Made by a program: the position numbers and the translations under genes. A stretch of 64,000 nucleotides of DNA, taken from assembly GCA_050951545.1 (NCBI GenBank), contig JBMNJG010000002.1, positions 1-64,000 on the forward strand, written 5' to 3'. The notes under the pieces were generated by a model. It had not been told where the DNA came from, ran no database searches, and was given only the letters and a program-made list of their open reading frames with translations. Shown piece after piece: positions 1 to 64,000 of the stretch (positions are counted from its first letter, which is position 1; each line of letters opens with the position of its first letter). The DNA is from Limnochordia bacterium (GTDB lineage Bacteria; Bacillota; Limnochordia; DTU080).

Positions 1-138
1 AGCCCCCAAACGCAAAGGGTCGGCCTTCGCGAGCTCAGGTATGTAAGTGGCTACACGGCCCTGGCCAAGCACTGCCTGAGCCCGCTGAAAAGCTTGCCCC
101 AAAGCGAAGGACAACCTCGAACTGCACTCTTCGCCCAT
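1..138 (-). CDS. glsA: Glutaminase A, 5' end (runs off window start)
   Basis: Not in the ORF track. Manual translation from ATG 138 gives MGEECSSRLSFALGQAFQRAQAVLGQGRVATYIPELAKADPLRLGA, matching the glutaminase N-terminal G(K/R)VAxYIPELAKxDP motif. GAGGAGG RBS upstream. Confidence 0.85.
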   Translation of the reverse strand, partial: MGEECSSRLSFALGQAFQRAQAVLGQGRVATYIPELAKADPLRLGA

Positions 139-335
139 GGGGGTCTACCTCCTCGACTTCCGCCTGCCTAGCTGGTGACCGGCACGCTTGCTTCTTCGTG
201 CGCGCTGTTCACCAGCTTCGCTGCCAGCTGCCCCAGGTTCTAGTTTGCCCAAGATGCAGTGTCGGCGCATAGCTTCCGGCTACCCGATGGAGCGAGTGTG
301 CTTGTGCCTTGAGCACCGATTTGCGCAAGACCAAT

Positions 336-363
336 AGAATACCTGTATTCTGAGGTATATAAT
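336..363 (+). promoter_or_regulatory. Putative -10 (TATAAT 358-363) with upstream palindrome AGAATAC-CT-GTATTCT
   Basis: Perfect 7-bp inverted repeat at 336-351 in the divergent intergenic region between glsA and ORF 401. Confidence 0.4.
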
Positions 364-400
364 GGTCTCACAACTTTGACCTCACCTGAAGGAGGTACCA

Positions 401-1936
401 ATGATGCCTCATAGTCTGGCCTCGCTTGCCCTCGCGATCTGCCTGGTGCTTCATGCGACTCCTTGCGCCGCTTCCACGAAGAAAATCGACAAGTTCATCT
501 CGATTCTGGAGGAGAGAGGTTTCACGGTCCAAGAAGGCCGATTAAGCGTCTTCAACGTTCTGGAGCTATGCAGTGCGGGCTACCTCAACTACTGCTTCGG
601 GAACAACGCAGGATTTCCATACGCCATCTATAGGCTCCCCCCGTCTCTCGGGCAAGACCCCTCACCGCGTCAGGACCCTCCTGTGGGATACGATCCTGAC
701 TCTCCCGATAACTTCCCTGCCAATCTCGACACCATCCCAGCGGGGATGACTTACAAGCTACGGCCAGATGAGGCCATCGTTTTGATCGGGACGACACCCC
801 CCCAGGCCCGCTACTTCAGCTTCCGCAGCTATCTTGGGTTTGTCGAGAACAAGCCCGGGAAAGACTACACTGGCGTTCCTACTTTTGGAGATGACAAAAT
901 TGGGTGGTATCATAGAATGTACTGTAGCCTGGGCGACCCACTAAACCACCTGAATATGTGGACCAGTAACACACCTGGTGGGGCCGCGGGAAACGCCTTC
1001 AGCAGTGCCACAGTCCTGATAACCACCGCCGACGAGAGTATCAACCAGATGATGCGAAACGCACTCACCACGGCTGGGTACAGCCCGGATATCATCAACG
1101 ATGACAACATCCCCCCAGCTCTTGTCGACATGGGGCTCGAAAAGGGGAAAGACACGTTTGTAATGGTCATGAGGGCTGCGCTGTGGGACCAACCAGACAC
1201 AGGCCGCAAGTATCTCGACAACCTGGACGACTACATGCGGGTGTTCCGCATAACGCCAAACACGCCCGTCGCTATCCAGGAGCCATGGCCCGTGCCAGCC
1301 CTCAGAGTCAGGGAGACTGGCATTTCCGAGTACGCAATCGTTCCAAACGCTGTCGCTGACCTGGAACACCTAAGAAAAGAGATCCTCCGAAGGCATGGCA
1401 GCCGAGAATTCAGGCCAGTGCACCTCGACACGAACATCTGGCTCCCGGAAGGATATACGGGCATTTTCCGCGACGTAGACCTTCTCGCTGAAGACAGGGA
1501 CACCACCTATCTGCGAACAGACTTCCTGCAACTGGCCACCGACGATGACTTCGTGATCGTATACGGGATAAACCACGAGCAGACCAGGAAAGCGATATAC
1601 AGCAACTTCAGCTTCTACGGCGTGGAGCTGCTCAACGGCGTAGCCGGAACCAACAGTGCAGAATACGCGAACTCTGCGGCTGATTATTTCCCGCCTGGGT
1701 ACGAGAACGCCAAATGCTACTACGTCTACAAGATCGCAAGACGCGCTCAGGACGGCGAGCCATGCGTCATTGTGCCCTATAGCACAGGCAACCCCTCCGG
1801 GAAAGCCTTCGGAGTCGACAACAGTAAAGACGCTTTCATTGCTTTCAGGGCCTACATCGATGCCAGGACCCAAGTCGGGCCATCACTCTTCGAGCTGATC
1901 TGGGATCGTGCTATCCTCTTTACCAAGGCGCCCTAA
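401..1936 (+). CDS. Secreted hypothetical protein, 511 aa
   Basis: Long ORF, GGAGG RBS, hydrophobic signal peptide. PPQARYFSFRSY motif is loosely reminiscent of DUF1214/1254-like proteins; no firm family. Confidence 0.8.
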   Translation: MMPHSLASLALAICLVLHATPCAASTKKIDKFISILEERGFTVQEGRLSVFNVLELCSAGYLNYCFGNNAGFPYAIYRLPPSLGQDPSPRQDPPVGYDPDSPDNFPANLDTIPAGMTYKLRPDEAIVLIGTTPPQARYFSFRSYLGFVENKPGKDYTGVPTFGDDKIGWYHRMYCSLGDPLNHLNMWTSNTPGGAAGNAFSSATVLITTADESINQMMRNALTTAGYSPDIINDDNIPPALVDMGLEKGKDTFVMVMRAALWDQPDTGRKYLDNLDDYMRVFRITPNTPVAIQEPWPVPALRVRETGISEYAIVPNAVADLEHLRKEILRRHGSREFRPVHLDTNIWLPEGYTGIFRDVDLLAEDRDTTYLRTDFLQLATDDDFVIVYGINHEQTRKAIYSNFSFYGVELLNGVAGTNSAEYANSAADYFPPGYENAKCYYVYKIARRAQDGEPCVIVPYSTGNPSGKAFGVDNSKDAFIAFRAYIDARTQVGPSLFELIWDRAILFTKAP

Positions 1937-3192
1937 AGCAGATCACTCAACCAAGCTTGGGCCTGCCGTTGCATATCTTTCCATATGGCCAAGGGAGCCT
2001 GTTCGTATAGGACCTTATCCAAGCCAGGTGTGACGAACATCTTCCGCATGTCGTCAAAGTGTGGAGACTTCATAGGGGCGGGCATCGCCATCGACATCGC
2101 TTCAAAGGTGATCTTCCAGCGCGGATCGGTATTCCATGGCGCGTAGCCCAGAACAGAACGCCGTGGAGCAGCCACCCCTGTGGCCCGACCCGCGCTGATG
2201 GCACTCTCTGAAGAAGACGCGTGAGCAATCCAGTCCCAGGCCTCCTGTGGATAGGGCGTCGTATTGATAATCGCCCAGGAGTTCGGCAGAAGCAGTTGGG
2301 TCTGGCGTCGGTGCTTTAGTGGCAGAGCGACTCCGATGTCCTCGTTAGGAACGCTTGCCGACTGGTACATCGGAGAGATGTAGGTCTGAGACGCATAGGT
2401 AATGGCTGCCTGGCCTTTCTTGAACTCGCCGCCGCCTTTCGCTGAGATATGAGCTACATGGAACAGGTTGCTCATATACTCGAGGGCCTCCATGCCCGGA
2501 TTCTCTGCGAAAATGATCCGAGTGAGGTCTTCAGACATGTAGTCACCACCAGCCTGGAACAGGAATGGCGAGTAATCATGGAAGTGACTGCTAGTCTCAA
2601 ACCCCTGGCGGATCATCGCGCCTTCGCCATTGAAGCGCACCAGACGTTTGCCATACTCCACCAGTTCGTCCCACGTAGCCGGAGGTCTGTCGGGATCCAA
2701 ACCAGAATCAGCAAAGAAGCTCTTGCGGTAGGTAAGCGTGCGAGAGGCCACCACAAAGGGAATCGCCAAAAGATCGCCACGCATCGTCACCGCCTCGATG
2801 GCCCCCTGCGGGAAATCCGCCAGGTCCCTGCGCCAATTGCGCGTGTAGCTGTCCAAAGGCAACAGCATCCCATCGTAGCTGGCAATACCACTTCCCAGCT
2901 GAATTACGTCTGGCGCTGCCCCGCCCGCGTAGCGTACGGCGATAGAATCCACGCCCCAGTTTCCTAACTGTAGGTCGATCTTGACATCAGGATAGCGTGC
3001 TTCAAACTTGGTCACAGCGTCTTCTTTGACATAGGCGACATAGGGAGCTGTGGTCTCCGCGAGATAGACCTGTAGAGTGCAACGGGCAGCCATCGCAACG
3101 GGAATGCTCATCAGCGCGAACACCAGAACCAGCGAACACACCAACCAGCGATAGCCACCTATCCGCCTTCGAGATGCGTTTAGTACACACAT
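1933..3192 (-). CDS. Sugar ABC transporter solute-binding protein (family 1)
   Basis: Signal peptide (VAMA-A); FEARYPDVKI, GGAAPDVI, YRKSFFADSGLDPDRPPATWDEL, EAWDWI motifs. Start set at ATG 3192 behind GGAGG. Confidence 0.9.
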   Translation of the reverse strand: MCVLNASRRRIGGYRWLVCSLVLVFALMSIPVAMAARCTLQVYLAETTAPYVAYVKEDAVTKFEARYPDVKIDLQLGNWGVDSIAVRYAGGAAPDVIQLGSGIASYDGMLLPLDSYTRNWRRDLADFPQGAIEAVTMRGDLLAIPFVVASRTLTYRKSFFADSGLDPDRPPATWDELVEYGKRLVRFNGEGAMIRQGFETSSHFHDYSPFLFQAGGDYMSEDLTRIIFAENPGMEALEYMSNLFHVAHISAKGGGEFKKGQAAITYASQTYISPMYQSASVPNEDIGVALPLKHRRQTQLLLPNSWAIINTTPYPQEAWDWIAHASSSESAISAGRATGVAAPRRSVLGYAPWNTDPRWKITFEAMSMAMPAPMKSPHFDDMRKMFVTPGLDKVLYEQAPLAIWKDMQRQAQAWLSDLL

Positions 3193-3381
3193 AGACCGTG
3201 CTCCTCCCTCGGTCATGGTCTGCACTCAGGAAGTGAGCAGGCGTATCCCTTCGGAGACCTGCCCGCATTCCACTGCTGCGCATCACAATTTTTCTTTGTC
3301 CAGCACAATACTCCTCTATTAGTCACTGTCTTTTGGTAATGCGCCAACACTACATCGTCCGCACGCGTGGCCGTGCATGAC

Positions 3382-3421
3382 AAAAAAGCTGTGGCCCTTC
3401 ATACGGATGAAAGGCCACAGC
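3382..3421 (-). terminator. Intrinsic terminator after SBP 3444-4787
   Basis: GCTGTGGCC..TTCAT-ACGG-ATGAA..GGCCACAGC stem, with A6 on the + strand (U tail on -). Confidence 0.8.
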
Positions 3422-3443
3422 CACATGCACCGTGAGACCAGAG

Positions 3444-4787
3444 CTACCGCCCGCTCCCCTTCTGCGCCCAATACTCATCCAACAAGCGCTGTGCTTCATT
3501 AAAGTAACGCTCTAGAACCACACGAGCTGGTTCTGAGCCATTCCAGGCGTTGCGTAGGAACTCGTTTTCCAGTGGTAGCCATACCCGCGGTTCAACGGGA
3601 GTGAAGGTGATCGGCTTGCTACGCTGCATCGCCTCAATCATCATTGGCCAGTTGGGCGTCAGGTTAAAGTAGCGGCGGTCGAGGGTAAACTTGCGCACAG
3701 GCGAAGGCCGCTTCTGCTCGAACATGAACCACCAGCCACCCACTTCGCTTGTCGTGAGCCACTTGGTGAGAAGCCAGCTCTCATAGGGGTTTTTCACACC
3801 TGTGGCGATCCCGTAACCCCAGCCACTGACCTGTGCCAGCCATGTCTCGGCACCTTCATTGTGAGGGATGAGACCGACGCCGATGTCGAGATCGCGACTC
3901 TCCTGCTCAAAGATGAAAAGCTGCCACACGCCACCGATCTGCATGGCTCGTTTTCCCTGCGAAAAAGCGCCTCCCGTACGACCAACGTACTCCGAAATCG
4001 CAGCAGGTCCACCATTGACCTCATGTGTGAAGTTCATCACCCATTCTACGGCCTCAATGCCCTGAGGCGAGTAGAAGCTGTAGCGTCTGGCATCAGGGCG
4101 CGCATACTCACCGTTGTTTGAGTGCAGCCAGGAGATAAACCAACGGTCCCCTCCACCGCGAACGTCCACACCCAGCATTTCCAACTTGCCTTCGCCACTG
4201 AAGCGCGACAAACGGCGCCCCAGGGTTGTAAACTCCCTCCATGTCTCAGGCAGTTTCTCCGAATCAAGACCAGCCTCTGCCAGCAGGTTCTTGTTGTAGT
4301 AGACAACGCCATTGGCACCAGCGCCGGTGGGCATCGGCAACACATAGGTCTTCCCCTGCCAGAGACAGGTCTGGAACTCGCTCGGGAAAAACATATCAGG
4401 GCGCACATCCCTGTCTTGCGCCATGTAGGTGTCAAGAGGCATGATGAGTTGGCTCTCGGCCAGAGCAGGCACTTCATGACGGCCAATCATCATTACGTCC
4501 GGTGGTGCACCACTAGCCACAGCGGTGACAAACTTGTCATAGCGCTGACCACCATCCACAATGACATGCTCGACATGAATGCCCGGATGAGCCACCTCGA
4601 ACTCGTTCACGATTCTGTCCATTAGGGGAATCCTTGTGCCGCCCCAGATAGTCCACAACTGCAGAGTGACCCGTGGGCGTTGCTCCGCAGCCCAGCCTAC
4701 GGGCGTGATGAACAGGCAGAGTAGCAATGCCAGTACACTTGCCCGTCGAACACACCGAATTCGATCACGGAAGACGTCACTACGCAT
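3444..4787 (-). CDS. Sugar ABC transporter solute-binding protein (family 1)
   Basis: Signal peptide; FEVAHPGIHV, ASGAPPDV, YYNKNLLAEAGLD..LPETW motifs. Confidence 0.92.
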   Translation of the reverse strand: MRSDVFRDRIRCVRRASVLALLLCLFITPVGWAAEQRPRVTLQLWTIWGGTRIPLMDRIVNEFEVAHPGIHVEHVIVDGGQRYDKFVTAVASGAPPDVMMIGRHEVPALAESQLIMPLDTYMAQDRDVRPDMFFPSEFQTCLWQGKTYVLPMPTGAGANGVVYYNKNLLAEAGLDSEKLPETWREFTTLGRRLSRFSGEGKLEMLGVDVRGGGDRWFISWLHSNNGEYARPDARRYSFYSPQGIEAVEWVMNFTHEVNGGPAAISEYVGRTGGAFSQGKRAMQIGGVWQLFIFEQESRDLDIGVGLIPHNEGAETWLAQVSGWGYGIATGVKNPYESWLLTKWLTTSEVGGWWFMFEQKRPSPVRKFTLDRRYFNLTPNWPMMIEAMQRSKPITFTPVEPRVWLPLENEFLRNAWNGSEPARVVLERYFNEAQRLLDEYWAQKGSGR

Positions 4788-4829
4788 TCAGGCTACCCCC
4801 GTTCTCTTCTGAACTCGCGGAGGACTCGT

Positions 4830-6689
4830 TCATGAATAGACGCGAATCTCAAAAAGACGAGCGTGATCCACCCCCCAAGCGCCCAACGCCTCAAGCTCCA
4901 GACGATCACTCGCCACCGTCTCATCGAAGCGGATGCGGAGCTTGCGCTGGTAGTTGCCGCTGATCTTCTGTGTTGCCACTACCCTGTCTTTCCGGTACAA
5001 GCGGAGGACAAGATCGCGTAGCGTCTCGGGTTGAGGTGCCCGAATACTGTTCTTGGCCACCGCTTCTGACATCGACAGCCGTAGTTCACGGTGTAGGCCT
5101 GTATCTAAGGTAAGCTCGATCAGAGAAACGTCCTGTGGTTCTTGCCAGACGAGCGACAAACGCTGCGGCCATCCTGCCTCAGAAATCCACATGTTCTCAC
5201 TGCCCGGCAAACGCCGGCTGATGCCATTGCTGACCTGCGCGGGCTCACCACCATGGGTCCAACTGGAAGCAGACACCGCAGCCGTTCTTGCCAGATCCAG
5301 CGGATCGTCGGCCGCCATTTCCACCAGATACGCATCGTCTCGTATGAGTCGCTGCTGAATCTGCCGTATCCACGGATCCTGCAGACAAACGCGTGTAGCG
5401 GGCAGATCATGTATGGCCGCTATCCCTGCGGCTGTTCCAGCAGCCTGCCCCATTAAGGCGCAGGTGCCCATCACACGGGTGGAACCGAAAGCTACGTGAC
5501 TTGCGCTGATGTTGCGCCCGGCCATAAACATGTTCACGACGTTGCGCGAGTAAAGACAGCGCAGTGGTATGGAATAGGCTTTGTTTAGTCTCACTGCGAA
5601 ATTGGGCCGCTCGTCAGGCCGATCAATTCCTTCAGGCACATGCACATCGATGGGCCAGCCACCATAGGCCACTCGATCCGCGAACAGAGGGGCCTCCTGC
5701 AGGTCGCGCTGAGTCAGAACGTGATCTCCATAGAAACGGCGCGACTCTCTTTTTCCAGGTACAAAACCGATCCAATCGAGAGCCCAGTTATCTGCCCCAT
5801 GGTCACCGCCATTCTTGATGTGATCCCACACGCCCAAAGCGATAGCCAGCAGCTCGTCGCGGATCACTTCATTATCTTTGATGGTATCGAGCTGCCCACC
5901 CCACTCGATCCACCAATGCCCGTAGTCCAGTCCCCTATGGCTGCGGTGTTTCAGGTCTTCCTCCGTGAAGTTGCGGACCCAGCTCGGTGGCATGAAGGGC
6001 ATCGGACGATCGTAACAGCGCGCAGTGAAGGTAATCGAAGAGCCAAGAACCTTACCATCACCCTTGGCCACTGGCGCTAACGGCTCGTCATAGTCGCTTT
6101 TTCCTTCCCGCCCATACCGGTAGTCAGCCCCGGCTTCAAAGCCCAGGCGTCCGTCGCCAGTGCAATCGATGAAGTACTTTCCGGCGATCCTAAACGACTC
6201 TTCTGTCGACGGGCGGCTCGCCAACACATAACGAATACGCCGTACCGCTCCAACCGGATCCACGCCCTGTGTGCCACTGGTCACGAGGTCCGACGCAGGC
6301 GGCAACCTGTCATCTGCCACCACAGCTCCATCGCAGATGGTATTGAGCAGCAAAGTGATATTTGCTTCGCGCTTCACCGCATCCCAAAGCACCAGATCCC
6401 AAACATGAGCCGAGCGCTGAGGATTGGCTACGGCCTCTTCTAACTTGAGTTCTTCGATGATGCCTGTCTCGCGGTAATCCAGCCCATCTCGCCGCCCGTG
6501 CATCAAAGCCTCTGCCCCGGAAATATGCATGCGAATCTCGCTAGACGAGTTGCCGCCCAGAACTGGTCGGTCTTGCACCAGAATGACTCTACAGCCAAGC
6601 CGCGCTGCCGCTAGGGCCGCACAGACACCACTGAGACCTCCGCCAGCTACCACAACATCTGCCTCTAGTTGCTGTACGTGTTGCGCCAC
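4830..6689 (-). CDS. FAD-dependent oxidoreductase (FAD_oxidored family) with C-terminal discoidin-like domain
   Basis: DVVVAGGGLSGVCAALAAARLG, QDRPVLGGNSSSEIR, IDCTGDG, GKRESRR, AGRNISASHVAFGSTRVMGT. Start set at GTG 6689 behind GAAGGAG. Confidence 0.9.
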   Translation of the reverse strand: MAQHVQQLEADVVVAGGGLSGVCAALAAARLGCRVILVQDRPVLGGNSSSEIRMHISGAEALMHGRRDGLDYRETGIIEELKLEEAVANPQRSAHVWDLVLWDAVKREANITLLLNTICDGAVVADDRLPPASDLVTSGTQGVDPVGAVRRIRYVLASRPSTEESFRIAGKYFIDCTGDGRLGFEAGADYRYGREGKSDYDEPLAPVAKGDGKVLGSSITFTARCYDRPMPFMPPSWVRNFTEEDLKHRSHRGLDYGHWWIEWGGQLDTIKDNEVIRDELLAIALGVWDHIKNGGDHGADNWALDWIGFVPGKRESRRFYGDHVLTQRDLQEAPLFADRVAYGGWPIDVHVPEGIDRPDERPNFAVRLNKAYSIPLRCLYSRNVVNMFMAGRNISASHVAFGSTRVMGTCALMGQAAGTAAGIAAIHDLPATRVCLQDPWIRQIQQRLIRDDAYLVEMAADDPLDLARTAAVSASSWTHGGEPAQVSNGISRRLPGSENMWISEAGWPQRLSLVWQEPQDVSLIELTLDTGLHRELRLSMSEAVAKNSIRAPQPETLRDLVLRLYRKDRVVATQKISGNYQRKLRIRFDETVASDRLELEALGAWGVDHARLFEIRVYS

Positions 6690-6963
6690 GCGTGCTATCA
6701 CTCCTTCGCTCATCCATAGTCCCGGCATGAGCGCCCCTCTTTTGTGGCCACCGAGCGCCCAGGCCGCGACTCCTTCTGAGTCCAAAAAGCCCTACTTAAT
6801 GACTCTTGAGGGACTACTTTCCCTACAGGGAGGTTCTTTCCCTCTGAAGATCCTTCACCGCTGCAGTGTCGACATGAGCGCCGCTCGCAAAAAAGAACGG
6901 GAGGAATTCTCCCCCCGAAAAGCCCCTCCTGTCAGGTATGCGGGCCGCAACATCTCGGCTTCG

Positions 6964-7527
6964 TCAGTCGCCAGACACACGCGGCTCGAGTGTGCCCTCG
7001 AGCTCGTCCAGGCGCCCCTCTATTTCCCCAATACGTTCGTTGATGCTTTTTCGTTCCCGCCGCCGTTCGTAAGCTTCCTCTTGCACACTGACGTTCACGC
7101 GTGTTATCTCATTGGCCACAAAGCGTACGAAGTGGTCAGTTTTGCCCGCGAGATAATGAATGCCCTCTCCCATCTTGCCCAGCTCGGTGCGCAACTCACC
7201 CATGTCTGCCCGCAGCTCAGTGCGCAACTCACCCATGTCTGCCCGCAGCTCAGTGCACAGCTCGTCCATGTCTGCCTGCAGCTCAGTGCGCAACTCGTTC
7301 ATGTCTGCCCGCAGCTCAGTGCGCAGCTCGTCCATGTCTGCCCGCAGCTCAGTGCGCAGCTCGTCCATGTCTGCCCGCAGCTCAGTGCGCAACTCGTCCA
7401 GCGTTGTGCCATATTTCGTCTCCAAGCGCTGGGTTGATGCACGCGTTTCAGCCACTACGCGTATAAGCTCAGCCATTTGCCTGTTCAGGGTGTCTAGCGG
7501 GTCCACAGCGTTCTCTTCCTTGCTCAT
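6964..7527 (-). CDS. Coiled-coil protein with 11-residue repeats (MDELRTELRAD x ~6.7)
   Basis: ATG 7527 behind AAGGGGG; 187 aa, helical and charged throughout. Confidence 0.7.
   Translation of the reverse strand: MSKEENAVDPLDTLNRQMAELIRVVAETRASTQRLETKYGTTLDELRTELRADMDELRTELRADMDELRTELRADMNELRTELQADMDELCTELRADMGELRTELRADMGELRTELGKMGEGIHYLAGKTDHFVRFVANEITRVNVSVQEEAYERRRERKSINERIGEIEGRLDELEGTLEPRVSGD
7181..7400. repeat. 33-bp tandem repeat, ~6.7 copies (coding VNTR)
   Basis: Unit AGCTCAGTGCGCARCTCGTCCATGTCTGCCCGC starts at 7181, 7214, 7247, 7280, 7313, 7346 and 7379; no spacers. Confidence 0.95.
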
Positions 7528-7735
7528 AACAGAGAAGCCCCCTTCGCTATAGCCTGAGCTGACTGGCATGATTATCCTACCATGCAAGGCATACCCGCAC
7601 AAGACAGACTCTGACTTGGAAGCATAAGCCAGGACCGCCTCGCAGCAGGATAACCTCTGCACGGTCTTGAATTCAGGAATGTTGTGTTGATCAGCCGCAT
7701 CTGTCAACCGTACAGTGCAGGAAAGGACGATTACC

Positions 7736-8548
7736 TTGCGGATACGGATCATAGGTAGCGCTGCTGCCGAAGGATGGCCAGGTATGTGGTGCAACTGCGA
7801 CGCATGCCATCGAGCCCGTTCAGCTGGCGGCAAGAACATACGCAGTCGCTCAGGAGCGCTAGTCGACGACACGCTGAAGCTAGACCTGTCGCCAGATACC
7901 TACATGCAAGCCCTTCGGGACAACCTTGATCTGTCACGCGTAACCGATCTTCTGATCACCCATGCCCACTCAGATCATCTGGCCGCCAACGAACTGGGCT
8001 TCCATACGCCTCCCTTCGCCCATGATAACCCCGCGTTACATGTCTGGGGAGGCGAGCGGGCTATCGAAGTCGTCCGAGCTACCACGTCCAGATGGCCCGA
8101 GCAGGAAGCGCGCCTGCACGTCTTGACTGCTTTTGAGCCAGTGCGCTTAGCTGACGGCACTTATGTCATGCCCCTCGAGGCTTCACATGCGCGTGACTCC
8201 AGCCCGCTCAACTTCATCATCCGGCGCGACGGGAAGACTCTATTCTATGGGATGGACTCGGGCTGGTTCCCAGAAGCGAGCTGGCAAGCCCACGCAGGTC
8301 ACCGCTTTGATGTGGTGATCATTGATTGCACTATGGGCAATTTGCCGCCCTCATCAGGACATGGCACCCTAACTGAGGCCGCACAAATCAAAGAGCGTAT
8401 GCTGGCTGAAGGTACTGCCCATGCTGAGACTCTCTTCGTGGCGAATCACTTCTCGCACAACATCCAGCTGCTCCACCACGAGATCGAGAAGTGTTTTGCG
8501 GACACCGGGATTGTCGTCGGCTATGATGGGATGGTTATCGACGTATAG
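7736..8548 (+). CDS. MBL-fold metallo-hydrolase (PhnP-like)
   Basis: GSAAAEGWPGMWCNCDAC, RSRSGALVD, THAHSDH, NHFSH, GYDGMVI. TTG start behind AAAGGA. Confidence 0.88.
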   Translation: MRIRIIGSAAAEGWPGMWCNCDACHRARSAGGKNIRSRSGALVDDTLKLDLSPDTYMQALRDNLDLSRVTDLLITHAHSDHLAANELGFHTPPFAHDNPALHVWGGERAIEVVRATTSRWPEQEARLHVLTAFEPVRLADGTYVMPLEASHARDSSPLNFIIRRDGKTLFYGMDSGWFPEASWQAHAGHRFDVVIIDCTMGNLPPSSGHGTLTEAAQIKERMLAEGTAHAETLFVANHFSHNIQLLHHEIEKCFADTGIVVGYDGMVIDV

Positions 8549-8571
8549 AAAGGTCTTCAGGTGAGAGCCAC

Positions 8572-9291
8572 ATGCCAATTGTCATCTTGCAGGATGTCCA
8601 CAAAACCTACCCACTCGGAAAGACGGAAGTGCACGCCGTCAAGGGAGTGAGTTTCGAGATCGAAGAGGGTGATTTCCTCTCGATCATGGGGCCTTCGGGT
8701 TCAGGGAAGTCTACGATACTGAACATGATCGGCTGTATTGATACCCCTACCTCAGGCACAGTCCTGATCAATGGCCAAAACACGAAGACGTTGGCCGATC
8801 GGCAGCTGACACGGCTGCGTCACCAAGTACTCGGCTTTGTCTTTCAGTCATTCAACCTGATACCCGTACTCAACGTCTATGAGAATGTGGAGTTTCCTCT
8901 TTTGTTGGGTGACTCTGCAGCAGACAAGGCCGATAGACGTGAGTGGATCGACCATCTTATCGAGTCGGTGGGACTGGCCGAGTGGCGCACCCATCGCCCC
9001 AATGAACTGTCGGGTGGCCAACGACAACGAGTGGCTATCGCTAGGGCTCTCGTCACCAAACCACAAGTGGTGCTAGCAGATGAGCCGACTGCCAACCTTG
9101 ACTCCAAAACGGGTGAGGTCATCATCGAGTTAATGAAGAAAATGAATGCCGAGCTCAAGACCACCTTTGTCTTCTCGACGCACGACCACGACATTATGGC
9201 CATTGCCGACCACATCATCCGTTTGCAGGACGGGCAGGTGGTCGAGAACACCCGGCGATCGGTATCGCCGGCGCCAACGGGGATGTCGTAA
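8572..9291 (+). CDS. ABC ATP-binding protein, LolD/MacB-like
   Basis: GPSGSGKST, GFVFQSFNLIP, ELSGGQRQRVAIARAL, LADEPTANLDS. Confidence 0.95.
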   Translation: MPIVILQDVHKTYPLGKTEVHAVKGVSFEIEEGDFLSIMGPSGSGKSTILNMIGCIDTPTSGTVLINGQNTKTLADRQLTRLRHQVLGFVFQSFNLIPVLNVYENVEFPLLLGDSAADKADRREWIDHLIESVGLAEWRTHRPNELSGGQRQRVAIARALVTKPQVVLADEPTANLDSKTGEVIIELMKKMNAELKTTFVFSTHDHDIMAIADHIIRLQDGQVVENTRRSVSPAPTGMS

Positions 9292-10778
9292 TGGGTGTTA
9301 TCTGGAAAATAGCCTTCCGCAACCTACGTCAGCATAAGACCAAGACTCTGATCATAGGAGTCATTATCTCCATCGGTATTGCAGTGTTGGTGGTAGGAAA
9401 CTCCTTGCTCGATACGGCTACCGCTGGCATCAAGCAAGCCTATGTCGACAACTACACTGCTCACATCATCGTGACAGGCAAACACCGTGGGGATCTCTCT
9501 TTGTTTGGTAGCAACAGCATGGACGAAGGTATACCCATGATCCCCGAGTTTGAGAAAGTGCTCGAATGCGTCTCTTCACTACCTGAGGTCGAAGCCTATA
9601 GCCCCCAGGCAACGAACCAGGTGGTGATCAGCGTCGGCGACAAGGTGCGCGGCTTTGCCCAGCTGTTTGGCATCGAGCCCACCCTCTACCGCAGCATGTT
9701 CTCCAATAACCTCGAACTGATCGAGGGCGAGTTTCTAGCGCCGGGAGAAGAGGGCATCCTGCTGTCAGAGAAAACAGCCAAGCAGGTGTCGAGAAAGCTC
9801 GACCGGCCAGTGGCCCCCGGCGACTCTCTGTTGCTTACGGGGATGAGCCTTACCAGCGGCACTCGCATTCGAGAGGTTGAGATCAAAGGTATCTTCCGAT
9901 TCCGCCATCCTGATCCTCAGATCGAGATGGTCTCTTTGATCGATATCACCAATCTGCGCGCTCTGGCGGGCATGAACGTTCAGCGCTCCTCTGAGATCAT
10001 GCTCGAGGAGAAAGAGGAGGCCCTTCTGGGCGAGATCAGCGAGGAGATGCTCTTTGGCGAAGGCGAAGAAAGTCTCTTCGGTGGACCTTTGGTAGGCAAA
10101 GCCGATGTCGTGCAACAAAGGTATACCGAAGATGCCCTGCTAAATGTCCTAGGCGACACCTCGGAGGCAGAGCCTGAACAGGAAGAGGATTACTCAGGTG
10201 CTTGGCACTTCCTCTTGCTCAAGCTGAAGAACCCGCGCCACATCGCAGCAGTTGAGAAACAGCTGGCGCAGTTTCTTGACGATGAAGGTATCGAGGCCTC
10301 ATTGCAGGGATGGACCGAAGGCGCAGGCATGATGGCACAGATGAGTACTGGGGTCAAGACCGTGTTTAACGTCATCGTGCTAATTGTAGCTGTCGTGGCA
10401 GTGATCATCATCATGAACACTCTTGTCATCTCAGTCACTGAGCGCATATCCGAGATCGGCACCATGCGAGCCATCGGCGCCCAGAAGTCTTTCGTGCGCA
10501 GGATGATCACCCTGGAAACCATCGTGATCTCCGGAGTCTTTGGCATGTTGGGAGTGGCTATTGGCTCTTTGATCTTGCTTATCCTGAACCTAGCTGGTAT
10601 ACGCGCCACCAACGTTTTTCTACGGGTGATCTTCGGCGGCGAGGTGCTCAGACCTACACTGTCTGGTAGCTCCGTAGTGATGTCACTCGTCACCGTCACT
10701 GTGATTGGCATTGTGGCCAGCCTCTATCCCGTCTCCATAGCGCTTCGGGTGCAACCAGTGAAGGCCATGCAGAGCTAA
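9291..10778 (+). CDS. ABC permease, FtsX/MacB/LolC-E family
   Basis: IAFRNL N-terminus, large periplasmic loop, ERISEIGTMRAIG, C-terminal TM helices. Translationally coupled to the ATPase. Confidence 0.92.
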   Translation: MGVIWKIAFRNLRQHKTKTLIIGVIISIGIAVLVVGNSLLDTATAGIKQAYVDNYTAHIIVTGKHRGDLSLFGSNSMDEGIPMIPEFEKVLECVSSLPEVEAYSPQATNQVVISVGDKVRGFAQLFGIEPTLYRSMFSNNLELIEGEFLAPGEEGILLSEKTAKQVSRKLDRPVAPGDSLLLTGMSLTSGTRIREVEIKGIFRFRHPDPQIEMVSLIDITNLRALAGMNVQRSSEIMLEEKEEALLGEISEEMLFGEGEESLFGGPLVGKADVVQQRYTEDALLNVLGDTSEAEPEQEEDYSGAWHFLLLKLKNPRHIAAVEKQLAQFLDDEGIEASLQGWTEGAGMMAQMSTGVKTVFNVIVLIVAVVAVIIIMNTLVISVTERISEIGTMRAIGAQKSFVRRMITLETIVISGVFGMLGVAIGSLILLILNLAGIRATNVFLRVIFGGEVLRPTLSGSSVVMSLVTVTVIGIVASLYPVSIALRVQPVKAMQS

Positions 10779-10811
10779 TGGAGTACGTCTCCTAACAAGG
10801 TGGATTGCATC

Positions 10812-12164
10812 ATGATGACAACCGTACGCATCGCCTTTCGCAATACTAGACGTCAGAAGAAACGTAGCTTCCTATTAGGAGGCGCCATTGCTTTTGGCGT
10901 TATGATGATCACCTTGCTGAACGCCTTTACAGCCGGGGTGGTCGATAACGTGAAGATCAACTTCTCGTATATCATCGGTGGACACATCTTCATCACAGGC
11001 ACTGAACTGACGAGCAGCGGCCGCGTTATCAATAGCATTGGCGACGACGACATCGCTCAGACCGCGCTCGAAGAGGTGCGCTCCTACGTACGGCAGATCA
11101 ACCGACGTTCTCAGACCATGGGGCAGCTTGTTTTCGGTTCAAAAGACGCTATGCAGCGCATCGACGGCATTGATTGGGACGCAGAGCCAGACCTTGCCAA
11201 GAACCTCACCGTAGTCGAGGGCTCCTTGACAGATCTCTCAGACCCGCAGGCACTGATTCTGCCTCGAGCTACCGCAGGCAAACTCGGCGTTGCTGCTGGA
11301 GAGACCTTGCTAGTCAAGCTACCCACAGCGACAGGACAGCAAAACCTTGGAGAGTTCCGCCTAATCGCTATCACGAAGGACCAGACGGGCTTCGGCATTG
11401 ACAGCGCCTACGCCAGTTTACCCTATCTGAACGAGTTGCTCGGTCTCGAAAAAGAGGCCTATCAGATGCTACACGTCTTTCTTAAGGACATGACAGAGAT
11501 GGACGCCGCAGCTGATATCGTCTACGAGTCCATCGCTGCCAAGGCTGAGGTGAAACCTCGGTTCTCACTCGAACAGCTTCATGCCGACCAAGCAGATAAC
11601 GAAGAGGCCCAAGCTGAGGCGCTTGGTCAGATGTTCGGTGGGGAGCAAAGGCCGACTGAACCATGGAGCGGCACCAAATTCGCTGTCACAACCCTCAATG
11701 ATATCATGGCGCCAGTTATGTCACTGGTTGGCGTGCTCAATACGATCGGCCTCGTAGTCTTTCTTATCCTACTGGTAATCACGATGGTAGGTATCATGAA
11801 CACCTTCCGCATGGTTCTCATTGAACGTACGCAAGAGATCGGTACCATGCGCGCTATTGGCATGCAGCAAGGCGCGGTGCGTAACATTTTCATGATGGAG
11901 GCACTCTTTATCGGTGTGGGCGGAGCACTCGCAGGGCTTGTGATTGCCAGTGTCGTCATGTTACTGCTGTCGTTGATTCGTTTTACCAGTAGCTCCGCAC
12001 TGCAGTTCTTCCTCAGCCACAATCGATTGACGTTTCGCCTTGTGCCAAGCTCGGTACTGCTCAATTTCGTGTTGCTCATGGGCATGACTGTGCTTGCAGC
12101 CTACGTCCCAGCTCGAGCCGCAGCGCGGCTCAAGCCAGCCGATGCCCTGCGGACCACATACTAG
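10812..12164 (+). CDS. ABC permease, FtsX/MacB/LolC-E family (second subunit)
   Basis: IAFRNTRR, ERTQEIGTMRAIG, PARAAARLKPADALR. Confidence 0.92.
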   Translation: MMTTVRIAFRNTRRQKKRSFLLGGAIAFGVMMITLLNAFTAGVVDNVKINFSYIIGGHIFITGTELTSSGRVINSIGDDDIAQTALEEVRSYVRQINRRSQTMGQLVFGSKDAMQRIDGIDWDAEPDLAKNLTVVEGSLTDLSDPQALILPRATAGKLGVAAGETLLVKLPTATGQQNLGEFRLIAITKDQTGFGIDSAYASLPYLNELLGLEKEAYQMLHVFLKDMTEMDAAADIVYESIAAKAEVKPRFSLEQLHADQADNEEAQAEALGQMFGGEQRPTEPWSGTKFAVTTLNDIMAPVMSLVGVLNTIGLVVFLILLVITMVGIMNTFRMVLIERTQEIGTMRAIGMQQGAVRNIFMMEALFIGVGGALAGLVIASVVMLLLSLIRFTSSSALQFFLSHNRLTFRLVPSSVLLNFVLLMGMTVLAAYVPARAAARLKPADALRTTY

Positions 12165-12201
12165 TGCCGTGAATCGAAAACAAGACTTGAGGGGATTGTG
12201 C

Positions 12202-12963
12202 ATGAAGAAAGCTTTACTCAGCAGTCTTATCGTTGCCTGCTTGCTTGTTACGGTGACCGCCCAGGCCGCCATCAAGCAGTCAGATGTGGAGCGCATTCTA
12301 CGCAACGTCGATAACGCCAGCACCTTCATGTCCACGGACTTTTCCGCAGAGATGACCATGATCTCTCAGGATCCGGAAAAGGGCGTAGAGAAGCACGTGG
12401 TGCGCATTTTTCGGCGTGATCGCGATGACAAGTTCCTTCTGCTCTTCCAGGAGCCCAAAGTACTCAAAGGTCAGGGATACCTGAGGGTAGATGACAGCCT
12501 CTGGTTTTATGATCCCGAGAGCCGTAAGTTCTCGCACACGTCGATGAAGCAGAACTTTGGCTCCACCGATGCCAAGAATTCCGACTTCGCACAGCGTACT
12601 CTGTCCGATGACTACAAAGCGACCTCTTGGACGGAGGGCACGCTCGGAGCCCATAGCGTCTACATCATCGAGCTTGAGGCGGTCAATGATGAGGTGACCT
12701 ACCCCTATCTGAAGCTGTGGATCGGCAAGAACCCCAACCTGATCCTTAAAGCAGAGGAGTACAGCCTCAGCAAACGCCTGCTGCGCACCTCCCTGTTTCC
12801 CAGCTATGTACAGGCAGGCAAAAGCTATGTGCCCAACAGCATGATTATCGTTGATGAGCTGGTCAAGGGCAGAAAGACACAGATCAGCATGAAAGGCATC
12901 TCTCTGGACAGACTGCCTGACTCTGTCTTCACCAAGTCCTACGTGGAACGGGTCAACCGCTAA
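12202..12963 (+). CDS. Outer-membrane lipoprotein-sorting (LolA-like) periplasmic protein
   Basis: Signal peptide (AQA-A); FLLLFQEP..KGQGYL..DDSLWFYDP, FGSTD, LPDSVFT motifs; typical position after the FtsX pair. Confidence 0.85.
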   Translation: MKKALLSSLIVACLLVTVTAQAAIKQSDVERILRNVDNASTFMSTDFSAEMTMISQDPEKGVEKHVVRIFRRDRDDKFLLLFQEPKVLKGQGYLRVDDSLWFYDPESRKFSHTSMKQNFGSTDAKNSDFAQRTLSDDYKATSWTEGTLGAHSVYIIELEAVNDEVTYPYLKLWIGKNPNLILKAEEYSLSKRLLRTSLFPSYVQAGKSYVPNSMIIVDELVKGRKTQISMKGISLDRLPDSVFTKSYVERVNR

Positions 12964-13017
12964 GTTGTCCTGCACCTTGTGCGTAGGCGTTCGATTCCTA
13001 GTGATGGAGGACTCACC

Positions 13018-14370
13018 ATGATTCACCGAAATCATCCGTCGCTCTGGCTGCTGTTACTGTGCGTAACGATCTGCTTCAGCTTCGTCCAAACTGTAGCGGC
13101 AACCGATTTGGATGAAGACGACCTGTTTGGTTCGTTCAGCTTCGTCAGCGAACTGGATGAAACCGCCACGACTGACGACTTCCTCATTCAGGAGAGTGCC
13201 GACTTTGGAGGCAGTTTCAGCTTCTCCTTAGGTTCCTCTTGGCTCTGGACCAGCCCTGGCAAAATCGGGAGTGCGCCAGACCGCGAAACGCTGACGAGCA
13301 ACCTGCAGGCAACCGTCTTTGCCGACCTGCGCCCCGAAGAGGATTACCGAGTGTTTGGCAAAGCGACGATTTCCTACCCCTTTACGGAGGCGGAAGCTGA
13401 GGGGCCTGACAAGCCAGCCCGCCGCTTTGACAAGATCGTCAAGATCAGCGAACTGTTTGCAGATTTCGATCACGAAGACAGGTGGTTTTTCCGAGTCGGT
13501 AAGCAGACCATAGGCTGGGGCGTGGGGTACTTCTTTAGCCCTGCCGACATCATCAATCTGACACCTATAGACCCAGAGGACCCCGAAGCTGACCGAGAAG
13601 GTCCCCTCTCGGTGAAGATCAACCGCCCCATCGATCAGCACAACCTGTATCTTTACCTGCTTGCCGACCAAGCAAAGCGCCTGGATGAGCTTGCAGTAGC
13701 TCCGAAGGCGGAGGTCGTCTTGGGTGGTACTGAAGTGGGTGTAGGCGCTTATCTCAGGAAAGAACGAGCCCCGATGGCCATGGTCACTCTAAGCAGTGGT
13801 TTGGGCAAGACTGCCGTGTTTGGAGAAGCGGTGCTGAAGCACGGATCAGACAAGCGCTTTGTCCGAGAGGTCGACAAGAGCCCCGACAACCCTATGGGCA
13901 TTGAGATCTACGAACGCGACAATGAGTATTTCGTCTCAGGTACAGGCGGTGTGCGTTACTCCTATACTGACGACGAAGGTCTCTACAACCTCACAGTGGC
14001 CGCTCAGTACTTCTATAACGGTGAAGGCTACGAGGACCCCGGAACACTGCTACAGGTAGCTCCCCTTCTGCCCCTGGGTAAGAAGCTCTCCGCAAGCGAT
14101 GCGCTTTGGCCAAGCAGACACTATGGTGCTGTCTCTCTACTGTGGAGCGATGCTCTGAAAACAGGGGTATCGGCGAACCTACTGTGCTTGGCTAGTCTGA
14201 CGAAACCCAATGGCTTGGCCAGCGCGTCACTCTCGTGGAAGCCCCTTGAACGCGTCTCGACCTCCATCGGCTTGTCGTATGCTTTTGGCGAGACTGGGGG
14301 CGAATACACGTACGCAGGCAATCCTCTGTCGCTCAATATACGCGTGTCTCTGGGCAGCGGCCGATTCTGA
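13018..14370 (+). CDS. Putative outer-membrane beta-barrel protein
   Basis: Signal peptide; ELFADF..RVGKQTIGWGVGYFFSPAD..NL motif; amphipathic strands; terminal Phe; last gene of the Lol-like cluster. Confidence 0.75.
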   Translation: MIHRNHPSLWLLLLCVTICFSFVQTVAATDLDEDDLFGSFSFVSELDETATTDDFLIQESADFGGSFSFSLGSSWLWTSPGKIGSAPDRETLTSNLQATVFADLRPEEDYRVFGKATISYPFTEAEAEGPDKPARRFDKIVKISELFADFDHEDRWFFRVGKQTIGWGVGYFFSPADIINLTPIDPEDPEADREGPLSVKINRPIDQHNLYLYLLADQAKRLDELAVAPKAEVVLGGTEVGVGAYLRKERAPMAMVTLSSGLGKTAVFGEAVLKHGSDKRFVREVDKSPDNPMGIEIYERDNEYFVSGTGGVRYSYTDDEGLYNLTVAAQYFYNGEGYEDPGTLLQVAPLLPLGKKLSASDALWPSRHYGAVSLLWSDALKTGVSANLLCLASLTKPNGLASASLSWKPLERVSTSIGLSYAFGETGGEYTYAGNPLSLNIRVSLGSGRF

Positions 14371-14382
14371 GGAGTCACATTC

Positions 14383-14418
14383 GTGGGGGCTCTGCCTAGC
14401 GGTAGCCCCCACTTTCTT
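14383..14418 (+). terminator. Intrinsic terminator of the Lol-like operon
   Basis: GTGGGGGCT...AGCCCCCAC followed by TTTCTT. Confidence 0.75.
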
Positions 14419-14427
14419 GCCACACCG

Positions 14428-14637
14428 TCAGTTGCCTGTAAGATCCCGAAGCAGGTTGTTAATCACCGGAGCCACCTGGTCCATCGCCTGGCTGGCTCCT
14501 GTGTTCCCCGCAAACACCTGGGTCATATGCGTCTGCACTGCACTTTTCACACTAGCCCAGTTGGCCGTATAGGGCATGATCTTTGGTAGCCCACTGTTGA
14601 GCATGTGCAGGAAGATCCCCTCGTTTTGAGGCGTCAT
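14428..14637 (-). pseudogene. C-terminal remnant of a sugar SBP gene
   Basis: 69 aa PYTANWASVKSAVQTHMTQVFAGNTGASQAMDQVAPVINNLL resembles the terminal helices of other SBPs here (e.g. QVWTGKADSRTAVASMKQQVNALL); no signal peptide. Confidence 0.6.
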
Positions 14638-14742
14638 GGGGTCGTCAAAAACCCGCCATCACGAGGAGGGTTTTTGCGCCCATCGAATAACAGGTTGGAT
14701 CGATGCCTATGATAAGAGACCTTTTCAGGGGAGTGATCGTGA

Positions 14743-15741
14743 TTGGCCGAGATGCCCTACTCACCCGATGTAGCCGACCGCGAAACGATCGACGATGGTT
14801 TCTCCAAAGGACTCGGCTTCTTCTTTCAGCCCAGTGAAGAGTACTGGTTTGACTCGCACACCCACCTACGCTCCATTCGTAGTGAAACGGATCTCGTAGG
14901 CCTGCTTGACGAATGGTTCGCGCGCTTGGACGCCTTCCGTCTTGGCAAAGTCATGGCCATAGCCAAAGATCCCCAAGCGTTTCCCATCTACAAGGAAGTG
15001 AGCGGCCGGGATCCCCGCTTTGCATGGATGCTCTGGCTCGATCCGGACAACCCCGACGCAACTCTCCTAGGCGAAGCCTTCGAGTGCAATGCTGCCGGGC
15101 TGAAGCTGCACAACTCTCCTATCATGCGTGGCCAATACCCCGTGGATATCTGGTTGAGCGATGCTTGGAGCAGGATCTTCTCAATGATGGAGGAAAGCGG
15201 TAAGCCGATCCTGTGGCACGTGACGCAGCGCAAGAGCACTTCGCCCTACCATGGGGGAGGGCTTAACTCTTACTGGGAAGAGGGTAGCAGGCGAGGAGTC
15301 ACGGCAACGAACGAAGACCTACTCCAAGTGACCCTCAGATTGCTGCGTGATTTCCCGGGCCTGAAGATCCAGGGGGCACACCAGCTGCATGTGGGTCTCG
15401 ACCATCTTTCTGTCTTGTTTGACGAGTTCGAGAACCTCTACGTAGATACCAGCTGCTCATGGTTTGTCCGGTGGGCGGATGTGCTCTACGAACACGACCG
15501 ACAGGTTCTGCGTGACTTCGTGCTACGTTACCCGGATCGGATACTGCTCGGCTCAGACGCACCTCTGGCACCGGGGGCCATAGATGAGTATCTGGTTCAG
15601 GGGTTCTTGTGTCATACCCGATGCATTAACCAGCTGCGACTACCCTATGATGTCTTGCAGAAGGTTGCGCACGGGAATGCGGAACGATTGTACGGAACTG
15701 ATCCGTTGAGCCCCGTGCGGCGCGGGAATTACCGACCCTGA
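14743..15741 (+). CDS. Amidohydrolase family protein (amidohydro_2-like TIM barrel)
   Basis: FDSHTH, GLKLH, AH, NLYVDTS, DRILLGSD, NAERL motifs. Confidence 0.85.
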   Translation: MAEMPYSPDVADRETIDDGFSKGLGFFFQPSEEYWFDSHTHLRSIRSETDLVGLLDEWFARLDAFRLGKVMAIAKDPQAFPIYKEVSGRDPRFAWMLWLDPDNPDATLLGEAFECNAAGLKLHNSPIMRGQYPVDIWLSDAWSRIFSMMEESGKPILWHVTQRKSTSPYHGGGLNSYWEEGSRRGVTATNEDLLQVTLRLLRDFPGLKIQGAHQLHVGLDHLSVLFDEFENLYVDTSCSWFVRWADVLYEHDRQVLRDFVLRYPDRILLGSDAPLAPGAIDEYLVQGFLCHTRCINQLRLPYDVLQKVAHGNAERLYGTDPLSPVRRGNYRP

Positions 15742-15883
15742 GCTGGCCAGATGGCGCTGACGAACGGGGCAGAGCAGCCTCATTAGGTGGCGAGCGATGC
15801 ATGCCAGTTGCCTTGCTTTTGCAGGTTCAGGGCGTTGCGGATACTTACCTCACTTTGGCTGACAGAGCTGACATTCAGGAGGG

Positions 15884-16450
15884 GTGAGACAGTCTGTGCG
15901 ATTGTTCCATGTGAGCGAGGAACCCGGCATCACAGAATTCGTACCCCGCCCAGGCCCAGATGACACACCTGTGGTCTGGGCCATTTGCGAAGCGCGTCTG
16001 CACAACTACTTGCTGCCTCGCGACTGTCCGCGAGTCACTTTCGCAGCGAGTCCCGCCACGACACAGGCGGACAAGGAGCTCCTCTTGGGCGGGGCGCAGG
16101 CAGTGGTGGCCATTGAGGCTAGGTGGTTTGCTCGTTGCCTGACAACCACACTCTATCTCTACGAATTCGATCCCGCACCGTTTCGCGAAACGGATGAAGT
16201 AGCTGGCTACTACCAAAGCACCATACGTGTGCGTCCTCTTGCTGTTCATGCCATAGCCCATGGGCTGGGGACCCTGTTGGAGAAAGGCGTGGAACTGCGG
16301 ATTCTACCAACTCTCTGGCATCTGCGAGAGGCGGTGCTAGACTCATCGCTGGCTTACTCCATCATCCGGATGCGCAATGCAGCGCCGCATCCGCCAGGGT
16401 TCGCAACCGCCCATCCGGTGACTGGCTTGAAACCTCGCACTGACGTGTGA
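15884..16450 (+). CDS. Conserved hypothetical protein (DUF6886-like)
   Basis: LFHVSEEPGITEFVPRP, NYLLPRDCPRV, SIIRMRNA motifs; GGAGG RBS. Confidence 0.7.
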   Translation: MRQSVRLFHVSEEPGITEFVPRPGPDDTPVVWAICEARLHNYLLPRDCPRVTFAASPATTQADKELLLGGAQAVVAIEARWFARCLTTTLYLYEFDPAPFRETDEVAGYYQSTIRVRPLAVHAIAHGLGTLLEKGVELRILPTLWHLREAVLDSSLAYSIIRMRNAAPHPPGFATAHPVTGLKPRTDV

Positions 16451-16536
16451 CTAGCTAGTCATCGAAGAGTCTCAGATACTGACCGTACCCTTCTCTGTGC
16501 AGATGCTCCTTAGGGACAAAGCGGAGGGCTCGCCTA

Positions 16537-16968
16537 TCACTCGCCATGCCAGAAAAGATCCCGCACCAATAGCGCAGCAGCAACGCAAAGCTCTACCAGT
16601 GCCACGATGTAGAGAACTAGTGCGCCTAGGACCAGCGCCAAGCGCCAGCCAGTTGGCTCGGCCCTACCGGAAGCCAGGCCGGTGGCCACAGCCAGCGCTT
16701 GACAGAGGAATAGCATGCCCGTCGCGATGCCCAAACCCCAGCCGATAGGCCTCACTCGCGCACGGACAATAACAGCTGCCCCCAACAGCAGCACTCCGCC
16801 GGCAAGGGCCGCGGGGAAGAGCTCAGCTGGCATCAGCCAGTCCAGACGAAACACACGCGCTCTGATGGATCCGACTACAGACGTCATGACCGTCGCCACG
16901 ATAGGTAGACACACGAACAGCATTCCCATCACAGCCAGGACCTTCGTCAGACTACCCTGTCGTGCCAA
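16537..16968 (-). CDS. Small membrane protein (about 4 TM)
   Basis: Four hydrophobic segments, DWLMPAELFP loop; GGAGG RBS. Confidence 0.75.
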   Translation of the reverse strand: MARQGSLTKVLAVMGMLFVCLPIVATVMTSVVGSIRARVFRLDWLMPAELFPAALAGGVLLLGAAVIVRARVRPIGWGLGIATGMLFLCQALAVATGLASGRAEPTGWRLALVLGALVLYIVALVELCVAAALLVRDLFWHGE

Positions 16969-17032
16969 TGTAGCCACCTCCGAACGGGTTCATCAGCCCT
17001 TCCCCGCCAGTGCCCAGGCGGGCCATGAGGTA

Positions 17033-18364
17033 CTACCGCATCTTGAGCTCTTGGGCATAGGCGTTGAGAGAGGCTTCGAAGCTCTCCAACGTCGACTCCA
17101 CGGGCCTTTGCCCCGCCAGAATGGGGTTAAGCCAAGTCGATGTCCGGCGGTTGATCTCCAACGGAAGATCAAAGATCGCTTCTTCAATGGAACGCCGCGA
17201 GTGGGTAACTGATCCTCCGATGACTGAGGCGATCTCTTCGGTTGACATGTCGAACACGTCACGTAAACCATTGATGTATAGCTGTGATGCCGTCCGGCGG
17301 GCTGGCATCAGCCGCGTCTTCTCTACCCATAATTCCTGATTCTCTTGGTTGGTCGCGAACTTGATGAACTTCCAGGCCTCCTCCGGATTTCCGGTCGTGG
17401 AGGACATGAACAGCGGATTTGTCCAACGCGTATTGGCTCTGTTCTGGACCAAAGGTGGTGGCCCTACGGCCAGACCGAAAGTCATCCCTCCGCCCCTTCT
17501 GGTATCTTGGATAGCCCCCATACGCCAGCCACCGATCCAATCCATGGCGATTTTTCCTTGGGAGAACCCCTGCCAAGCCGCAATCCCCTTGGCTGGCCCC
17601 GCCGCAGCGTAGCTAGCATATAACTCCACTAGGGCGCTATAGGCCTTGATGTTCTCTGGCCGAGTGAAGGTCACTTTGTCGACCCAACCTGTCTCGTAGG
17701 CCTGCGGCGCAAACCAGTCCCCGCCGAACATCCAGCACACATCAGGCAAAATCGCCTCAGTAGCCTGCGTGATCGCCAGCTGCTGTGCTCTCCCGTCCGT
17801 ATCGGTAACGGTAAGCCGCTTGCCATACTCAAGTAAACGATCCCACGTCCACGTCGTATTCTCCCAGCTCGTGGGGAGCAGCGGCAGACCGTGCTTCAGT
17901 AGCAGGTCTTGGTTGTAGAACATCAGTTGCGTGGTAATTGTAAGCGGTACGCCGTAACGCTTTCCCTGAAACACCGGGGAGTCCCAGACACCCGGGAAGA
18001 ACCCGTTGGTCTGCAACTCAGCCCTATCCCGTTCGGCAAGCCCTGTCACGTCAGCGGCAAATCCCCTCACGATGAAACCGAGCTTATCACCGTAACCTGT
18101 GAATACGTCAGGCGCATGACCTCCTGCGCCCATCACAGCGACTTTCTCTTGGTACGCGGTACCAGCAGGGCTAGTGACCAGCTTAACCTCGATTGAAGGG
18201 TTGGCCTTGGTGAATCCCTCGATGACCAGCTCGGCCCATTCCACCTCTGAGGTATGTGTACGATGGAGAAACGTGAGCTCCGTGGTCTTGGCGGTGGCCA
18301 CCATCGCCAGAGTCATGACTACTGCTACTGCTACCAGTGTGATCCGTCGCCGCGAACACTTCAT
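17033..18364 (-). CDS. Sugar ABC transporter solute-binding protein (family 1)
   Basis: Signal peptide MKCSRRR..VATA-K; FTKANPSIEV, GGHAPDV, FYNQDLL, WTWD, EAWKFIKF. Confidence 0.9.
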   Translation of the reverse strand: MKCSRRRITLVAVAVVMTLAMVATAKTTELTFLHRTHTSEVEWAELVIEGFTKANPSIEVKLVTSPAGTAYQEKVAVMGAGGHAPDVFTGYGDKLGFIVRGFAADVTGLAERDRAELQTNGFFPGVWDSPVFQGKRYGVPLTITTQLMFYNQDLLLKHGLPLLPTSWENTTWTWDRLLEYGKRLTVTDTDGRAQQLAITQATEAILPDVCWMFGGDWFAPQAYETGWVDKVTFTRPENIKAYSALVELYASYAAAGPAKGIAAWQGFSQGKIAMDWIGGWRMGAIQDTRRGGGMTFGLAVGPPPLVQNRANTRWTNPLFMSSTTGNPEEAWKFIKFATNQENQELWVEKTRLMPARRTASQLYINGLRDVFDMSTEEIASVIGGSVTHSRRSIEEAIFDLPLEINRRTSTWLNPILAGQRPVESTLESFEASLNAYAQELKMR

Positions 18365-18592
18365 GAGATCTTTTCCCCTTCCTGCAAACAAGCTTCGTGA
18401 CATCTGTAGACACACCCAGCCTGAAACGATGATTTGGATCTCTAGGGCTCTTCTCGGCAAACCGTGTGTCCCCTGCATAGACTCACCCTGCATGCTGAAA
18501 AGGGTCTTTGACACCATGCAGGTGGGTATCCATTCAACACCCTCATTGTGGCTATGCACTATTCACGCCAGTCAATGGAACGCTTCGAATGG

Positions 18593-19114
18593 TCACCCAT
18601 ACATCGCCTGTTCCCAAGCGAGCAGAGCCACCTTCAGCGAAAGCCCCCCGCCGAAGCCTCCCAGCGCACCGTTCTTGCGCACCACACGATGGCAGGGCAC
18701 GAGCACAAGTACGGGGTTAGCCCCGCAGGCCTGTCCTACAGCGCGGCTTGCCCCAGGGCTACCTGCTTGTCTGGCGATCTCCCCATAGCTTCGAGTGCTG
18801 CCAGGAGGAATGGCCTGAAGCGCTCGCCAGACTCGCTCCTGAAACGGCGTTCCCTTGATATCCAGTGGTATGCAAGGCAGGACCTCGCCTTCGCGCAGGT
18901 AACGTTGAAGGAGAGCCGCCCACCTTTTGACCATGCTCTCATCTCGAACGATAGGCACTTGCGGATACCGTTTCTCCAGGGCCGCAGCTAGTGCAGGCTC
19001 GTCGGCCCCTATCCCCACATAGCACACACCTCGGCTGGTGCAAGCCATCAGCAACAGACCAAAGGGCGACTCGTACAGGCCATATCCTATGTGCAGCGTC
19101 GCTCCCACAAACAT
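18593..19114 (-). CDS. ogt: Methylated-DNA--protein-cysteine methyltransferase
   Basis: GTPFQERVW, SYGEIA, RAVGQACGANP, active-site PCHRV. Confidence 0.93.
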   Translation of the reverse strand: MFVGATLHIGYGLYESPFGLLLMACTSRGVCYVGIGADEPALAAALEKRYPQVPIVRDESMVKRWAALLQRYLREGEVLPCIPLDIKGTPFQERVWRALQAIPPGSTRSYGEIARQAGSPGASRAVGQACGANPVLVLVPCHRVVRKNGALGGFGGGLSLKVALLAWEQAMYG

Positions 19115-19212
19115 AGGCCTCCCCGTAGCGATATTGGGCGCCCAGGTTGGATGCACCCAGGCACCCTACGACACTACGGCACTCGAGCAGTTTTCACCTG
19201 CGATCTCTGCTG

Positions 19213-20484
19213 CTACCGCCCTTCGGCCAGAAGTGCGTTCACCTGTTGCTTCATAGAGGCCACCGCCGTGCGCGAGTCCGCTTTGCCGGTCCAAACTTGA
19301 CTAAGCGTGCGGACTATCACACTGGTGATGTCAGGGAACTTGAGGTTGTGACTCGGCACTGGGCGCGCATATTCTAGCGCCTCTAAGAGGCTGATCTTAT
19401 TGTGAGGAGGCGGATTAGGCATGAAAGCGCTGCTTGCCGTCACAGACCTGCGCGGCTGCATGACGATTCCATTCTCCGACTGGCGTCGGGAGATATCACG
19501 GCTAAAGAAAAACCGGAAGAACTCTGCTGCTTCAGGCAGGTGTTTGCTATTGGCCACCAGTCCATAGGGTATGGGCTGGATGACTGTCGCGGCTCCTGCT
19601 GATCCTCGAGGCAACGCCGCCAGATCCCACCTGAAGATCGTCGTCTGCAAATAGGTGGTCATCACTGTCGGAATGTTGAGGTGCATGGCCGCGTTCCCCG
19701 CCTGGAACCCCTGCCAGCCCTCCTGCCTGAACACACCAGCTCGTAGCCCTTCAGCGAGGTAATCGAGCGTTCCTATGCCTTCCGCAGAATCAAGCGTTAG
19801 TGTTTGGTAGTCTCTATCGAACAAACTGGCTCCGCCCTGCCAGATCCATGGGAGCAGCTGCTCGACAATGCCTCCAATACTCGCACCGACTCGCTCATAA
19901 ACACCGTCGCCGTCCGCGTCCTTCGTCAGCTTTCCAGCAGCCTGTCGATAGGCCTCCCAGTTCCATCTGGCATCGGACCAAGATGGGCTGGGAACAGCCA
20001 CGCCCGCGCCGTCAAACTGATCAATGTTGTAGTAGAGATGATAGACAGAGATACGTTGTGGCAACCCATAGAGCGTGCCGCCAACCCGCATCGACTCCAG
20101 AACAGCGGGGAAAAAGTCATCCAGACCGAAGCGCTTATCTTCCTTTAGGAATGGTTCGATATCCACAAGCACCCCATTGCGCACAAAGGGGTAGAAATAC
20201 CTCGGATGAAAGTCAACCATATCTGGCGGTGTACCCGCCGCAATCCGCAGCAGAATCGTCTCTGCTTCCGCGTCATTGCTCGCAATCGGCTCCATGGTGA
20301 CCTCGATCCTATCTTGGCTGCCGTTAAACTCATCAATGATCTGCAAGTGCAGAGGCTCATTGACCTTCCACATGGTAGTCATCCAGGTGATCTTAACCTT
20401 CGCGGCTTGCACTGACGATGCACCAAGCATCAACAAGCAAGACACCACCAGCATCGATGCACTGCGTCTCCACCATCGCCACAT
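19213..20484 (-). CDS. Sugar ABC transporter solute-binding protein (family 1)
   Basis: Signal peptide (VQA-A); AAGTPPD, LDDFFPAVLES, YYNIDQFD..WNWE. Confidence 0.92.
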   Translation of the reverse strand: MWRWWRRSASMLVVSCLLMLGASSVQAAKVKITWMTTMWKVNEPLHLQIIDEFNGSQDRIEVTMEPIASNDAEAETILLRIAAGTPPDMVDFHPRYFYPFVRNGVLVDIEPFLKEDKRFGLDDFFPAVLESMRVGGTLYGLPQRISVYHLYYNIDQFDGAGVAVPSPSWSDARWNWEAYRQAAGKLTKDADGDGVYERVGASIGGIVEQLLPWIWQGGASLFDRDYQTLTLDSAEGIGTLDYLAEGLRAGVFRQEGWQGFQAGNAAMHLNIPTVMTTYLQTTIFRWDLAALPRGSAGAATVIQPIPYGLVANSKHLPEAAEFFRFFFSRDISRRQSENGIVMQPRRSVTASSAFMPNPPPHNKISLLEALEYARPVPSHNLKFPDITSVIVRTLSQVWTGKADSRTAVASMKQQVNALLAEGR

Positions 20485-20518
20485 TTGATAGCCCCCTTTT
20501 CACTCGGGTATAGCAACG

Positions 20519-22379
20519 CTAGATACGCTCGAACATGAACATCAGCCGAAACGGCTGGTCGCACACAGACGAAGCAAACAGCCCCAGATGATAGACACCA
20601 TTACGGTTGGCGCCACGATGCACGCGTCGCGAATCTGGGCTATCCCTGAAAAGGGAGAGGCTGATCTCTTTCGGCGCAATGCAGCGCACAGCATAGCACG
20701 CCCCCTGCCCGCTGACTACAAATCCCCTCTCCTCCTGCAGTAGCCCGTGCACACATGCTCCATTGCTAACTATCAGCGGGACCACAAAACCGACCTCACC
20801 CGGCGTTTCGCGTTGCACCGAGCAAGTTACCATCAAGCCCTCCGAACTTAGCCTGTACTGCTGCTCAACCGCCGTGCAGCCAGCCATAGTCCCTTGCCAG
20901 CAGACGGTGAAACGTAGATCATCCTTATCCGTGTGTACTGCGTTCACTGTAGCAACGGCGTTGCTGTGTTCAGCAAGAGAGTGCCATTTCCCATCAGCAG
21001 ACTTCCACACAGGTCCAATGGCCGCATGGTAGCCATCCACCGGGACAACTGTGTAACGTGGAGTGCCGCACAGAGGCATTGACAGACCCAGTTCAGCCGG
21101 GAAGTCTTTGCGCACCAAACGACCCAGGCCCGTGGCGTCGTAGCTCAGATCGGCACCAGTATCAATTTCAACATGATAGCCACCCGACGTCGCAAACACC
21201 TTGTGAAACGCATCAGGGAGTTCGAGGACGTAGCCACCTATCTCAGCTGGCATCGGTCGCTCCAGCAATCGTCTCATCACTCAGATGGTAGGCCACGCCG
21301 AACAGACTAGCAGCCAGCAGCGCATAGACACTGTATTCGCCGTATTGCTCGCGCCCATGGTGCGTCACCGGATCGAAGGAATTCTTCAAGTCTTTGAATG
21401 GGCTCTCATGCCACCAACGCATTGTAGAGGCAACAGACTGCCGGGCCAGTCGCTTAAATGCGCCTGCCAAATCCGCACGGCCCATAGCCGCGTACCGGCG
21501 CGCCTCCCACTCACTGATGCAAGCGATCATACCTTCCATGTGATGGTGCTGGTTGGATCGACCGCCATAGGGAGCCTGACCGTTAGGACAGACGTAAAGC
21601 AACATCGTTAGAGCTCCTCTGCGTAACAGCTCGTCGACATCGCCGCGGAAAGGCCCTGCGTATCCTGCTTCTAGCAGGAGCGACAGGTTCTGACGAACCG
21701 TCAGATCGTATGTGATCGGATCAGTGGGATCGCGGTACATCCCATACGAGGTGAAGTACCCAAACTGATGAGGCAGATATTCGTCGACGAATCGAGTAGA
21801 GGCCTCCATGTCGCCCAATCCATAGCTGGCGCGCAGGAACTCGCCTGTCAAAGCGTAGACGTTGAAGTTATGGACTGTCGACTTCCCGGGTTTGATCAAG
21901 TCCGTGTAATTGCCTTCAGGGGTGCATTGCGACAGAGACTGTTGCCAGTGAGAGCGCTGCGCTTCCGGTACGTACGGTTGCAGATGCCTATAGGCCCAGG
22001 CCAGTTCCTTCATGTAGAAGTCAGCTCCGGGCAAGCGACCAGGAGCCCCTTGACTGCTGAGCATGGCCTCTACAGCGGAGTCGAAGCCGCGTGCGACCGT
22101 CGGGACGAGATCGCGACACCGCCCAGCACCAATCAAGCCCGCTGCCGCCGAGACCAACCGGGCAGTGCCAGTAGGTGGCTCAGCTCTCTCATAGGGATCT
22201 ATGAGCCTTCCACATTCGTCTTGCCATTTCACCGCAGCCCGAACCACGAGCTCAGCCAGGTCAAGGTAGAGACTCCGTGTGTAGCTGCTCTTCTCCCAGT
22301 GCTGCAGATCATCATCGCCGTCAACCCTGGCTAGGATCTTCTCCACTTGCCCCTCAAAGGGATATGAGCCCCAACGCAA
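20519..22379 (-). CDS. Hypothetical (alpha/alpha)-toroid plus beta-sandwich protein, split by a +1 frameshift at ~21262
   Basis: Removing one base in GCT-G-GAG joins ..SDETIA to ERPMPAEIGG, fusing the 378-aa and 253-aa ORFs. Motifs HNFNVY, DPITYD, YGGRSNQ. Fold is inferred. Confidence 0.65.
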
Positions 22380-22528
22380 GCTATGTCCCTCCTCTGCCCA
22401 TCGCTTGTAGCTTGATAGCGTTTCTTCACCAATACCATTTGCTATCCTTCATCCTTACGTAGAATACCCTGCCAATATCAGTCGTATCATCCTGGTAGCT
22501 GCCCGCCTGGTTGGGCAGCCGTGGCATG

Positions 22529-24745
22529 TCATGCCTCCCCTCGCCCTCTAGTAGGATCCAGCGTGGCTATCTCGGCCCGAATCCGGGCCTCAAGCTGTTC
22601 GAGCTGCTCTATGCCTGCCGCCAGTGTCGACGCCGTAAAGAAGTAGTCCTCAACTTCAGAATGGTAGCCTAGGCGACTGTCAGCTCTCACCAGCGGCAGA
22701 TAAGCGCGACGGTTGAGCACCTCATCCTGAATCGCTTGGCGCATCGTCGCTAAGTGCTGATGGCGCTGCGTCGGGCTCAGATCAACGCCCTTTTCGTAGG
22801 CATCCCGAGCCTGCCCATAGCGGAGAAAATGCACGGTTGAGCGAATATGGGTGGCGAAGGCATGAGCCACAATCCATTCCTGCCCAGCAGCTGATGGTTT
22901 ACCATCAGCATCAACAAGCTGATCTGCAGCAATCTTGTCTAGGAGCTCGAGACCTTTCCCCCATTCGGCTAGCACTGCCTCGAAGCATTGCTGCACGAGT
23001 GCGGGGCCAAAGGGCACGGTCCAATTCTCTACGCTATCTCCCGGTGGGCCTGGGCGCCAAGAGGGGGTCATAGGTTTTCCTTCACTCGGGAAGGTCCATG
23101 GGAGAGAAGGAGCCCGGTTCATCGGGCCATCGTAAAGAAGCGGGATGCTAAAGGGATAGTGCTCGAAGGCATCGCCAAAGTGCTGCCAAGCCACTAGGGC
23201 CTCCTCAACGCCCCTATTACCGAAGATGCGCCTGGCAATTTGCCTCAAGATAACCTCCAGCGGCGGATGAGGCTCAAAGGAGAGTTCGCGGGCCACTTCC
23301 ATCGTGAAACACGGATAGTTGCCGAAGATCCAACAGGCCATGATTCCTTGCACCTGCTGCTCTTTGAGACCATGCCATTTCTGAGCCAACCGCCAGGGAA
23401 CAGGGTAGTACGGCACAGTCACCAGTTCATGCGTGGTGAAAGACTGCATCTTCGCGAACATGGTTCGTCCCGACTCGGTGACGATCTTGGCTTGACGGCA
23501 GAACCGCGGTGAGGGACCAATGTAACTCATGCTGTATTCATCGAGGGGATAGGTTTTGCCGCCGCGCGTGATCTCAGCACCACGTTCGAAATCGGACATG
23601 ATCTTGACATCCCTGGGTAAGCTGCCAATCAGGTGTTCCTGCGGATCTGGGGCAAGCGCTCTCCAGCTCCAGGTCCAGGCGATGACCTGTGCCCGCGGGT
23701 TCGCCCGATGCACGCCTCGGTTCACTAGGCCAACCAGTTCGGCCACAATCTCGTCTGGTTTGCGCTCGGCGCAACGAGGGCAGTCGATGGTCCCACCATG
23801 GGACACACAGTGACTGTGGTTTTCGCTTGCAGTAATGAGAATGACCCCTCCCAGGCCTGGTGCCTGCCGAAAGAGCGTGTAATAGGCATCTTCGATATAG
23901 GCCCGCCCCTCCGGGGTGCTCGTGCAAATGGATCGAACCTCTGACGCCGCGTCCATCGGATTTCCCTTGGCGCTCCGGCCAGCCACTTCGGGGTGGCGTT
24001 CCCAGAAAGGATCGTCGAGGGCCAGAGCCTTGGGTTCGCAGAAGTAGACGAAAACGTCAATGCCGTAGCGTGCCGCCCGGGTGATCAGGTCATTGAGCTT
24101 GCGCAAGCGTCTTAGGGCATCTTGACCGAATTCCGGGAAGATGGACGACGGGACCAACTCCTGCAAGTACCCATGTAGCCATATGCCATTCATCCCGTAC
24201 CGAGACAGCGTCTCGAGATAGCCATCGGGATAGTACTCCTCGTCTGTTGTCAACTCATCGATGTAGTATGGACTCCAAAACGAGCGGAGAATGCGCGTTT
24301 GCAGGAAAGGCGTGCGTGTCTGGCTGCCCTTCGGCAACCAAGGGCCACCAACCCGCGCCATCTCTTCCTCTATGGCGAAGACCCCCCGGAGCACCCCGCG
24401 TGGCCCCTCTGCCTCTACGACGATGCGTTGCGGACTGACACGTATGCTGAAGGCGTCAGTTGTTGCCTCGCCAGCCGCCTTCAGTTCAAGTCGCGGGCCA
24501 TCCGCAGTGGACGAAGCGGGCTGCAGGATAACCCCCGCCCCCTGCAAGAAACGCTGAATCTCCTCGGCAGCCGTAGTAAGAGGTGGGCCCTCTCCCTCGA
24601 CCGCAAGGCACCAGGTACTATCGATACCGACATGATGTGGCGGCACTGGTGCGCAAGACGTCGGAAGCTCTGGCCGTATGGGACTGGCCAGTCTCTGCCT
24701 AAACGACCAAGGTGCCTCTGGTTTCCACTCTACCAACCGAATCAC
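22529..24745 (-). CDS. Putative glycoside hydrolase, unclassified (GH20/GH67-type N-domain + TIM barrel)
   Basis: AFSIRVSPQRIVVEAEGPRGVLRGVF N-domain; YLETLSRYGMNGIWL, AARYGIDVF, VIAWTW; no signal peptide. Confidence 0.6.
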   Translation of the reverse strand: MIRLVEWKPEAPWSFRQRLASPIRPELPTSCAPVPPHHVGIDSTWCLAVEGEGPPLTTAAEEIQRFLQGAGVILQPASSTADGPRLELKAAGEATTDAFSIRVSPQRIVVEAEGPRGVLRGVFAIEEEMARVGGPWLPKGSQTRTPFLQTRILRSFWSPYYIDELTTDEEYYPDGYLETLSRYGMNGIWLHGYLQELVPSSIFPEFGQDALRRLRKLNDLITRAARYGIDVFVYFCEPKALALDDPFWERHPEVAGRSAKGNPMDAASEVRSICTSTPEGRAYIEDAYYTLFRQAPGLGGVILITASENHSHCVSHGGTIDCPRCAERKPDEIVAELVGLVNRGVHRANPRAQVIAWTWSWRALAPDPQEHLIGSLPRDVKIMSDFERGAEITRGGKTYPLDEYSMSYIGPSPRFCRQAKIVTESGRTMFAKMQSFTTHELVTVPYYPVPWRLAQKWHGLKEQQVQGIMACWIFGNYPCFTMEVARELSFEPHPPLEVILRQIARRIFGNRGVEEALVAWQHFGDAFEHYPFSIPLLYDGPMNRAPSLPWTFPSEGKPMTPSWRPGPPGDSVENWTVPFGPALVQQCFEAVLAEWGKGLELLDKIAADQLVDADGKPSAAGQEWIVAHAFATHIRSTVHFLRYGQARDAYEKGVDLSPTQRHQHLATMRQAIQDEVLNRRAYLPLVRADSRLGYHSEVEDYFFTASTLAAGIEQLEQLEARIRAEIATLDPTRGRGEA

Positions 24746-24885
24746 TCCCCGATTGCAGGATCAGCGCACAAGCGCCTGACCCACGCTCATACGAAGGTAC
24801 CTTACCTACTTGCTTCGATAGCTTGACGCCTACAGATCTATGAAGGAAGCAAGGACCAGGAATGTCATCAATAGGAGCATTGATG

Positions 24886-24894
24886 TGCTATAAT
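24886..24894 (+). promoter_or_regulatory. Extended -10 promoter (TGcTATAAT) for SBP 24985
   Basis: Consensus TGn-TATAAT ~90 bp upstream of the ATG. Confidence 0.55.
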
Positions 24895-24984
24895 ACTACT
24901 TGACTATGGTGTGGAGTCCTTCTCGTGTCGAGTTCCGCGCCACCTCAGTCATCAAATCACTTGGTATCGGGAGGTATGTGAATA

Positions 24985-26283
24985 ATGACTACATTGACGC
25001 GAAAGCGACAGCATAGCGTGATCATCACTGCTTTCTCTTTCGCCATTCTCGCAGCGTTTACTGGAACCGCCCTTGGAGCACAACGGACTATTGAGTACAT
25101 CTACCTTGCAGGCATCGAGGCTTCCGAACAAGCGACCGCCGCTATCACTGCTGCCTTTGAGGCGGAGAACCCCGACATCAGAGTAGACAGAATACGCGTG
25201 CAGAGCAACTATCGTGACCGTGTCGTGGCCCTAATCGCTGCTGGCACCGTACCCGATGTACTGAATATCGACATGAACGACATTATGAGTTTCGGCGACG
25301 AACGTTTTCTGCACGACCTGACACCCTTGGTACAGAAAACACCTGGTTTCCAGGTACAACGCCTGGCGCCACCCATTCTCGACACCTATATGGTCGATGG
25401 CAAGCTTTTTGCAGCCCCCAATTTGGCAAATCCTTCGGTTTACGTCTTTAACACTGATCTTTTCGACCAAGCCGGGCTCGGCTATCCCACAGAGCTGTAC
25501 CGCAAAGATGCCTGGACTTGGTCCGCCTTCCGGGACATAGCCAAGAAGCTCACACGCAAAGAATCCGATGGCCGCTTCGCCGTCAAAGGCGCTTCCATTC
25601 ATCTCCCGCGCACCTGGCTTTTCGCCAATGGGGGCAGCGAGTTCGATGATACGAAACGGCCTACGAAGACCTTCTATGACGGCGAGCTGGGACTGCAGAC
25701 TGTTCAGTTCCTGCAAAGCATGATGTGGGAGGATGACGCAGCAGCGATCTACGGCAGCCTGGCTAGCCAGATTGGCGCTAATGATGTGAAGGGATTTGCG
25801 CAGGGCAAAGTAGGCATGGCCAGCCGCTGGTTTTCGTCTGTGCCTGATTTCTGTCAGGTAGCATCAAACGTAGGCCTGGTTCCCTACCCGAAGGGACCTG
25901 GTCCGCAGGGACGCTACACCACGGACCTAGGGATGTTTGGCATGGCCATCAGCAAACAGACTCGCGACCTGGATGCTGCATGGCGCTTCGTCTCCTATCT
26001 AGCGGGTCCCTCAGGTGCCGCATTTGCTGCGAAACAGCCGGGACGCACACCTCCTCGGCCCATACTGGTCACATGGCTACCTCAGTCTGTCATCAACCCA
26101 GAGATCTATCCTGATCTTCTGGTCGCTGGCACAAGCCGGGTGGTCTCGATCAACAGACTGGATCTGCAGAGAGTCATCGATTCCGAACTCGCGGCAGTGT
26201 GGCGCAACACAGTCGAACCCAAGACCGCGGTCAGCGAGATTGCCCGTCTCATTGGTGCCTTCCTGAAGGATAACCCACAGTAG
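24985..26283 (+). CDS. Sugar ABC transporter solute-binding protein (paralog of 46789 and 48296)
   Basis: Signal peptide; FEAENPDI, AAGTVPDV, DIMSFGDERFL shared with the two later SBPs. Confidence 0.92.
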   Translation: MTTLTRKRQHSVIITAFSFAILAAFTGTALGAQRTIEYIYLAGIEASEQATAAITAAFEAENPDIRVDRIRVQSNYRDRVVALIAAGTVPDVLNIDMNDIMSFGDERFLHDLTPLVQKTPGFQVQRLAPPILDTYMVDGKLFAAPNLANPSVYVFNTDLFDQAGLGYPTELYRKDAWTWSAFRDIAKKLTRKESDGRFAVKGASIHLPRTWLFANGGSEFDDTKRPTKTFYDGELGLQTVQFLQSMMWEDDAAAIYGSLASQIGANDVKGFAQGKVGMASRWFSSVPDFCQVASNVGLVPYPKGPGPQGRYTTDLGMFGMAISKQTRDLDAAWRFVSYLAGPSGAAFAAKQPGRTPPRPILVTWLPQSVINPEIYPDLLVAGTSRVVSINRLDLQRVIDSELAAVWRNTVEPKTAVSEIARLIGAFLKDNPQ

Positions 26284-26309
26284 CCTTCTAGAAAGTGCTG
26301 TGCGAACAC

Positions 26310-26346
26310 AAAGGCAGGGTTCTGCGCCATGGAATCCTGCCTTTTT
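26310..26346 (+). terminator. Intrinsic terminator/attenuating stem after SBP
   Basis: AAAGGCAGGGTTC...GAATCCTGCCTTTTT. Confidence 0.75.
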
Positions 26347-26412
26347 CTGCATCACTAGCGACCTTCATGGCGCGATCACGGGTAGGACTAATAACAGGAG
26401 TGATCTGGCCAT

Positions 26413-29400
26413 ATGCGACCACCTAACCGTCTTCTGTGTAGTCTGATGTGTGTTTTCCTGGCACCCACACTGGCCATGGCCGCCGATACTATGCTCACAG
26501 CTACTCTCCGTCCCACACCATCAGCCTTGGAGACCAATGCCCAACAGAGCTTGGCAATTCCATTCTACCAGGCCATACCCTTTGCAGCTGGCACGTTGCA
26601 GCCAAGTGAGATCCATAGCCTACAAACCCTGGCAGGGTTGACCGTTCCGGCCCAGGTAACCACCGCCGCACGGTGGCCTGACGGCAGTGTACGCTGGCTG
26701 GCCATTGACGGCGTATGGCCCTCTGAGCTGCCTCTTTCACAAGCCGTAGAGGTACAAGTGAGCGAGGAGCCCCATGATAGTGCGGCTGCGCTGCCCCAAG
26801 CAGTCATCCATACCCTCAGTGTCGAGGGAGATGAGGTCCATCTGCTTAGCAAAAGCAGGGAAACGGTGGTTGTACTCACTCCACAGGCCGCCTATATGAC
26901 CATCTCAGAGCCGAAGCAGATTCTCCCCGACTCCATCCCAGACACTGAGCGCCAATATGCCTGGGCGGAGCCCTTGGACGCGCTCAATCCACAAGGTAAG
27001 AGCACACCCCTCGACCTGCGCATTCGCGACTGCGCCATCGAAACCGAAAACGATCTCTTTACCACGTACCGCCTGCGAGGCAATGGCGGCGATCAAAGCC
27101 CCGGTGCAGAGTTGGAGTGGCAGCTACGAGTGCGCATCTACCATGTGACACCCGTAGTTCGTCTTCAGATGAGTTGGTCTTTGCACTGGGACCCCGAATC
27201 CTTCGCCCTTACCTCCGCTCGGTGGCTTGCCAAATCGGCAGCCCCTCTGAGCCAGGTATACATTCCAGAAGTAGACCCACCTCTCGACGCTACGCAAGCT
27301 ACTGTACAGATCTGCGTGGAGCCCTCCGGGCATAGCAAGCTCGTCTATCAAGGAACGGACATCGATGCCCGCGATTGGCCCGAGCCGGAATGGCATAGCC
27401 TTACAGCTCGTACAGGTGACACGTATCTGGGACTGGGCACGGTGAACTTGACCCGTCTAGGACCCAACCACATTGCGTTGCATGATGACACCATTGAGCT
27501 CGCTTCATGGAGTGCAGACCTGGGTTACGGTCTCGACTTGCGTTCGAGCGCTCTCTTGGACGAATTCGGAATGGATCCGGCTGACGGTAGATCCACAGCT
27601 ATCGGCGTCACCCGCACCTTGGAGAGCAGTCTCGTCTGGGCGGCGAGCGCGGCGCAAGCTCAGAGCTTGGCAGACTTAGAGGCCCGACGTGATACGCTTT
27701 GGCTCCCCAACCGGACGGATATCACACGGGCCCAGGCCCTAGGCCCGTGGAACGAAGGCACTTTCTTCTCTAACAGCGCCTTCTTCGAGGGCCTGGATGC
27801 AAACCTGCATTTTCTGCTTGCTTCCCGCGACCATTGGCGCTGGAATGGCTGGGCCAACTTCGGTGACATGCGCACCAACTTCGCCAGTGCCACGCAAGCG
27901 GAACGAGGCCTCCATGTGCAGCGCTGGGCTTTGCACGGCCGCTATGGCTGGCGTAACGGTTCAGCAGCTCCGTGCAATGGTATGTGGTGGGGAGGCCTAG
28001 CTCTCGAAGACCGAGAGTTATGTCTAGCAGCCATTGATTACGCCCTGCACGTCGCAGATACCGATGTCTCTCACCCCTCCTTCTATGGCCCACCGCAACC
28101 CACGGATGGTGGAATGCACCGGAGAAACAAGGACCACTGGAGCGGCTCGGTGCAGATGCAGTACACCCCCAACGACTACCTCTACCTGACTCACTGGCTC
28201 ACAGGACACGAGCGCCTGCGAGAGACCCTCGAGGAAGTGCGTGACTATGCCACGCGGCAAGGAAAAAGCGGTTCTGTCTTCGCTGGGCAGGCCTGGGTAC
28301 ACCGCTATATGGAAACGCACGATCCCGATGACCTGCAAATGGCACGCAGACTCCTCGATGAGAGCACAGGGGCCTGGCAGCAGCGTAGCGGTGGGTCAGA
28401 ACTGACGGGGCTTTCGGCCCTTTACTCAGACAACTTTCGTCTTACGCTGGACGGCATTCCAGTGCTCATCCAGTTCTACGAAGCCACGGGCGATGTAGCT
28501 TATCTGGAGGCCATCCGCGGGAGTATGCAGGCCCAAGGTCTTCCCGACCGGCCTGTCCCCTCTCTGGCGGAGTATCATGGGCTAGCTTATCTACTGCTCA
28601 ACGGCTACACGGAGGAGCAAGTGGGACCTCAACTGGTGGCACAAGCCCGCCAGCATGTCTCTCAAGTGCTCTTTCCTCGGGAAATCCCGCCAAAGGAGCA
28701 GTGGGATTACCCCACGCTGGAGGATGTCGTTCTCCAGCGGTTGCTGCCAGCTAGCCATCCTGGCTATCTCGAGACTCTCGCCATAACCCTTCGAGGCACC
28801 ATGGCTCCCACTGTGATCCATGCCTTCGGATTGGAGCCCAGGGAAATGGCTCTTCACGGACCCAAAACCGTCTATGTGGGCCGCAGTGGCCCGGGCGAAG
28901 CTATACTCTCCATCGAGCGCTTGCATGACCAGGAGGCCCTGTCAGGGTGTCTTGAGATCAAGGACGTGCCGGAAGACTTGCGCCTGGCCTCCCACAGGCT
29001 GGAATACGCAATCGAGCCAGGCACTAAGGAGTTCACGCTTCCGCTAGTGTTAGAAGCCACGCCAGCCCTGGCACCGGGAGCCTATACCCTGAGTGTCATG
29101 GACCCTAAGCGCAGCGAGCTGACAGCGACACTGCCAGTAGTCCTCCCCGGCTGGCGTCTAGTAGATGACTTCCGTCCGCCCATGAAGGACTCGTGGTTTG
29201 GCAGCTTTAGCTTTGAGGTAGCTGAAGGGAAATCAGGGGGCTGGCAGCACGGTACCTCTGATGTCTTTGACGATCCTGACTGGCTGCGACGCATCGAACC
29301 CACGACGGAGTACTTGATCTATGATACACCAGGGCTCTACGACTTCTCTCTGACGTTCTACGCCCCAGCAGCTGCGGTGGAGCAAGTAGCCGATCAGATC

Positions 29401-29607
29401 GCATTCGACTTCGCCACAGATGCAGACACCTGGAAGCCCATCCCCACGGAACTCGCGTGGACAAGACATGGTACGCATGCCAAAGCGGTGATCACTACCC
29501 AAGAGCGGGTCTTCCGCGGAGACGGAAAACTTAGACTCAGCGTCTCAGCTGGTGGAGATGCCGCCTATCCCCAGCTCGGGTATCTGGAGATTAGAGGCTG
29601 GCACTAG
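26413..29607 (+). CDS. Secreted exo-rhamnogalacturonan-lyase-like (PcRGLX/YetA, PL26-like) protein with Ig-like and shared C-terminal domain
   Basis: Signal peptide; PAQVTTAARWPDGSVRWL (RIFT-barrel signature), WNGWANFGD, HVADTD, GMHRRNKDHW. Confidence 0.7.
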   Translation: MRPPNRLLCSLMCVFLAPTLAMAADTMLTATLRPTPSALETNAQQSLAIPFYQAIPFAAGTLQPSEIHSLQTLAGLTVPAQVTTAARWPDGSVRWLAIDGVWPSELPLSQAVEVQVSEEPHDSAAALPQAVIHTLSVEGDEVHLLSKSRETVVVLTPQAAYMTISEPKQILPDSIPDTERQYAWAEPLDALNPQGKSTPLDLRIRDCAIETENDLFTTYRLRGNGGDQSPGAELEWQLRVRIYHVTPVVRLQMSWSLHWDPESFALTSARWLAKSAAPLSQVYIPEVDPPLDATQATVQICVEPSGHSKLVYQGTDIDARDWPEPEWHSLTARTGDTYLGLGTVNLTRLGPNHIALHDDTIELASWSADLGYGLDLRSSALLDEFGMDPADGRSTAIGVTRTLESSLVWAASAAQAQSLADLEARRDTLWLPNRTDITRAQALGPWNEGTFFSNSAFFEGLDANLHFLLASRDHWRWNGWANFGDMRTNFASATQAERGLHVQRWALHGRYGWRNGSAAPCNGMWWGGLALEDRELCLAAIDYALHVADTDVSHPSFYGPPQPTDGGMHRRNKDHWSGSVQMQYTPNDYLYLTHWLTGHERLRETLEEVRDYATRQGKSGSVFAGQAWVHRYMETHDPDDLQMARRLLDESTGAWQQRSGGSELTGLSALYSDNFRLTLDGIPVLIQFYEATGDVAYLEAIRGSMQAQGLPDRPVPSLAEYHGLAYLLLNGYTEEQVGPQLVAQARQHVSQVLFPREIPPKEQWDYPTLEDVVLQRLLPASHPGYLETLAITLRGTMAPTVIHAFGLEPREMALHGPKTVYVGRSGPGEAILSIERLHDQEALSGCLEIKDVPEDLRLASHRLEYAIEPGTKEFTLPLVLEATPALAPGAYTLSVMDPKRSELTATLPVVLPGWRLVDDFRPPMKDSWFGSFSFEVAEGKSGGWQHGTSDVFDDPDWLRRIEPTTEYLIYDTPGLYDFSLTFYAPAAAVEQVADQIAFDFATDADTWKPIPTELAWTRHGTHAKAVITTQERVFRGDGKLRLSVSAGGDAAYPQLGYLEIRGWH

Positions 29608-29613
29608 ACAGAC

Positions 29614-29651
29614 AAAAGGCGGCAGGTTGCCTCGTGGGGCATCCTGCCGCC
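29614..29651 (-). terminator. Terminator between convergent genes
   Basis: AAAA-GGCGGCAGG..TGCC-loop-GGCA..CCTGCCGCC. Confidence 0.7.
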
Positions 29652-29678
29652 TGCTGCTACAGAAAGGTGCAAGCGTTT

Positions 29679-30938
29679 CTACTCAAGCCCGTTCACTATC
29701 TCCATCACTCTATCCACAAGGAAATCCTCAGCCTCCAGACTGTAGGGAAGCGTGTACTGTGAACCAGCCTCATAGCCCTTTTCCGGAATCATATCCGCAG
29801 AAGGCACGTAACCAATCAAAATGCCTGTATACCCAGCGAACATCACCGGGTTGGGCACTAACTGGGCCTTGGTGCGAAGACCAATGCGCACACATACTTC
29901 ACCATTCAGCCCCACCAAGATGAACTCTGGGCCGATACGGACCACAAGAACCTCACATGGTTGGGTCCGCTTATACTCGCCGGCCTCGTCTATCGATGCC
30001 AACATGAGTTGAGCCAGACGCGCCGCACGTCTCTTGCGTCCCTGGAAAAGGGTTTGGTCCTCGTCCGGAAGAAAGTCTTCCATCAAAGGCAGGTGCACGA
30101 CCTCCAGCCCCGAGCGCAGAGGTCCAGTGATCTCTTGCATCGGATGCGCCAATACATTAAGCACCGCGTCAGCTAACTGACGACCAAATGCTCTCGGTCG
30201 AGGCGGCCCTCCCTCGTATTCAAACACCAAGGGGTCATTCGCCTTCACATGATAGGGCTTCAGATCCCCGCCTGCGCCCTGCACAAACAGCGCGGTGGTT
30301 CCCGGTAGCTCTTGTTCGATGAACTGATTGCTGAAACCCACGTAGTCTCCACCGATCAAATACCCACCAATGGTTGAAGGGTGACAGGCATAGTTGGTGA
30401 TCACGGCACTGATTTGCCCCTCAGAGTCCACGGCCTTGACTACCGTAACTTCGTGATCCACTGGCCCGTACGGGTTCACGCCCCAGAGTACCTCTCCGTC
30501 TTTGCTCTTGCGGCGACGATTGACACTGATGGCTGCCCTGCCCTTGCCCACAAATAAGCGTACTGGCTTCGTCTTTGTTAGGCAGGTTTTCACCAGATCA
30601 ACGGTTTTGGCCACTACCTCACCAGCATAGTCGGCATCCCTCGTGCTGGGACCACAGTGCGTGTGTGACACATTGAGAATAAGCTGATCAGCTGCAAGAC
30701 CACATTCGTCTGCCAGCCTCTGACGCATCAACTGAACGTGATCATTGCCCCAACTGCACAGGTCAGCACAAACTAAGGCGACCCTGTGGTCATCGTCCTC
30801 GAGTACCAGCGCCTTCACAAACAAAGACTGGTACACACCCTGCGACATGCCCTTACGAGCTGCAAAACCAGCCATCCGTATTGGTCTGCTTGGAGTGATA
30901 TCCGCGACACCCGTGGCGGCTCTAAGCTCACTTGTCAT
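29679..30938 (-). CDS. Neutral/alkaline ceramidase N-terminal-domain family hydrolase
   Basis: ADITP..MAGFAAR, SHTHCGP, VNRR, GPVD, NYACHPS, QGAGGD, GYVPS..EKGYE. Confidence 0.85.
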   Translation of the reverse strand: MTSELRAATGVADITPSRPIRMAGFAARKGMSQGVYQSLFVKALVLEDDDHRVALVCADLCSWGNDHVQLMRQRLADECGLAADQLILNVSHTHCGPSTRDADYAGEVVAKTVDLVKTCLTKTKPVRLFVGKGRAAISVNRRRKSKDGEVLWGVNPYGPVDHEVTVVKAVDSEGQISAVITNYACHPSTIGGYLIGGDYVGFSNQFIEQELPGTTALFVQGAGGDLKPYHVKANDPLVFEYEGGPPRPRAFGRQLADAVLNVLAHPMQEITGPLRSGLEVVHLPLMEDFLPDEDQTLFQGRKRRAARLAQLMLASIDEAGEYKRTQPCEVLVVRIGPEFILVGLNGEVCVRIGLRTKAQLVPNPVMFAGYTGILIGYVPSADMIPEKGYEAGSQYTLPYSLEAEDFLVDRVMEIVNGLE

Positions 30939-30972
30939 TGCTACACCTCCGTTTCCATAACGCATCGTTCGT

Positions 30973-33900
30973 CTACTGCCAGCCAGTAACCTCCAGACGC
31001 CCTATCTGAGGGAATGCAGGATCTCCACCGGACAACACGCTTATCTTCAGCTGGCCGTCACCGCGAAAATAACGCTTAGTAGGTGTGAGAACACCCTTAG
31101 CCAAGTCGCCCTGTGCAGTCCACGAGCAATGCAACGGTATTTCCTTCCACTCGTCGTTCCCTACGCTGAACTGGATCTGAATTCCATCCGCTGTCTCTTC
31201 TGCCCCAGATACGAGTGTATAGAAGGTGAGTTCAAAATCAAAGAGCCCTGGCACATCATAGACAAGGTACTCTGCGGAAGGCTCGCTACGGCAAAGCCGG
31301 TTAGCGTCCCCGAAAAACTGGTCAGGGTCGGTTATCTCGTAGCGCCAACCCTCCGATTCTTCGGCACGCACCTGGTAGGCTAAGTCGCCAAACCAGCTGT
31401 TCGTCAATGGTGGCCGGAAGTCATCTACGATGCGCCAACCCGGTACCAGGGCGGAAAATGATAAGTCCAGCTCTGGCCGCCCAGGATCGCAGAGAGTCAC
31501 GGGATACGCCCCTGGTGGAAGCTCTTTCGTCGGCGCTATGGCCAGCTCGAGGGGAACTGCTCTCACCCCGGGTTCTAGCGTGTAGGTGATCTCAGCGGGA
31601 GTGACCTGCAACCCGTCAGGAAGGTCTCTGATCTGCAACGTACCCCGCAAAGAACCCGTATCGTCAAGACGAGTAACGCGGAAGCAACCCACTTCAGCCC
31701 CCGCACGCCCGACGCTAACGCTGCTTGGGCCGCTGAGCACAATTTCCCTGGGCTGAGTCAACACGGCGAGGGACTGCGCGGTGTGCCGCAGCGTCTGGGC
31801 CACTGTCTTGCCCAGATTCGAGCCCGCCAGCTGACCCATCTGATGTGGCAGCGTGGCTTCGAAACCCTTGAGAGCTACCTCCCGGAATCTCTCATTGCCA
31901 GTCAACTCATAGGCGTAGGCAAAGGCATCAAGGAGTAGCATATTCGTGTTTCTTGCCTCCGCTGCAAAGTCCGGGTGGTCGATGTACGGATACCCCAAGG
32001 CGGTCTCACACCATAGTTCATCGACCAGGTGTGTGAGGCCCCGGATCAGCATCTCGGCGGCTCTTGCGTCTTGAGTTACCCTATGGTAATCACCCAAGCC
32101 CCGAAGAATGATCGCCGTCATGAAGGGCTTTGTGGCGTTGGGCTGACTTTCAGCCTCATTGGCCGCGATCGTGTAGGTCCACTGACCGTCAGGCTGTTGC
32201 TCCTCAGCAAGGATCTCAACCACTGCCTCGGCTGCCTTCAGATAGTATGGATCGCAGGTACTCTCGTAGGCTGCCACAAGCGCTACCAAGGCCCAGCCTG
32301 CACTTCTGGTACCCACGTCGCGCTGCTGGTTCTGAAAGATCCTAGGGCGGTGGCGATCCGGCTTGACCAAAGCCAAATGGGCGAAAAAGTCACCTACTGC
32401 AAGGGCTGCCTCTAAGCTACGCCGATCACCCGTCAAATGGTAGTAGTCAAGCAGGCCCTGATTCCATGTGTGGTGCTCGCCAGCGTATGATCGGTGAGAG
32501 GCCGAATGGCTATGACCGCATCCGACCCAGACATCATTGTAAGCAGCCCAGACTAAATCGACATCCATCCAGTGCCTGGCAGCGCTTTCGGCAAGGTCGA
32601 AGTAGCGCAAGTCTCCAGAGCGAGCAAACTGCTGGAAATAGACATAAGCCAAGTCATATTCACCGTTACCCCACCCGTCGGGGTCCCAGGTAGTGCTCCA
32701 GTCGCCGAAATTGCGCCATCCATACTCGCCAAGACGATCACGGTTTTGAGCCAGTCTCACATAACCCTGCTCGACAAACGTCTCGTACATAGCGATAGAA
32801 GGATTATACAGCGGCAAGTGCCCGTCCTCAATGAGAAGGAAGGGTCGCCCAAAACCATGGGTGCTCGAATACCATGATGGCGAAGCCACGGCCCGCAAAG
32901 GATGCAGTAGCCCCGCAACAGCCGCAGCCCCCTGATCACTCAGGTCAAGATAGATCTCATGCCGTTTGGCCTCGCCTCCACCCATAATGAGAGGATCAGC
33001 GGATGCTGCCCAAAGCTGGACACGCAGATCGCCATCCTCATTAAGGACGATGCCTTTGGGAAAATGCTCCCAAAAATGGCGCACGCCTGCAGTTAGTGAC
33101 CGGTCTCCCTGGCGAAACTGTGCCCACCCGGGAGCTCGATCGCCCGCGGCTATCTGTCGACCATCCGAGATGATCTCATAGTTGCGTTCAGTAGTCTGCA
33201 GCAAAGCCACAGAAGCCGCCTGACCTGAGGATATCTGCTCCCTAGCAGTGGCTATGTCAAAGATGGCTTGGCTGCCTCTGAGCCAACCAGGGAAAGATAG
33301 CGATACATCGGTGATCTTCGCGTGCGAAACGGCTATCCGCGGCTCCCAACCCATAAGGTGCGTGATGGTGGGGTCTATTCTGACCCGTGTCGCGTTCCGG
33401 TAAAAATGAAAACGCATATCGTAGGCGAAGTTGAGCGTTTCGCCCCCTTCCATCTCGTGAAGCTCTCCTTTGACGAGCACGACAACTCGCTCAGGCCCTA
33501 CCTCTTCCACCATCAGCTGATAAGGGGCGCTCGAGGTGCTGATCACCAGGCCACCCGAGCCCTGCAACACGAGCTTGGGGGACTGAAGCCCCTCCCAGGG
33601 TACCCCGTCCACCTTAAGGCCACGGATCAGCTGGCTTTGCTTCCCGAAGGTCACCTCTAGGCGCCCTGTAGCCACCGTTACCGTATCATGGTCTTCCTCC
33701 ACGACTATACCCGCGTAAGGCGAGGCAGCCACCGTAGAACCATACTCAAGGACGTATTCGGCAGTCTCACCAGCGACCAGATCGGCCTGGAAATCCAGGA
33801 GCAACCAGCGAATACTACCGTCAGGCCAACGCGATAGAACGCTCGCCTGAAGGGGCACTTCCTGTCCATCGCGCAGCAAACGTGCTAAGGCAGGATTCCA

Positions 33901-34791
33901 GAGCTGACCCTCAGCGAGAGGCACGCCTGACGTGACTGGCTGGTTGATGCGAACCAGACCTTGATCTTCTGTGACGCGCAAGCTCACCTGGCGCTTGCCT
34001 GAGGAAGTAGATGGCCACGGAGGCAAACTGGGAGCCGGACGTTTTGGTCGATCACCCGTCCAAGTGGCATTGCGAACCGGGACCAGGTTCGGAGCTTCGT
34101 CATCCATCGCCCACACTCTGAACCCACCGTAGTACACATCCCCCGGCAGATCGTTATGTGTATGTTGGACAGTGAGCCGAGCGTCCTTCCACGTACTGAC
34201 GGGCTGGCGAAACGCCAGAGGACCTGCAACAGGCCTCTCCATATCATTTAGGTAAAGATAAGCTTCGTTCGTCTTACGATTGGCGATAATGCGCAAATGG
34301 TTCCAGCCATCCTTGAGGACCCCACAAGAGACGCCATAGCTAGAATCGCCCTTCGAGGCGCGAAACCCCAGTTGCCCCGTATCGGTGACGTACCAATTGA
34401 GGTTGGGCCCCGATTGGGAGACGTAGAGATTGACGCCCTTCCCCGCTACCCATCGCAGTTGATGCTCAACGGCGATGGTGACAGCTGCCGCAGACAAGGC
34501 CTGATCGAGAGGAGCTGTCATCCGAGTCTCCCTGCGATTCGGATCAGCCACAATGTGGACCGCCCTGCCTGAATCCAGCCCCGCATCACAAACTACCTCA
34601 ACAGACCCGGGCTCGCCCTCGACAAACCATCCCGCCGGAGTGCCTCCAATCTCGCTGGAGGAGAAGTCATCGGCGAAAAGCACAGGCGACTGCATTGCCC
34701 AAGAGGCATGGACCATAACTGCTAGCAGCGCTAGCACGCTGAGAAACAAAACACACGTCCTTCTGAATGCCTGAGCGGTGCGCGTAGTCAC
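30973..34791 (-). CDS. Secreted PcRGLX/YetA (PL26)-like lyase with N-terminal beta-sandwich, Ig-like and shared C-terminal domain
   Basis: Signal peptide; PVTSGVPL..VPLQASVLSRWPDGSIRWLLLDFQAD, HFWEHFPK, GWRNFGD, WGNGEYD, RHWMDVD. Confidence 0.75.
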   Translation of the reverse strand: MTTRTAQAFRRTCVLFLSVLALLAVMVHASWAMQSPVLFADDFSSSEIGGTPAGWFVEGEPGSVEVVCDAGLDSGRAVHIVADPNRRETRMTAPLDQALSAAAVTIAVEHQLRWVAGKGVNLYVSQSGPNLNWYVTDTGQLGFRASKGDSSYGVSCGVLKDGWNHLRIIANRKTNEAYLYLNDMERPVAGPLAFRQPVSTWKDARLTVQHTHNDLPGDVYYGGFRVWAMDDEAPNLVPVRNATWTGDRPKRPAPSLPPWPSTSSGKRQVSLRVTEDQGLVRINQPVTSGVPLAEGQLWNPALARLLRDGQEVPLQASVLSRWPDGSIRWLLLDFQADLVAGETAEYVLEYGSTVAASPYAGIVVEEDHDTVTVATGRLEVTFGKQSQLIRGLKVDGVPWEGLQSPKLVLQGSGGLVISTSSAPYQLMVEEVGPERVVVLVKGELHEMEGGETLNFAYDMRFHFYRNATRVRIDPTITHLMGWEPRIAVSHAKITDVSLSFPGWLRGSQAIFDIATAREQISSGQAASVALLQTTERNYEIISDGRQIAAGDRAPGWAQFRQGDRSLTAGVRHFWEHFPKGIVLNEDGDLRVQLWAASADPLIMGGGEAKRHEIYLDLSDQGAAAVAGLLHPLRAVASPSWYSSTHGFGRPFLLIEDGHLPLYNPSIAMYETFVEQGYVRLAQNRDRLGEYGWRNFGDWSTTWDPDGWGNGEYDLAYVYFQQFARSGDLRYFDLAESAARHWMDVDLVWAAYNDVWVGCGHSHSASHRSYAGEHHTWNQGLLDYYHLTGDRRSLEAALAVGDFFAHLALVKPDRHRPRIFQNQQRDVGTRSAGWALVALVAAYESTCDPYYLKAAEAVVEILAEEQQPDGQWTYTIAANEAESQPNATKPFMTAIILRGLGDYHRVTQDARAAEMLIRGLTHLVDELWCETALGYPYIDHPDFAAEARNTNMLLLDAFAYAYELTGNERFREVALKGFEATLPHQMGQLAGSNLGKTVAQTLRHTAQSLAVLTQPREIVLSGPSSVSVGRAGAEVGCFRVTRLDDTGSLRGTLQIRDLPDGLQVTPAEITYTLEPGVRAVPLELAIAPTKELPPGAYPVTLCDPGRPELDLSFSALVPGWRIVDDFRPPLTNSWFGDLAYQVRAEESEGWRYEITDPDQFFGDANRLCRSEPSAEYLVYDVPGLFDFELTFYTLVSGAEETADGIQIQFSVGNDEWKEIPLHCSWTAQGDLAKGVLTPTKRYFRGDGQLKISVLSGGDPAFPQIGRLEVTGWQ

Positions 34792-34809
34792 GGGAAAACA
34801 CTCCTAAGA

Positions 34810-34836
34810 ACCGCCCGGCTGTGTATGCCGGGCGGT
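34810..34836. other. GC-rich intercistronic stem-loop downstream of SBP
   Basis: ACCGCCCGGC-TGTGTAT-GCCGGGCGGT, perfect 10-bp stem with a weak U tail; may stabilise the SBP mRNA. Confidence 0.6.
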
Positions 34837-34858
34837 CCCCTTTATGTCGATCTCGTTC

Positions 34859-36121
34859 TTAGGGCTCAGCCGCCAAGAGCTTTTCCACGGCCGGACGTAT
34901 CTGCTCCATGGCTACTTTTGCCGAGACTTCTCCTGATAGAATTCGGACACAAGCTGCGCCCAGGTTCTCCTTCATGATAGCCGTCCACTGCACAAGCTGG
35001 GGCAATGCACGACCATGGTCTGAGGCCAACAGCAGTGTGACATCCCGAAGGCTGACTGGGTCCTCCCCAATCCTGTGGAACAGGTTCCAGTGATTGCGAT
35101 CGCGAGTCTGAGGTGGGAAACGCTTGTTCTCAAGATAGATCGAGTAGCCAGGCTCGTTCGGCACCAGAAGGAACTTGATGAACTCCCAAGCTTCCTCTTT
35201 ATAGACCGAACTGGGGCCGATGGTCATCACATTGCCTTTCCAGATGGAATACTGCCCGCCGGCGCCCCTCGGATGAATAGTTACATCCCACTCAAAGGGC
35301 CATTCCCTTCCCGTCACAGAAGGAAAGCCAGCCGGGTACATCGCTGTGATTGACGCAGTTTGCTTATCGAAATTGCCAGAACCCATCACCTCGCTGCTGC
35401 GTTGCTCAGCGAGCCAATCCAAGACTGTCAGTGCTGCAGGTTCGGTGAGCAGGAAGCGCTTGTTTTCCAGATCAAATAGGTCCCCGCCACCGGACCACAA
35501 CCAGGGCTCAAAATGGACCGCCGTCTTGCCTAGGTAATGCGACGTGCTCGCCCAACGTGTAACCCGTCCATCTACTCTGCGTACGAGTTTGCGTGCATAC
35601 TCGGTAAAAGTCGCTAGATCCCAGTGTACATCAGGCTTAGGTAGGCCCGCTTCATGCATATGAGTCAAGTTATACACCATGTAGTTGGGGGCTGAGATGT
35701 AGGGCAGTCCATAGATCTGGCCCTTGTACTGGATATCCGGCAATGAAGCCGGGAAATAGTCTTTCAGACTAAATGACTTGTCCTGCAGGACCAAATGGTT
35801 AAGGGGTTCGACCAATCCCGAACTAGCGAACTCTGCCAGGAACACACCGTCTACGGCAAAGACATCAGGTGCCAGACCACCTGCGGATAACACCTTCATC
35901 TTCGGATGGTGCACTCCCGTTCCTGACGAGAAGATGTACTCAATCTTGATGTCTGGATGCTCTCTCTCAAAGGCTTCTATTAGCTCTGTGTCGATTTTCT
36001 GTGGCCCCCACGTGGCCCAACGCAGAGTGATCGCTTTTGCAGGAACGTTTGCAGTACAAAGCAACAGCACCAAAAAGCTGAGGGCAACACTCTTGGCCAC
36101 AGGCAACAGGAATCGTCTCAT
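34859..36121 (-). CDS. Sugar ABC transporter solute-binding protein (family 1)
   Basis: Signal peptide; FEREHPDIKI, GGLAPDV, DYFP, EAWEFIKFL. Confidence 0.92.
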   Translation of the reverse strand: MRRFLLPVAKSVALSFLVLLLCTANVPAKAITLRWATWGPQKIDTELIEAFEREHPDIKIEYIFSSGTGVHHPKMKVLSAGGLAPDVFAVDGVFLAEFASSGLVEPLNHLVLQDKSFSLKDYFPASLPDIQYKGQIYGLPYISAPNYMVYNLTHMHEAGLPKPDVHWDLATFTEYARKLVRRVDGRVTRWASTSHYLGKTAVHFEPWLWSGGGDLFDLENKRFLLTEPAALTVLDWLAEQRSSEVMGSGNFDKQTASITAMYPAGFPSVTGREWPFEWDVTIHPRGAGGQYSIWKGNVMTIGPSSVYKEEAWEFIKFLLVPNEPGYSIYLENKRFPPQTRDRNHWNLFHRIGEDPVSLRDVTLLLASDHGRALPQLVQWTAIMKENLGAACVRILSGEVSAKVAMEQIRPAVEKLLAAEP

Positions 36122-36216
36122 TTCATTTGCCTCCGCATTTAATGTTGTGCGACATAAACACAACTCTTTTCAACGCCTCCGGGTGTTGGCCTGCTTTATT
36201 TCTGTTTTCGGGGATC

Positions 36217-39138
36217 CTATTTGGTAATGGAGGCAAGCTCAAACCCAGTAAAGACTACCCCGCCAATTTGAACTGCCTCTTTGGGGAGAGCGTCAGACAA
36301 CGTCAGACGAAACCAGTGCTGGTCGGTTGCCTCGCTGAGATCAAGGGTGATCATCGCCCGCTGCCAGTCATCTGCATCGCCGTCTAGCTTTGCGGTGTAG
36401 GCTATGGGCTTCCACGCCTCTGGCGAGACAGCCACGGCCAGCTCAAGCCCTTCTTCTAAGCGGATCTCTGGACGGACGAACAGCGTTAAGGTAACCGTCT
36501 GTAACCGTGGTGTTTCCCAGACAAGATGCTCGGCAGTGTCTGTCCCCCGCAGCAAGCGATGTGGATCCCGGAAAAAGCGATCACTATCGCTGGTGTCGTA
36601 AACCCAGCCTTCAGAGCGGCTCGCGGTCTGCAGAAAGTCAATCGGAAACCATCCCTCCGTGACTGGTGGCGCCATGTTTTGCACAAGGGTCCAGCGATTG
36701 GCAACGTTGATGTCCAGCGTCTGACGGAACGCGCCGTAGGTATCATGCACTGTGGTCACAGTCAGCAAGCGATGTCCGTCGTCCAATCTCTCCGTATCGA
36801 TAAGTAGTTCATCAGGGCCCGGTAGTCTGGCCCCACGGTAGATATTCTCGCCATCTACATCAATGGTCACACTAACCAGATCCTCGGCGTGATGCGCATG
36901 CAACAGCTCGATGTTCAGCGGCAGGGTGCCAGTCACCCGACTACCATTCTCAAGCGACAGGAATCTCACCCTCACCGCCGGATAGTCAGGAAGGCTTTCG
37001 TAAAGGGCATCGTAGTAACCGCTGCGATGAGCCTGCTTGAGCAATTCCTCGGGCCACGTACCGTACCACGAGTAGTTGAGCTGTCGTTCAAGCTCAATTT
37101 CCGAGAAGTCGTAGCGCACAATGCCGTCTCGGCCAGCGAAAATGGCCCGGTCTGTGCCGATCTCATAAAAGAGCGCCCAACGGCCGTCTTCGAGGCGAAC
37201 TTTCTCTAACCACTCGAAGCCACTCAAGACGGCTCGCTTGACCTCCACGGATGGGTCTGGAATCGAATGCAGTAGTCTCAGAATGCCAGTCGATGAAGAG
37301 ATTGCAGTGGCGACGGGTTCGAATGATCGGGATGCCCGCGGCTCGTAGGTATCGGGATCATGGCGATGGCCCCAGCCTGTTAGGCGACCGTCAACCTCAA
37401 TCTGTGCCTTGACAATGTAGTCAATCCCTCTATCAAACGCCTGCGCGAGACGGGCCCTATACGCATCATCGACGAACTCAAATGGATGTCTCTCCAAGAC
37501 AACATCCTGGATAAGCGACATGACGCTGACCATCGCATCGGTATAAAACGTTACATGCCTGCTATAGGAGGTATAGCTTTCGGGGTCAGGATAGACATGC
37601 GGCCAGCCGCCCGAGGGGTACTGAGAGGCGAGGATGAAATCCAAGCTACGATAGAAAGCCTCTAGGAAACGTCGCTCGCCAGTAGCTGCATAAAGCCTGC
37701 CCAAGAAGCGGATCGGAGCAATCGTGCGCCCGCGGTTGAAGTCTGCGCGCTCGATCCCATCCCTGCATGACGGGGTCCGCGTCGGGTATTCCGGTGAGAA
37801 CGGAAAGTGAGCCATGCCCATGACCCAGCCCCATCCGCCAGTGGATGTCTGCCATGAGAGTAGATTGTCGCCGATGCGCTTCGCTTCTTCAGTTGTCCAC
37901 CAGGCTGGACTCTGGCCAGCATAGTCGGAGTACATGAAGCGCTTGGTGTGTTCTTTCGGCGGTATACGGCCAAGTGCTTCTTCGACTGCCGCCAGGTCAA
38001 TAGAAGCGACTATTCCTGTGTGAAACGGAGGTTCTTGCTCAAGAACAGCCTGTAGCAGCACCGGGATAGCAGTCCACGTGGACTTGGCGAAGAAGTCGTC
38101 ATGTAGGTCTCGATTCTTGTACCTGGGGTAGACCGTCGGCCAGCCACCACTGGGGAACTGCGCTTCAAGAAGAGTGTTCAAACCCTTGCTAAAGGCCTCT
38201 CGGTACTTTACCTCGCCAGTGATCGCATACATATGAGCCAACACACTGAGCTGTGTGGCCAGTATGCCATCCGGTACAGTTAACGTACCGATAAGGATGT
38301 CAATGGTGATCTCATCGGACTCCATTCTGCGCACAATGCGCTCTGCAAGAAACCGGGCCTCGTCTGTTTCCCACCATTCAGGGGGCCGCTGCGCGACATC
38401 GTTGTACTCGATCCAGATCGGAGTCGCCGCTTGCTCGGCCCTTTGGCGCGATTCCTCCTCAGAATTGGGCCCAAGGGTCCACACCTTGACATCCCCATAG
38501 AAGAACTCGCCCTTAATGTTTCGGTGTTGGGCGAGGATGAGCTCGGCACCAGCCCACGAGTCAACGGGTCTGCCAAAGGTCAATGGTTCACTAATCGGCA
38601 CTTGCATATCATTGAGATAAAAGACGACTTCCTGTCTTTCAATATCAGCCACAAGACGAATGCGGTTCCAGCCTTCTTGGAGTTTGCCAAGCCTGAGCGC
38701 ACTTTGCTTTGTGCCAACCCCTCGGTTGAAATACAAGTGGTCAGCAGCGACCCACCAATGCAGCCGGTGACTGCGCGCCTTGCTGATGTACATGTTGTTC
38801 TTTTCCTGTGAAGACCGAATGCGATGCTCGATCACGATGGTCTTGGCTTGTTCTGCTGGTGGATCCCACAAAGGAGCACTGATAGAGGTGTTTTCCAGGT
38901 TCGGATCAGATGTGATGCGGACTGCTCGCCCCGTATCCAGCTCAGCATCAGGGACGACACAAACGTATCCATCTCCTGCGTCAACCCTCCATCCCGCTAG
39001 TGGGTCTCCAAACTGATCCTCCGCAAAACTATCTGCGAACAGGAACTGCGCAGAATCCGCAAATGCACTATGGCCCAGCACACTGACTAACACGACAGCC
39101 AGGATGGTCGAGAAAACAGCCTTGTGAGTACCTGGCAT
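36217..39138 (-). CDS. Secreted pectate-lyase-like (PL10/PelA) multidomain protein with shared C-terminal domain
   Basis: EAKRIGDNLLSWQ..GGW, FLGRLYAATG..AF..LDFILASQYPSGGWP, AFDRGIDYIVKAQI, HDPDTYEPRASRSFE, WALFYEIGTDRAIFAGRDG, YSWYGTWP. Confidence 0.8.
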   Translation of the reverse strand: MPGTHKAVFSTILAVVLVSVLGHSAFADSAQFLFADSFAEDQFGDPLAGWRVDAGDGYVCVVPDAELDTGRAVRITSDPNLENTSISAPLWDPPAEQAKTIVIEHRIRSSQEKNNMYISKARSHRLHWWVAADHLYFNRGVGTKQSALRLGKLQEGWNRIRLVADIERQEVVFYLNDMQVPISEPLTFGRPVDSWAGAELILAQHRNIKGEFFYGDVKVWTLGPNSEEESRQRAEQAATPIWIEYNDVAQRPPEWWETDEARFLAERIVRRMESDEITIDILIGTLTVPDGILATQLSVLAHMYAITGEVKYREAFSKGLNTLLEAQFPSGGWPTVYPRYKNRDLHDDFFAKSTWTAIPVLLQAVLEQEPPFHTGIVASIDLAAVEEALGRIPPKEHTKRFMYSDYAGQSPAWWTTEEAKRIGDNLLSWQTSTGGWGWVMGMAHFPFSPEYPTRTPSCRDGIERADFNRGRTIAPIRFLGRLYAATGERRFLEAFYRSLDFILASQYPSGGWPHVYPDPESYTSYSRHVTFYTDAMVSVMSLIQDVVLERHPFEFVDDAYRARLAQAFDRGIDYIVKAQIEVDGRLTGWGHRHDPDTYEPRASRSFEPVATAISSSTGILRLLHSIPDPSVEVKRAVLSGFEWLEKVRLEDGRWALFYEIGTDRAIFAGRDGIVRYDFSEIELERQLNYSWYGTWPEELLKQAHRSGYYDALYESLPDYPAVRVRFLSLENGSRVTGTLPLNIELLHAHHAEDLVSVTIDVDGENIYRGARLPGPDELLIDTERLDDGHRLLTVTTVHDTYGAFRQTLDINVANRWTLVQNMAPPVTEGWFPIDFLQTASRSEGWVYDTSDSDRFFRDPHRLLRGTDTAEHLVWETPRLQTVTLTLFVRPEIRLEEGLELAVAVSPEAWKPIAYTAKLDGDADDWQRAMITLDLSEATDQHWFRLTLSDALPKEAVQIGGVVFTGFELASITK

Positions 39139-39199
39139 GGTTACACTCCCCTTCTGGTGTTGAGTGTTAAGACTGCGTACACGACACTGAAGCATTGGT

Positions 39200-39658
39200 C
39201 TACTCACCATCTTTGTAATGGTAGCCAGCCATCACGAGCCCACCAATCTGAACTGCGTCTTCGGGAAGAGCATCACCCAGCTCAAGCCCTTCTTCTAAGT
39301 CCAGAAGGCTTTCGTACAGCGCATCGAAGCGACTGTCGCGATAGGCCTGCTTAAGCAACTGCTCTGGCCACGTACCATACCAGGCGTAGCCGAGCTGCCG
39401 CTCAAGCTCCGAAACCGGGACATCAATATAGACTTTGCCCGTCTGCATACCGCGGATGATCCGTTCCCCAAGAGCCCTGGCTTCATCGGTGCCCCACCAC
39501 TCCAAAGGCTGGCTGACAACCTGCCCGTACTCCATCCACATGGTGGAGGTAGCCCCGAGGGCCGCCTGAGTACTAGCGGTCGCCATCGAGCAGACCAGTA
39601 TCCATAGCAGTATCAAGTGGAGCGAGGCCTTCGAAACCCGTTTCGCAGATCTCATCAT
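39200..39658 (-). CDS. Small secreted protein; internally deleted in-frame miniature of the adjacent PL10 gene
   Basis: Signal peptide plus four segments colinear with 36217-39138, including a 23-nt exact match (39277-39299 = 36438-36460). May be a pseudogene. Confidence 0.7.
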   Translation of the reverse strand: MMRSAKRVSKASLHLILLWILVCSMATASTQAALGATSTMWMEYGQVVSQPLEWWGTDEARALGERIIRGMQTGKVYIDVPVSELERQLGYAWYGTWPEQLLKQAYRDSRFDALYESLLDLEEGLELGDALPEDAVQIGGLVMAGYHYKDGE

Positions 39659-39814
39659 TACAACGCCCTCTTCCTAGACTGAAGAAATCGCAGCATCCCC
39701 TAAGGACTCAGACCTGTCCTGAGGCTTTACAAAGCACTACGCGCAACAATTCCCGCCAGTAGAGTTTCGTTCGTTTTGCATATTCCCTACTCCTGCCCAT
39801 TGCATAGTTGGATA

Positions 39815-39984
39815 GCGCCAGTACTGTATGATGCAGCGCCAGCTTGCTTTCCCGTCCGGCAGCGCATCTGTGACAAGTGGGGAAACCTGTGACCATTGCT
39901 CTACCCTGGCATTCGTGGCGTACTATCTGTGGAAAAAGGAGACACGGATGCATGTGTCATTTCGGCATCTGCATGGGCGCGTGC
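39815..39984 (+). repeat. Diverged ~170-bp copy of 45394-45564 (terminator, leader and first codons of the PrcB-like gene)
   Basis: Shared TTGCTTTCCCGTCCGGCAGCGCAT and CTGTGACCATTGCTCTACCCTG blocks; MHVSFRHLHGRV vs MHLSSRHLYGRV. Confidence 0.85.
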
Positions 39985-40023
39985 GGAGCGCCGACGAGCT
40001 GCCCATCGCCAAGTCGCGGCTGC

Positions 40024-40052
40024 TTGACTCTTCATCGCAATGATGGTACTAT
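40024..40052 (+). promoter_or_regulatory. Sigma-A promoter of the DEAD-box helicase
   Basis: TTGACT-17bp-TACTAT with TGn extension. Confidence 0.65.
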
Positions 40053-40325
40053 GCTAGAAGATGGCTAATACTTGTGGCCACGCGGACTCGCTCCGGTGGC
40101 CTTTCGCATTTGTGCCGTCTCTCACCCCTTGCGACATTTGGGTCCCCTCGGCTAGCACCGAAACCGAAATAGTACTCTTGGGGGCATCAACCCCTATCCA
40201 GCACAGGCGGTGGGAGCATTATTGCCCCAGCCAGGAGAGCTATGCCTCACCGTTGCTCTGACGGATCCTACTCAAGCATTGGGAAATACGAGTCACCCGG
40301 CGATGGCCGGAGAAGGACGGGTTTA

Positions 40326-41933
40326 ATGGAACATAATGGTCTAACGTTGTTCACTCAGCTAGCTATTAACGATCAGCTCCTGCGAGCTATTGACGATCTG
40401 GGTTTTGAGGAACCTTCTCCAATCCAGACACAGGCGATTCCGCCTGCATTGCGGGGCGAGGACCTCATAGGTCAGGCTCAGACGGGCACAGGCAAGACTG
40501 CCGCGTTCGCGATCCCCATCCTCCAGAATCTGTCGCCCGCGATGCGTAACCGACGTGGTCCGCTTGCACTCGTCGTAACTCCTACAAGGGAGTTGGCCAT
40601 TCAGGTCACAGAAGAGTTCCGCCGTCTTGCCCGGCATACGTCTTGCCAGGCCTTACCCATCTACGGTGGTCAACCGATCGGCCGTCAGATCAAGGGCCTG
40701 CGGCAGGGCGTCGATGTGGTTATCGGTACACCAGGAAGACTGCTTGACCACCTGTCCAGACGCACACTAACACTTCACAGCGTGAACACGGTGGTGCTCG
40801 ACGAAGCAGACGAAATGATGGCCATGGGGTTCATCGACGATATCGAGAGCATCTTGAAGATGACTCCCCCACAGCGCCAGACCCTCTTGTTCTCGGCGAC
40901 GATGCCCCCAGCGATCGCGCGCTTGGCGGTCAAGTACATGCGCAATCCGGTGCGCATCACAATCCAGCCTGAACACGTGGTGGCCCCCGACATTGAGCAG
41001 ATCTACTACGAGGTGCCGCCCCATGCCCGCTTTGAAGCACTCTATCGCATCATCGACAGCGAGGCTATTCAGCGGGCGATCATCTTCTGTCGCACAAAGC
41101 GAGGCGCCGACGAGCTAGCGGACCGGTTACGCGATCGTGGATACTTGGCCGATGCCCTCCATGGCGATCTGGAGCAGCGCCAACGCGACCGGGTGATGTA
41201 CGCTTTCCGTAACGGCGATATCGACCTATTGGTTGCCACGGACGTTGCGGCCCGCGGGCTAGACGTAGAGAACGTCACGCATGTGATCAACTACGATATC
41301 CCCACGGACCCCGAATCGTACGTCCATCGCATTGGCCGGACTGGCCGGGCTGGCCGATCGGGCATTGCTATGACTCTAATTCACCCCAAAGAACGTCGCA
41401 CACTATCGCTGATTGAGCGTCTGACTGGTGTTCGCATCAAGCGCCGCATCGTCCCTACCCCAGCGATTGTGGCAGAGCGGCAGCGAGAGATATGGCGTGA
41501 GCGCCTGGTCAAGACCCTCGACAGGGACAACTTGGCCACCTATCGGGGGATCATTGAGGAACTGCTTGACGAGTATGACTCTGTGGATGTTGGAGCTGCG
41601 GCCTTCAAGCTTCTTTTGGACGGCGCGAATGGGCAGACTCGCTCGGATCCAATGGGTCCGGCTACGGAATTCGGCAACACTGGTTCCGAGAGAGGAATGA
41701 CGCGTTTTTTCATCAACATCGGACGCAAAGAAGGAGTCACTCCTGCCAGTATCGTCCGTGGTGTCTCAGAGCAAGCCAGCATCTCAGGCGCAGTGATAGG
41801 CAAGATAGACATCCATGAGAGCTTCGCCTTTTTCGAGGTGCCTTTGGACTTGGCGTCCAGTGTCGCAGGGGCCATGCGACAGGGCGAGATTAAGGGCCGT
41901 GCGATTAACATCGAGCCAGCGCGCGTTCGGTAG
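40326..41933 (+). CDS. cshA: DEAD-box RNA helicase with DbpA-type RNA-binding C-terminus (CshA/DeaD)
   Basis: Q motif GFEEPSPIQ, AQTGTGKT, PTRELA, LDEADEM, SAT, TDVAARGLD, HRIGRTGRAG, RFFINIGR..IGKIDI. Confidence 0.93.
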   Translation: MEHNGLTLFTQLAINDQLLRAIDDLGFEEPSPIQTQAIPPALRGEDLIGQAQTGTGKTAAFAIPILQNLSPAMRNRRGPLALVVTPTRELAIQVTEEFRRLARHTSCQALPIYGGQPIGRQIKGLRQGVDVVIGTPGRLLDHLSRRTLTLHSVNTVVLDEADEMMAMGFIDDIESILKMTPPQRQTLLFSATMPPAIARLAVKYMRNPVRITIQPEHVVAPDIEQIYYEVPPHARFEALYRIIDSEAIQRAIIFCRTKRGADELADRLRDRGYLADALHGDLEQRQRDRVMYAFRNGDIDLLVATDVAARGLDVENVTHVINYDIPTDPESYVHRIGRTGRAGRSGIAMTLIHPKERRTLSLIERLTGVRIKRRIVPTPAIVAERQREIWRERLVKTLDRDNLATYRGIIEELLDEYDSVDVGAAAFKLLLDGANGQTRSDPMGPATEFGNTGSERGMTRFFINIGRKEGVTPASIVRGVSEQASISGAVIGKIDIHESFAFFEVPLDLASSVAGAMRQGEIKGRAINIEPARVR

Positions 41934-42127
41934 GCTCCCCCAACCCTATCGTGGGCGACTGCGCCGCCCACACCCAAGCGATGGGCGTGGGCGGCCGACG
42001 GTGCTCGCTGGGTTGATAAGATGATCACGGCCTTTGCAGTGCCTGTTGACGCCCTTTCCATACATGCAGCCAGGATAAGGGCTCTTTCAGACGAACCACA
42101 TAGGGCTCACAGGATTCCTGGTTTGGA

Positions 42128-45100
42128 GTGATGAAGCCCATGCGATTGTTTAGGACCCTCGTCAAATTGATGTCACTTAGCCTAACGGTCTCGTTGATCT
42201 GTCTTGCTTGTGTACAGATGGCAGTGGCCGACGCAGCATTCACAGCTTACCTCCGGCCCACTCCATCTGTTCTCAACACGAATAACGAGCATCACCTGAA
42301 GATCCCTTTCTACCAGGCTATTCCCTGCGCTGAGGGCGCACTGCAACCAAGTGCAGCCCGCAGTCTCAGGAGCGCAGAGGGAGTGCCCGTTCCGGCTCAG
42401 GTATCAACTGCCGCGCTATGGCCCGACGGCAGTGTTCGCTGGCTGGCCATCGACGGTGTATGGCCCTCTGAGTTACCTCTTTCAGAAGCTGTCAGGGTGC
42501 AAGTGAGCGACCTGCCCTACACTCCGGCTACCTTCTTGCCCGAGGCGGTTATTCACGCGGTCAGCGTCGACGATGATGAGATTCGCTTGCTTGACCAAAG
42601 CGAGCACACCGTAGCGGTACTTACCCCACAGGCTTCATACATCACGATATCGGAGCCAAAGCAGATCCTTCCCGACTCTCTTCCGGACGATGAGCGTCAG
42701 TACGCCTGGGCAGAGCCCTTGACCTCTCTCAATCCGACAGGCAAGAGCATTCCCCTCAACCTACGTATTCGTGACTGCATCATCGAAGCTGACAATGATC
42801 TCTTCACCGTATACCGTGTCCGAGGCAATGGCGGCGATCAGAATCCCGAGGCAGGACTGGAATGGCAGCTGCGAGTGCGCATCTACCACGTGGTACCTGT
42901 AGTGCGCCTGCAGATGAGTTGGTCATTGCACTGGGACCCCCAAAGCTACGCTCTAACCTCGGCCCAGTGGTCTGCCCGCTTCGTCGCCCCCTTCAATGAA
43001 GTGCACATTTCGGGTGTCAACTCGACCCTGGATGCCTCTCAGGGTAGTGTGCAGCTAGCCGCCGAACCACCTGGCCAGAGCCGACTCACCTATCAAGAGG
43101 CTGAGGTGGCCGAGCGCGATCTACCTGAGCCAGAGTGGCACAGCCTGGCTGCTCGGACAGGCGACAGGTATCTAGGCGTTGGCACTGTACACGCGACGCG
43201 GCTAGGTCCTAACCATGTTGCCGTGCATGATCGTACTATTGAACTGGCTTCGTGGAGCGCAGACCTAGGCTACGGTTTGGATCTGCGTTCAACAGCCTTA
43301 CCAGATGAGTTTGGCCTGGACGCGGTTGACGGAAGAGCCCTCGCCATCGGCGTCACGCGCACCATGGAAAGCAGCCTGGTTTGGGCCTCTAGCGCTGAAC
43401 AAGCTCAGAACCTCGCGGCTCTGGAGGCGAAGCGCGATAACCTGTGGCTCCCCAACAGCACCGATGTCACAGAAAGCCAGGTCTTTGGCCCCTGGAATGA
43501 TGGTACCTTCTTCTCCAACGACGCCTTCTTTGAGGGTTTGAGAGCTAATCTGCACTTTCTCGTGGACTCACGTGATCATTGGCGCTGGAATGGCTGGGCC
43601 AACTTTGGCGATATGCGTACCAACTTCTCCAGCTCTACGCAGACGGATCGAGGCCTATACGCAGAACGTTGGTCCCTGCACGGTCGCTATGGCTGGCGCC
43701 ACGGCTCTGCCGAGCCCTACTACGGTCTGTGGTTGAGTGGCCTAGCCCTGGATGATCGCGCCCTGTGTCTGGCCGCCATCGACTACGCCTTGCACGTCGC
43801 CGACGTAGACGTCTCGCATGCCTCGTTTTTCGATTCGTCTCTGCCTACGGATGGCGGGATGCACCGCAGAAACAAAGATCACTGGAGCGGTTCAGTGCAG
43901 ATGCAGTACACGCCCAGCAGCGGCCTCTACCTGACCCAGTGGCTCACGGGTCACGAACGCCTTCACGAGACTCTGGAGGAGGTGCGCGGCTATGCCACAC
44001 GCCAAGGACGCAGTGGCTCCGCTTTTGCTGCGCAAGCGTGGATAAACCGCTACATGGAGACCAACGACCCCGAAGACCTTCGTCAGGCCCGTGCCCTGTT
44101 GGTGGAGAGTGCCAACGTCTGGGCACGCAACAATCCGAAACCAGAGTTGCGTGACCTGGCGACGCTATACGTGGAAAACTTCAGGCGCACTCTGGACGGT
44201 ATTCCAGTGCTGATTCAGTTTCATGAAGCTACACAAGACCCGGCATATCTCGATGTCATCCTGGAGATGATCCGGGCGCATGGGCTTCCAGACAGTCGCG
44301 ATCCGGCTCTAGCCGAATACCACGGACTCGCTTATCTGCTGCTCAACGGCTTCACCGAAGAGCGCATTGGAGTGAGTCTGGTTAGGCAAGCTCGCCTGCA
44401 CGTGGCCCAGTTACTTTATCCGCAGCGCATTCCGCCTAAGGATCAGTGGAGCTACTTGAACCTGAAGGATTTCGTTCTTACTGGCCTGCAGCCAATCAGC
44501 AGCCCCAGCTACCGAGAGACGGCGGCGATAGGCTGGCGCGCCATCATGGCTCCTGTGGTGTTGCACGCCCTCGGCGTGGAACCCAAAGAGATGACCTTGG
44601 CCGGGCCGAAGACGCTCTACGTAGGACGTGGCGGCCCAACAGAGACCACCCTATCGATCACGCGCCTGCACGATCAAGAGGAGATGCAGGGATATCTCGA
44701 AACCAGGAACCTACCTGAGGGATTGCGCATCTCTCCACATGAGCTCTTCTATCACATCGAACCTGGCAGCAAGCAGATCTCCCTTCCGATAGTGCTGGAG
44801 GCAGCGTCAAGCGTGGCTCCGGAGGCCTATCGTATCTCTTTTGTCGATCCCGAGCGTAGCGAGCTGACGCTAGCTTTCCCAGTGGTAGTGCCGGGCTGGC
44901 GTGTCGTCGATGATTTCCGCCCACCCACGAAAGACTCGTGGTTCGGGAGCTTCAGTTTTGACGTATGCGAAGAGAAGTCAGAAGGCTGGCAGCACGACAC
45001 CACAGATCCCGACGGTGAGCTCTTTGATGACCTGGACCGTCTCTGCCGCGTCGAGCCTACCGCTGAGTATCTGATATACGGTACACCAGGCCTCTACGAT

Positions 45101-45364
45101 TTCACCCTAACGTTCTACGCCCCTGTGGCTACGATGGAGCAAGTGGCCAGTCAGATCGCGTTCGCAGTGACCACAGATGGAGACACTTGGCAGCCCATTC
45201 CAACCCTAATCACGTGGACGGTACAAGGTGAGTATGCCAACGGAACCCTCAGGCCCCAAGAACCAATGTTCCGCGGAGACGGAAAACTCAGGCTGAGCGT
45301 ATCCGCAGGTGGAGATGCCGCCTTTCCGCAGTTGGGGCATCTGGAGATCAGAGGCTGGCAATAG
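42128..45364 (+). CDS. Secreted PcRGLX/YetA (PL26)-like protein, full-length paralog of 26413-29607
   Basis: Colinear with 26413 throughout (WPDGSVRWLAIDGVWPSELPLS, RDHWRWNGWANFGDMRTNF, GGMHRRNKDHWSGSVQMQYTP). Start may be 42131 or 42140. Confidence 0.72.
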   Translation: MMKPMRLFRTLVKLMSLSLTVSLICLACVQMAVADAAFTAYLRPTPSVLNTNNEHHLKIPFYQAIPCAEGALQPSAARSLRSAEGVPVPAQVSTAALWPDGSVRWLAIDGVWPSELPLSEAVRVQVSDLPYTPATFLPEAVIHAVSVDDDEIRLLDQSEHTVAVLTPQASYITISEPKQILPDSLPDDERQYAWAEPLTSLNPTGKSIPLNLRIRDCIIEADNDLFTVYRVRGNGGDQNPEAGLEWQLRVRIYHVVPVVRLQMSWSLHWDPQSYALTSAQWSARFVAPFNEVHISGVNSTLDASQGSVQLAAEPPGQSRLTYQEAEVAERDLPEPEWHSLAARTGDRYLGVGTVHATRLGPNHVAVHDRTIELASWSADLGYGLDLRSTALPDEFGLDAVDGRALAIGVTRTMESSLVWASSAEQAQNLAALEAKRDNLWLPNSTDVTESQVFGPWNDGTFFSNDAFFEGLRANLHFLVDSRDHWRWNGWANFGDMRTNFSSSTQTDRGLYAERWSLHGRYGWRHGSAEPYYGLWLSGLALDDRALCLAAIDYALHVADVDVSHASFFDSSLPTDGGMHRRNKDHWSGSVQMQYTPSSGLYLTQWLTGHERLHETLEEVRGYATRQGRSGSAFAAQAWINRYMETNDPEDLRQARALLVESANVWARNNPKPELRDLATLYVENFRRTLDGIPVLIQFHEATQDPAYLDVILEMIRAHGLPDSRDPALAEYHGLAYLLLNGFTEERIGVSLVRQARLHVAQLLYPQRIPPKDQWSYLNLKDFVLTGLQPISSPSYRETAAIGWRAIMAPVVLHALGVEPKEMTLAGPKTLYVGRGGPTETTLSITRLHDQEEMQGYLETRNLPEGLRISPHELFYHIEPGSKQISLPIVLEAASSVAPEAYRISFVDPERSELTLAFPVVVPGWRVVDDFRPPTKDSWFGSFSFDVCEEKSEGWQHDTTDPDGELFDDLDRLCRVEPTAEYLIYGTPGLYDFTLTFYAPVATMEQVASQIAFAVTTDGDTWQPIPTLITWTVQGEYANGTLRPQEPMFRGDGKLRLSVSAGGDAAFPQLGHLEIRGWQ

Positions 45365-45396
45365 AGCCAATAGCTCTTAGTAACAGCTAAGACGCG

Positions 45397-45429
45397 CCGG
45401 TGCTGTATGATGCAGCACCGGTTTGCTTT
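45397..45429 (+). terminator. Intrinsic terminator after 42128-45364
   Basis: CCGGTGCTGTA-TGA-TGCAGCACCGG + TTTGCTTT. Confidence 0.7.
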
Positions 45430-45527
45430 CCCCGTCCGGCAGCGCATTTGTGCCAGATGCGGAAAACTGTGACCATTGCTCTACCCTGACATTCATGGTG
45501 TACTGCCTGTAGGAGGAGGATACACTT

Positions 45528-46514
45528 ATGCATCTGTCATCTCGACATCTGTATGGGCGCGTGCTAGCGCTCACCATGGCTGTCGTGCTGCTTCTTGCCG
45601 CGCAGTCGGCTGCCGCAAGCATGATCATTCACATGGGAAATGATGCGGCCCTGAAGTGGATCTGGACATCCAAACCAAGTCTGTCCGGAGCCCTCTATGA
45701 ACTCGTCACCAGTGCTGAGCAAGCACAGAAGGTCCTTGGGCGGTTGCCGAAGCATCTGCAGTCGGACGCTTTCAAAGGCATTGACTTTCAACGGCAAGCA
45801 GCCATTGTGGCCTATCTAGGCGAGGCCCCCAGAGGAGGCTACGCGGTAGACATCCATAGTGTACAGATCTCCGGGAGTCAAGTATGGATCAACATCACTC
45901 GGCGTGCACCTGGTGCTGACGAGATTACTACAATGGCCTTGACCTATCCTCTGGCAGTAAAGGCCATTCCCTTGACCGATCTACCAGCAAAGCCATATGA
46001 GGTCCGTTTTGTCGATCAAAACGATGTTCTTCTCGCTCAGGCCACAGTGGGCAATCGTGTACCAGCATCCACCACCTTAGTGCTAGGGAAGAAGAGCATG
46101 TTGCGTTGGCAGTGGACTCGTGACAAGGAGTTGCCCGGTGCGCTGTATGCACTCGTTACATCACGTAGCCAGGCCAACCGTGTGGCTAGCATGCTCCCCG
46201 AGAAGCTAGGCAAAGATGCGTTTCGCGACATCAACTTCAAAAAAGAAGTCGCTGTCGTAGCCTATCTGGGCAATACCTCTCGAAACGGGTACGCCGTGGG
46301 GATCCATAGCGTCGAAGTGACTGGGCAGCAGGTGCGCGTCACAGTTGGGCGACGCTCACGTAGCACGAGCAAGGCTGTAATGAAGAGTGCTCCACAGCTC
46401 TTTGAGGTGAAGTCATTCTCACGCACCGTTCTGCCTAAGGAAGCCTTTACAGTGCAGTTTGTGGACCAAAACAGCACGCCCCTTCCCCAAACGTGTTTCG
46501 TCACACTTCCTTGA
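45528..46514 (+). CDS. Secreted protein with two PrcB C-terminal-like domains
   Basis: Signal peptide (SAA-A); internal duplication IDF..VAYLGEAPRGGYAVDIHSV / INF..VAYLGNTSRNGYAVGIHSV; TMALTYP. Confidence 0.8.
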   Translation: MHLSSRHLYGRVLALTMAVVLLLAAQSAAASMIIHMGNDAALKWIWTSKPSLSGALYELVTSAEQAQKVLGRLPKHLQSDAFKGIDFQRQAAIVAYLGEAPRGGYAVDIHSVQISGSQVWINITRRAPGADEITTMALTYPLAVKAIPLTDLPAKPYEVRFVDQNDVLLAQATVGNRVPASTTLVLGKKSMLRWQWTRDKELPGALYALVTSRSQANRVASMLPEKLGKDAFRDINFKKEVAVVAYLGNTSRNGYAVGIHSVEVTGQQVRVTVGRRSRSTSKAVMKSAPQLFEVKSFSRTVLPKEAFTVQFVDQNSTPLPQTCFVTLP

Positions 46515-46587
46515 AGACGATGTTTCGCGTGCGGGCATGTCGGCGGTCTCCGATTTCCGCTCAGTGTTCGCCGAACATGTCAGCAAC

Positions 46588-46619
46588 AGGCGGGGGCGCC
46601 AGTGGCCCCCGCCTCTTTT
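46588..46619 (+). terminator. Intrinsic terminator
   Basis: AGGCGGGGGC-loop-GCCCCCGCCT + CTTTT. Confidence 0.8.
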
Positions 46620-46687
46620 CGCCATTGCTGTGTGGCGACGCTGGGGCGATCAGGCTGACCACGGGTAACCGCCATCATGTCCACCTC

Positions 46688-46716
46688 TTGACATGCTAAT
46701 CACGCAAGCGTATGGT
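46688..46716 (+). promoter_or_regulatory. Sigma-A promoter of SBP 46789
   Basis: TTGACA-17bp-TATGGT; conserved in the duplicate at 48195. Confidence 0.75.
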
Positions 46717-46788
46717 TAAATTGTCTCAATCGTAGTTATGTCACGAAGTCTGTTACGATACTACCTCGAAAAAGAAGGGTGATCCAGC

Positions 46789-48084
46789 ATGTCGAGACGG
46801 CTACTCCCATGGGAGCGCCAAGGGATTTTTATTGTTTTCAGCCTAACCATTCTTCTCTCGTCCTTTTCTTTGACTTTCGCCGCTCAGCAATCGATTGAGT
46901 TCATGTACCTCGCCGGGGAGTCTTGGCAGACTGCCTACAACGCACAAATCAGTGCCTTTGAGGCTGCCAATCCGGATATCAAGGTGGACAGGCTGTGGGT
47001 TCAAGATGGCTACGGCACCCGACTCGCCGCGCTCGTAGCAGCTGGTACAGTGCCCGATGTTATCGCTCTGGACATGCATGACATTATGAGCTTTGGCGAC
47101 GAACGCTTTCTCTACGACCTCAACCCCTTCATCCAGAAGACACCTGAGTACCAGTTCAAGAGGGTGGCCATGCCGCTCGTTGATATGTACACTGTGGACG
47201 GCAAGCTCTTCGCTGCCCCTAGCGTGGCTAATCCCTCCCTCTATGTGTACAATATTGATCTCTTTGATCGAGCTGGTCTAGCTCATCCGGTGGACCTGTA
47301 TAGGGCGGATGCCTGGGACTGGTCGGCCTTTCGTGACATGGCCCGCAAGGTTACGCGCAAAGAAGCCGACGGCCGCTTTTCTGTCGTCGGAGCCTCACTT
47401 CATCTGCCCCGTGTCTGGATTGCCGCGAATGGTGGTCGTGAGTTCGATGACTCTAAGCGCCCAACAGAGTGCTCTTACAATAGCCAAGCCAGCATTGAAG
47501 CCATCGAGTTCGTACATAGCCTGATCTGGCAGGACGAGGCCATGCTGCCCGCTGGCAGAATAGCGGGTCAAGTCGGTGCTAATGATGTCGTTGGCTTTGC
47601 ACAAGGCAAAGTGGGTATGTCGAGCCGCTGGATCTCCTACGTCCCACAGTTCACCCAAGGAGCCGCCGATGTGGGCCTGGTACCCTACCCCAAGGCACCG
47701 ACACCACAAGGGCGCTACGCTACCGACTTGGGCAGCTGGGGCATTGCCATCAGTCGGCAGACCAAGAACCTTGACGCAGCCTGGCGCTTCGTCTCTTTCA
47801 TCACCGGACCTGCTGGGTGTACCATTGACGCGAAGATGCCCGGGCGTACCCCTCCACGTCCCCTAAACTTAGCCTGGCTGCCTGCCCAGATAGAGAATCC
47901 GGAGATCTATCCTGACCTGCTGGTTAGCGGTATCGTGCGTGTCATCTCTCACGACCGGAAGAGCCTCCAGAGCATCATTGACCGCGGGATGAACATGGTG
48001 TGGAACAACACCGTGGAACCCAGATCGGCGGCAAGCGAGATCACTCGCCAAATTAACGCTTTCCTAAAGCAAACCCCCCAGTAA
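46789..48084 (+). CDS. Sugar ABC transporter solute-binding protein (tandem copy 1)
   Basis: Signal peptide; FEAANPDIKV, AAGTVPDV, YNIDLFDRAGL, AAWRFV. Confidence 0.92.
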   Translation: MSRRLLPWERQGIFIVFSLTILLSSFSLTFAAQQSIEFMYLAGESWQTAYNAQISAFEAANPDIKVDRLWVQDGYGTRLAALVAAGTVPDVIALDMHDIMSFGDERFLYDLNPFIQKTPEYQFKRVAMPLVDMYTVDGKLFAAPSVANPSLYVYNIDLFDRAGLAHPVDLYRADAWDWSAFRDMARKVTRKEADGRFSVVGASLHLPRVWIAANGGREFDDSKRPTECSYNSQASIEAIEFVHSLIWQDEAMLPAGRIAGQVGANDVVGFAQGKVGMSSRWISYVPQFTQGAADVGLVPYPKAPTPQGRYATDLGSWGIAISRQTKNLDAAWRFVSFITGPAGCTIDAKMPGRTPPRPLNLAWLPAQIENPEIYPDLLVSGIVRVISHDRKSLQSIIDRGMNMVWNNTVEPRSAASEITRQINAFLKQTPQ

Positions 48085-48194
48085 GCCGTTCTTGATTTTC
48101 CACTACTTCGTATCTACAGGGCCGATGCGCTATCTCATGCGCACCGGCCCTTCGCTGTGACAGGATAGCCGTTGTAGCGCATCGTATCCATTTC

Positions 48195-48223
48195 TTGACA
48201 CGCTAATCATGCAGGCGTATGAT
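48195..48223 (+). promoter_or_regulatory. Sigma-A promoter of SBP 48296
   Basis: TTGACA-17bp-TATGAT, overlapped by a TAATCAT..ATGATTA inverted repeat. Confidence 0.8.
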
Positions 48224-48295
48224 TAAATTGTTTCAATCGCAATCATGTCACGAAGTCTGTTACGATACTATCTCGAAAAAGAAGGGTGATTGAAC

Positions 48296-49594
48296 GTGTC
48301 GAGACGGCTACTCCCATGGGAGCGCCAAGGGATTCTTGTTGTTGTCAGCCTAACCATTCTTCTCTCGTCCTTTTCTTTGACCTTCGCCGCTGAAGAATCC
48401 ATCGAATTCATGTACCTCGCCGGGGGGGAATCTTGGGAAGAGGCCTATCGCACGCTGACTGACGCCTTTGAAGCGGCTAATCCGGATGTCAAGGTGAACA
48501 GATTGCGAGTCCAAGATGGCTACGGTACCCGTCTCGTCGCACTAATCGCCTCGGGGACAGTGCCGGACGTCCTAGCTCTGGACATGCACGACATCATGAG
48601 CTTTGGTGACGAACGCTTTCTGTACGACCTCAACCCCTTCATCCGGAAGACACCTGAGTACCAGATCAAAAGAGTAGCTCCACCGCTTCTTGATATGTAT
48701 ACCGTGGACGGCAAGCTTTTCGCGGCCCCTAGCTCAGCCAACCCCTCCCTCTATGTCTACAATATCGATCTCTTTGACAGAGCAGGCGTAGCTCATCCGG
48801 TGGATCTGTACAGAGCGGATGCCTGGGACTGGTCCGCCTTTCGCGACATGGCGCGCAAGGTTACGCGCAAAGAAGCCGATGGTCGCTTTTCTGTCGTTGG
48901 AGCTTCACTTCATCTGCCTCGTGTCTGGATTGCCGCAAACGGTGGTCGTGAATTCGATGACTCCAAACGACCCACACAGAGCTTCTATGATAGCCAAGCC
49001 AGCATCGAAGCCATCGAATTCATACATAGCATGATCTGGCAAGACGAGGCCATGCTGCCTGCCGGCAGAATAGCGGGTCAAGTCGGGGCCAATGATGTCG
49101 TTGGCTTTGCGCAAGGCAAAGTGGGTATGTCGAGTCGCTGGATCTCCTACGTCCCGCAGTTCACCCAGGGAGCCTCCGATGTGGGCCTGGTACCTTATCC
49201 TAAGGGACCAACACCACAAGGGCGCTACGCTACCGACTTGGGCAGCTGGGGTATTGCTATCAGTCAGCAGACCAAGCACCTTGACGCTGCCTGGCGCTAC
49301 GTCTCTTATATCACCGGACCCATCGGATGTGCTATTGACGCCAAGATGCCTGGAAAAACCCCTCCTCGTCCTATGCACCTAGGCTGGCTGCCTGCACAGA
49401 TAGAGAATCCGGAGATCTATCCTGACCTGCTAGTTAGCGGTATCGTGCGTGTCATCTCTCACGATCGGAAGAACCTCCAGAGCATCATTGACCGCGGGAT
49501 GAACATGGTTTGGGCCAACACCGTGGAACCCAAATCAGCGGCAAGCGAGATCACTCGCCAGATTAACGCTTTCCTAAAGCAAACCCCCCAGTGA
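48296..49594 (+). CDS. Sugar ABC transporter solute-binding protein (tandem copy 2)
   Basis: Near-identical to 46789-48084; GTG start aligned with that gene's ATG. Confidence 0.92.
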   Translation: MSRRLLPWERQGILVVVSLTILLSSFSLTFAAEESIEFMYLAGGESWEEAYRTLTDAFEAANPDVKVNRLRVQDGYGTRLVALIASGTVPDVLALDMHDIMSFGDERFLYDLNPFIRKTPEYQIKRVAPPLLDMYTVDGKLFAAPSSANPSLYVYNIDLFDRAGVAHPVDLYRADAWDWSAFRDMARKVTRKEADGRFSVVGASLHLPRVWIAANGGREFDDSKRPTQSFYDSQASIEAIEFIHSMIWQDEAMLPAGRIAGQVGANDVVGFAQGKVGMSSRWISYVPQFTQGASDVGLVPYPKGPTPQGRYATDLGSWGIAISQQTKHLDAAWRYVSYITGPIGCAIDAKMPGKTPPRPMHLGWLPAQIENPEIYPDLLVSGIVRVISHDRKNLQSIIDRGMNMVWANTVEPKSAASEITRQINAFLKQTPQ

Positions 49595-49600
49595 AATGGC

Positions 49601-49637
49601 AAGGGCCGATATGCAGGAGACAGCACGTCGGCCTTTT
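49601..49637. terminator. Terminator between convergent SBP and GH20
   Basis: AAGGGCCGA...TCGGCCTTTT. Confidence 0.55.
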
Positions 49638-49697
49638 CATTTCTGGTCGGTTAGGGAGGGGCAGCAAAGCTGTCCCTCCTCGGTATTCCAGCTTACA

Positions 49698-51584
49698 CTA
49701 ACGCACCACCATCTGGCTTCCCGAGACAATGCGGCCCTGCACATAACAACCCACACCCATTCCTGGCCGACCGTTGAAGTACAGACGCTCCTCGTCAAGT
49801 TCTTCAATCTGAGACAATCGGCCATCGAGAAACATGCCTACCAGGGTTATGGCGCTGTCAATACGAGCAAGCAACGCGCCGTAGCGCATATCGAGTACAT
49901 CCCAGCCAAACGGCTTGTACAGGGCCAGCCACTGATCGCGATGGCAGTCTCGCAGGTTCTTGACGCGTGCGGCAAGCTCGGGCAACTCAGTATCTGCCAG
50001 ATGGCGTAGCGCCTCACGGTCGCCCGCCCGATAGGCTTGTGTGAGCCGCAGGCCCATCTCTGCTTTTGAGGATAATACGCGACTGACCCGAGACACGTAT
50101 TCGAAAAGCATGTTGTACTGCCCGTTTCGACCGCAGCCTGCCTGCAGCGTCTGGGTCAGTTGAGCATAGTGCTCCGACAAGGGTACGCCCTCTAGGTGTT
50201 TGTCAAAGAGGCCCATGAGGAGGTCTTGATACATCAGGAACTTACTGGCATTACCGCTGCCTGCGCCAGGGATCTCATCTAGATACTTGATGTTGATAAA
50301 GTCATCGTAACAAGCACCTGTACAGAACTCAAAGCGACGCTGCAATTTGTCTTGATCTAGGCCCTCGGCATAGCCGTGTTCTGCAAACAGCTGCATACCA
50401 AGCAGGGTGGCATAGATATGACACTCGCTGCCATAGCCGCCCCATGTGGTGGCGAATACTTCCCTGATGCCCTCCTGCTTGCAGGCATTGAGCGCAGCGT
50501 TGGTGGTCCGAAAACTGGCATTCCAGTTGACGGCAAAGCTAGTCCAGTTCCAGATGCCACCAGCGAAAATGGGATCTGAACCAAACTCGCGATGCCGCTT
50601 GATGTACTCACGATAGAACCCTTCATCATAGTGGTAGTAATCCCAGTAGACTAACTGCACACCAGCAGGCATGGCGGCAAGCACATGAGGAGGAATGGCG
50701 GCATCGAGATCATAATAACCGCCTGTTTTTGAGGCTGCCCGGAAGTACATATCACTCCAGATCATGGGCTTTAGGCCGTGCTTCTCCACAATCTGCAGCA
50801 CTCGGGCCAAATGCTCATTCATCAGATCAAACTTACTACGCAAGCCATGCTGCCGGAAATAGGCGCCCAGGCCCAAGCGCAAAGCCTCGTCCATGCCAAT
50901 GTGGATGCGCTTGCTACGAAAAGGCTCAGAGGCAGCTACGATTAGCCGCTCAATAAACTCGTAGACCTTCTCGTTTCCGACTAGCAATGTGGTATCGTCA
51001 TCTTTCATCGCGGCATAGGCTGGCCACTGTAACACAGTAGTAAGGTGAGCCAGTGTTTGCATGCAGGGAATCATCTCGATGCCAAAAAGGGCAGCGAAGT
51101 CGTCGCACTCTTTGAGTTCGTCAGCGGTATATCTGCCGCGCATGTAACCGAAGTAGGGTTCACCTTCCACCACGTAGTTGTCCTCGGTGTATAGCATGAA
51201 CATGTTGAGGCCCATCATGGCCATGCGCTTAAGGATGTTCTTGACAGTGGCCACCTGGGGTACAGCGTTGTTCTGAGAGACATCGAACATCGCTCCGTTG
51301 GTGGTAAACTGAGGCACTTCGGTGATCGATATCTCCTGACTACCAGCCCCTAGCTCCTCGAGTAGCAAACCAAGGCCACGGAAGAAATGCGCTCTCTCCG
51401 AGTAGCGAATCTCCGCCCGATCGCCTCGTTTGTTGACACAAATGGGCGAACCAGCGTGTTGCTCGACATGGACCAAGAGCCCATCAGGCGAAAGGTCGAA
51501 GTTGAAGTCGGGTGCAAGCAAGCGAACACCATCCATACAGTCTTGGATATCACCCTGCAGGTTTATGCGTTGGTAGGCATGCAT
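49698..51584 (-). CDS. GH20 beta-N-acetylhexosaminidase (GcnA-like), cytoplasmic
   Basis: LYTED..PYFGYMRGRY, EMIPCMQTLAH, HIGMDEA catalytic pair, MIWSDMYFR, LVYWDYYH. Confidence 0.92.
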   Translation of the reverse strand: MHAYQRINLQGDIQDCMDGVRLLAPDFNFDLSPDGLLVHVEQHAGSPICVNKRGDRAEIRYSERAHFFRGLGLLLEELGAGSQEISITEVPQFTTNGAMFDVSQNNAVPQVATVKNILKRMAMMGLNMFMLYTEDNYVVEGEPYFGYMRGRYTADELKECDDFAALFGIEMIPCMQTLAHLTTVLQWPAYAAMKDDDTTLLVGNEKVYEFIERLIVAASEPFRSKRIHIGMDEALRLGLGAYFRQHGLRSKFDLMNEHLARVLQIVEKHGLKPMIWSDMYFRAASKTGGYYDLDAAIPPHVLAAMPAGVQLVYWDYYHYDEGFYREYIKRHREFGSDPIFAGGIWNWTSFAVNWNASFRTTNAALNACKQEGIREVFATTWGGYGSECHIYATLLGMQLFAEHGYAEGLDQDKLQRRFEFCTGACYDDFINIKYLDEIPGAGSGNASKFLMYQDLLMGLFDKHLEGVPLSEHYAQLTQTLQAGCGRNGQYNMLFEYVSRVSRVLSSKAEMGLRLTQAYRAGDREALRHLADTELPELAARVKNLRDCHRDQWLALYKPFGWDVLDMRYGALLARIDSAITLVGMFLDGRLSQIEELDEERLYFNGRPGMGVGCYVQGRIVSGSQMVVR

Positions 51585-51607
51585 CGAGCCCAGACCCCCC
51601 GTGAAAC

Positions 51608-53500
51608 TCATTGTCTGCTGACAGACGTAATGCGCTCTTGCCGAATGCAGGTCACGTTCAACCCGGATTGGCCATTGAAAGAGAGTCGCTCCTGTTCTAA
51701 CTCAGCGATACGGGACAGTCGACCATCCAGGTAGCGGCTAATCTGCTCGCTGGCGCTGTCGATGCGCGCTAGAAGAGCGCCATACCTCATGTCCATGATG
51801 TCCCAGCCAAATGCCTTGTACAGCATCAGCCACTGGTCGCGATGACAGGCCCGTAGATCCCGCACTCGTCGGGTGAGTTCCGACAACTCCGTATCCACTA
51901 AGCGCTGCAACTCTTGCCTGTGACCTGCTCGGTAGGCCCGAGTAATCCTGATACCCATGTCGGCCTTCAAGGCTAACACATGACTAACGCGGGAGAGATA
52001 CTCAAAGACCAGGCCATACTCTCCGTTGCGGTTGATCCCCTCTTGTAGCGTCTGAGTGAGCTCAGAGTAATGTTGGGCTAGCGGCAAGCCGACAATGTGG
52101 TAATCAAAAAGGCCTGTAAGGAGATCTTGCCACATCAGATATTTGCTGGGATTGCTGCGCTTCAAGTTGCCAGGTTCTGTGCCTGGCACTTCATCTAGAT
52201 AGGTGATGTTCACGAAATCCTCAAAGCAGCCCCCCGTACAGAACTCGAAACGGCGTTGTAGTTTCCCCATGGAGAGCTGGCGTGCGTAGCCATGCTCAGC
52301 ATAGAGCTGCATTCCTAGGAGCGTTGCATAGATGGTACACTCGGTGCCAAATCCGCCCCACATGGTGGTGAATACTTCCTTCAGACCTTCTTGCTTGCAG
52401 GCATTGAGTGCAGCGTTGGTGGTAGCCAACGTTTTGCCCCAATTGACAGTGAAGCTAATCCAGCTCCATACGCAGCCAGCAAACAATGGATCTGAGCCAA
52501 ACTGACGATGCCGCCTGATGTACTCACGGTAAGACGCCTCGTCGGTGTGGTTGTAATCCCAGTAGACCAGTTGCACACCTTGGGGCATGGCAGCGATCAC
52601 TTCCGCCGGAATGCTGGCGTTGAGATCATAGTAACTGCCCCAAGGTGAAGCCGCCCGGAAGTACATATCACTCCAGATCATGGGCTTTAGACCGTGTTTC
52701 TCCACAATCTGAAGCACTTCGGCCAAGTGCTCATTCATCAAGTCGAACTTGCTGCGCAGGCCTTGCTGTTGCAGAGTAGTACCCAATCCCAGCTTCCACG
52801 CTTCATCCATACCAATGTGGATACGCTTGCTGCGAAATGGGGCCGAAGCTGCCACAACCATGCGCTCGACGAATTCGTACACTTTGTCGCTGCCTACCAG
52901 AAGCGTGCTCTCATCTTCTCGCATGTCGGTATAAGGTGGCCATTTGAGCACGTTGGTGAGGTGAGCCAGCGTTTGCATGCAGGGAATCATCTCGATGCCA
53001 AACAGAGCAGCAAACTCGTCGCACTCTTTGAGTTCATCGAAGGTGTACTTGCTGCGGGCATAGCCGAAATACGGCTCGCCTTCAACGACATAGTTGTCTT
53101 CAGTGTAGAGCATGAACATATTGAGACCCATCACAGCCATACGCTTGAGGATGCTTTTCACCGTAGCGACACGGGGCACGGCGTTTCCTTGCGAAACATC
53201 GAACATGGCCCCGTTAGTAGCAAACTGTGGCTCTTCAGTAATGGATATCTCCTGGAACCCCGCCTGTAGTTGCTCAAGGAGCAACCCGAAAGCACGGAAA
53301 AAGTGCACCTTCTCTGCATAGCGAATGGCAGCCTGGTTGCCCTGCTTACTTACGACGATCGGGCTTCCATCGCGTTGCTCCACCTGTACACAGAGCCCGT
53401 CTGGGGCCAGCTCGAAGTAGTAGTCAGGAGCTAGATGCTGCAGGCCCTCCAAGCAGTCTTGGATATCACCTTGCAGGTTTAACCGACAGATTGGTTTCAT
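51608..53500 (-). CDS. GH20 beta-N-acetylhexosaminidase (GcnA-like), tandem paralog
   Basis: Same motifs (HIGMDEA, MIWSDMYFR); ATG 53500 behind GGAGG. Confidence 0.92.
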   Translation of the reverse strand: MKPICRLNLQGDIQDCLEGLQHLAPDYYFELAPDGLCVQVEQRDGSPIVVSKQGNQAAIRYAEKVHFFRAFGLLLEQLQAGFQEISITEEPQFATNGAMFDVSQGNAVPRVATVKSILKRMAVMGLNMFMLYTEDNYVVEGEPYFGYARSKYTFDELKECDEFAALFGIEMIPCMQTLAHLTNVLKWPPYTDMREDESTLLVGSDKVYEFVERMVVAASAPFRSKRIHIGMDEAWKLGLGTTLQQQGLRSKFDLMNEHLAEVLQIVEKHGLKPMIWSDMYFRAASPWGSYYDLNASIPAEVIAAMPQGVQLVYWDYNHTDEASYREYIRRHRQFGSDPLFAGCVWSWISFTVNWGKTLATTNAALNACKQEGLKEVFTTMWGGFGTECTIYATLLGMQLYAEHGYARQLSMGKLQRRFEFCTGGCFEDFVNITYLDEVPGTEPGNLKRSNPSKYLMWQDLLTGLFDYHIVGLPLAQHYSELTQTLQEGINRNGEYGLVFEYLSRVSHVLALKADMGIRITRAYRAGHRQELQRLVDTELSELTRRVRDLRACHRDQWLMLYKAFGWDIMDMRYGALLARIDSASEQISRYLDGRLSRIAELEQERLSFNGQSGLNVTCIRQERITSVSRQ

Positions 53501-53593
53501 GGCTGGCAGACCTCCGTGGTTAACACTCATGTGACGCGAGATGCTTCTCCACGGAGAGCTGGGAATCCTATGGCAGCAAATCACAGGGACTGC

Positions 53594-53805
53594 AGATATC
53601 CCATCCCCTATGGCGCAGAAGGTCGTTAAGCAGGCCGTCATTCTGGCTCTGGTCTAGTTCCGGGTTCATGGAAACGAGGTTGTAGCGCACTGCCCGGCGA
53701 TCAAGGGCCAGGGGAACGAGTTGGTTAGCCAGTCCCCGGTTCGAGTGCGTTACTGCCGTTGAAACACAAGAGGATGGTCCACTTGCTCCGGGAACAGTTG
53801 ACCAT
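53594..53805 (-). pseudogene. Internally deleted remnant of the clostripain-like gene
   Basis: MVNCSRSKWTILLCFNGSNALEP (matches the 5' end of the 56398 gene) joined out of frame to LVPLALDRRAVRYNLVSMNP..LLRHRGWDI (matches its 3' end). Confidence 0.85.
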
Positions 53806-53837
53806 CCTCACCACCACCTAAGAGTCTTGTCGTGGCG

Positions 53838-54881
53838 TCATTGGCATTCTAACCACTTGATGCCTCGGCTACGACCGGGAACGGGAACAAAAACAGTGAT
53901 AAATGCAGACTCCCAGTAGTAGATCATCTGACTGCTATCCACGGCAGTGATGCTGAAAAGGTAGTCTCCCGGGGCTGTTCCCGAAGGCACCGTGATGGTG
54001 ATAGCAAATGGCGCATCCACTCCAGTTAGCCCACTATACGAGGATGGAACGCTGGTGAGCCAGGGTTCAAATCCGAAACTGGCCTCCAAGTGCAGATTAT
54101 CAATCGTCAGCTGGGTAAGGGCAGCCTTGATGGCGCCTACCACCTGATTAACGAAGTCTGCTGTGTTGAGTTGGAAGGCATGACCACCTGTAATGCCTGT
54201 CCAGTACCCCCAGTACTCTAGTGCCCCGCTCGACGCATGAGCTTCGATTAGTGTAATGCGGTTGCCTGCCATGGCAGCCAAGACCTGCTGCAGATCCAGA
54301 TCATCGGGGGTATCCTGCTTTTCATCTCGGCCCGGGTCACCCCCGGTCGACCATGGCGGATAGCCTTCGCGGCCTGGAACACCTTCGTTGAGATTGCAGT
54401 CGTGAGGAACACTATCGGCGAAATTGACCAGAATCCTTTTCGCAGAAGCACGCCAGCTGACGTTGGGATCGGCATAGCTCTCGTAGAATACGCGGGTGTA
54501 ACACTGGGGAGAATCCCCGCCGTTTCCCAGTGCGAGACCATTAATGGTGTTCGCCACCGCCTCTCTATCTGCTGTAACAGCTCGATCCACACGGTAGGGA
54601 TAGTCCCCGGCGCTCCCGTAGCATGCGCTGTACCCGCAATAGTCATCGTAGCAATGTGGGTAATCCATATAGGAAATAACACCATAGTTAATATCAATGC
54701 CCAAGGCATCAAGTTGGGCCATTAGTTCTGCAGCCTTGGACTTCGCCGTATCGATAACAGTCGTCATAGTACTAGCAAGGCCAAACGCAAAGACTACGTC
54801 GGCCATGGGCGAAAACAAAGGAATACCCACTACCCTATTTTCGCTGGTCGACATACCCGCCTGTAACGTAGCCTTTATCAT
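53838..54881 (-). CDS. vWA-domain protein, copy 2 (MIDAS altered)
   Basis: Paralog of 56421; DVVFAFGLASTM replaces DVVFAFDLTGSM; ends PGRSRGIKWLECQ. Confidence 0.8.
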   Translation of the reverse strand: MIKATLQAGMSTSENRVVGIPLFSPMADVVFAFGLASTMTTVIDTAKSKAAELMAQLDALGIDINYGVISYMDYPHCYDDYCGYSACYGSAGDYPYRVDRAVTADREAVANTINGLALGNGGDSPQCYTRVFYESYADPNVSWRASAKRILVNFADSVPHDCNLNEGVPGREGYPPWSTGGDPGRDEKQDTPDDLDLQQVLAAMAGNRITLIEAHASSGALEYWGYWTGITGGHAFQLNTADFVNQVVGAIKAALTQLTIDNLHLEASFGFEPWLTSVPSSYSGLTGVDAPFAITITVPSGTAPGDYLFSITAVDSSQMIYYWESAFITVFVPVPGRSRGIKWLECQ

Positions 54882-55180
54882 AGGGCATACCTCTTTCTAC
54901 TAGCCTAGTGTACCGAAAAGCAGCTTCCCAAGTGGCGTTGGCACGCATCGCGTTCTTGCCAGTACATCCTACGCGCTGTGCGACAGACGTGAATGAGTAC
55001 GAAGGCCCAACCCCGCGATATTGATTGTCCAACGCGATGCCCAGTGATCACACAACTGCTGGGTACTGTGTCCGTCTGTTTGAGCAGGATTTGGGATCTG
55101 TGTAAGTCTCTGTGGAGCCCCCCACGCAAACCACGCTCCCATAGGTCTGTGGGCGAGTTCAGACCCATGCTGGTCGCATT

Positions 55181-56398
55181 CTATATATCCCATCCCTTAT
55201 GGCGCAGAAGTTCGTCAAGCAGGCTGTCAATCTGGCTCTCGTTCAGTGCCGGATTCATAGAAGCGAGATTGCTACGCACTACCCGGCGATCAAGGGCCAG
55301 GGGAAGGAGTTCGTGGTGAGCACTAGGTGCTGGGGGCGTGTATGTCGTGCCAGCCTTCCCCTGCAGCATCTCAAACCAGAGATTGGATTGGCCAAACGCC
55401 AGGCGGTGATAGAGCCTGACTTTGTCGGGGTCATCAAGAAGACTCACCGCCACAGTGATTGGCGCTGAGAGCTCGTCAGTAGCTTTGCAGCAGATAATCA
55501 GTGATGACAGACATTCCCGAAGCTCTGCAGCTACAGCGTACCACGGATCATCGCGGTGTGGGGTGTTCACCAGCCGCGACAATGGCGGCCCACTGCCCTG
55601 CCCACTATCTAGGTACATGGCGGCCAGATCACTGAAAAGCTGCTTGAGCGCGGGCGATCTGTGTCGGAGTCCAAACGGTAGGCAACCAGGTCTGCGGGAA
55701 ATGGCCTCGACAATCTGCCGGCAGGCATCCATCGGCCCATTCCCATATACGTTTTCCCTCATTACACGAATCAGTTGGGAGTAGGGCATCCCTCCTAGCG
55801 GTGCCTGGCCAGCATGAGTAATGACCGCTCTGGTGCAGCAACCCTCTCCGCCGATTTCATAGAGAACCTCAATGCAGTTACAGTAGCAGCTATCCAGAAC
55901 CAGTATGTCAATCTCCTTGCTCAGGCGCTGGCCAACCAGACGTAGACTAGCAGCCATCTCTGGGATCCCCAGGATATATGGCTTCTCCTGGCTGTAGTCC
56001 GTCATGATACCGACATACTGGTAGCCATGTCCGCTCAAGACCAGCATGTAGTGGTCAGCCGGATAAGCTTGCATACCCCAAGACAGGAAGTCGCAGAGTT
56101 GCCGTGGATCCGCCATATTGACCTTGTCGAGTTGCTGCACCAGTACTGGCTTTCCCCTTGCCAACTGATAGCGCCTTACTCCAAGCCACCTCGCAGCCTC
56201 GAGCGGAATACCATCGGATGGACGCATGAGTCTAGCCAGCCTCCGATCCTCCCTGCCTAACTGCAACACGACGCGGATATTAACGCCGGCATCAACTGAT
56301 GCTGCCAGTGCCTTCGCATTCCACATCTCCGGCTCGAGTTCGTTGTTGCCATTAAAGTACAAGAGGATGGTCCACTTGCTCTGGGAACAGTTGACCAT
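55181..56398 (-). CDS. Clostripain-related cysteine peptidase (C11)
   Basis: KWTILLYFNGNNELE, NMADPRQLCDFLSWG..YPADHYMLVLSGHG (His), ILVLDSC (Cys), IEVLYEI; no signal peptide. Confidence 0.85.
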   Translation of the reverse strand: MVNCSQSKWTILLYFNGNNELEPEMWNAKALAASVDAGVNIRVVLQLGREDRRLARLMRPSDGIPLEAARWLGVRRYQLARGKPVLVQQLDKVNMADPRQLCDFLSWGMQAYPADHYMLVLSGHGYQYVGIMTDYSQEKPYILGIPEMAASLRLVGQRLSKEIDILVLDSCYCNCIEVLYEIGGEGCCTRAVITHAGQAPLGGMPYSQLIRVMRENVYGNGPMDACRQIVEAISRRPGCLPFGLRHRSPALKQLFSDLAAMYLDSGQGSGPPLSRLVNTPHRDDPWYAVAAELRECLSSLIICCKATDELSAPITVAVSLLDDPDKVRLYHRLAFGQSNLWFEMLQGKAGTTYTPPAPSAHHELLPLALDRRVVRSNLASMNPALNESQIDSLLDELLRHKGWDI

Positions 56399-56420
56399 CC
56401 TCAACACCACCTTGGGGTTT

Positions 56421-57464
56421 CTACCACGTGATGCCTCGGCTACGACCGGGAACAGTAATGGTTACCAATTGCTCGCCGTAGCTCACTCCACTGCTATCCA
56501 CGGCAGTGATGGTGAAGCTGTAGACTCCCGGGGTGGTTCCCGGCGGCACCGTAATGGTGATAACAAACGGCACATCCAATCCAGTTGGCCCACTGTATGA
56601 GGGTGGAACCACACTGACTAGCCAGGATTCATATCCAGCACTCGCCTCCAAGTGCAGATCATCAACCGTCGGCTGTGTGAGAGCAGCTTGGATGGCGGCT
56701 ACCACCTGAGCAACGAAGTTGGCGGTGTCGAGTTGGAAGGTGTCACCACCTGTGATGCCTGTCCAATACTCCCAGTACTCCAGGGCAAAGTCTGACGCAT
56801 GGGCTTCGATTAGTATAACGCCGTTGGCTACCATGTCAGCCAAGACCTGCTGCAGATCCAGATCATCGGCGGTGTCCTGGAGTTCGTCTCGGCCCGGGTC
56901 ACCTCCGGTCGACCATGGCGGATCGCCTTCGTGGCCTGGAACACCTTCGTTCAGGCTGCAGTCGTGAGGAACGTTATCGGCGAAGTTGACCAGTATTCTC
57001 TTGGCACCGGGACGCCAGCTGACGTTGGGATCGGCATAGCTCTCGTAGAATATGCGGGTGTAATCCTGGGGGCTATCCTCGCCAAATCCCAGTACGAGAC
57101 CGTTAATGGTGTTCACCACTGCTGTTCTGTCTGCTGTAACAGCTTGATCCAGATTGTAGGCATAATCTCCCGCTGCTGCGTCACCGTAGCATGCGGTGTA
57201 CCCGCAGTAATCAGTGTAGCAATGTGGGTAATCCATATAGGAAATAACACCGTAGTTGATATCGATGCCAAGAGCATCCAGTTGGGTCATTAGTGCTTCG
57301 GCCTGGTTTTTGGCGGTATCGATAACATTCGTCATACTACCAGTAAGGTCAAACGCAAAGACCACGTCAGCCTGGGGCGGAAGCATGGGAACACCTACTA
57401 CCTTATCCTCGCTAATCGACATACCCGCCTGTAACGTAGCCATCAGTGTTGAGGGGGTTATCAT
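56421..57464 (-). CDS. vWA-domain protein with C-terminal Ig-like domain, copy 1
   Basis: MIDAS DVVFAFDLTGSM, YGVISYMDYP, GEDSPQD, WRPGAKRILVNFADNVPH; ITVPPGTTPGVY Ig-like strand; ends PGRSRGITW. Confidence 0.85.
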   Translation of the reverse strand: MITPSTLMATLQAGMSISEDKVVGVPMLPPQADVVFAFDLTGSMTNVIDTAKNQAEALMTQLDALGIDINYGVISYMDYPHCYTDYCGYTACYGDAAAGDYAYNLDQAVTADRTAVVNTINGLVLGFGEDSPQDYTRIFYESYADPNVSWRPGAKRILVNFADNVPHDCSLNEGVPGHEGDPPWSTGGDPGRDELQDTADDLDLQQVLADMVANGVILIEAHASDFALEYWEYWTGITGGDTFQLDTANFVAQVVAAIQAALTQPTVDDLHLEASAGYESWLVSVVPPSYSGPTGLDVPFVITITVPPGTTPGVYSFTITAVDSSGVSYGEQLVTITVPGRSRGITW

Positions 57465-57840
57465 AGGGCATACCTCTTTCTATTGGTCCAGCATACCTAA
57501 CAACAGGTTCCCGAGTGGCACTGGCATGCATCGCGATCTTGCCGGTACATCCTACGCGCTGTGTGCCACAGGCGCATGAGTACGAAGGCTCAACTTTGCG
57601 ATATTGGTCCTTTGGTGGGATGCTACCCGGACCTGGGTAACGGCCCGCAGGAAAGCGTGGAACTAGCATACCTCTCAGCAAAGTGGCGGGGCCGGCGTGC
57701 ACGAAACAGCGCGTCGACCCTGTCATTTCAGGTCACCCAATTATTTACCGTCCAATGCCAAATATCACTATACTATCATCAAGACCTTATTCCGGACAAG
57801 ATCCACCAATTGGTGTCTGACTAGACCACTGAGGAGGCAG

Positions 57841-59134
57841 ATGATGAACACAAACAAGACGATCTGCACTGCGGCTATAGCCTGCATGATGGTCATACTG
57901 TCGGCGCTGCCATGCATCTGGGCTGCGGAAACCACACTAGTTGTTGCCACTCGACACGCGCCAAGCGACCCCGATCTGTTGGCTCTCGCTGAAGCCTTCG
58001 AAAAGGGACACCCTAACGTGAAGATCGACTTTATCTGGGAAGCGTGCATGAGCGACCAAGTCACCCATCCTCATACAGCTAAGCTGATGACCATGGTAGC
58101 CGGAGGCATCCCACCTGATGTTTCCTACGTTGGGGGCCAGAACGTATCACAGTACGCGTTGCAGGGGCTCCTTCGGCCGCTTGATGAGTACATTCGCCGA
58201 TCCCAGCTACAACCTAGTGACTTCATTCCTCCCGCCTGGCGGCAGACACAGTGGAATGGCAAGACCTATGCGATGACCATCCAAGTGGATCCGAACTTCG
58301 CGCTAGTCTGGAACAAGCTCCTGTTTGGTGAAGCTGGTCTCGATACCGAGCGCGGTCCCGCCACGATTGCTGAGTACGAATCGTTCTTCCGCAAACTGAC
58401 CCGAACAGACTCAGGTGGTGTGACCTCTCACCTGGGTGCTGCACCGTGGGACTGCTACGGCAATTCGAACACCCTGTTTACCTGGGGTTGGGCTTTCGGC
58501 GGCCAGTTCTACGATGAGGCCACGAGAAAAGTAACCGCGGCACACCCACGCATCATCGAAAGCCTCGAGTGGATGCGTAGCTATCACCAGCGTTTTAACG
58601 GCTTCGCGATCGCCAACTTCCCCAACAATAGGCTGGCCATGCGCCCGGCTGTCTCAGCGAACTTCCGCACGTGGGTCACGCAACTTCCCTGACATCCCGC
58701 TCGGAATCGGACGCATGCCCTACAAAGAAGGCGTCGGCATCACCCACGCCGAATGGATTGGCGGTTGGGCCATTGGCATTTTGCCCCAAAGTACGGAGCC
58801 TGACGTGGCCTGGGAGTTTGTGCGCTATTTCACTGCTTCGGTGGAAGGCACAACCAACTATGCCCGCTCCTCTGGTTGGATCCCTGCGTACTTGCGCTCG
58901 CAGATCTTCCGTGAGTTCTCGCGAGACCCGGCTGTAGCAGTCTACCTGGATATCGCGCAATCGGCCACAAATATCCGGCCCCCGATGCCAGCGATTATTG
59001 ATTACTTCGAGGAGCTTGACATCTGCATGAAAGACGTGCTGGCTGGACAAATCCAGCCACCTGCTGCTCTACAACGGACGCAGGAGCGCGCACAGCGTCA
59101 TCTTGATGAGGCTCTGAGCTCTCTCGCCCACTGA
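57841..59134 (+). CDS. Sugar ABC transporter solute-binding protein, split by a +1 frameshift at ~58686
   Basis: FEKGHPNVKI, AGGIPPDV, WNKLLFGEAGLD. Removing one C in CTTCCCTGAC gives ..QLPDIPLGIGRMPY.., continuing into GGWAIGI..AWEFVRY. Confidence 0.85.
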
Positions 59135-59224
59135 TGCCACTGAGATCAGACTCGTCTTCACGCAGTGCCCAGCGACCACACAGCTGCTGGGCACTACGCT
59201 CGTAACAGGGGGGGTACGCCTAAG

Positions 59225-61872
59225 ATGAGCATCACGTTAACCGATCTGCGTTGCGAATATCTGTCTAACCCGTTGGGCATCGACACGTTAGCGCCGCGAC
59301 TTAGCTGGAAGCTGCAGTCAGAGTCAGAGAGCCCAGCGAGCAGACTGCCTATCAGATTCTCGTGGCGAGCAACGCCGCTCTGCTTGCAGAAAATAGAGCC
59401 GACTTGTGGGATTCCGGCCGAGTGCGTTCTGAGCAATGCGTGCATGTGGAGTATGCTGGCCAGCCGCTATGCGCACGCCAGCGATGTTACTGGAAGATCC
59501 GCGTCTGGGATCAAGAAGGCCAGGTAAGCACCTATAGCGACGCGGCCCAGTGGGAGATGGGCTTGCTTCAAGCCGAAGACTGGATAGCCCACTGGATCAG
59601 CGGTCCGCAGTTCGGCCCGCGCTCGGTGGAGGGCGTCTGTCGAGCGCCTCTGCTACGCAAGCCATTTGCCCTTGACCGGGAGATCGACTCGGCACTGGTC
59701 TACATATGTGGACTTGGCTACTATGAGCTGTATGTGAACGGCCAGCGCATAGGCGATCGTCGTCTGGACCCAGCGTTTACCCGCTACGATCGGCGAGCTC
59801 TGTACACTACATATGATGTAACCGCCGCAGTGCGAAAAGGTACAAACGCCATCGGGGCCATCTTAGGAAACGGCTATTACAACCAACACCTGCCTGACTC
59901 CTGGGGTTTTGAGGCTGCGCCCTGGCGTGACTACCCCAAACTGATCCTGCAGTTGCACGTCAGCTTCCGCGACGGTTCAGAGACAGTGATTGCCACTGAT
60001 CCCTCATGGAGAGCGCACCCCAGCCCCATCATGTTTGACCAGCTTCGTAGCGGGGAAGTCTACGATGCTCGGGAAGAGCTTCCTGGCTGGAGTACTCCAG
60101 AATTCGACGATACGGAGTGGCAAACGACGCATGTAGTAGCCGGGCCTGGCGGTATTCTGGCCTCTCAGCTTGCACCTCCGATCAGGGTGACCAAGGACAT
60201 CACCCCGCTAGCAGTCAACGAAGTGGCCCCTGGCGTCTTCGTCTACGACATGGGTCAGAGCTTCTCGGGTTGGGTGCAACTGCGCGTATCTGGCGCTGCG
60301 GGAACCCAGGTGGCCATGCGTTACTCCGAGCTCCTCACCGATGACGGCCACATTGATCAGAAGAACATCAAAGCACACATCAAGGCCGAGCGTTTCCAGA
60401 CCGACATCTACACACTCAAAGGCCAGGGCGTCGAGGTATGGGAGCCTTGCTTCGCTTACCACGGTTTTCGCTACGTTGAGGTAACTGGCTTCCCAGGCCA
60501 GCCCGATCTCGATACACTGCGCGGCCGTTTCGTGCATACGGCCTTTGAACCCGCAGGCCAGTTCTCATGCTCCCATGAACTGCTCAACAGAATCCAGGAC
60601 TGCACGCTGCGCTCATATCTGAGCAATTTTGTCGGCATTCCTACAGATTGTCCTCATCGAGAGAAAAACGGTTGGACAGGAGACGCTCATATAGCTGCCG
60701 AGACAGGCCTCTTCAATTTCCTCGCCTCCACGGCTTATGCCAAGTGGATGCACGACTTCGCCGACGAGCAACGGCCCAGTGGGCAGCTTCCTGGCTATAT
60801 TCCCACGGCAGGAAAAGGCTACAACTGGGGCAGCGGTCCAGCCTGGGATAGCGCCTACATCCTTATCCCGTGGTATCTCTACCTATATTGCAGCGATAGG
60901 CGAGTGCTGGAGCAGCATTACGCTGGTATGAAGCGTTATGTGGATTTCATGACGACCATGGCCACCGACCACATTCTTCATTTTGGTCTCGGCGATTGGT
61001 GTCCTCCCGGCCGACCCTCTTCGGGCCACAAGACACCCACCAGTGTCACCTCGACCGCCTACTATTACGTGGATGCGCTTCTTCTATCGCGGATTGCTGC
61101 CCTATTGGGCCACCATACAGACGCAGTGACCTACCAGGAGTTGGCGCAGCAGATCAAAGCCGCCTTCAACGCCCACTTCTACGATCCGGCGAGTGGCCGC
61201 TACGCAGGAGAAGCCCAGACGTCTATGGCTTGTGCCCTCTACCAAGGACTGGTCGAGCCGGATGAGCGAGACAAAGTACTGGAGCAGCTACTGGCCTCCA
61301 TAGATGAACAGGATGGCCACATCGATTGCGGTATCCTCGGCACCAAATACGTCATGCACGCCCTGACGGAACACGGTCGGGCTGATGTCGCCTTCCGGAT
61401 CGCCACTCAAACGACCTATCCCAGTTGGGGTCACTGGATCGCGCAAGGGGCCACCACACTGTGGGAATCGTGGGATGGCATCAACTCACGCAACCACATC
61501 ATGTTTGGAGACGTCGGTGCTTGGTTCTACAAAGCCCTAGCCGGTATTAACCCTGATCCCGAGCATCCAGGCTTCAAGCACACGATTATCCGGCCGCAGC
61601 CAGTAGGCGATCTACGCTGGGCATCAGCGGAACACCGCTCCATGTATGGCACCATCCGCTCGTCGTGGAAGAAGGAGCACGGGCGCTTCACACTCCGTGT
61701 GGAGATCCCAGTTAACACTGACGCGACGGTTCACATTCCAGCCACTGGCCCTGAGACTGTACAAGAAAGTGACCGACTCGCCTCAAAGGCCGAAGGTGTC
61801 CGTTTCCTGCGCGTGGAAGATGGGCACTGCGTCTATGCGGTGGATTCTGGCAAGTATAGCTTTACCGTGTGA
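59225..61872 (+). CDS. GH78 alpha-L-rhamnosidase (frameshift at ~59320-59340)
   Basis: N-terminus TDLRCEYLSNPLGID..PRLSW in one frame, then QTAYQILVAS..LWDSG, GLGYYEL, YHGFRYVE, IPTDCPHREKNGWTGD, GATTLWESW, SRNHIMFG. Confidence 0.92.
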
Positions 61873-61938
61873 GGACCCAAAACAAGGGCAGCGAGCAGAG
61901 CTCCGCTCCTGCCCTTCTGAACTTGGAGGCCTGATGTC

Positions 61939-63687
61939 GTGCCACACGTTCTGTCGGTAGAGGGCGACCAGTTTGTAGTTGACGGCCAGCCTGCGCGTAT
62001 CTTGTCAGGGGCCATTCATTACTTCCGGGTGGTACCTGAGTACTGGTACGATCGGCTGGCCAAACTCAAAGCGTGCGGCCTGAACACCGTAGAGACATAT
62101 GTGCCCTGGAACATGCATGAGCCCCAACCCGGCAACTTCTGCTTCGAGGGCATGCTCGATATTGAACGCTTCATCCGTATCGCCGCCGAGCTAGAGCTCA
62201 TGGTGATTGTGCGTCCTGGCCCCTACATCTGCTCTGAGTGGGATCTGGGAGGGCTTCCACCATGGCTTCTGGCGGACCCGGGCATGAGAGTCCGCTGCAG
62301 TTACACGCCATATCTGCAAGCTGTCGATCGTTACTTGGATGCCCTTCTGGCACGCCTCGTGCCCCTCCAAGCTTCACATGGTGGTCCCATCATTGCCATG
62401 CAAGTGGAAAACGAGTACGGCAGCTATGGAAGCGACAAAGAATACTTGCGCTATCTTGAGCAGGCAATGCGCGCCAGAGGTATTGACGTGCTCTTGTTTA
62501 CCTCCGACGGCCCCAGTGACTCCATGCTCCAAGGGGGCACCCTGCCGCATCTGTTGAAGACAGCCAACTTCGGCTCCAATGCCAAAGGGGCGTTTGCGAA
62601 ACTGCGTGAGCATCAGCCCACTGGCCCCCTGATGTGTTGTGAGTTTTGGAACGGCTGGTTCGATCATTGGGGAGAAAAGCATCACACTCGAGACGCTCAA
62701 GACGCGGCTAAGGCTTTGGACAACATCCTGGCCCTAGGTGGCTCGGTCAATCTGTACATGTTCCATGGCGGTACCAATTTCGGCTTCATGAATGGAGCCA
62801 ATCATTCCGGAAGCAGGTATCAGCCAGACGTCACCAGTTACGACTACGATGCGGCCTTGGATGAAACGGGCGAGCCTACGGCGAAGTTCTTTGCCTTCCG
62901 TGATGTGATAGGCAAGTACGCCCCACTGCCCGATCTGGAACTGCCCCCACCCACGCCAAGAAAAGCCTATGGCGAGGTGCAACTCAGCGAAGAGGCACCG
63001 CTTTTCGCGTCACTCGAGAATTTGTCCCTTCCCAAGCGACGGCCTACGCCCGAGCCCATGGAGATGCTCGGCCAGAACTACGGCTTTGTCCTCTACCGTA
63101 CGCAGGTTGCTGGTCCCCGTGAGGAGAGTTCGTTGATCGTGCAACATCTGCGGGACCGGGCACAGGTTTTCGTAGACGGTAAGTATGTAGGTCTGCTTGA
63201 GCGCGACACCCAGCAGGCTCCGATTAAGCTGGCGTTCGGTCCTGGTTCTCACACGCTCGAGATCCTGGTGGAAAACATGGGCCGTATCAACTACGGTCCC
63301 CTGCTCCACGACCGCAAGGGCATCACCGAAGGTGTGCGGCTAGGCAATCAGTTTTTGCACACGTGGACCATCTATCCCCTGCCTCTCGATGATCTGTCTC
63401 GCCTGCGCTATGGCCCTCTGGATTTGCTACAAGGCCCTGCCTTCTACCGGGGTCATTTCGCGGTCGATGCTCCAGCAGATACCTTTTTAGCGTTGCCTGG
63501 GTGGACCAAGGGCGTCTGCTTCGTCAACGGCCTTAACCTCGGTCGCTATTGGGATACCGGTCCACAGCGTACACTCTACATCCCTGGCCCATTGCTGCGC
63601 GCAGGGGTCAACGAACTGACCATATTCGAACTGCATCAGGCGAAGCGCCCTGTCGTGGAGCTAGTCGATGCTCCCTGTTTGGGTTGA
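61939..63687 (+). CDS. GH35 beta-galactosidase
   Basis: SGAIHYFRV, GLNTVETYVPWN, RPGPYICSEW, QVENEYGSY, EFWNGWFDHWG, YMFHGGTNFG, TSYDYDA. Confidence 0.96.
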   Translation: MPHVLSVEGDQFVVDGQPARILSGAIHYFRVVPEYWYDRLAKLKACGLNTVETYVPWNMHEPQPGNFCFEGMLDIERFIRIAAELELMVIVRPGPYICSEWDLGGLPPWLLADPGMRVRCSYTPYLQAVDRYLDALLARLVPLQASHGGPIIAMQVENEYGSYGSDKEYLRYLEQAMRARGIDVLLFTSDGPSDSMLQGGTLPHLLKTANFGSNAKGAFAKLREHQPTGPLMCCEFWNGWFDHWGEKHHTRDAQDAAKALDNILALGGSVNLYMFHGGTNFGFMNGANHSGSRYQPDVTSYDYDAALDETGEPTAKFFAFRDVIGKYAPLPDLELPPPTPRKAYGEVQLSEEAPLFASLENLSLPKRRPTPEPMEMLGQNYGFVLYRTQVAGPREESSLIVQHLRDRAQVFVDGKYVGLLERDTQQAPIKLAFGPGSHTLEILVENMGRINYGPLLHDRKGITEGVRLGNQFLHTWTIYPLPLDDLSRLRYGPLDLLQGPAFYRGHFAVDAPADTFLALPGWTKGVCFVNGLNLGRYWDTGPQRTLYIPGPLLRAGVNELTIFELHQAKRPVVELVDAPCLG

Positions 63688-63742
63688 GGTTCTGGCACAA
63701 CATGACGCGCGAAAACAATATCGCCACAGGAGGTCTATTGGC

Positions 63743-64000
63743 GTGAAGCAACTGGCGTGGACGCTCTTCATATTCATACTCGCATCCTGTATGGTGCACG
63801 CTACCGAGATACCAGAGCACACCTTGGTAACGCTTGATGACAAAGAGTGGCAAGGTCCTTTTCAGCTTATGGCAGAGGGTTGCCCAGACGACGGCCCTTG
63901 CCTAAGAGCCGATGTTACGGGTGGGCAGAGTCTCCAGTCGAGACTGCTCCCAGTACAAGCAGGCGAGTTCTACGAAGCCTCTGTCTGGGTGCGCACCGAA
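63743..64000 (+). CDS. Secreted protein with CBM4/9-like start (partial, runs off window end)
   Basis: Not in the ORF track. GTG behind AGGAGG gives MKQLAWTLFIFILASCMVHA-TEIP...LPVQAGEFYEASVWVRTE, open to the end. Confidence 0.7.
   Translation, partial: MKQLAWTLFIFILASCMVHATEIPEHTLVTLDDKEWQGPFQLMAEGCPDDGPCLRADVTGGQSLQSRLLPVQAGEFYEASVWVRTE

Follow-up and report, generated by a model that had tools for sequence, protein, structure and literature searches.

A strictly C-terminal jelly-roll domain with a hydrophobic hairpin on exported enzymes of a Limnochordia bacterium: a candidate envelope-docking anchor

The window analysed here is the whole stretch of 64 000 nucleotides from a Limnochordia bacterium (assembly GCA_050951545.1, contig JBMNJG010000002.1, positions 1 to 64,000). 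Four large signal-peptide proteins encoded in it end in an Ig-like spacer followed by a shared domain, referred to below as the tail domain. On the forward strand lie two PcRGLX-like proteins that are 68% identical to each other: one of 1064 residues (26413..29607), with a type 2 spacer (28825..29139), a terminal jelly-roll domain (29152..29607) and, within the latter, a PP...WFG hairpin insert (29176..29208), and one of 1078 residues (42128..45364), with the same three parts at 44573..44884, 44897..45364 and 44921..44953, respectively. The reverse strand encodes a PcRGLX-like/GH127-like protein of 1272 residues (30973..34791; type 2 spacer 31450..31761, terminal jelly roll 30973..31437, PP...WFG hairpin 31381..31413) and a PL10 pectate lyase of 997 residues (36217..39210), in which a type 1, Big_7-like spacer (36709..37017) precedes a terminal jelly roll (36217..36693) modelled with a pLDDT of 95; its PP...WF hairpin (36640..36669) is predicted to form two short strands around a Gly-Trp turn. 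A 152-residue remnant on the same strand (39200..39658) consists of a signal peptide and three pieces resembling the PL10 protein, including the last ~35 residues of the tail domain.

That these four proteins share one tail had been proposed in a sequence-only reading of the window, and the proposal holds: all four ranges are in frame, start at the Trp named there and end at the stop codon, and the Ig-like spacer lies before the domain in each case (4/4). The tail domains of the three PcRGLX-like proteins are 48–71% identical to one another and 26–28% identical to that of the PL10 protein, which BLASTP relates to the other three with E values of 2e-9 to 4e-14. The same reading took all four proteins to be secreted lyases. 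This applies to the PL10 protein (273 bits), the sole clear lyase among them, whereas the other three may be lyases, judging from weak PcRGLX-like domain matches; the protein at 30973 also matches a GH127 catalytic domain.

The tail domain is about 155 residues long and was found complete in 28 open reading frames of the host genome (G000), including the four of the window. It ends 0–6 residues before the stop in 28/28, and 137 of 139 single-copy library matches end no more than 12 residues after the domain. All 26 domain matches at 20 loci of four other genomes are likewise terminal and single. Within the class, 13 of 89 genomes carry the domain, and a word-indexed search gave 11 close relatives. 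A sample of 400 other genomes of the phylum, with at most nine candidates scored per genome, gave matches in two: a hairpin-less copy in a 2081-residue enzyme, and a 2 kb contig, 91% identical to G000 at the DNA level, that is probably misbinned or a recent transfer. The earlier statement that no named domain could be recognized is borne out: the 28 members have no convincing Pfam or NCBIfam match (best E values 0.002 and 0.069), a PDB sequence search at E ≤ 10 returned no matches, and no description of the domain was found in the main texts of open journals.

An HMM of the Ig spacer matched 33 open reading frames, all of them intact or broken carriers of the spacer–tail pair; the spacer is present on no other protein. 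Close paralogs that lack the pair also exist, and the last 200 residues of one protein (C7:155740) are 42–47% identical to three carriers and end where the pair starts in these. The spacer and the tail domain form a modular, detachable cassette of ~265 residues at the end of Sec-exported enzymes. The cassette is restricted to a subset of the large exported proteins, and marks a defined group with natural tagged and untagged paralogs. Its cargo comprises lyases (PL6, PL9-like, PL10, heparinase II/III-like and alginate lyase), glycoside hydrolases (GH13, GH16, GH43, GH115 and GH123) and a pectinesterase, GDSL esterase, sulfatase, M60 peptidase, metallophosphoesterase, amidohydrolase and one SBP, a diversity that argues against a single substrate for all carriers. 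Several carriers have CBM4_9 or F5/8 modules of their own.

The tail domain is predicted to adopt a galactose-binding-like jelly-roll fold. Its closest structural neighbours are CBM6, CBM35, CBM61 and CBM27, reelin subrepeats and the gingipain cleaved adhesin (Z scores of 9–10.6 and r.m.s.d.s of 2.5–4 Å over ~115–137 residues); the common fold shows no function. None stands out at 6–17% identity, and many families are nearly tied at Z scores of 8–10.6. The ESM Atlas returned only unnamed clusters (0.89–0.94) and a CBM32 lead at 0.85–0.86, with the recognition score of the first query below threshold. PF00754 (F5_F8_type_C, CBM32) matches one of the 28 members (E = 0.06) and does not reach its gathering score. 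The earlier suggestion of a new CBM-like module stands as regards the CBM-like fold and the SxDGxxW motif, which is family-wide, but no named CBM family matches.

Clear homologues of the tail domain (domain E values to 1e-19 with the profile) are the Paenibacillus-type repeats that PL8, GH10, GH123 and GH30/59 proteins contain in tandem, SLH anchors being present in two of these proteins; the hairpin-less repeats, found here, are uncatalogued. They share the core motifs and the predicted fold with the tail domain, and conserved Asp, Arg, Arg, Tyr, Trp and Gln residues are common to both forms, but the repeats are present in 2–7 scored copies per protein, internally or in terminal arrays. Repeats and tail form fall on separate branches with an SH-aLRT of 99, even when the hairpin columns are omitted. 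Genome-wide placement, which had been put forward as a check on a sorting role, divides along the same line: the hairpin form is only terminal and the internal copies are confined to the hairpin-less branch. The hairpin, of ~11 residues (Pro-Pro...Trp-Phe-Gly), is an addition of the terminal single-copy form and is missing from 35 of 37 repeats. Since a hairpin-less relative is predicted to have the same core (pLDDT 97.6), the core does not require the hairpin residues. In a set of 161 domains, which includes some near-duplicates of G000 proteins, the hairpin Pro, Phe and Gly are conserved at 96, 90 and 95%, respectively; the Trp position is occupied as W71/F14/L4/I3, and Tyr makes up 0.5% of insert residues. 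Exchange of Trp and Tyr is typical of sugar-stacking sites, so that a tip of Trp, Phe, Leu or Ile with almost no Tyr points to hydrophobic substitution instead. The W/Y-x-P, Asn, His and Tyr positions conserved in the repeats are variable in the terminal form, which may have lost sugar-binding residues, the ligand of the repeats being itself putative.

These comparisons bear on the possibility that the tail is a new CBM that tethers the enzymes to a glycan of their own envelope (LPS or a wall polymer) or to a substrate that they have in common, the hairpin aromatics contributing to the sugar site, a reading that we regard as possible but doubtful. CBM61, CBM27, CBM6, CBM35 and CBM32 are among the nearly tied matches, the sister branch is arranged in tandem in carbohydrate-active proteins as CBMs are, and the six conserved residues span both branches. 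There is also a precedent in the CBM37 modules of Ruminococcus albus, which are lineage-restricted, present in tens of copies per genome, mostly terminal on GH, PL and CE enzymes and a cell-wall anchor (PMC4081043). They differ in their monoderm host, in their frequent tandem arrangement (13, 11 and 18 cases in three strains) and occasional internal placement, and in demonstrated glycan binding as opposed to the putative role of the tail (PMC4081043). The hairpin form is never tandem or internal, its tip admits Phe, Leu and Ile but hardly ever Tyr, and its cargo has no common substrate; this last point speaks against targeting to a substrate, though a self-glycan would be unaffected by it. CBM37 is, in addition, shorter than the tail domain and FN3-like.

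The sequence-only reading had also raised a sorting, anchoring or docking tag. Of this, the expected placement was confirmed: the domain occurs once per protein, strictly at the C terminus, on unrelated proteins with signal peptides in a diderm lineage. An export (sorting) role gained no positive support, and no co-occurring translocon was found. As an export signal the tail would be read by an outer-membrane pathway in the manner of a T9SS CTD, with a FadL/PorV-like barrel or pilus secretin moving or displaying the cargo and untagged paralogs staying periplasmic, which we consider unlikely. An undescribed display or export pathway across the diderm Firmicute outer membrane, convergent with the T9SS CTD and using a tag evolved from a CBM-like module and a barrel or secretin receptor, similarly seems improbable. 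The host has an outer membrane, only a subset of its large exported proteins is tagged, and the domain, strictly terminal, ends with its last strand. T9SS type A/B CTDs likewise combine a signal peptide, an Ig spacer and a terminal domain with diverse cargo in a diderm host, and FadL-family barrels are their receptors, with CTD cargo bound by PorV and PorP (PMC9143113). A FadL/PorV-like barrel (C11:228161; 22 bits to PorV_fam, which has a cut-off of 90) was full-length in 10 of the 13 carrier genomes when searched with a profile partly built from the same genomes, and secretins were present in 5/5 carriers tested. However, the search did not find this barrel in G006 (12 domain copies), stops interrupt it in G002 (33 domain copies) and its match in G076 is only weak; among the 76 non-carriers, 4 have it at full length. 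The one secretin of G000 lies inside a pilus cluster that contains PilT and was recognized by eye. Similarity to SprA amounts to one ~50-residue motif that scores far below the cut-off and that searches of the f2, f3 and f5 carriers did not recover; TIGR04189 (SprA/Sov) exceeded its cut-off in 0 of 31 genomes and likewise in 0 of 14 in a control panel, so that its sensitivity is unproven. The T9SS CTD is an Ig-like domain of ~70–80 residues, in contrast to the ~155-residue jelly roll of the tail, and the NCBIfam models of type A, B and C CTDs gave no match at E ≤ 1 in the 28 members.

The neighbourhoods of the 26 domain matches in four genomes contain SBPs and CAZymes, with no recurring machinery among the matches listed, and neither these nor the SprA and barrel searches yielded a dedicated translocon or linked partner of the cassette. 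Among individual candidates, only the family of the host has the SprA-motif barrel C16:10975 at full length, and searches of G009, G011, G013 and G018 did not find the barrel C11:216756. In five test genomes, single-sequence queries with no positive control recovered neither a CsgG-domain protein nor either of two porin-like barrels at full length. A further possibility is that the tail assembles the enzymes into complexes, by self-association through the hairpin or dockerin-like docking on a scaffold. The single terminal copy per enzyme, the many cooperating CAZymes and the conserved hydrophobic protrusion would suit such assembly, but it appears very unlikely: Pfam revealed no scaffold candidate among the 40 largest untagged exported open reading frames, the tail alignment has no dockerin-like duplicated motif, and no dockerin family is among the Pfam matches of the 28 members.

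An anchoring or docking role fits the tail domain better than export. Our preferred reading, with a probability of roughly 0.45, is an envelope-docking anchor that acts through the hydrophobic hairpin. The host lineage would have added a short hydrophobic β-hairpin with a Trp-Phe-Gly tip to a CBM-type jelly roll. After Sec export, this hairpin would dock into a single target in the envelope that all the enzymes share, which may be a leaflet of a membrane or a hydrophobic pocket of an envelope protein; the Ig spacer would act as a stalk that keeps the catalytic head off the docking surface, and the docked enzymes would stay beside the sugar-uptake machinery. The hairpin, modelled in the PL10 tail with Trp-Phe at the turn, is presumably exposed and bound to the envelope at its periplasmic or outer face, but could instead pack back onto the sandwich. 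Discoidin or F5/F8 type C domains (CBM32, factor V/VIII C2) share the jelly-roll superfold and SxDGxxW with the tail domain, and one CBM32 was matched at a Z score of 8.3; factor V/VIII C2 is absent among the structural matches listed. Factor V C2 makes basic contacts with anionic lipid. Such binders are basic around their loops, whereas the tail domain is acidic by sequence count (median net charge −10, with 0.2 Lys or Arg per insert). Discoidin C2 domains bind membranes through aromatic-tipped loops (W26/W27), with K23 as a basic residue (PMC11098723); the tail hairpin would parallel their spike 1 by analogy only.

The open literature yielded no paper on the retention or display of large exported enzymes in Limnochordia-type diderm Firmicutes. 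The defined tagged subset, its untagged paralogs and a hairpin motif of three residues that can be mutated make this question directly testable, and the cassette may show how a single short insertion turns a CBM-like repeat into a tag for anchoring. As a counterpoint to the anchor, most of the cargo is still carbohydrate-active and the listed fold neighbours include many CBMs.

The four window ORFs (26413, 30973, 42128 and 36217, named by coordinate) and their tail domains, the ~155-aa jelly rolls at their C-termini, are present as the sequence-only reading had described, and each tail range that it had drawn opens at a Trp and closes at the stop. Its description of all four as lyases is well supported for 36217, a strong PL10 match (273 bits), and less so for the other three. 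Because their PcRGLX-like matches are weak and 30973 also matches GH127, the enzymatic activity of 26413, 30973 and 42128 is putative, as judged from sequence similarity. The tails are 48–71% identical among the three PcRGLX-like proteins and 26–28% identical to that of the PL10 protein; BLASTP between the tails of the two enzyme families gave E values of 2e-9 to 4e-14. An unannotated N-terminal domain of ~220 aa (37% identity) precedes different catalytic domains in 30973 and 36217. At 39200-39658 of the window (minus strand), a 152-aa ORF combines a signal peptide with three separate stretches similar to the neighbouring PL10 gene, among them the end of its tail domain, and looks like what multiple in-frame deletions would leave behind.

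The genome-wide HMM search that had been proposed was performed, with iteration, over 37,584 six-frame ORFs of the host genome (G000) and matched 34 at E < 1e-5. The whole domain is present in 28 of these, in one copy each and with the stop 0–6 residues after it; the other six are fragments of genes that are broken or cut. A signal-peptide-like N-terminus was recognized by eye in 25 of the 28 (18 by heuristic; three are truncated at the 5′ end), and the cargo includes PL10, PcRGLX-like, heparinase II/III-like, β-helix and GH16 proteins. An HMM of the ~100 aa preceding the tail matched 33 ORFs, every one an intact or broken carrier; the Ig spacer and tail therefore travel together, with two spacer types by alignment (20 and eight of the 28). 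This cassette is selective and detachable. The 40 largest of 283 untagged exported-looking ORFs other than solute-binding proteins (SBPs) were scanned (one, AddB, being a false call and two running off contig ends), and 13 were heparinase II/III-like or alginate-lyase-like. In the ORF at C7:155740 of the host genome the last 200 aa are 42–47% identical to three carriers and end where their cassette begins, and the tails of the PcRGLX-like enzymes come from two separate parts of the domain tree. A PcRGLX-like ORF (C6:209620-212575) runs off the end of contig C6 and C10:3-935 is a C-terminal fragment of matching type with a cassette; the two contigs may be adjacent. Two unrelated untagged lyase-like proteins (L068 and L050; C2:215823 and C6:83530) share a different C-terminal domain of ~200 aa, 51% identical and without a Pfam match.

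When 1.84 billion representatives were searched with a profile, 545 matched at E ≤ 0.001. Among the best 150 of the 545, 137 of 139 single-copy proteins end within 12 residues of the domain, the strict C-terminal placement expected of a sorting tag, and 11 proteins carry several copies. These multi-copy proteins are mostly PL8, GH10, GH123 or GH30/59 enzymes, two of them carrying SLH domains, and four of ten looked up are named Paenibacillus. When 161 terminal domains (133 complete-domain representatives and 28 from the host, some near-duplicates) were aligned with 37 repeats, a common core was found with one clean difference, an insert of 9–14 residues (11 in 111/161) in the terminal form, conserved as Pro (96%), Trp (71%) or Phe (14%), Phe (90%) and Gly (95%); this stretch is empty in 35 of the 37 repeats. 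The model predicts that the insert forms a hairpin of two strands, with Trp-Phe at its turn. The terminal form varies at positions that the repeats conserve (Tyr 54%, His 54%, Asn 78%, and Trp/Tyr 83% before Pro 86%). With insert columns removed, the two groups split with SH-aLRT 99 in a quick tree of 63 terminal domains (28 from the host and 35 random) and 37 repeats, which is unrooted and says nothing on the direction of descent.

The AlphaFold2 model of the tail (pLDDT 95) is all-β but for one short helix. The suggestion of a CBM-like β-sandwich stands as to fold, since structure searches return galactose-binding-like jelly rolls, but no match stands out: reelin (Z 10.3, r.m.s.d. 3.8, 134 aligned), gingipain adhesin (Z 10.2, r.m.s.d. 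3.3, 137 aligned) and several CBMs (Z 8–9). A hairpin-less repeat, modelled from an alignment that took in 17 terminal domains, shares this core (pLDDT 97.6) and its range of neighbours, including CBM61 (Z 10.6, r.m.s.d. 3.2, 123 aligned). Membership tests do not place the tail domain in CBM32, among T9SS CTDs or among dockerins. No catalogue entry was found for it, nor a description in the literature, supplements aside.

The N-terminal parts of 105 carriers formed 50 clusters. A Pfam scan of 49 representatives (48 from clusters, two PcRGLX-like ones being left out, plus P0140) gave matches in 38: lyases, hydrolases, esterases, a sulfatase, M60 peptidases, a metallophosphoesterase, an amidohydrolase and a solute-binding protein. 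Around matches in four other genomes 20 loci were selected, and all 26 domains in them are terminal. One protein (P0097; L092:10060-12468 in genome G009) joins a sugar SBP to two Ig spacers and the tail, an arrangement equally compatible with a periplasm-facing or a surface anchor.

A module that ends unrelated enzymes, many with binding modules of their own, most simply binds something they share, their own cell. The hairpin accepts Phe, Leu and Ile, almost never Tyr, and this hydrophobic hairpin sets the terminal form apart from its tandem relatives. For these two reasons we favour, at a probability of roughly 0.45, a tail that docks into an envelope membrane or a protein pocket. The hairpin would insert into either, the Ig spacer would serve as a stalk between enzyme and docked tail, and the cassette would work like known C-terminal anchoring modules. 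Discoidin C2 domains, jelly rolls with aromatic-tipped loops (PMC11098723), offer an analogy, but the tail is acidic, and exposure of its hairpin is presumed. A lectin role remains a strong if doubtful rival, for which CBM37 is a model (PMC4081043).

Limnochordia are diderm (PMC11456536), and the host genome has genes for BamA, for an SLH-stalk-barrel protein interpreted as OmpM and, in a pilus cluster, for a single secretin. Cluster labels of homologues were Limnochordia in two and Firmicutes/Bacillota in one of ten looked up, which makes Limnochordia the probable class of the host. The domain occurs in 13 of 89 class genomes (1–37 matches each), which fall in the host's order and one other family, plus one single-copy case; Omp85 and secretin matches were present in all five carrier genomes tested. 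Elsewhere in the phylum, two of 400 genomes had a match (≤9 candidates scored per genome). One is a hairpin-less copy; the other (L097; G366:C194) is a 2-kb contig in a genome of a different class; its DNA is 91% identical to C7 of the host, and it is probably misbinned or recently transferred. In genome G013 (L077; C41) the gene immediately downstream of a BamA-Skp-LpxD-LptF/G cluster carries the cassette; no such arrangement was seen in the host genome. The host also has a 7179-aa TpsA-like ORF adjoining an Omp85-family gene (C7:355190-378249) and a C45 peptidase-TPR-Omp85 fusion (L121; C13:48805-51741).

That the tail is an export signal is an improbable, minority reading. T9SS CTDs bind FadL-family barrels (PMC9143113), and the FadL/PorV-like barrel of the host was therefore checked for co-occurrence. 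It is full-length (E < 1e-60) in 10/13 carriers versus 4/76 non-carriers, counts for which the profile is partly circular and related genomes are not independent. Of the other three carriers, G006 gave no match, G002 has an interrupted copy and G076 a weak one. Similarity to SprA is limited to a single short motif that was not detected in carriers beyond the host's family, and the distribution of other barrels did not follow the carrier profile; on these results export stays a minority reading. Large proteins (830–1690 aa) with the short SprA-like motif occur at L138 (G019:C1:606255-609455), G021:C112, L139 and L067. FadL/PorV-like genes lie within ~2 kb of those in G019 and G021, and 19 PorV-like matches were counted in G030. 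T9SS-related barrel pairs independent of the tail domain are possible in diderm Firmicutes.

A profile built on the sugar SBPs of the window (1933-4787, 17033-20484, 24985, 34859, 46789-49594 and 57697) matches ~220 host ORFs; a lipobox is present in eight of the 171 with a called signal peptide. Only 16 permease matches were obtained with PF00528, of which four, at C11:255343-263455, form sugar-type pairs; one MsmX-like ATPase was also found. The SBP-to-permease ratio of the host is extreme.
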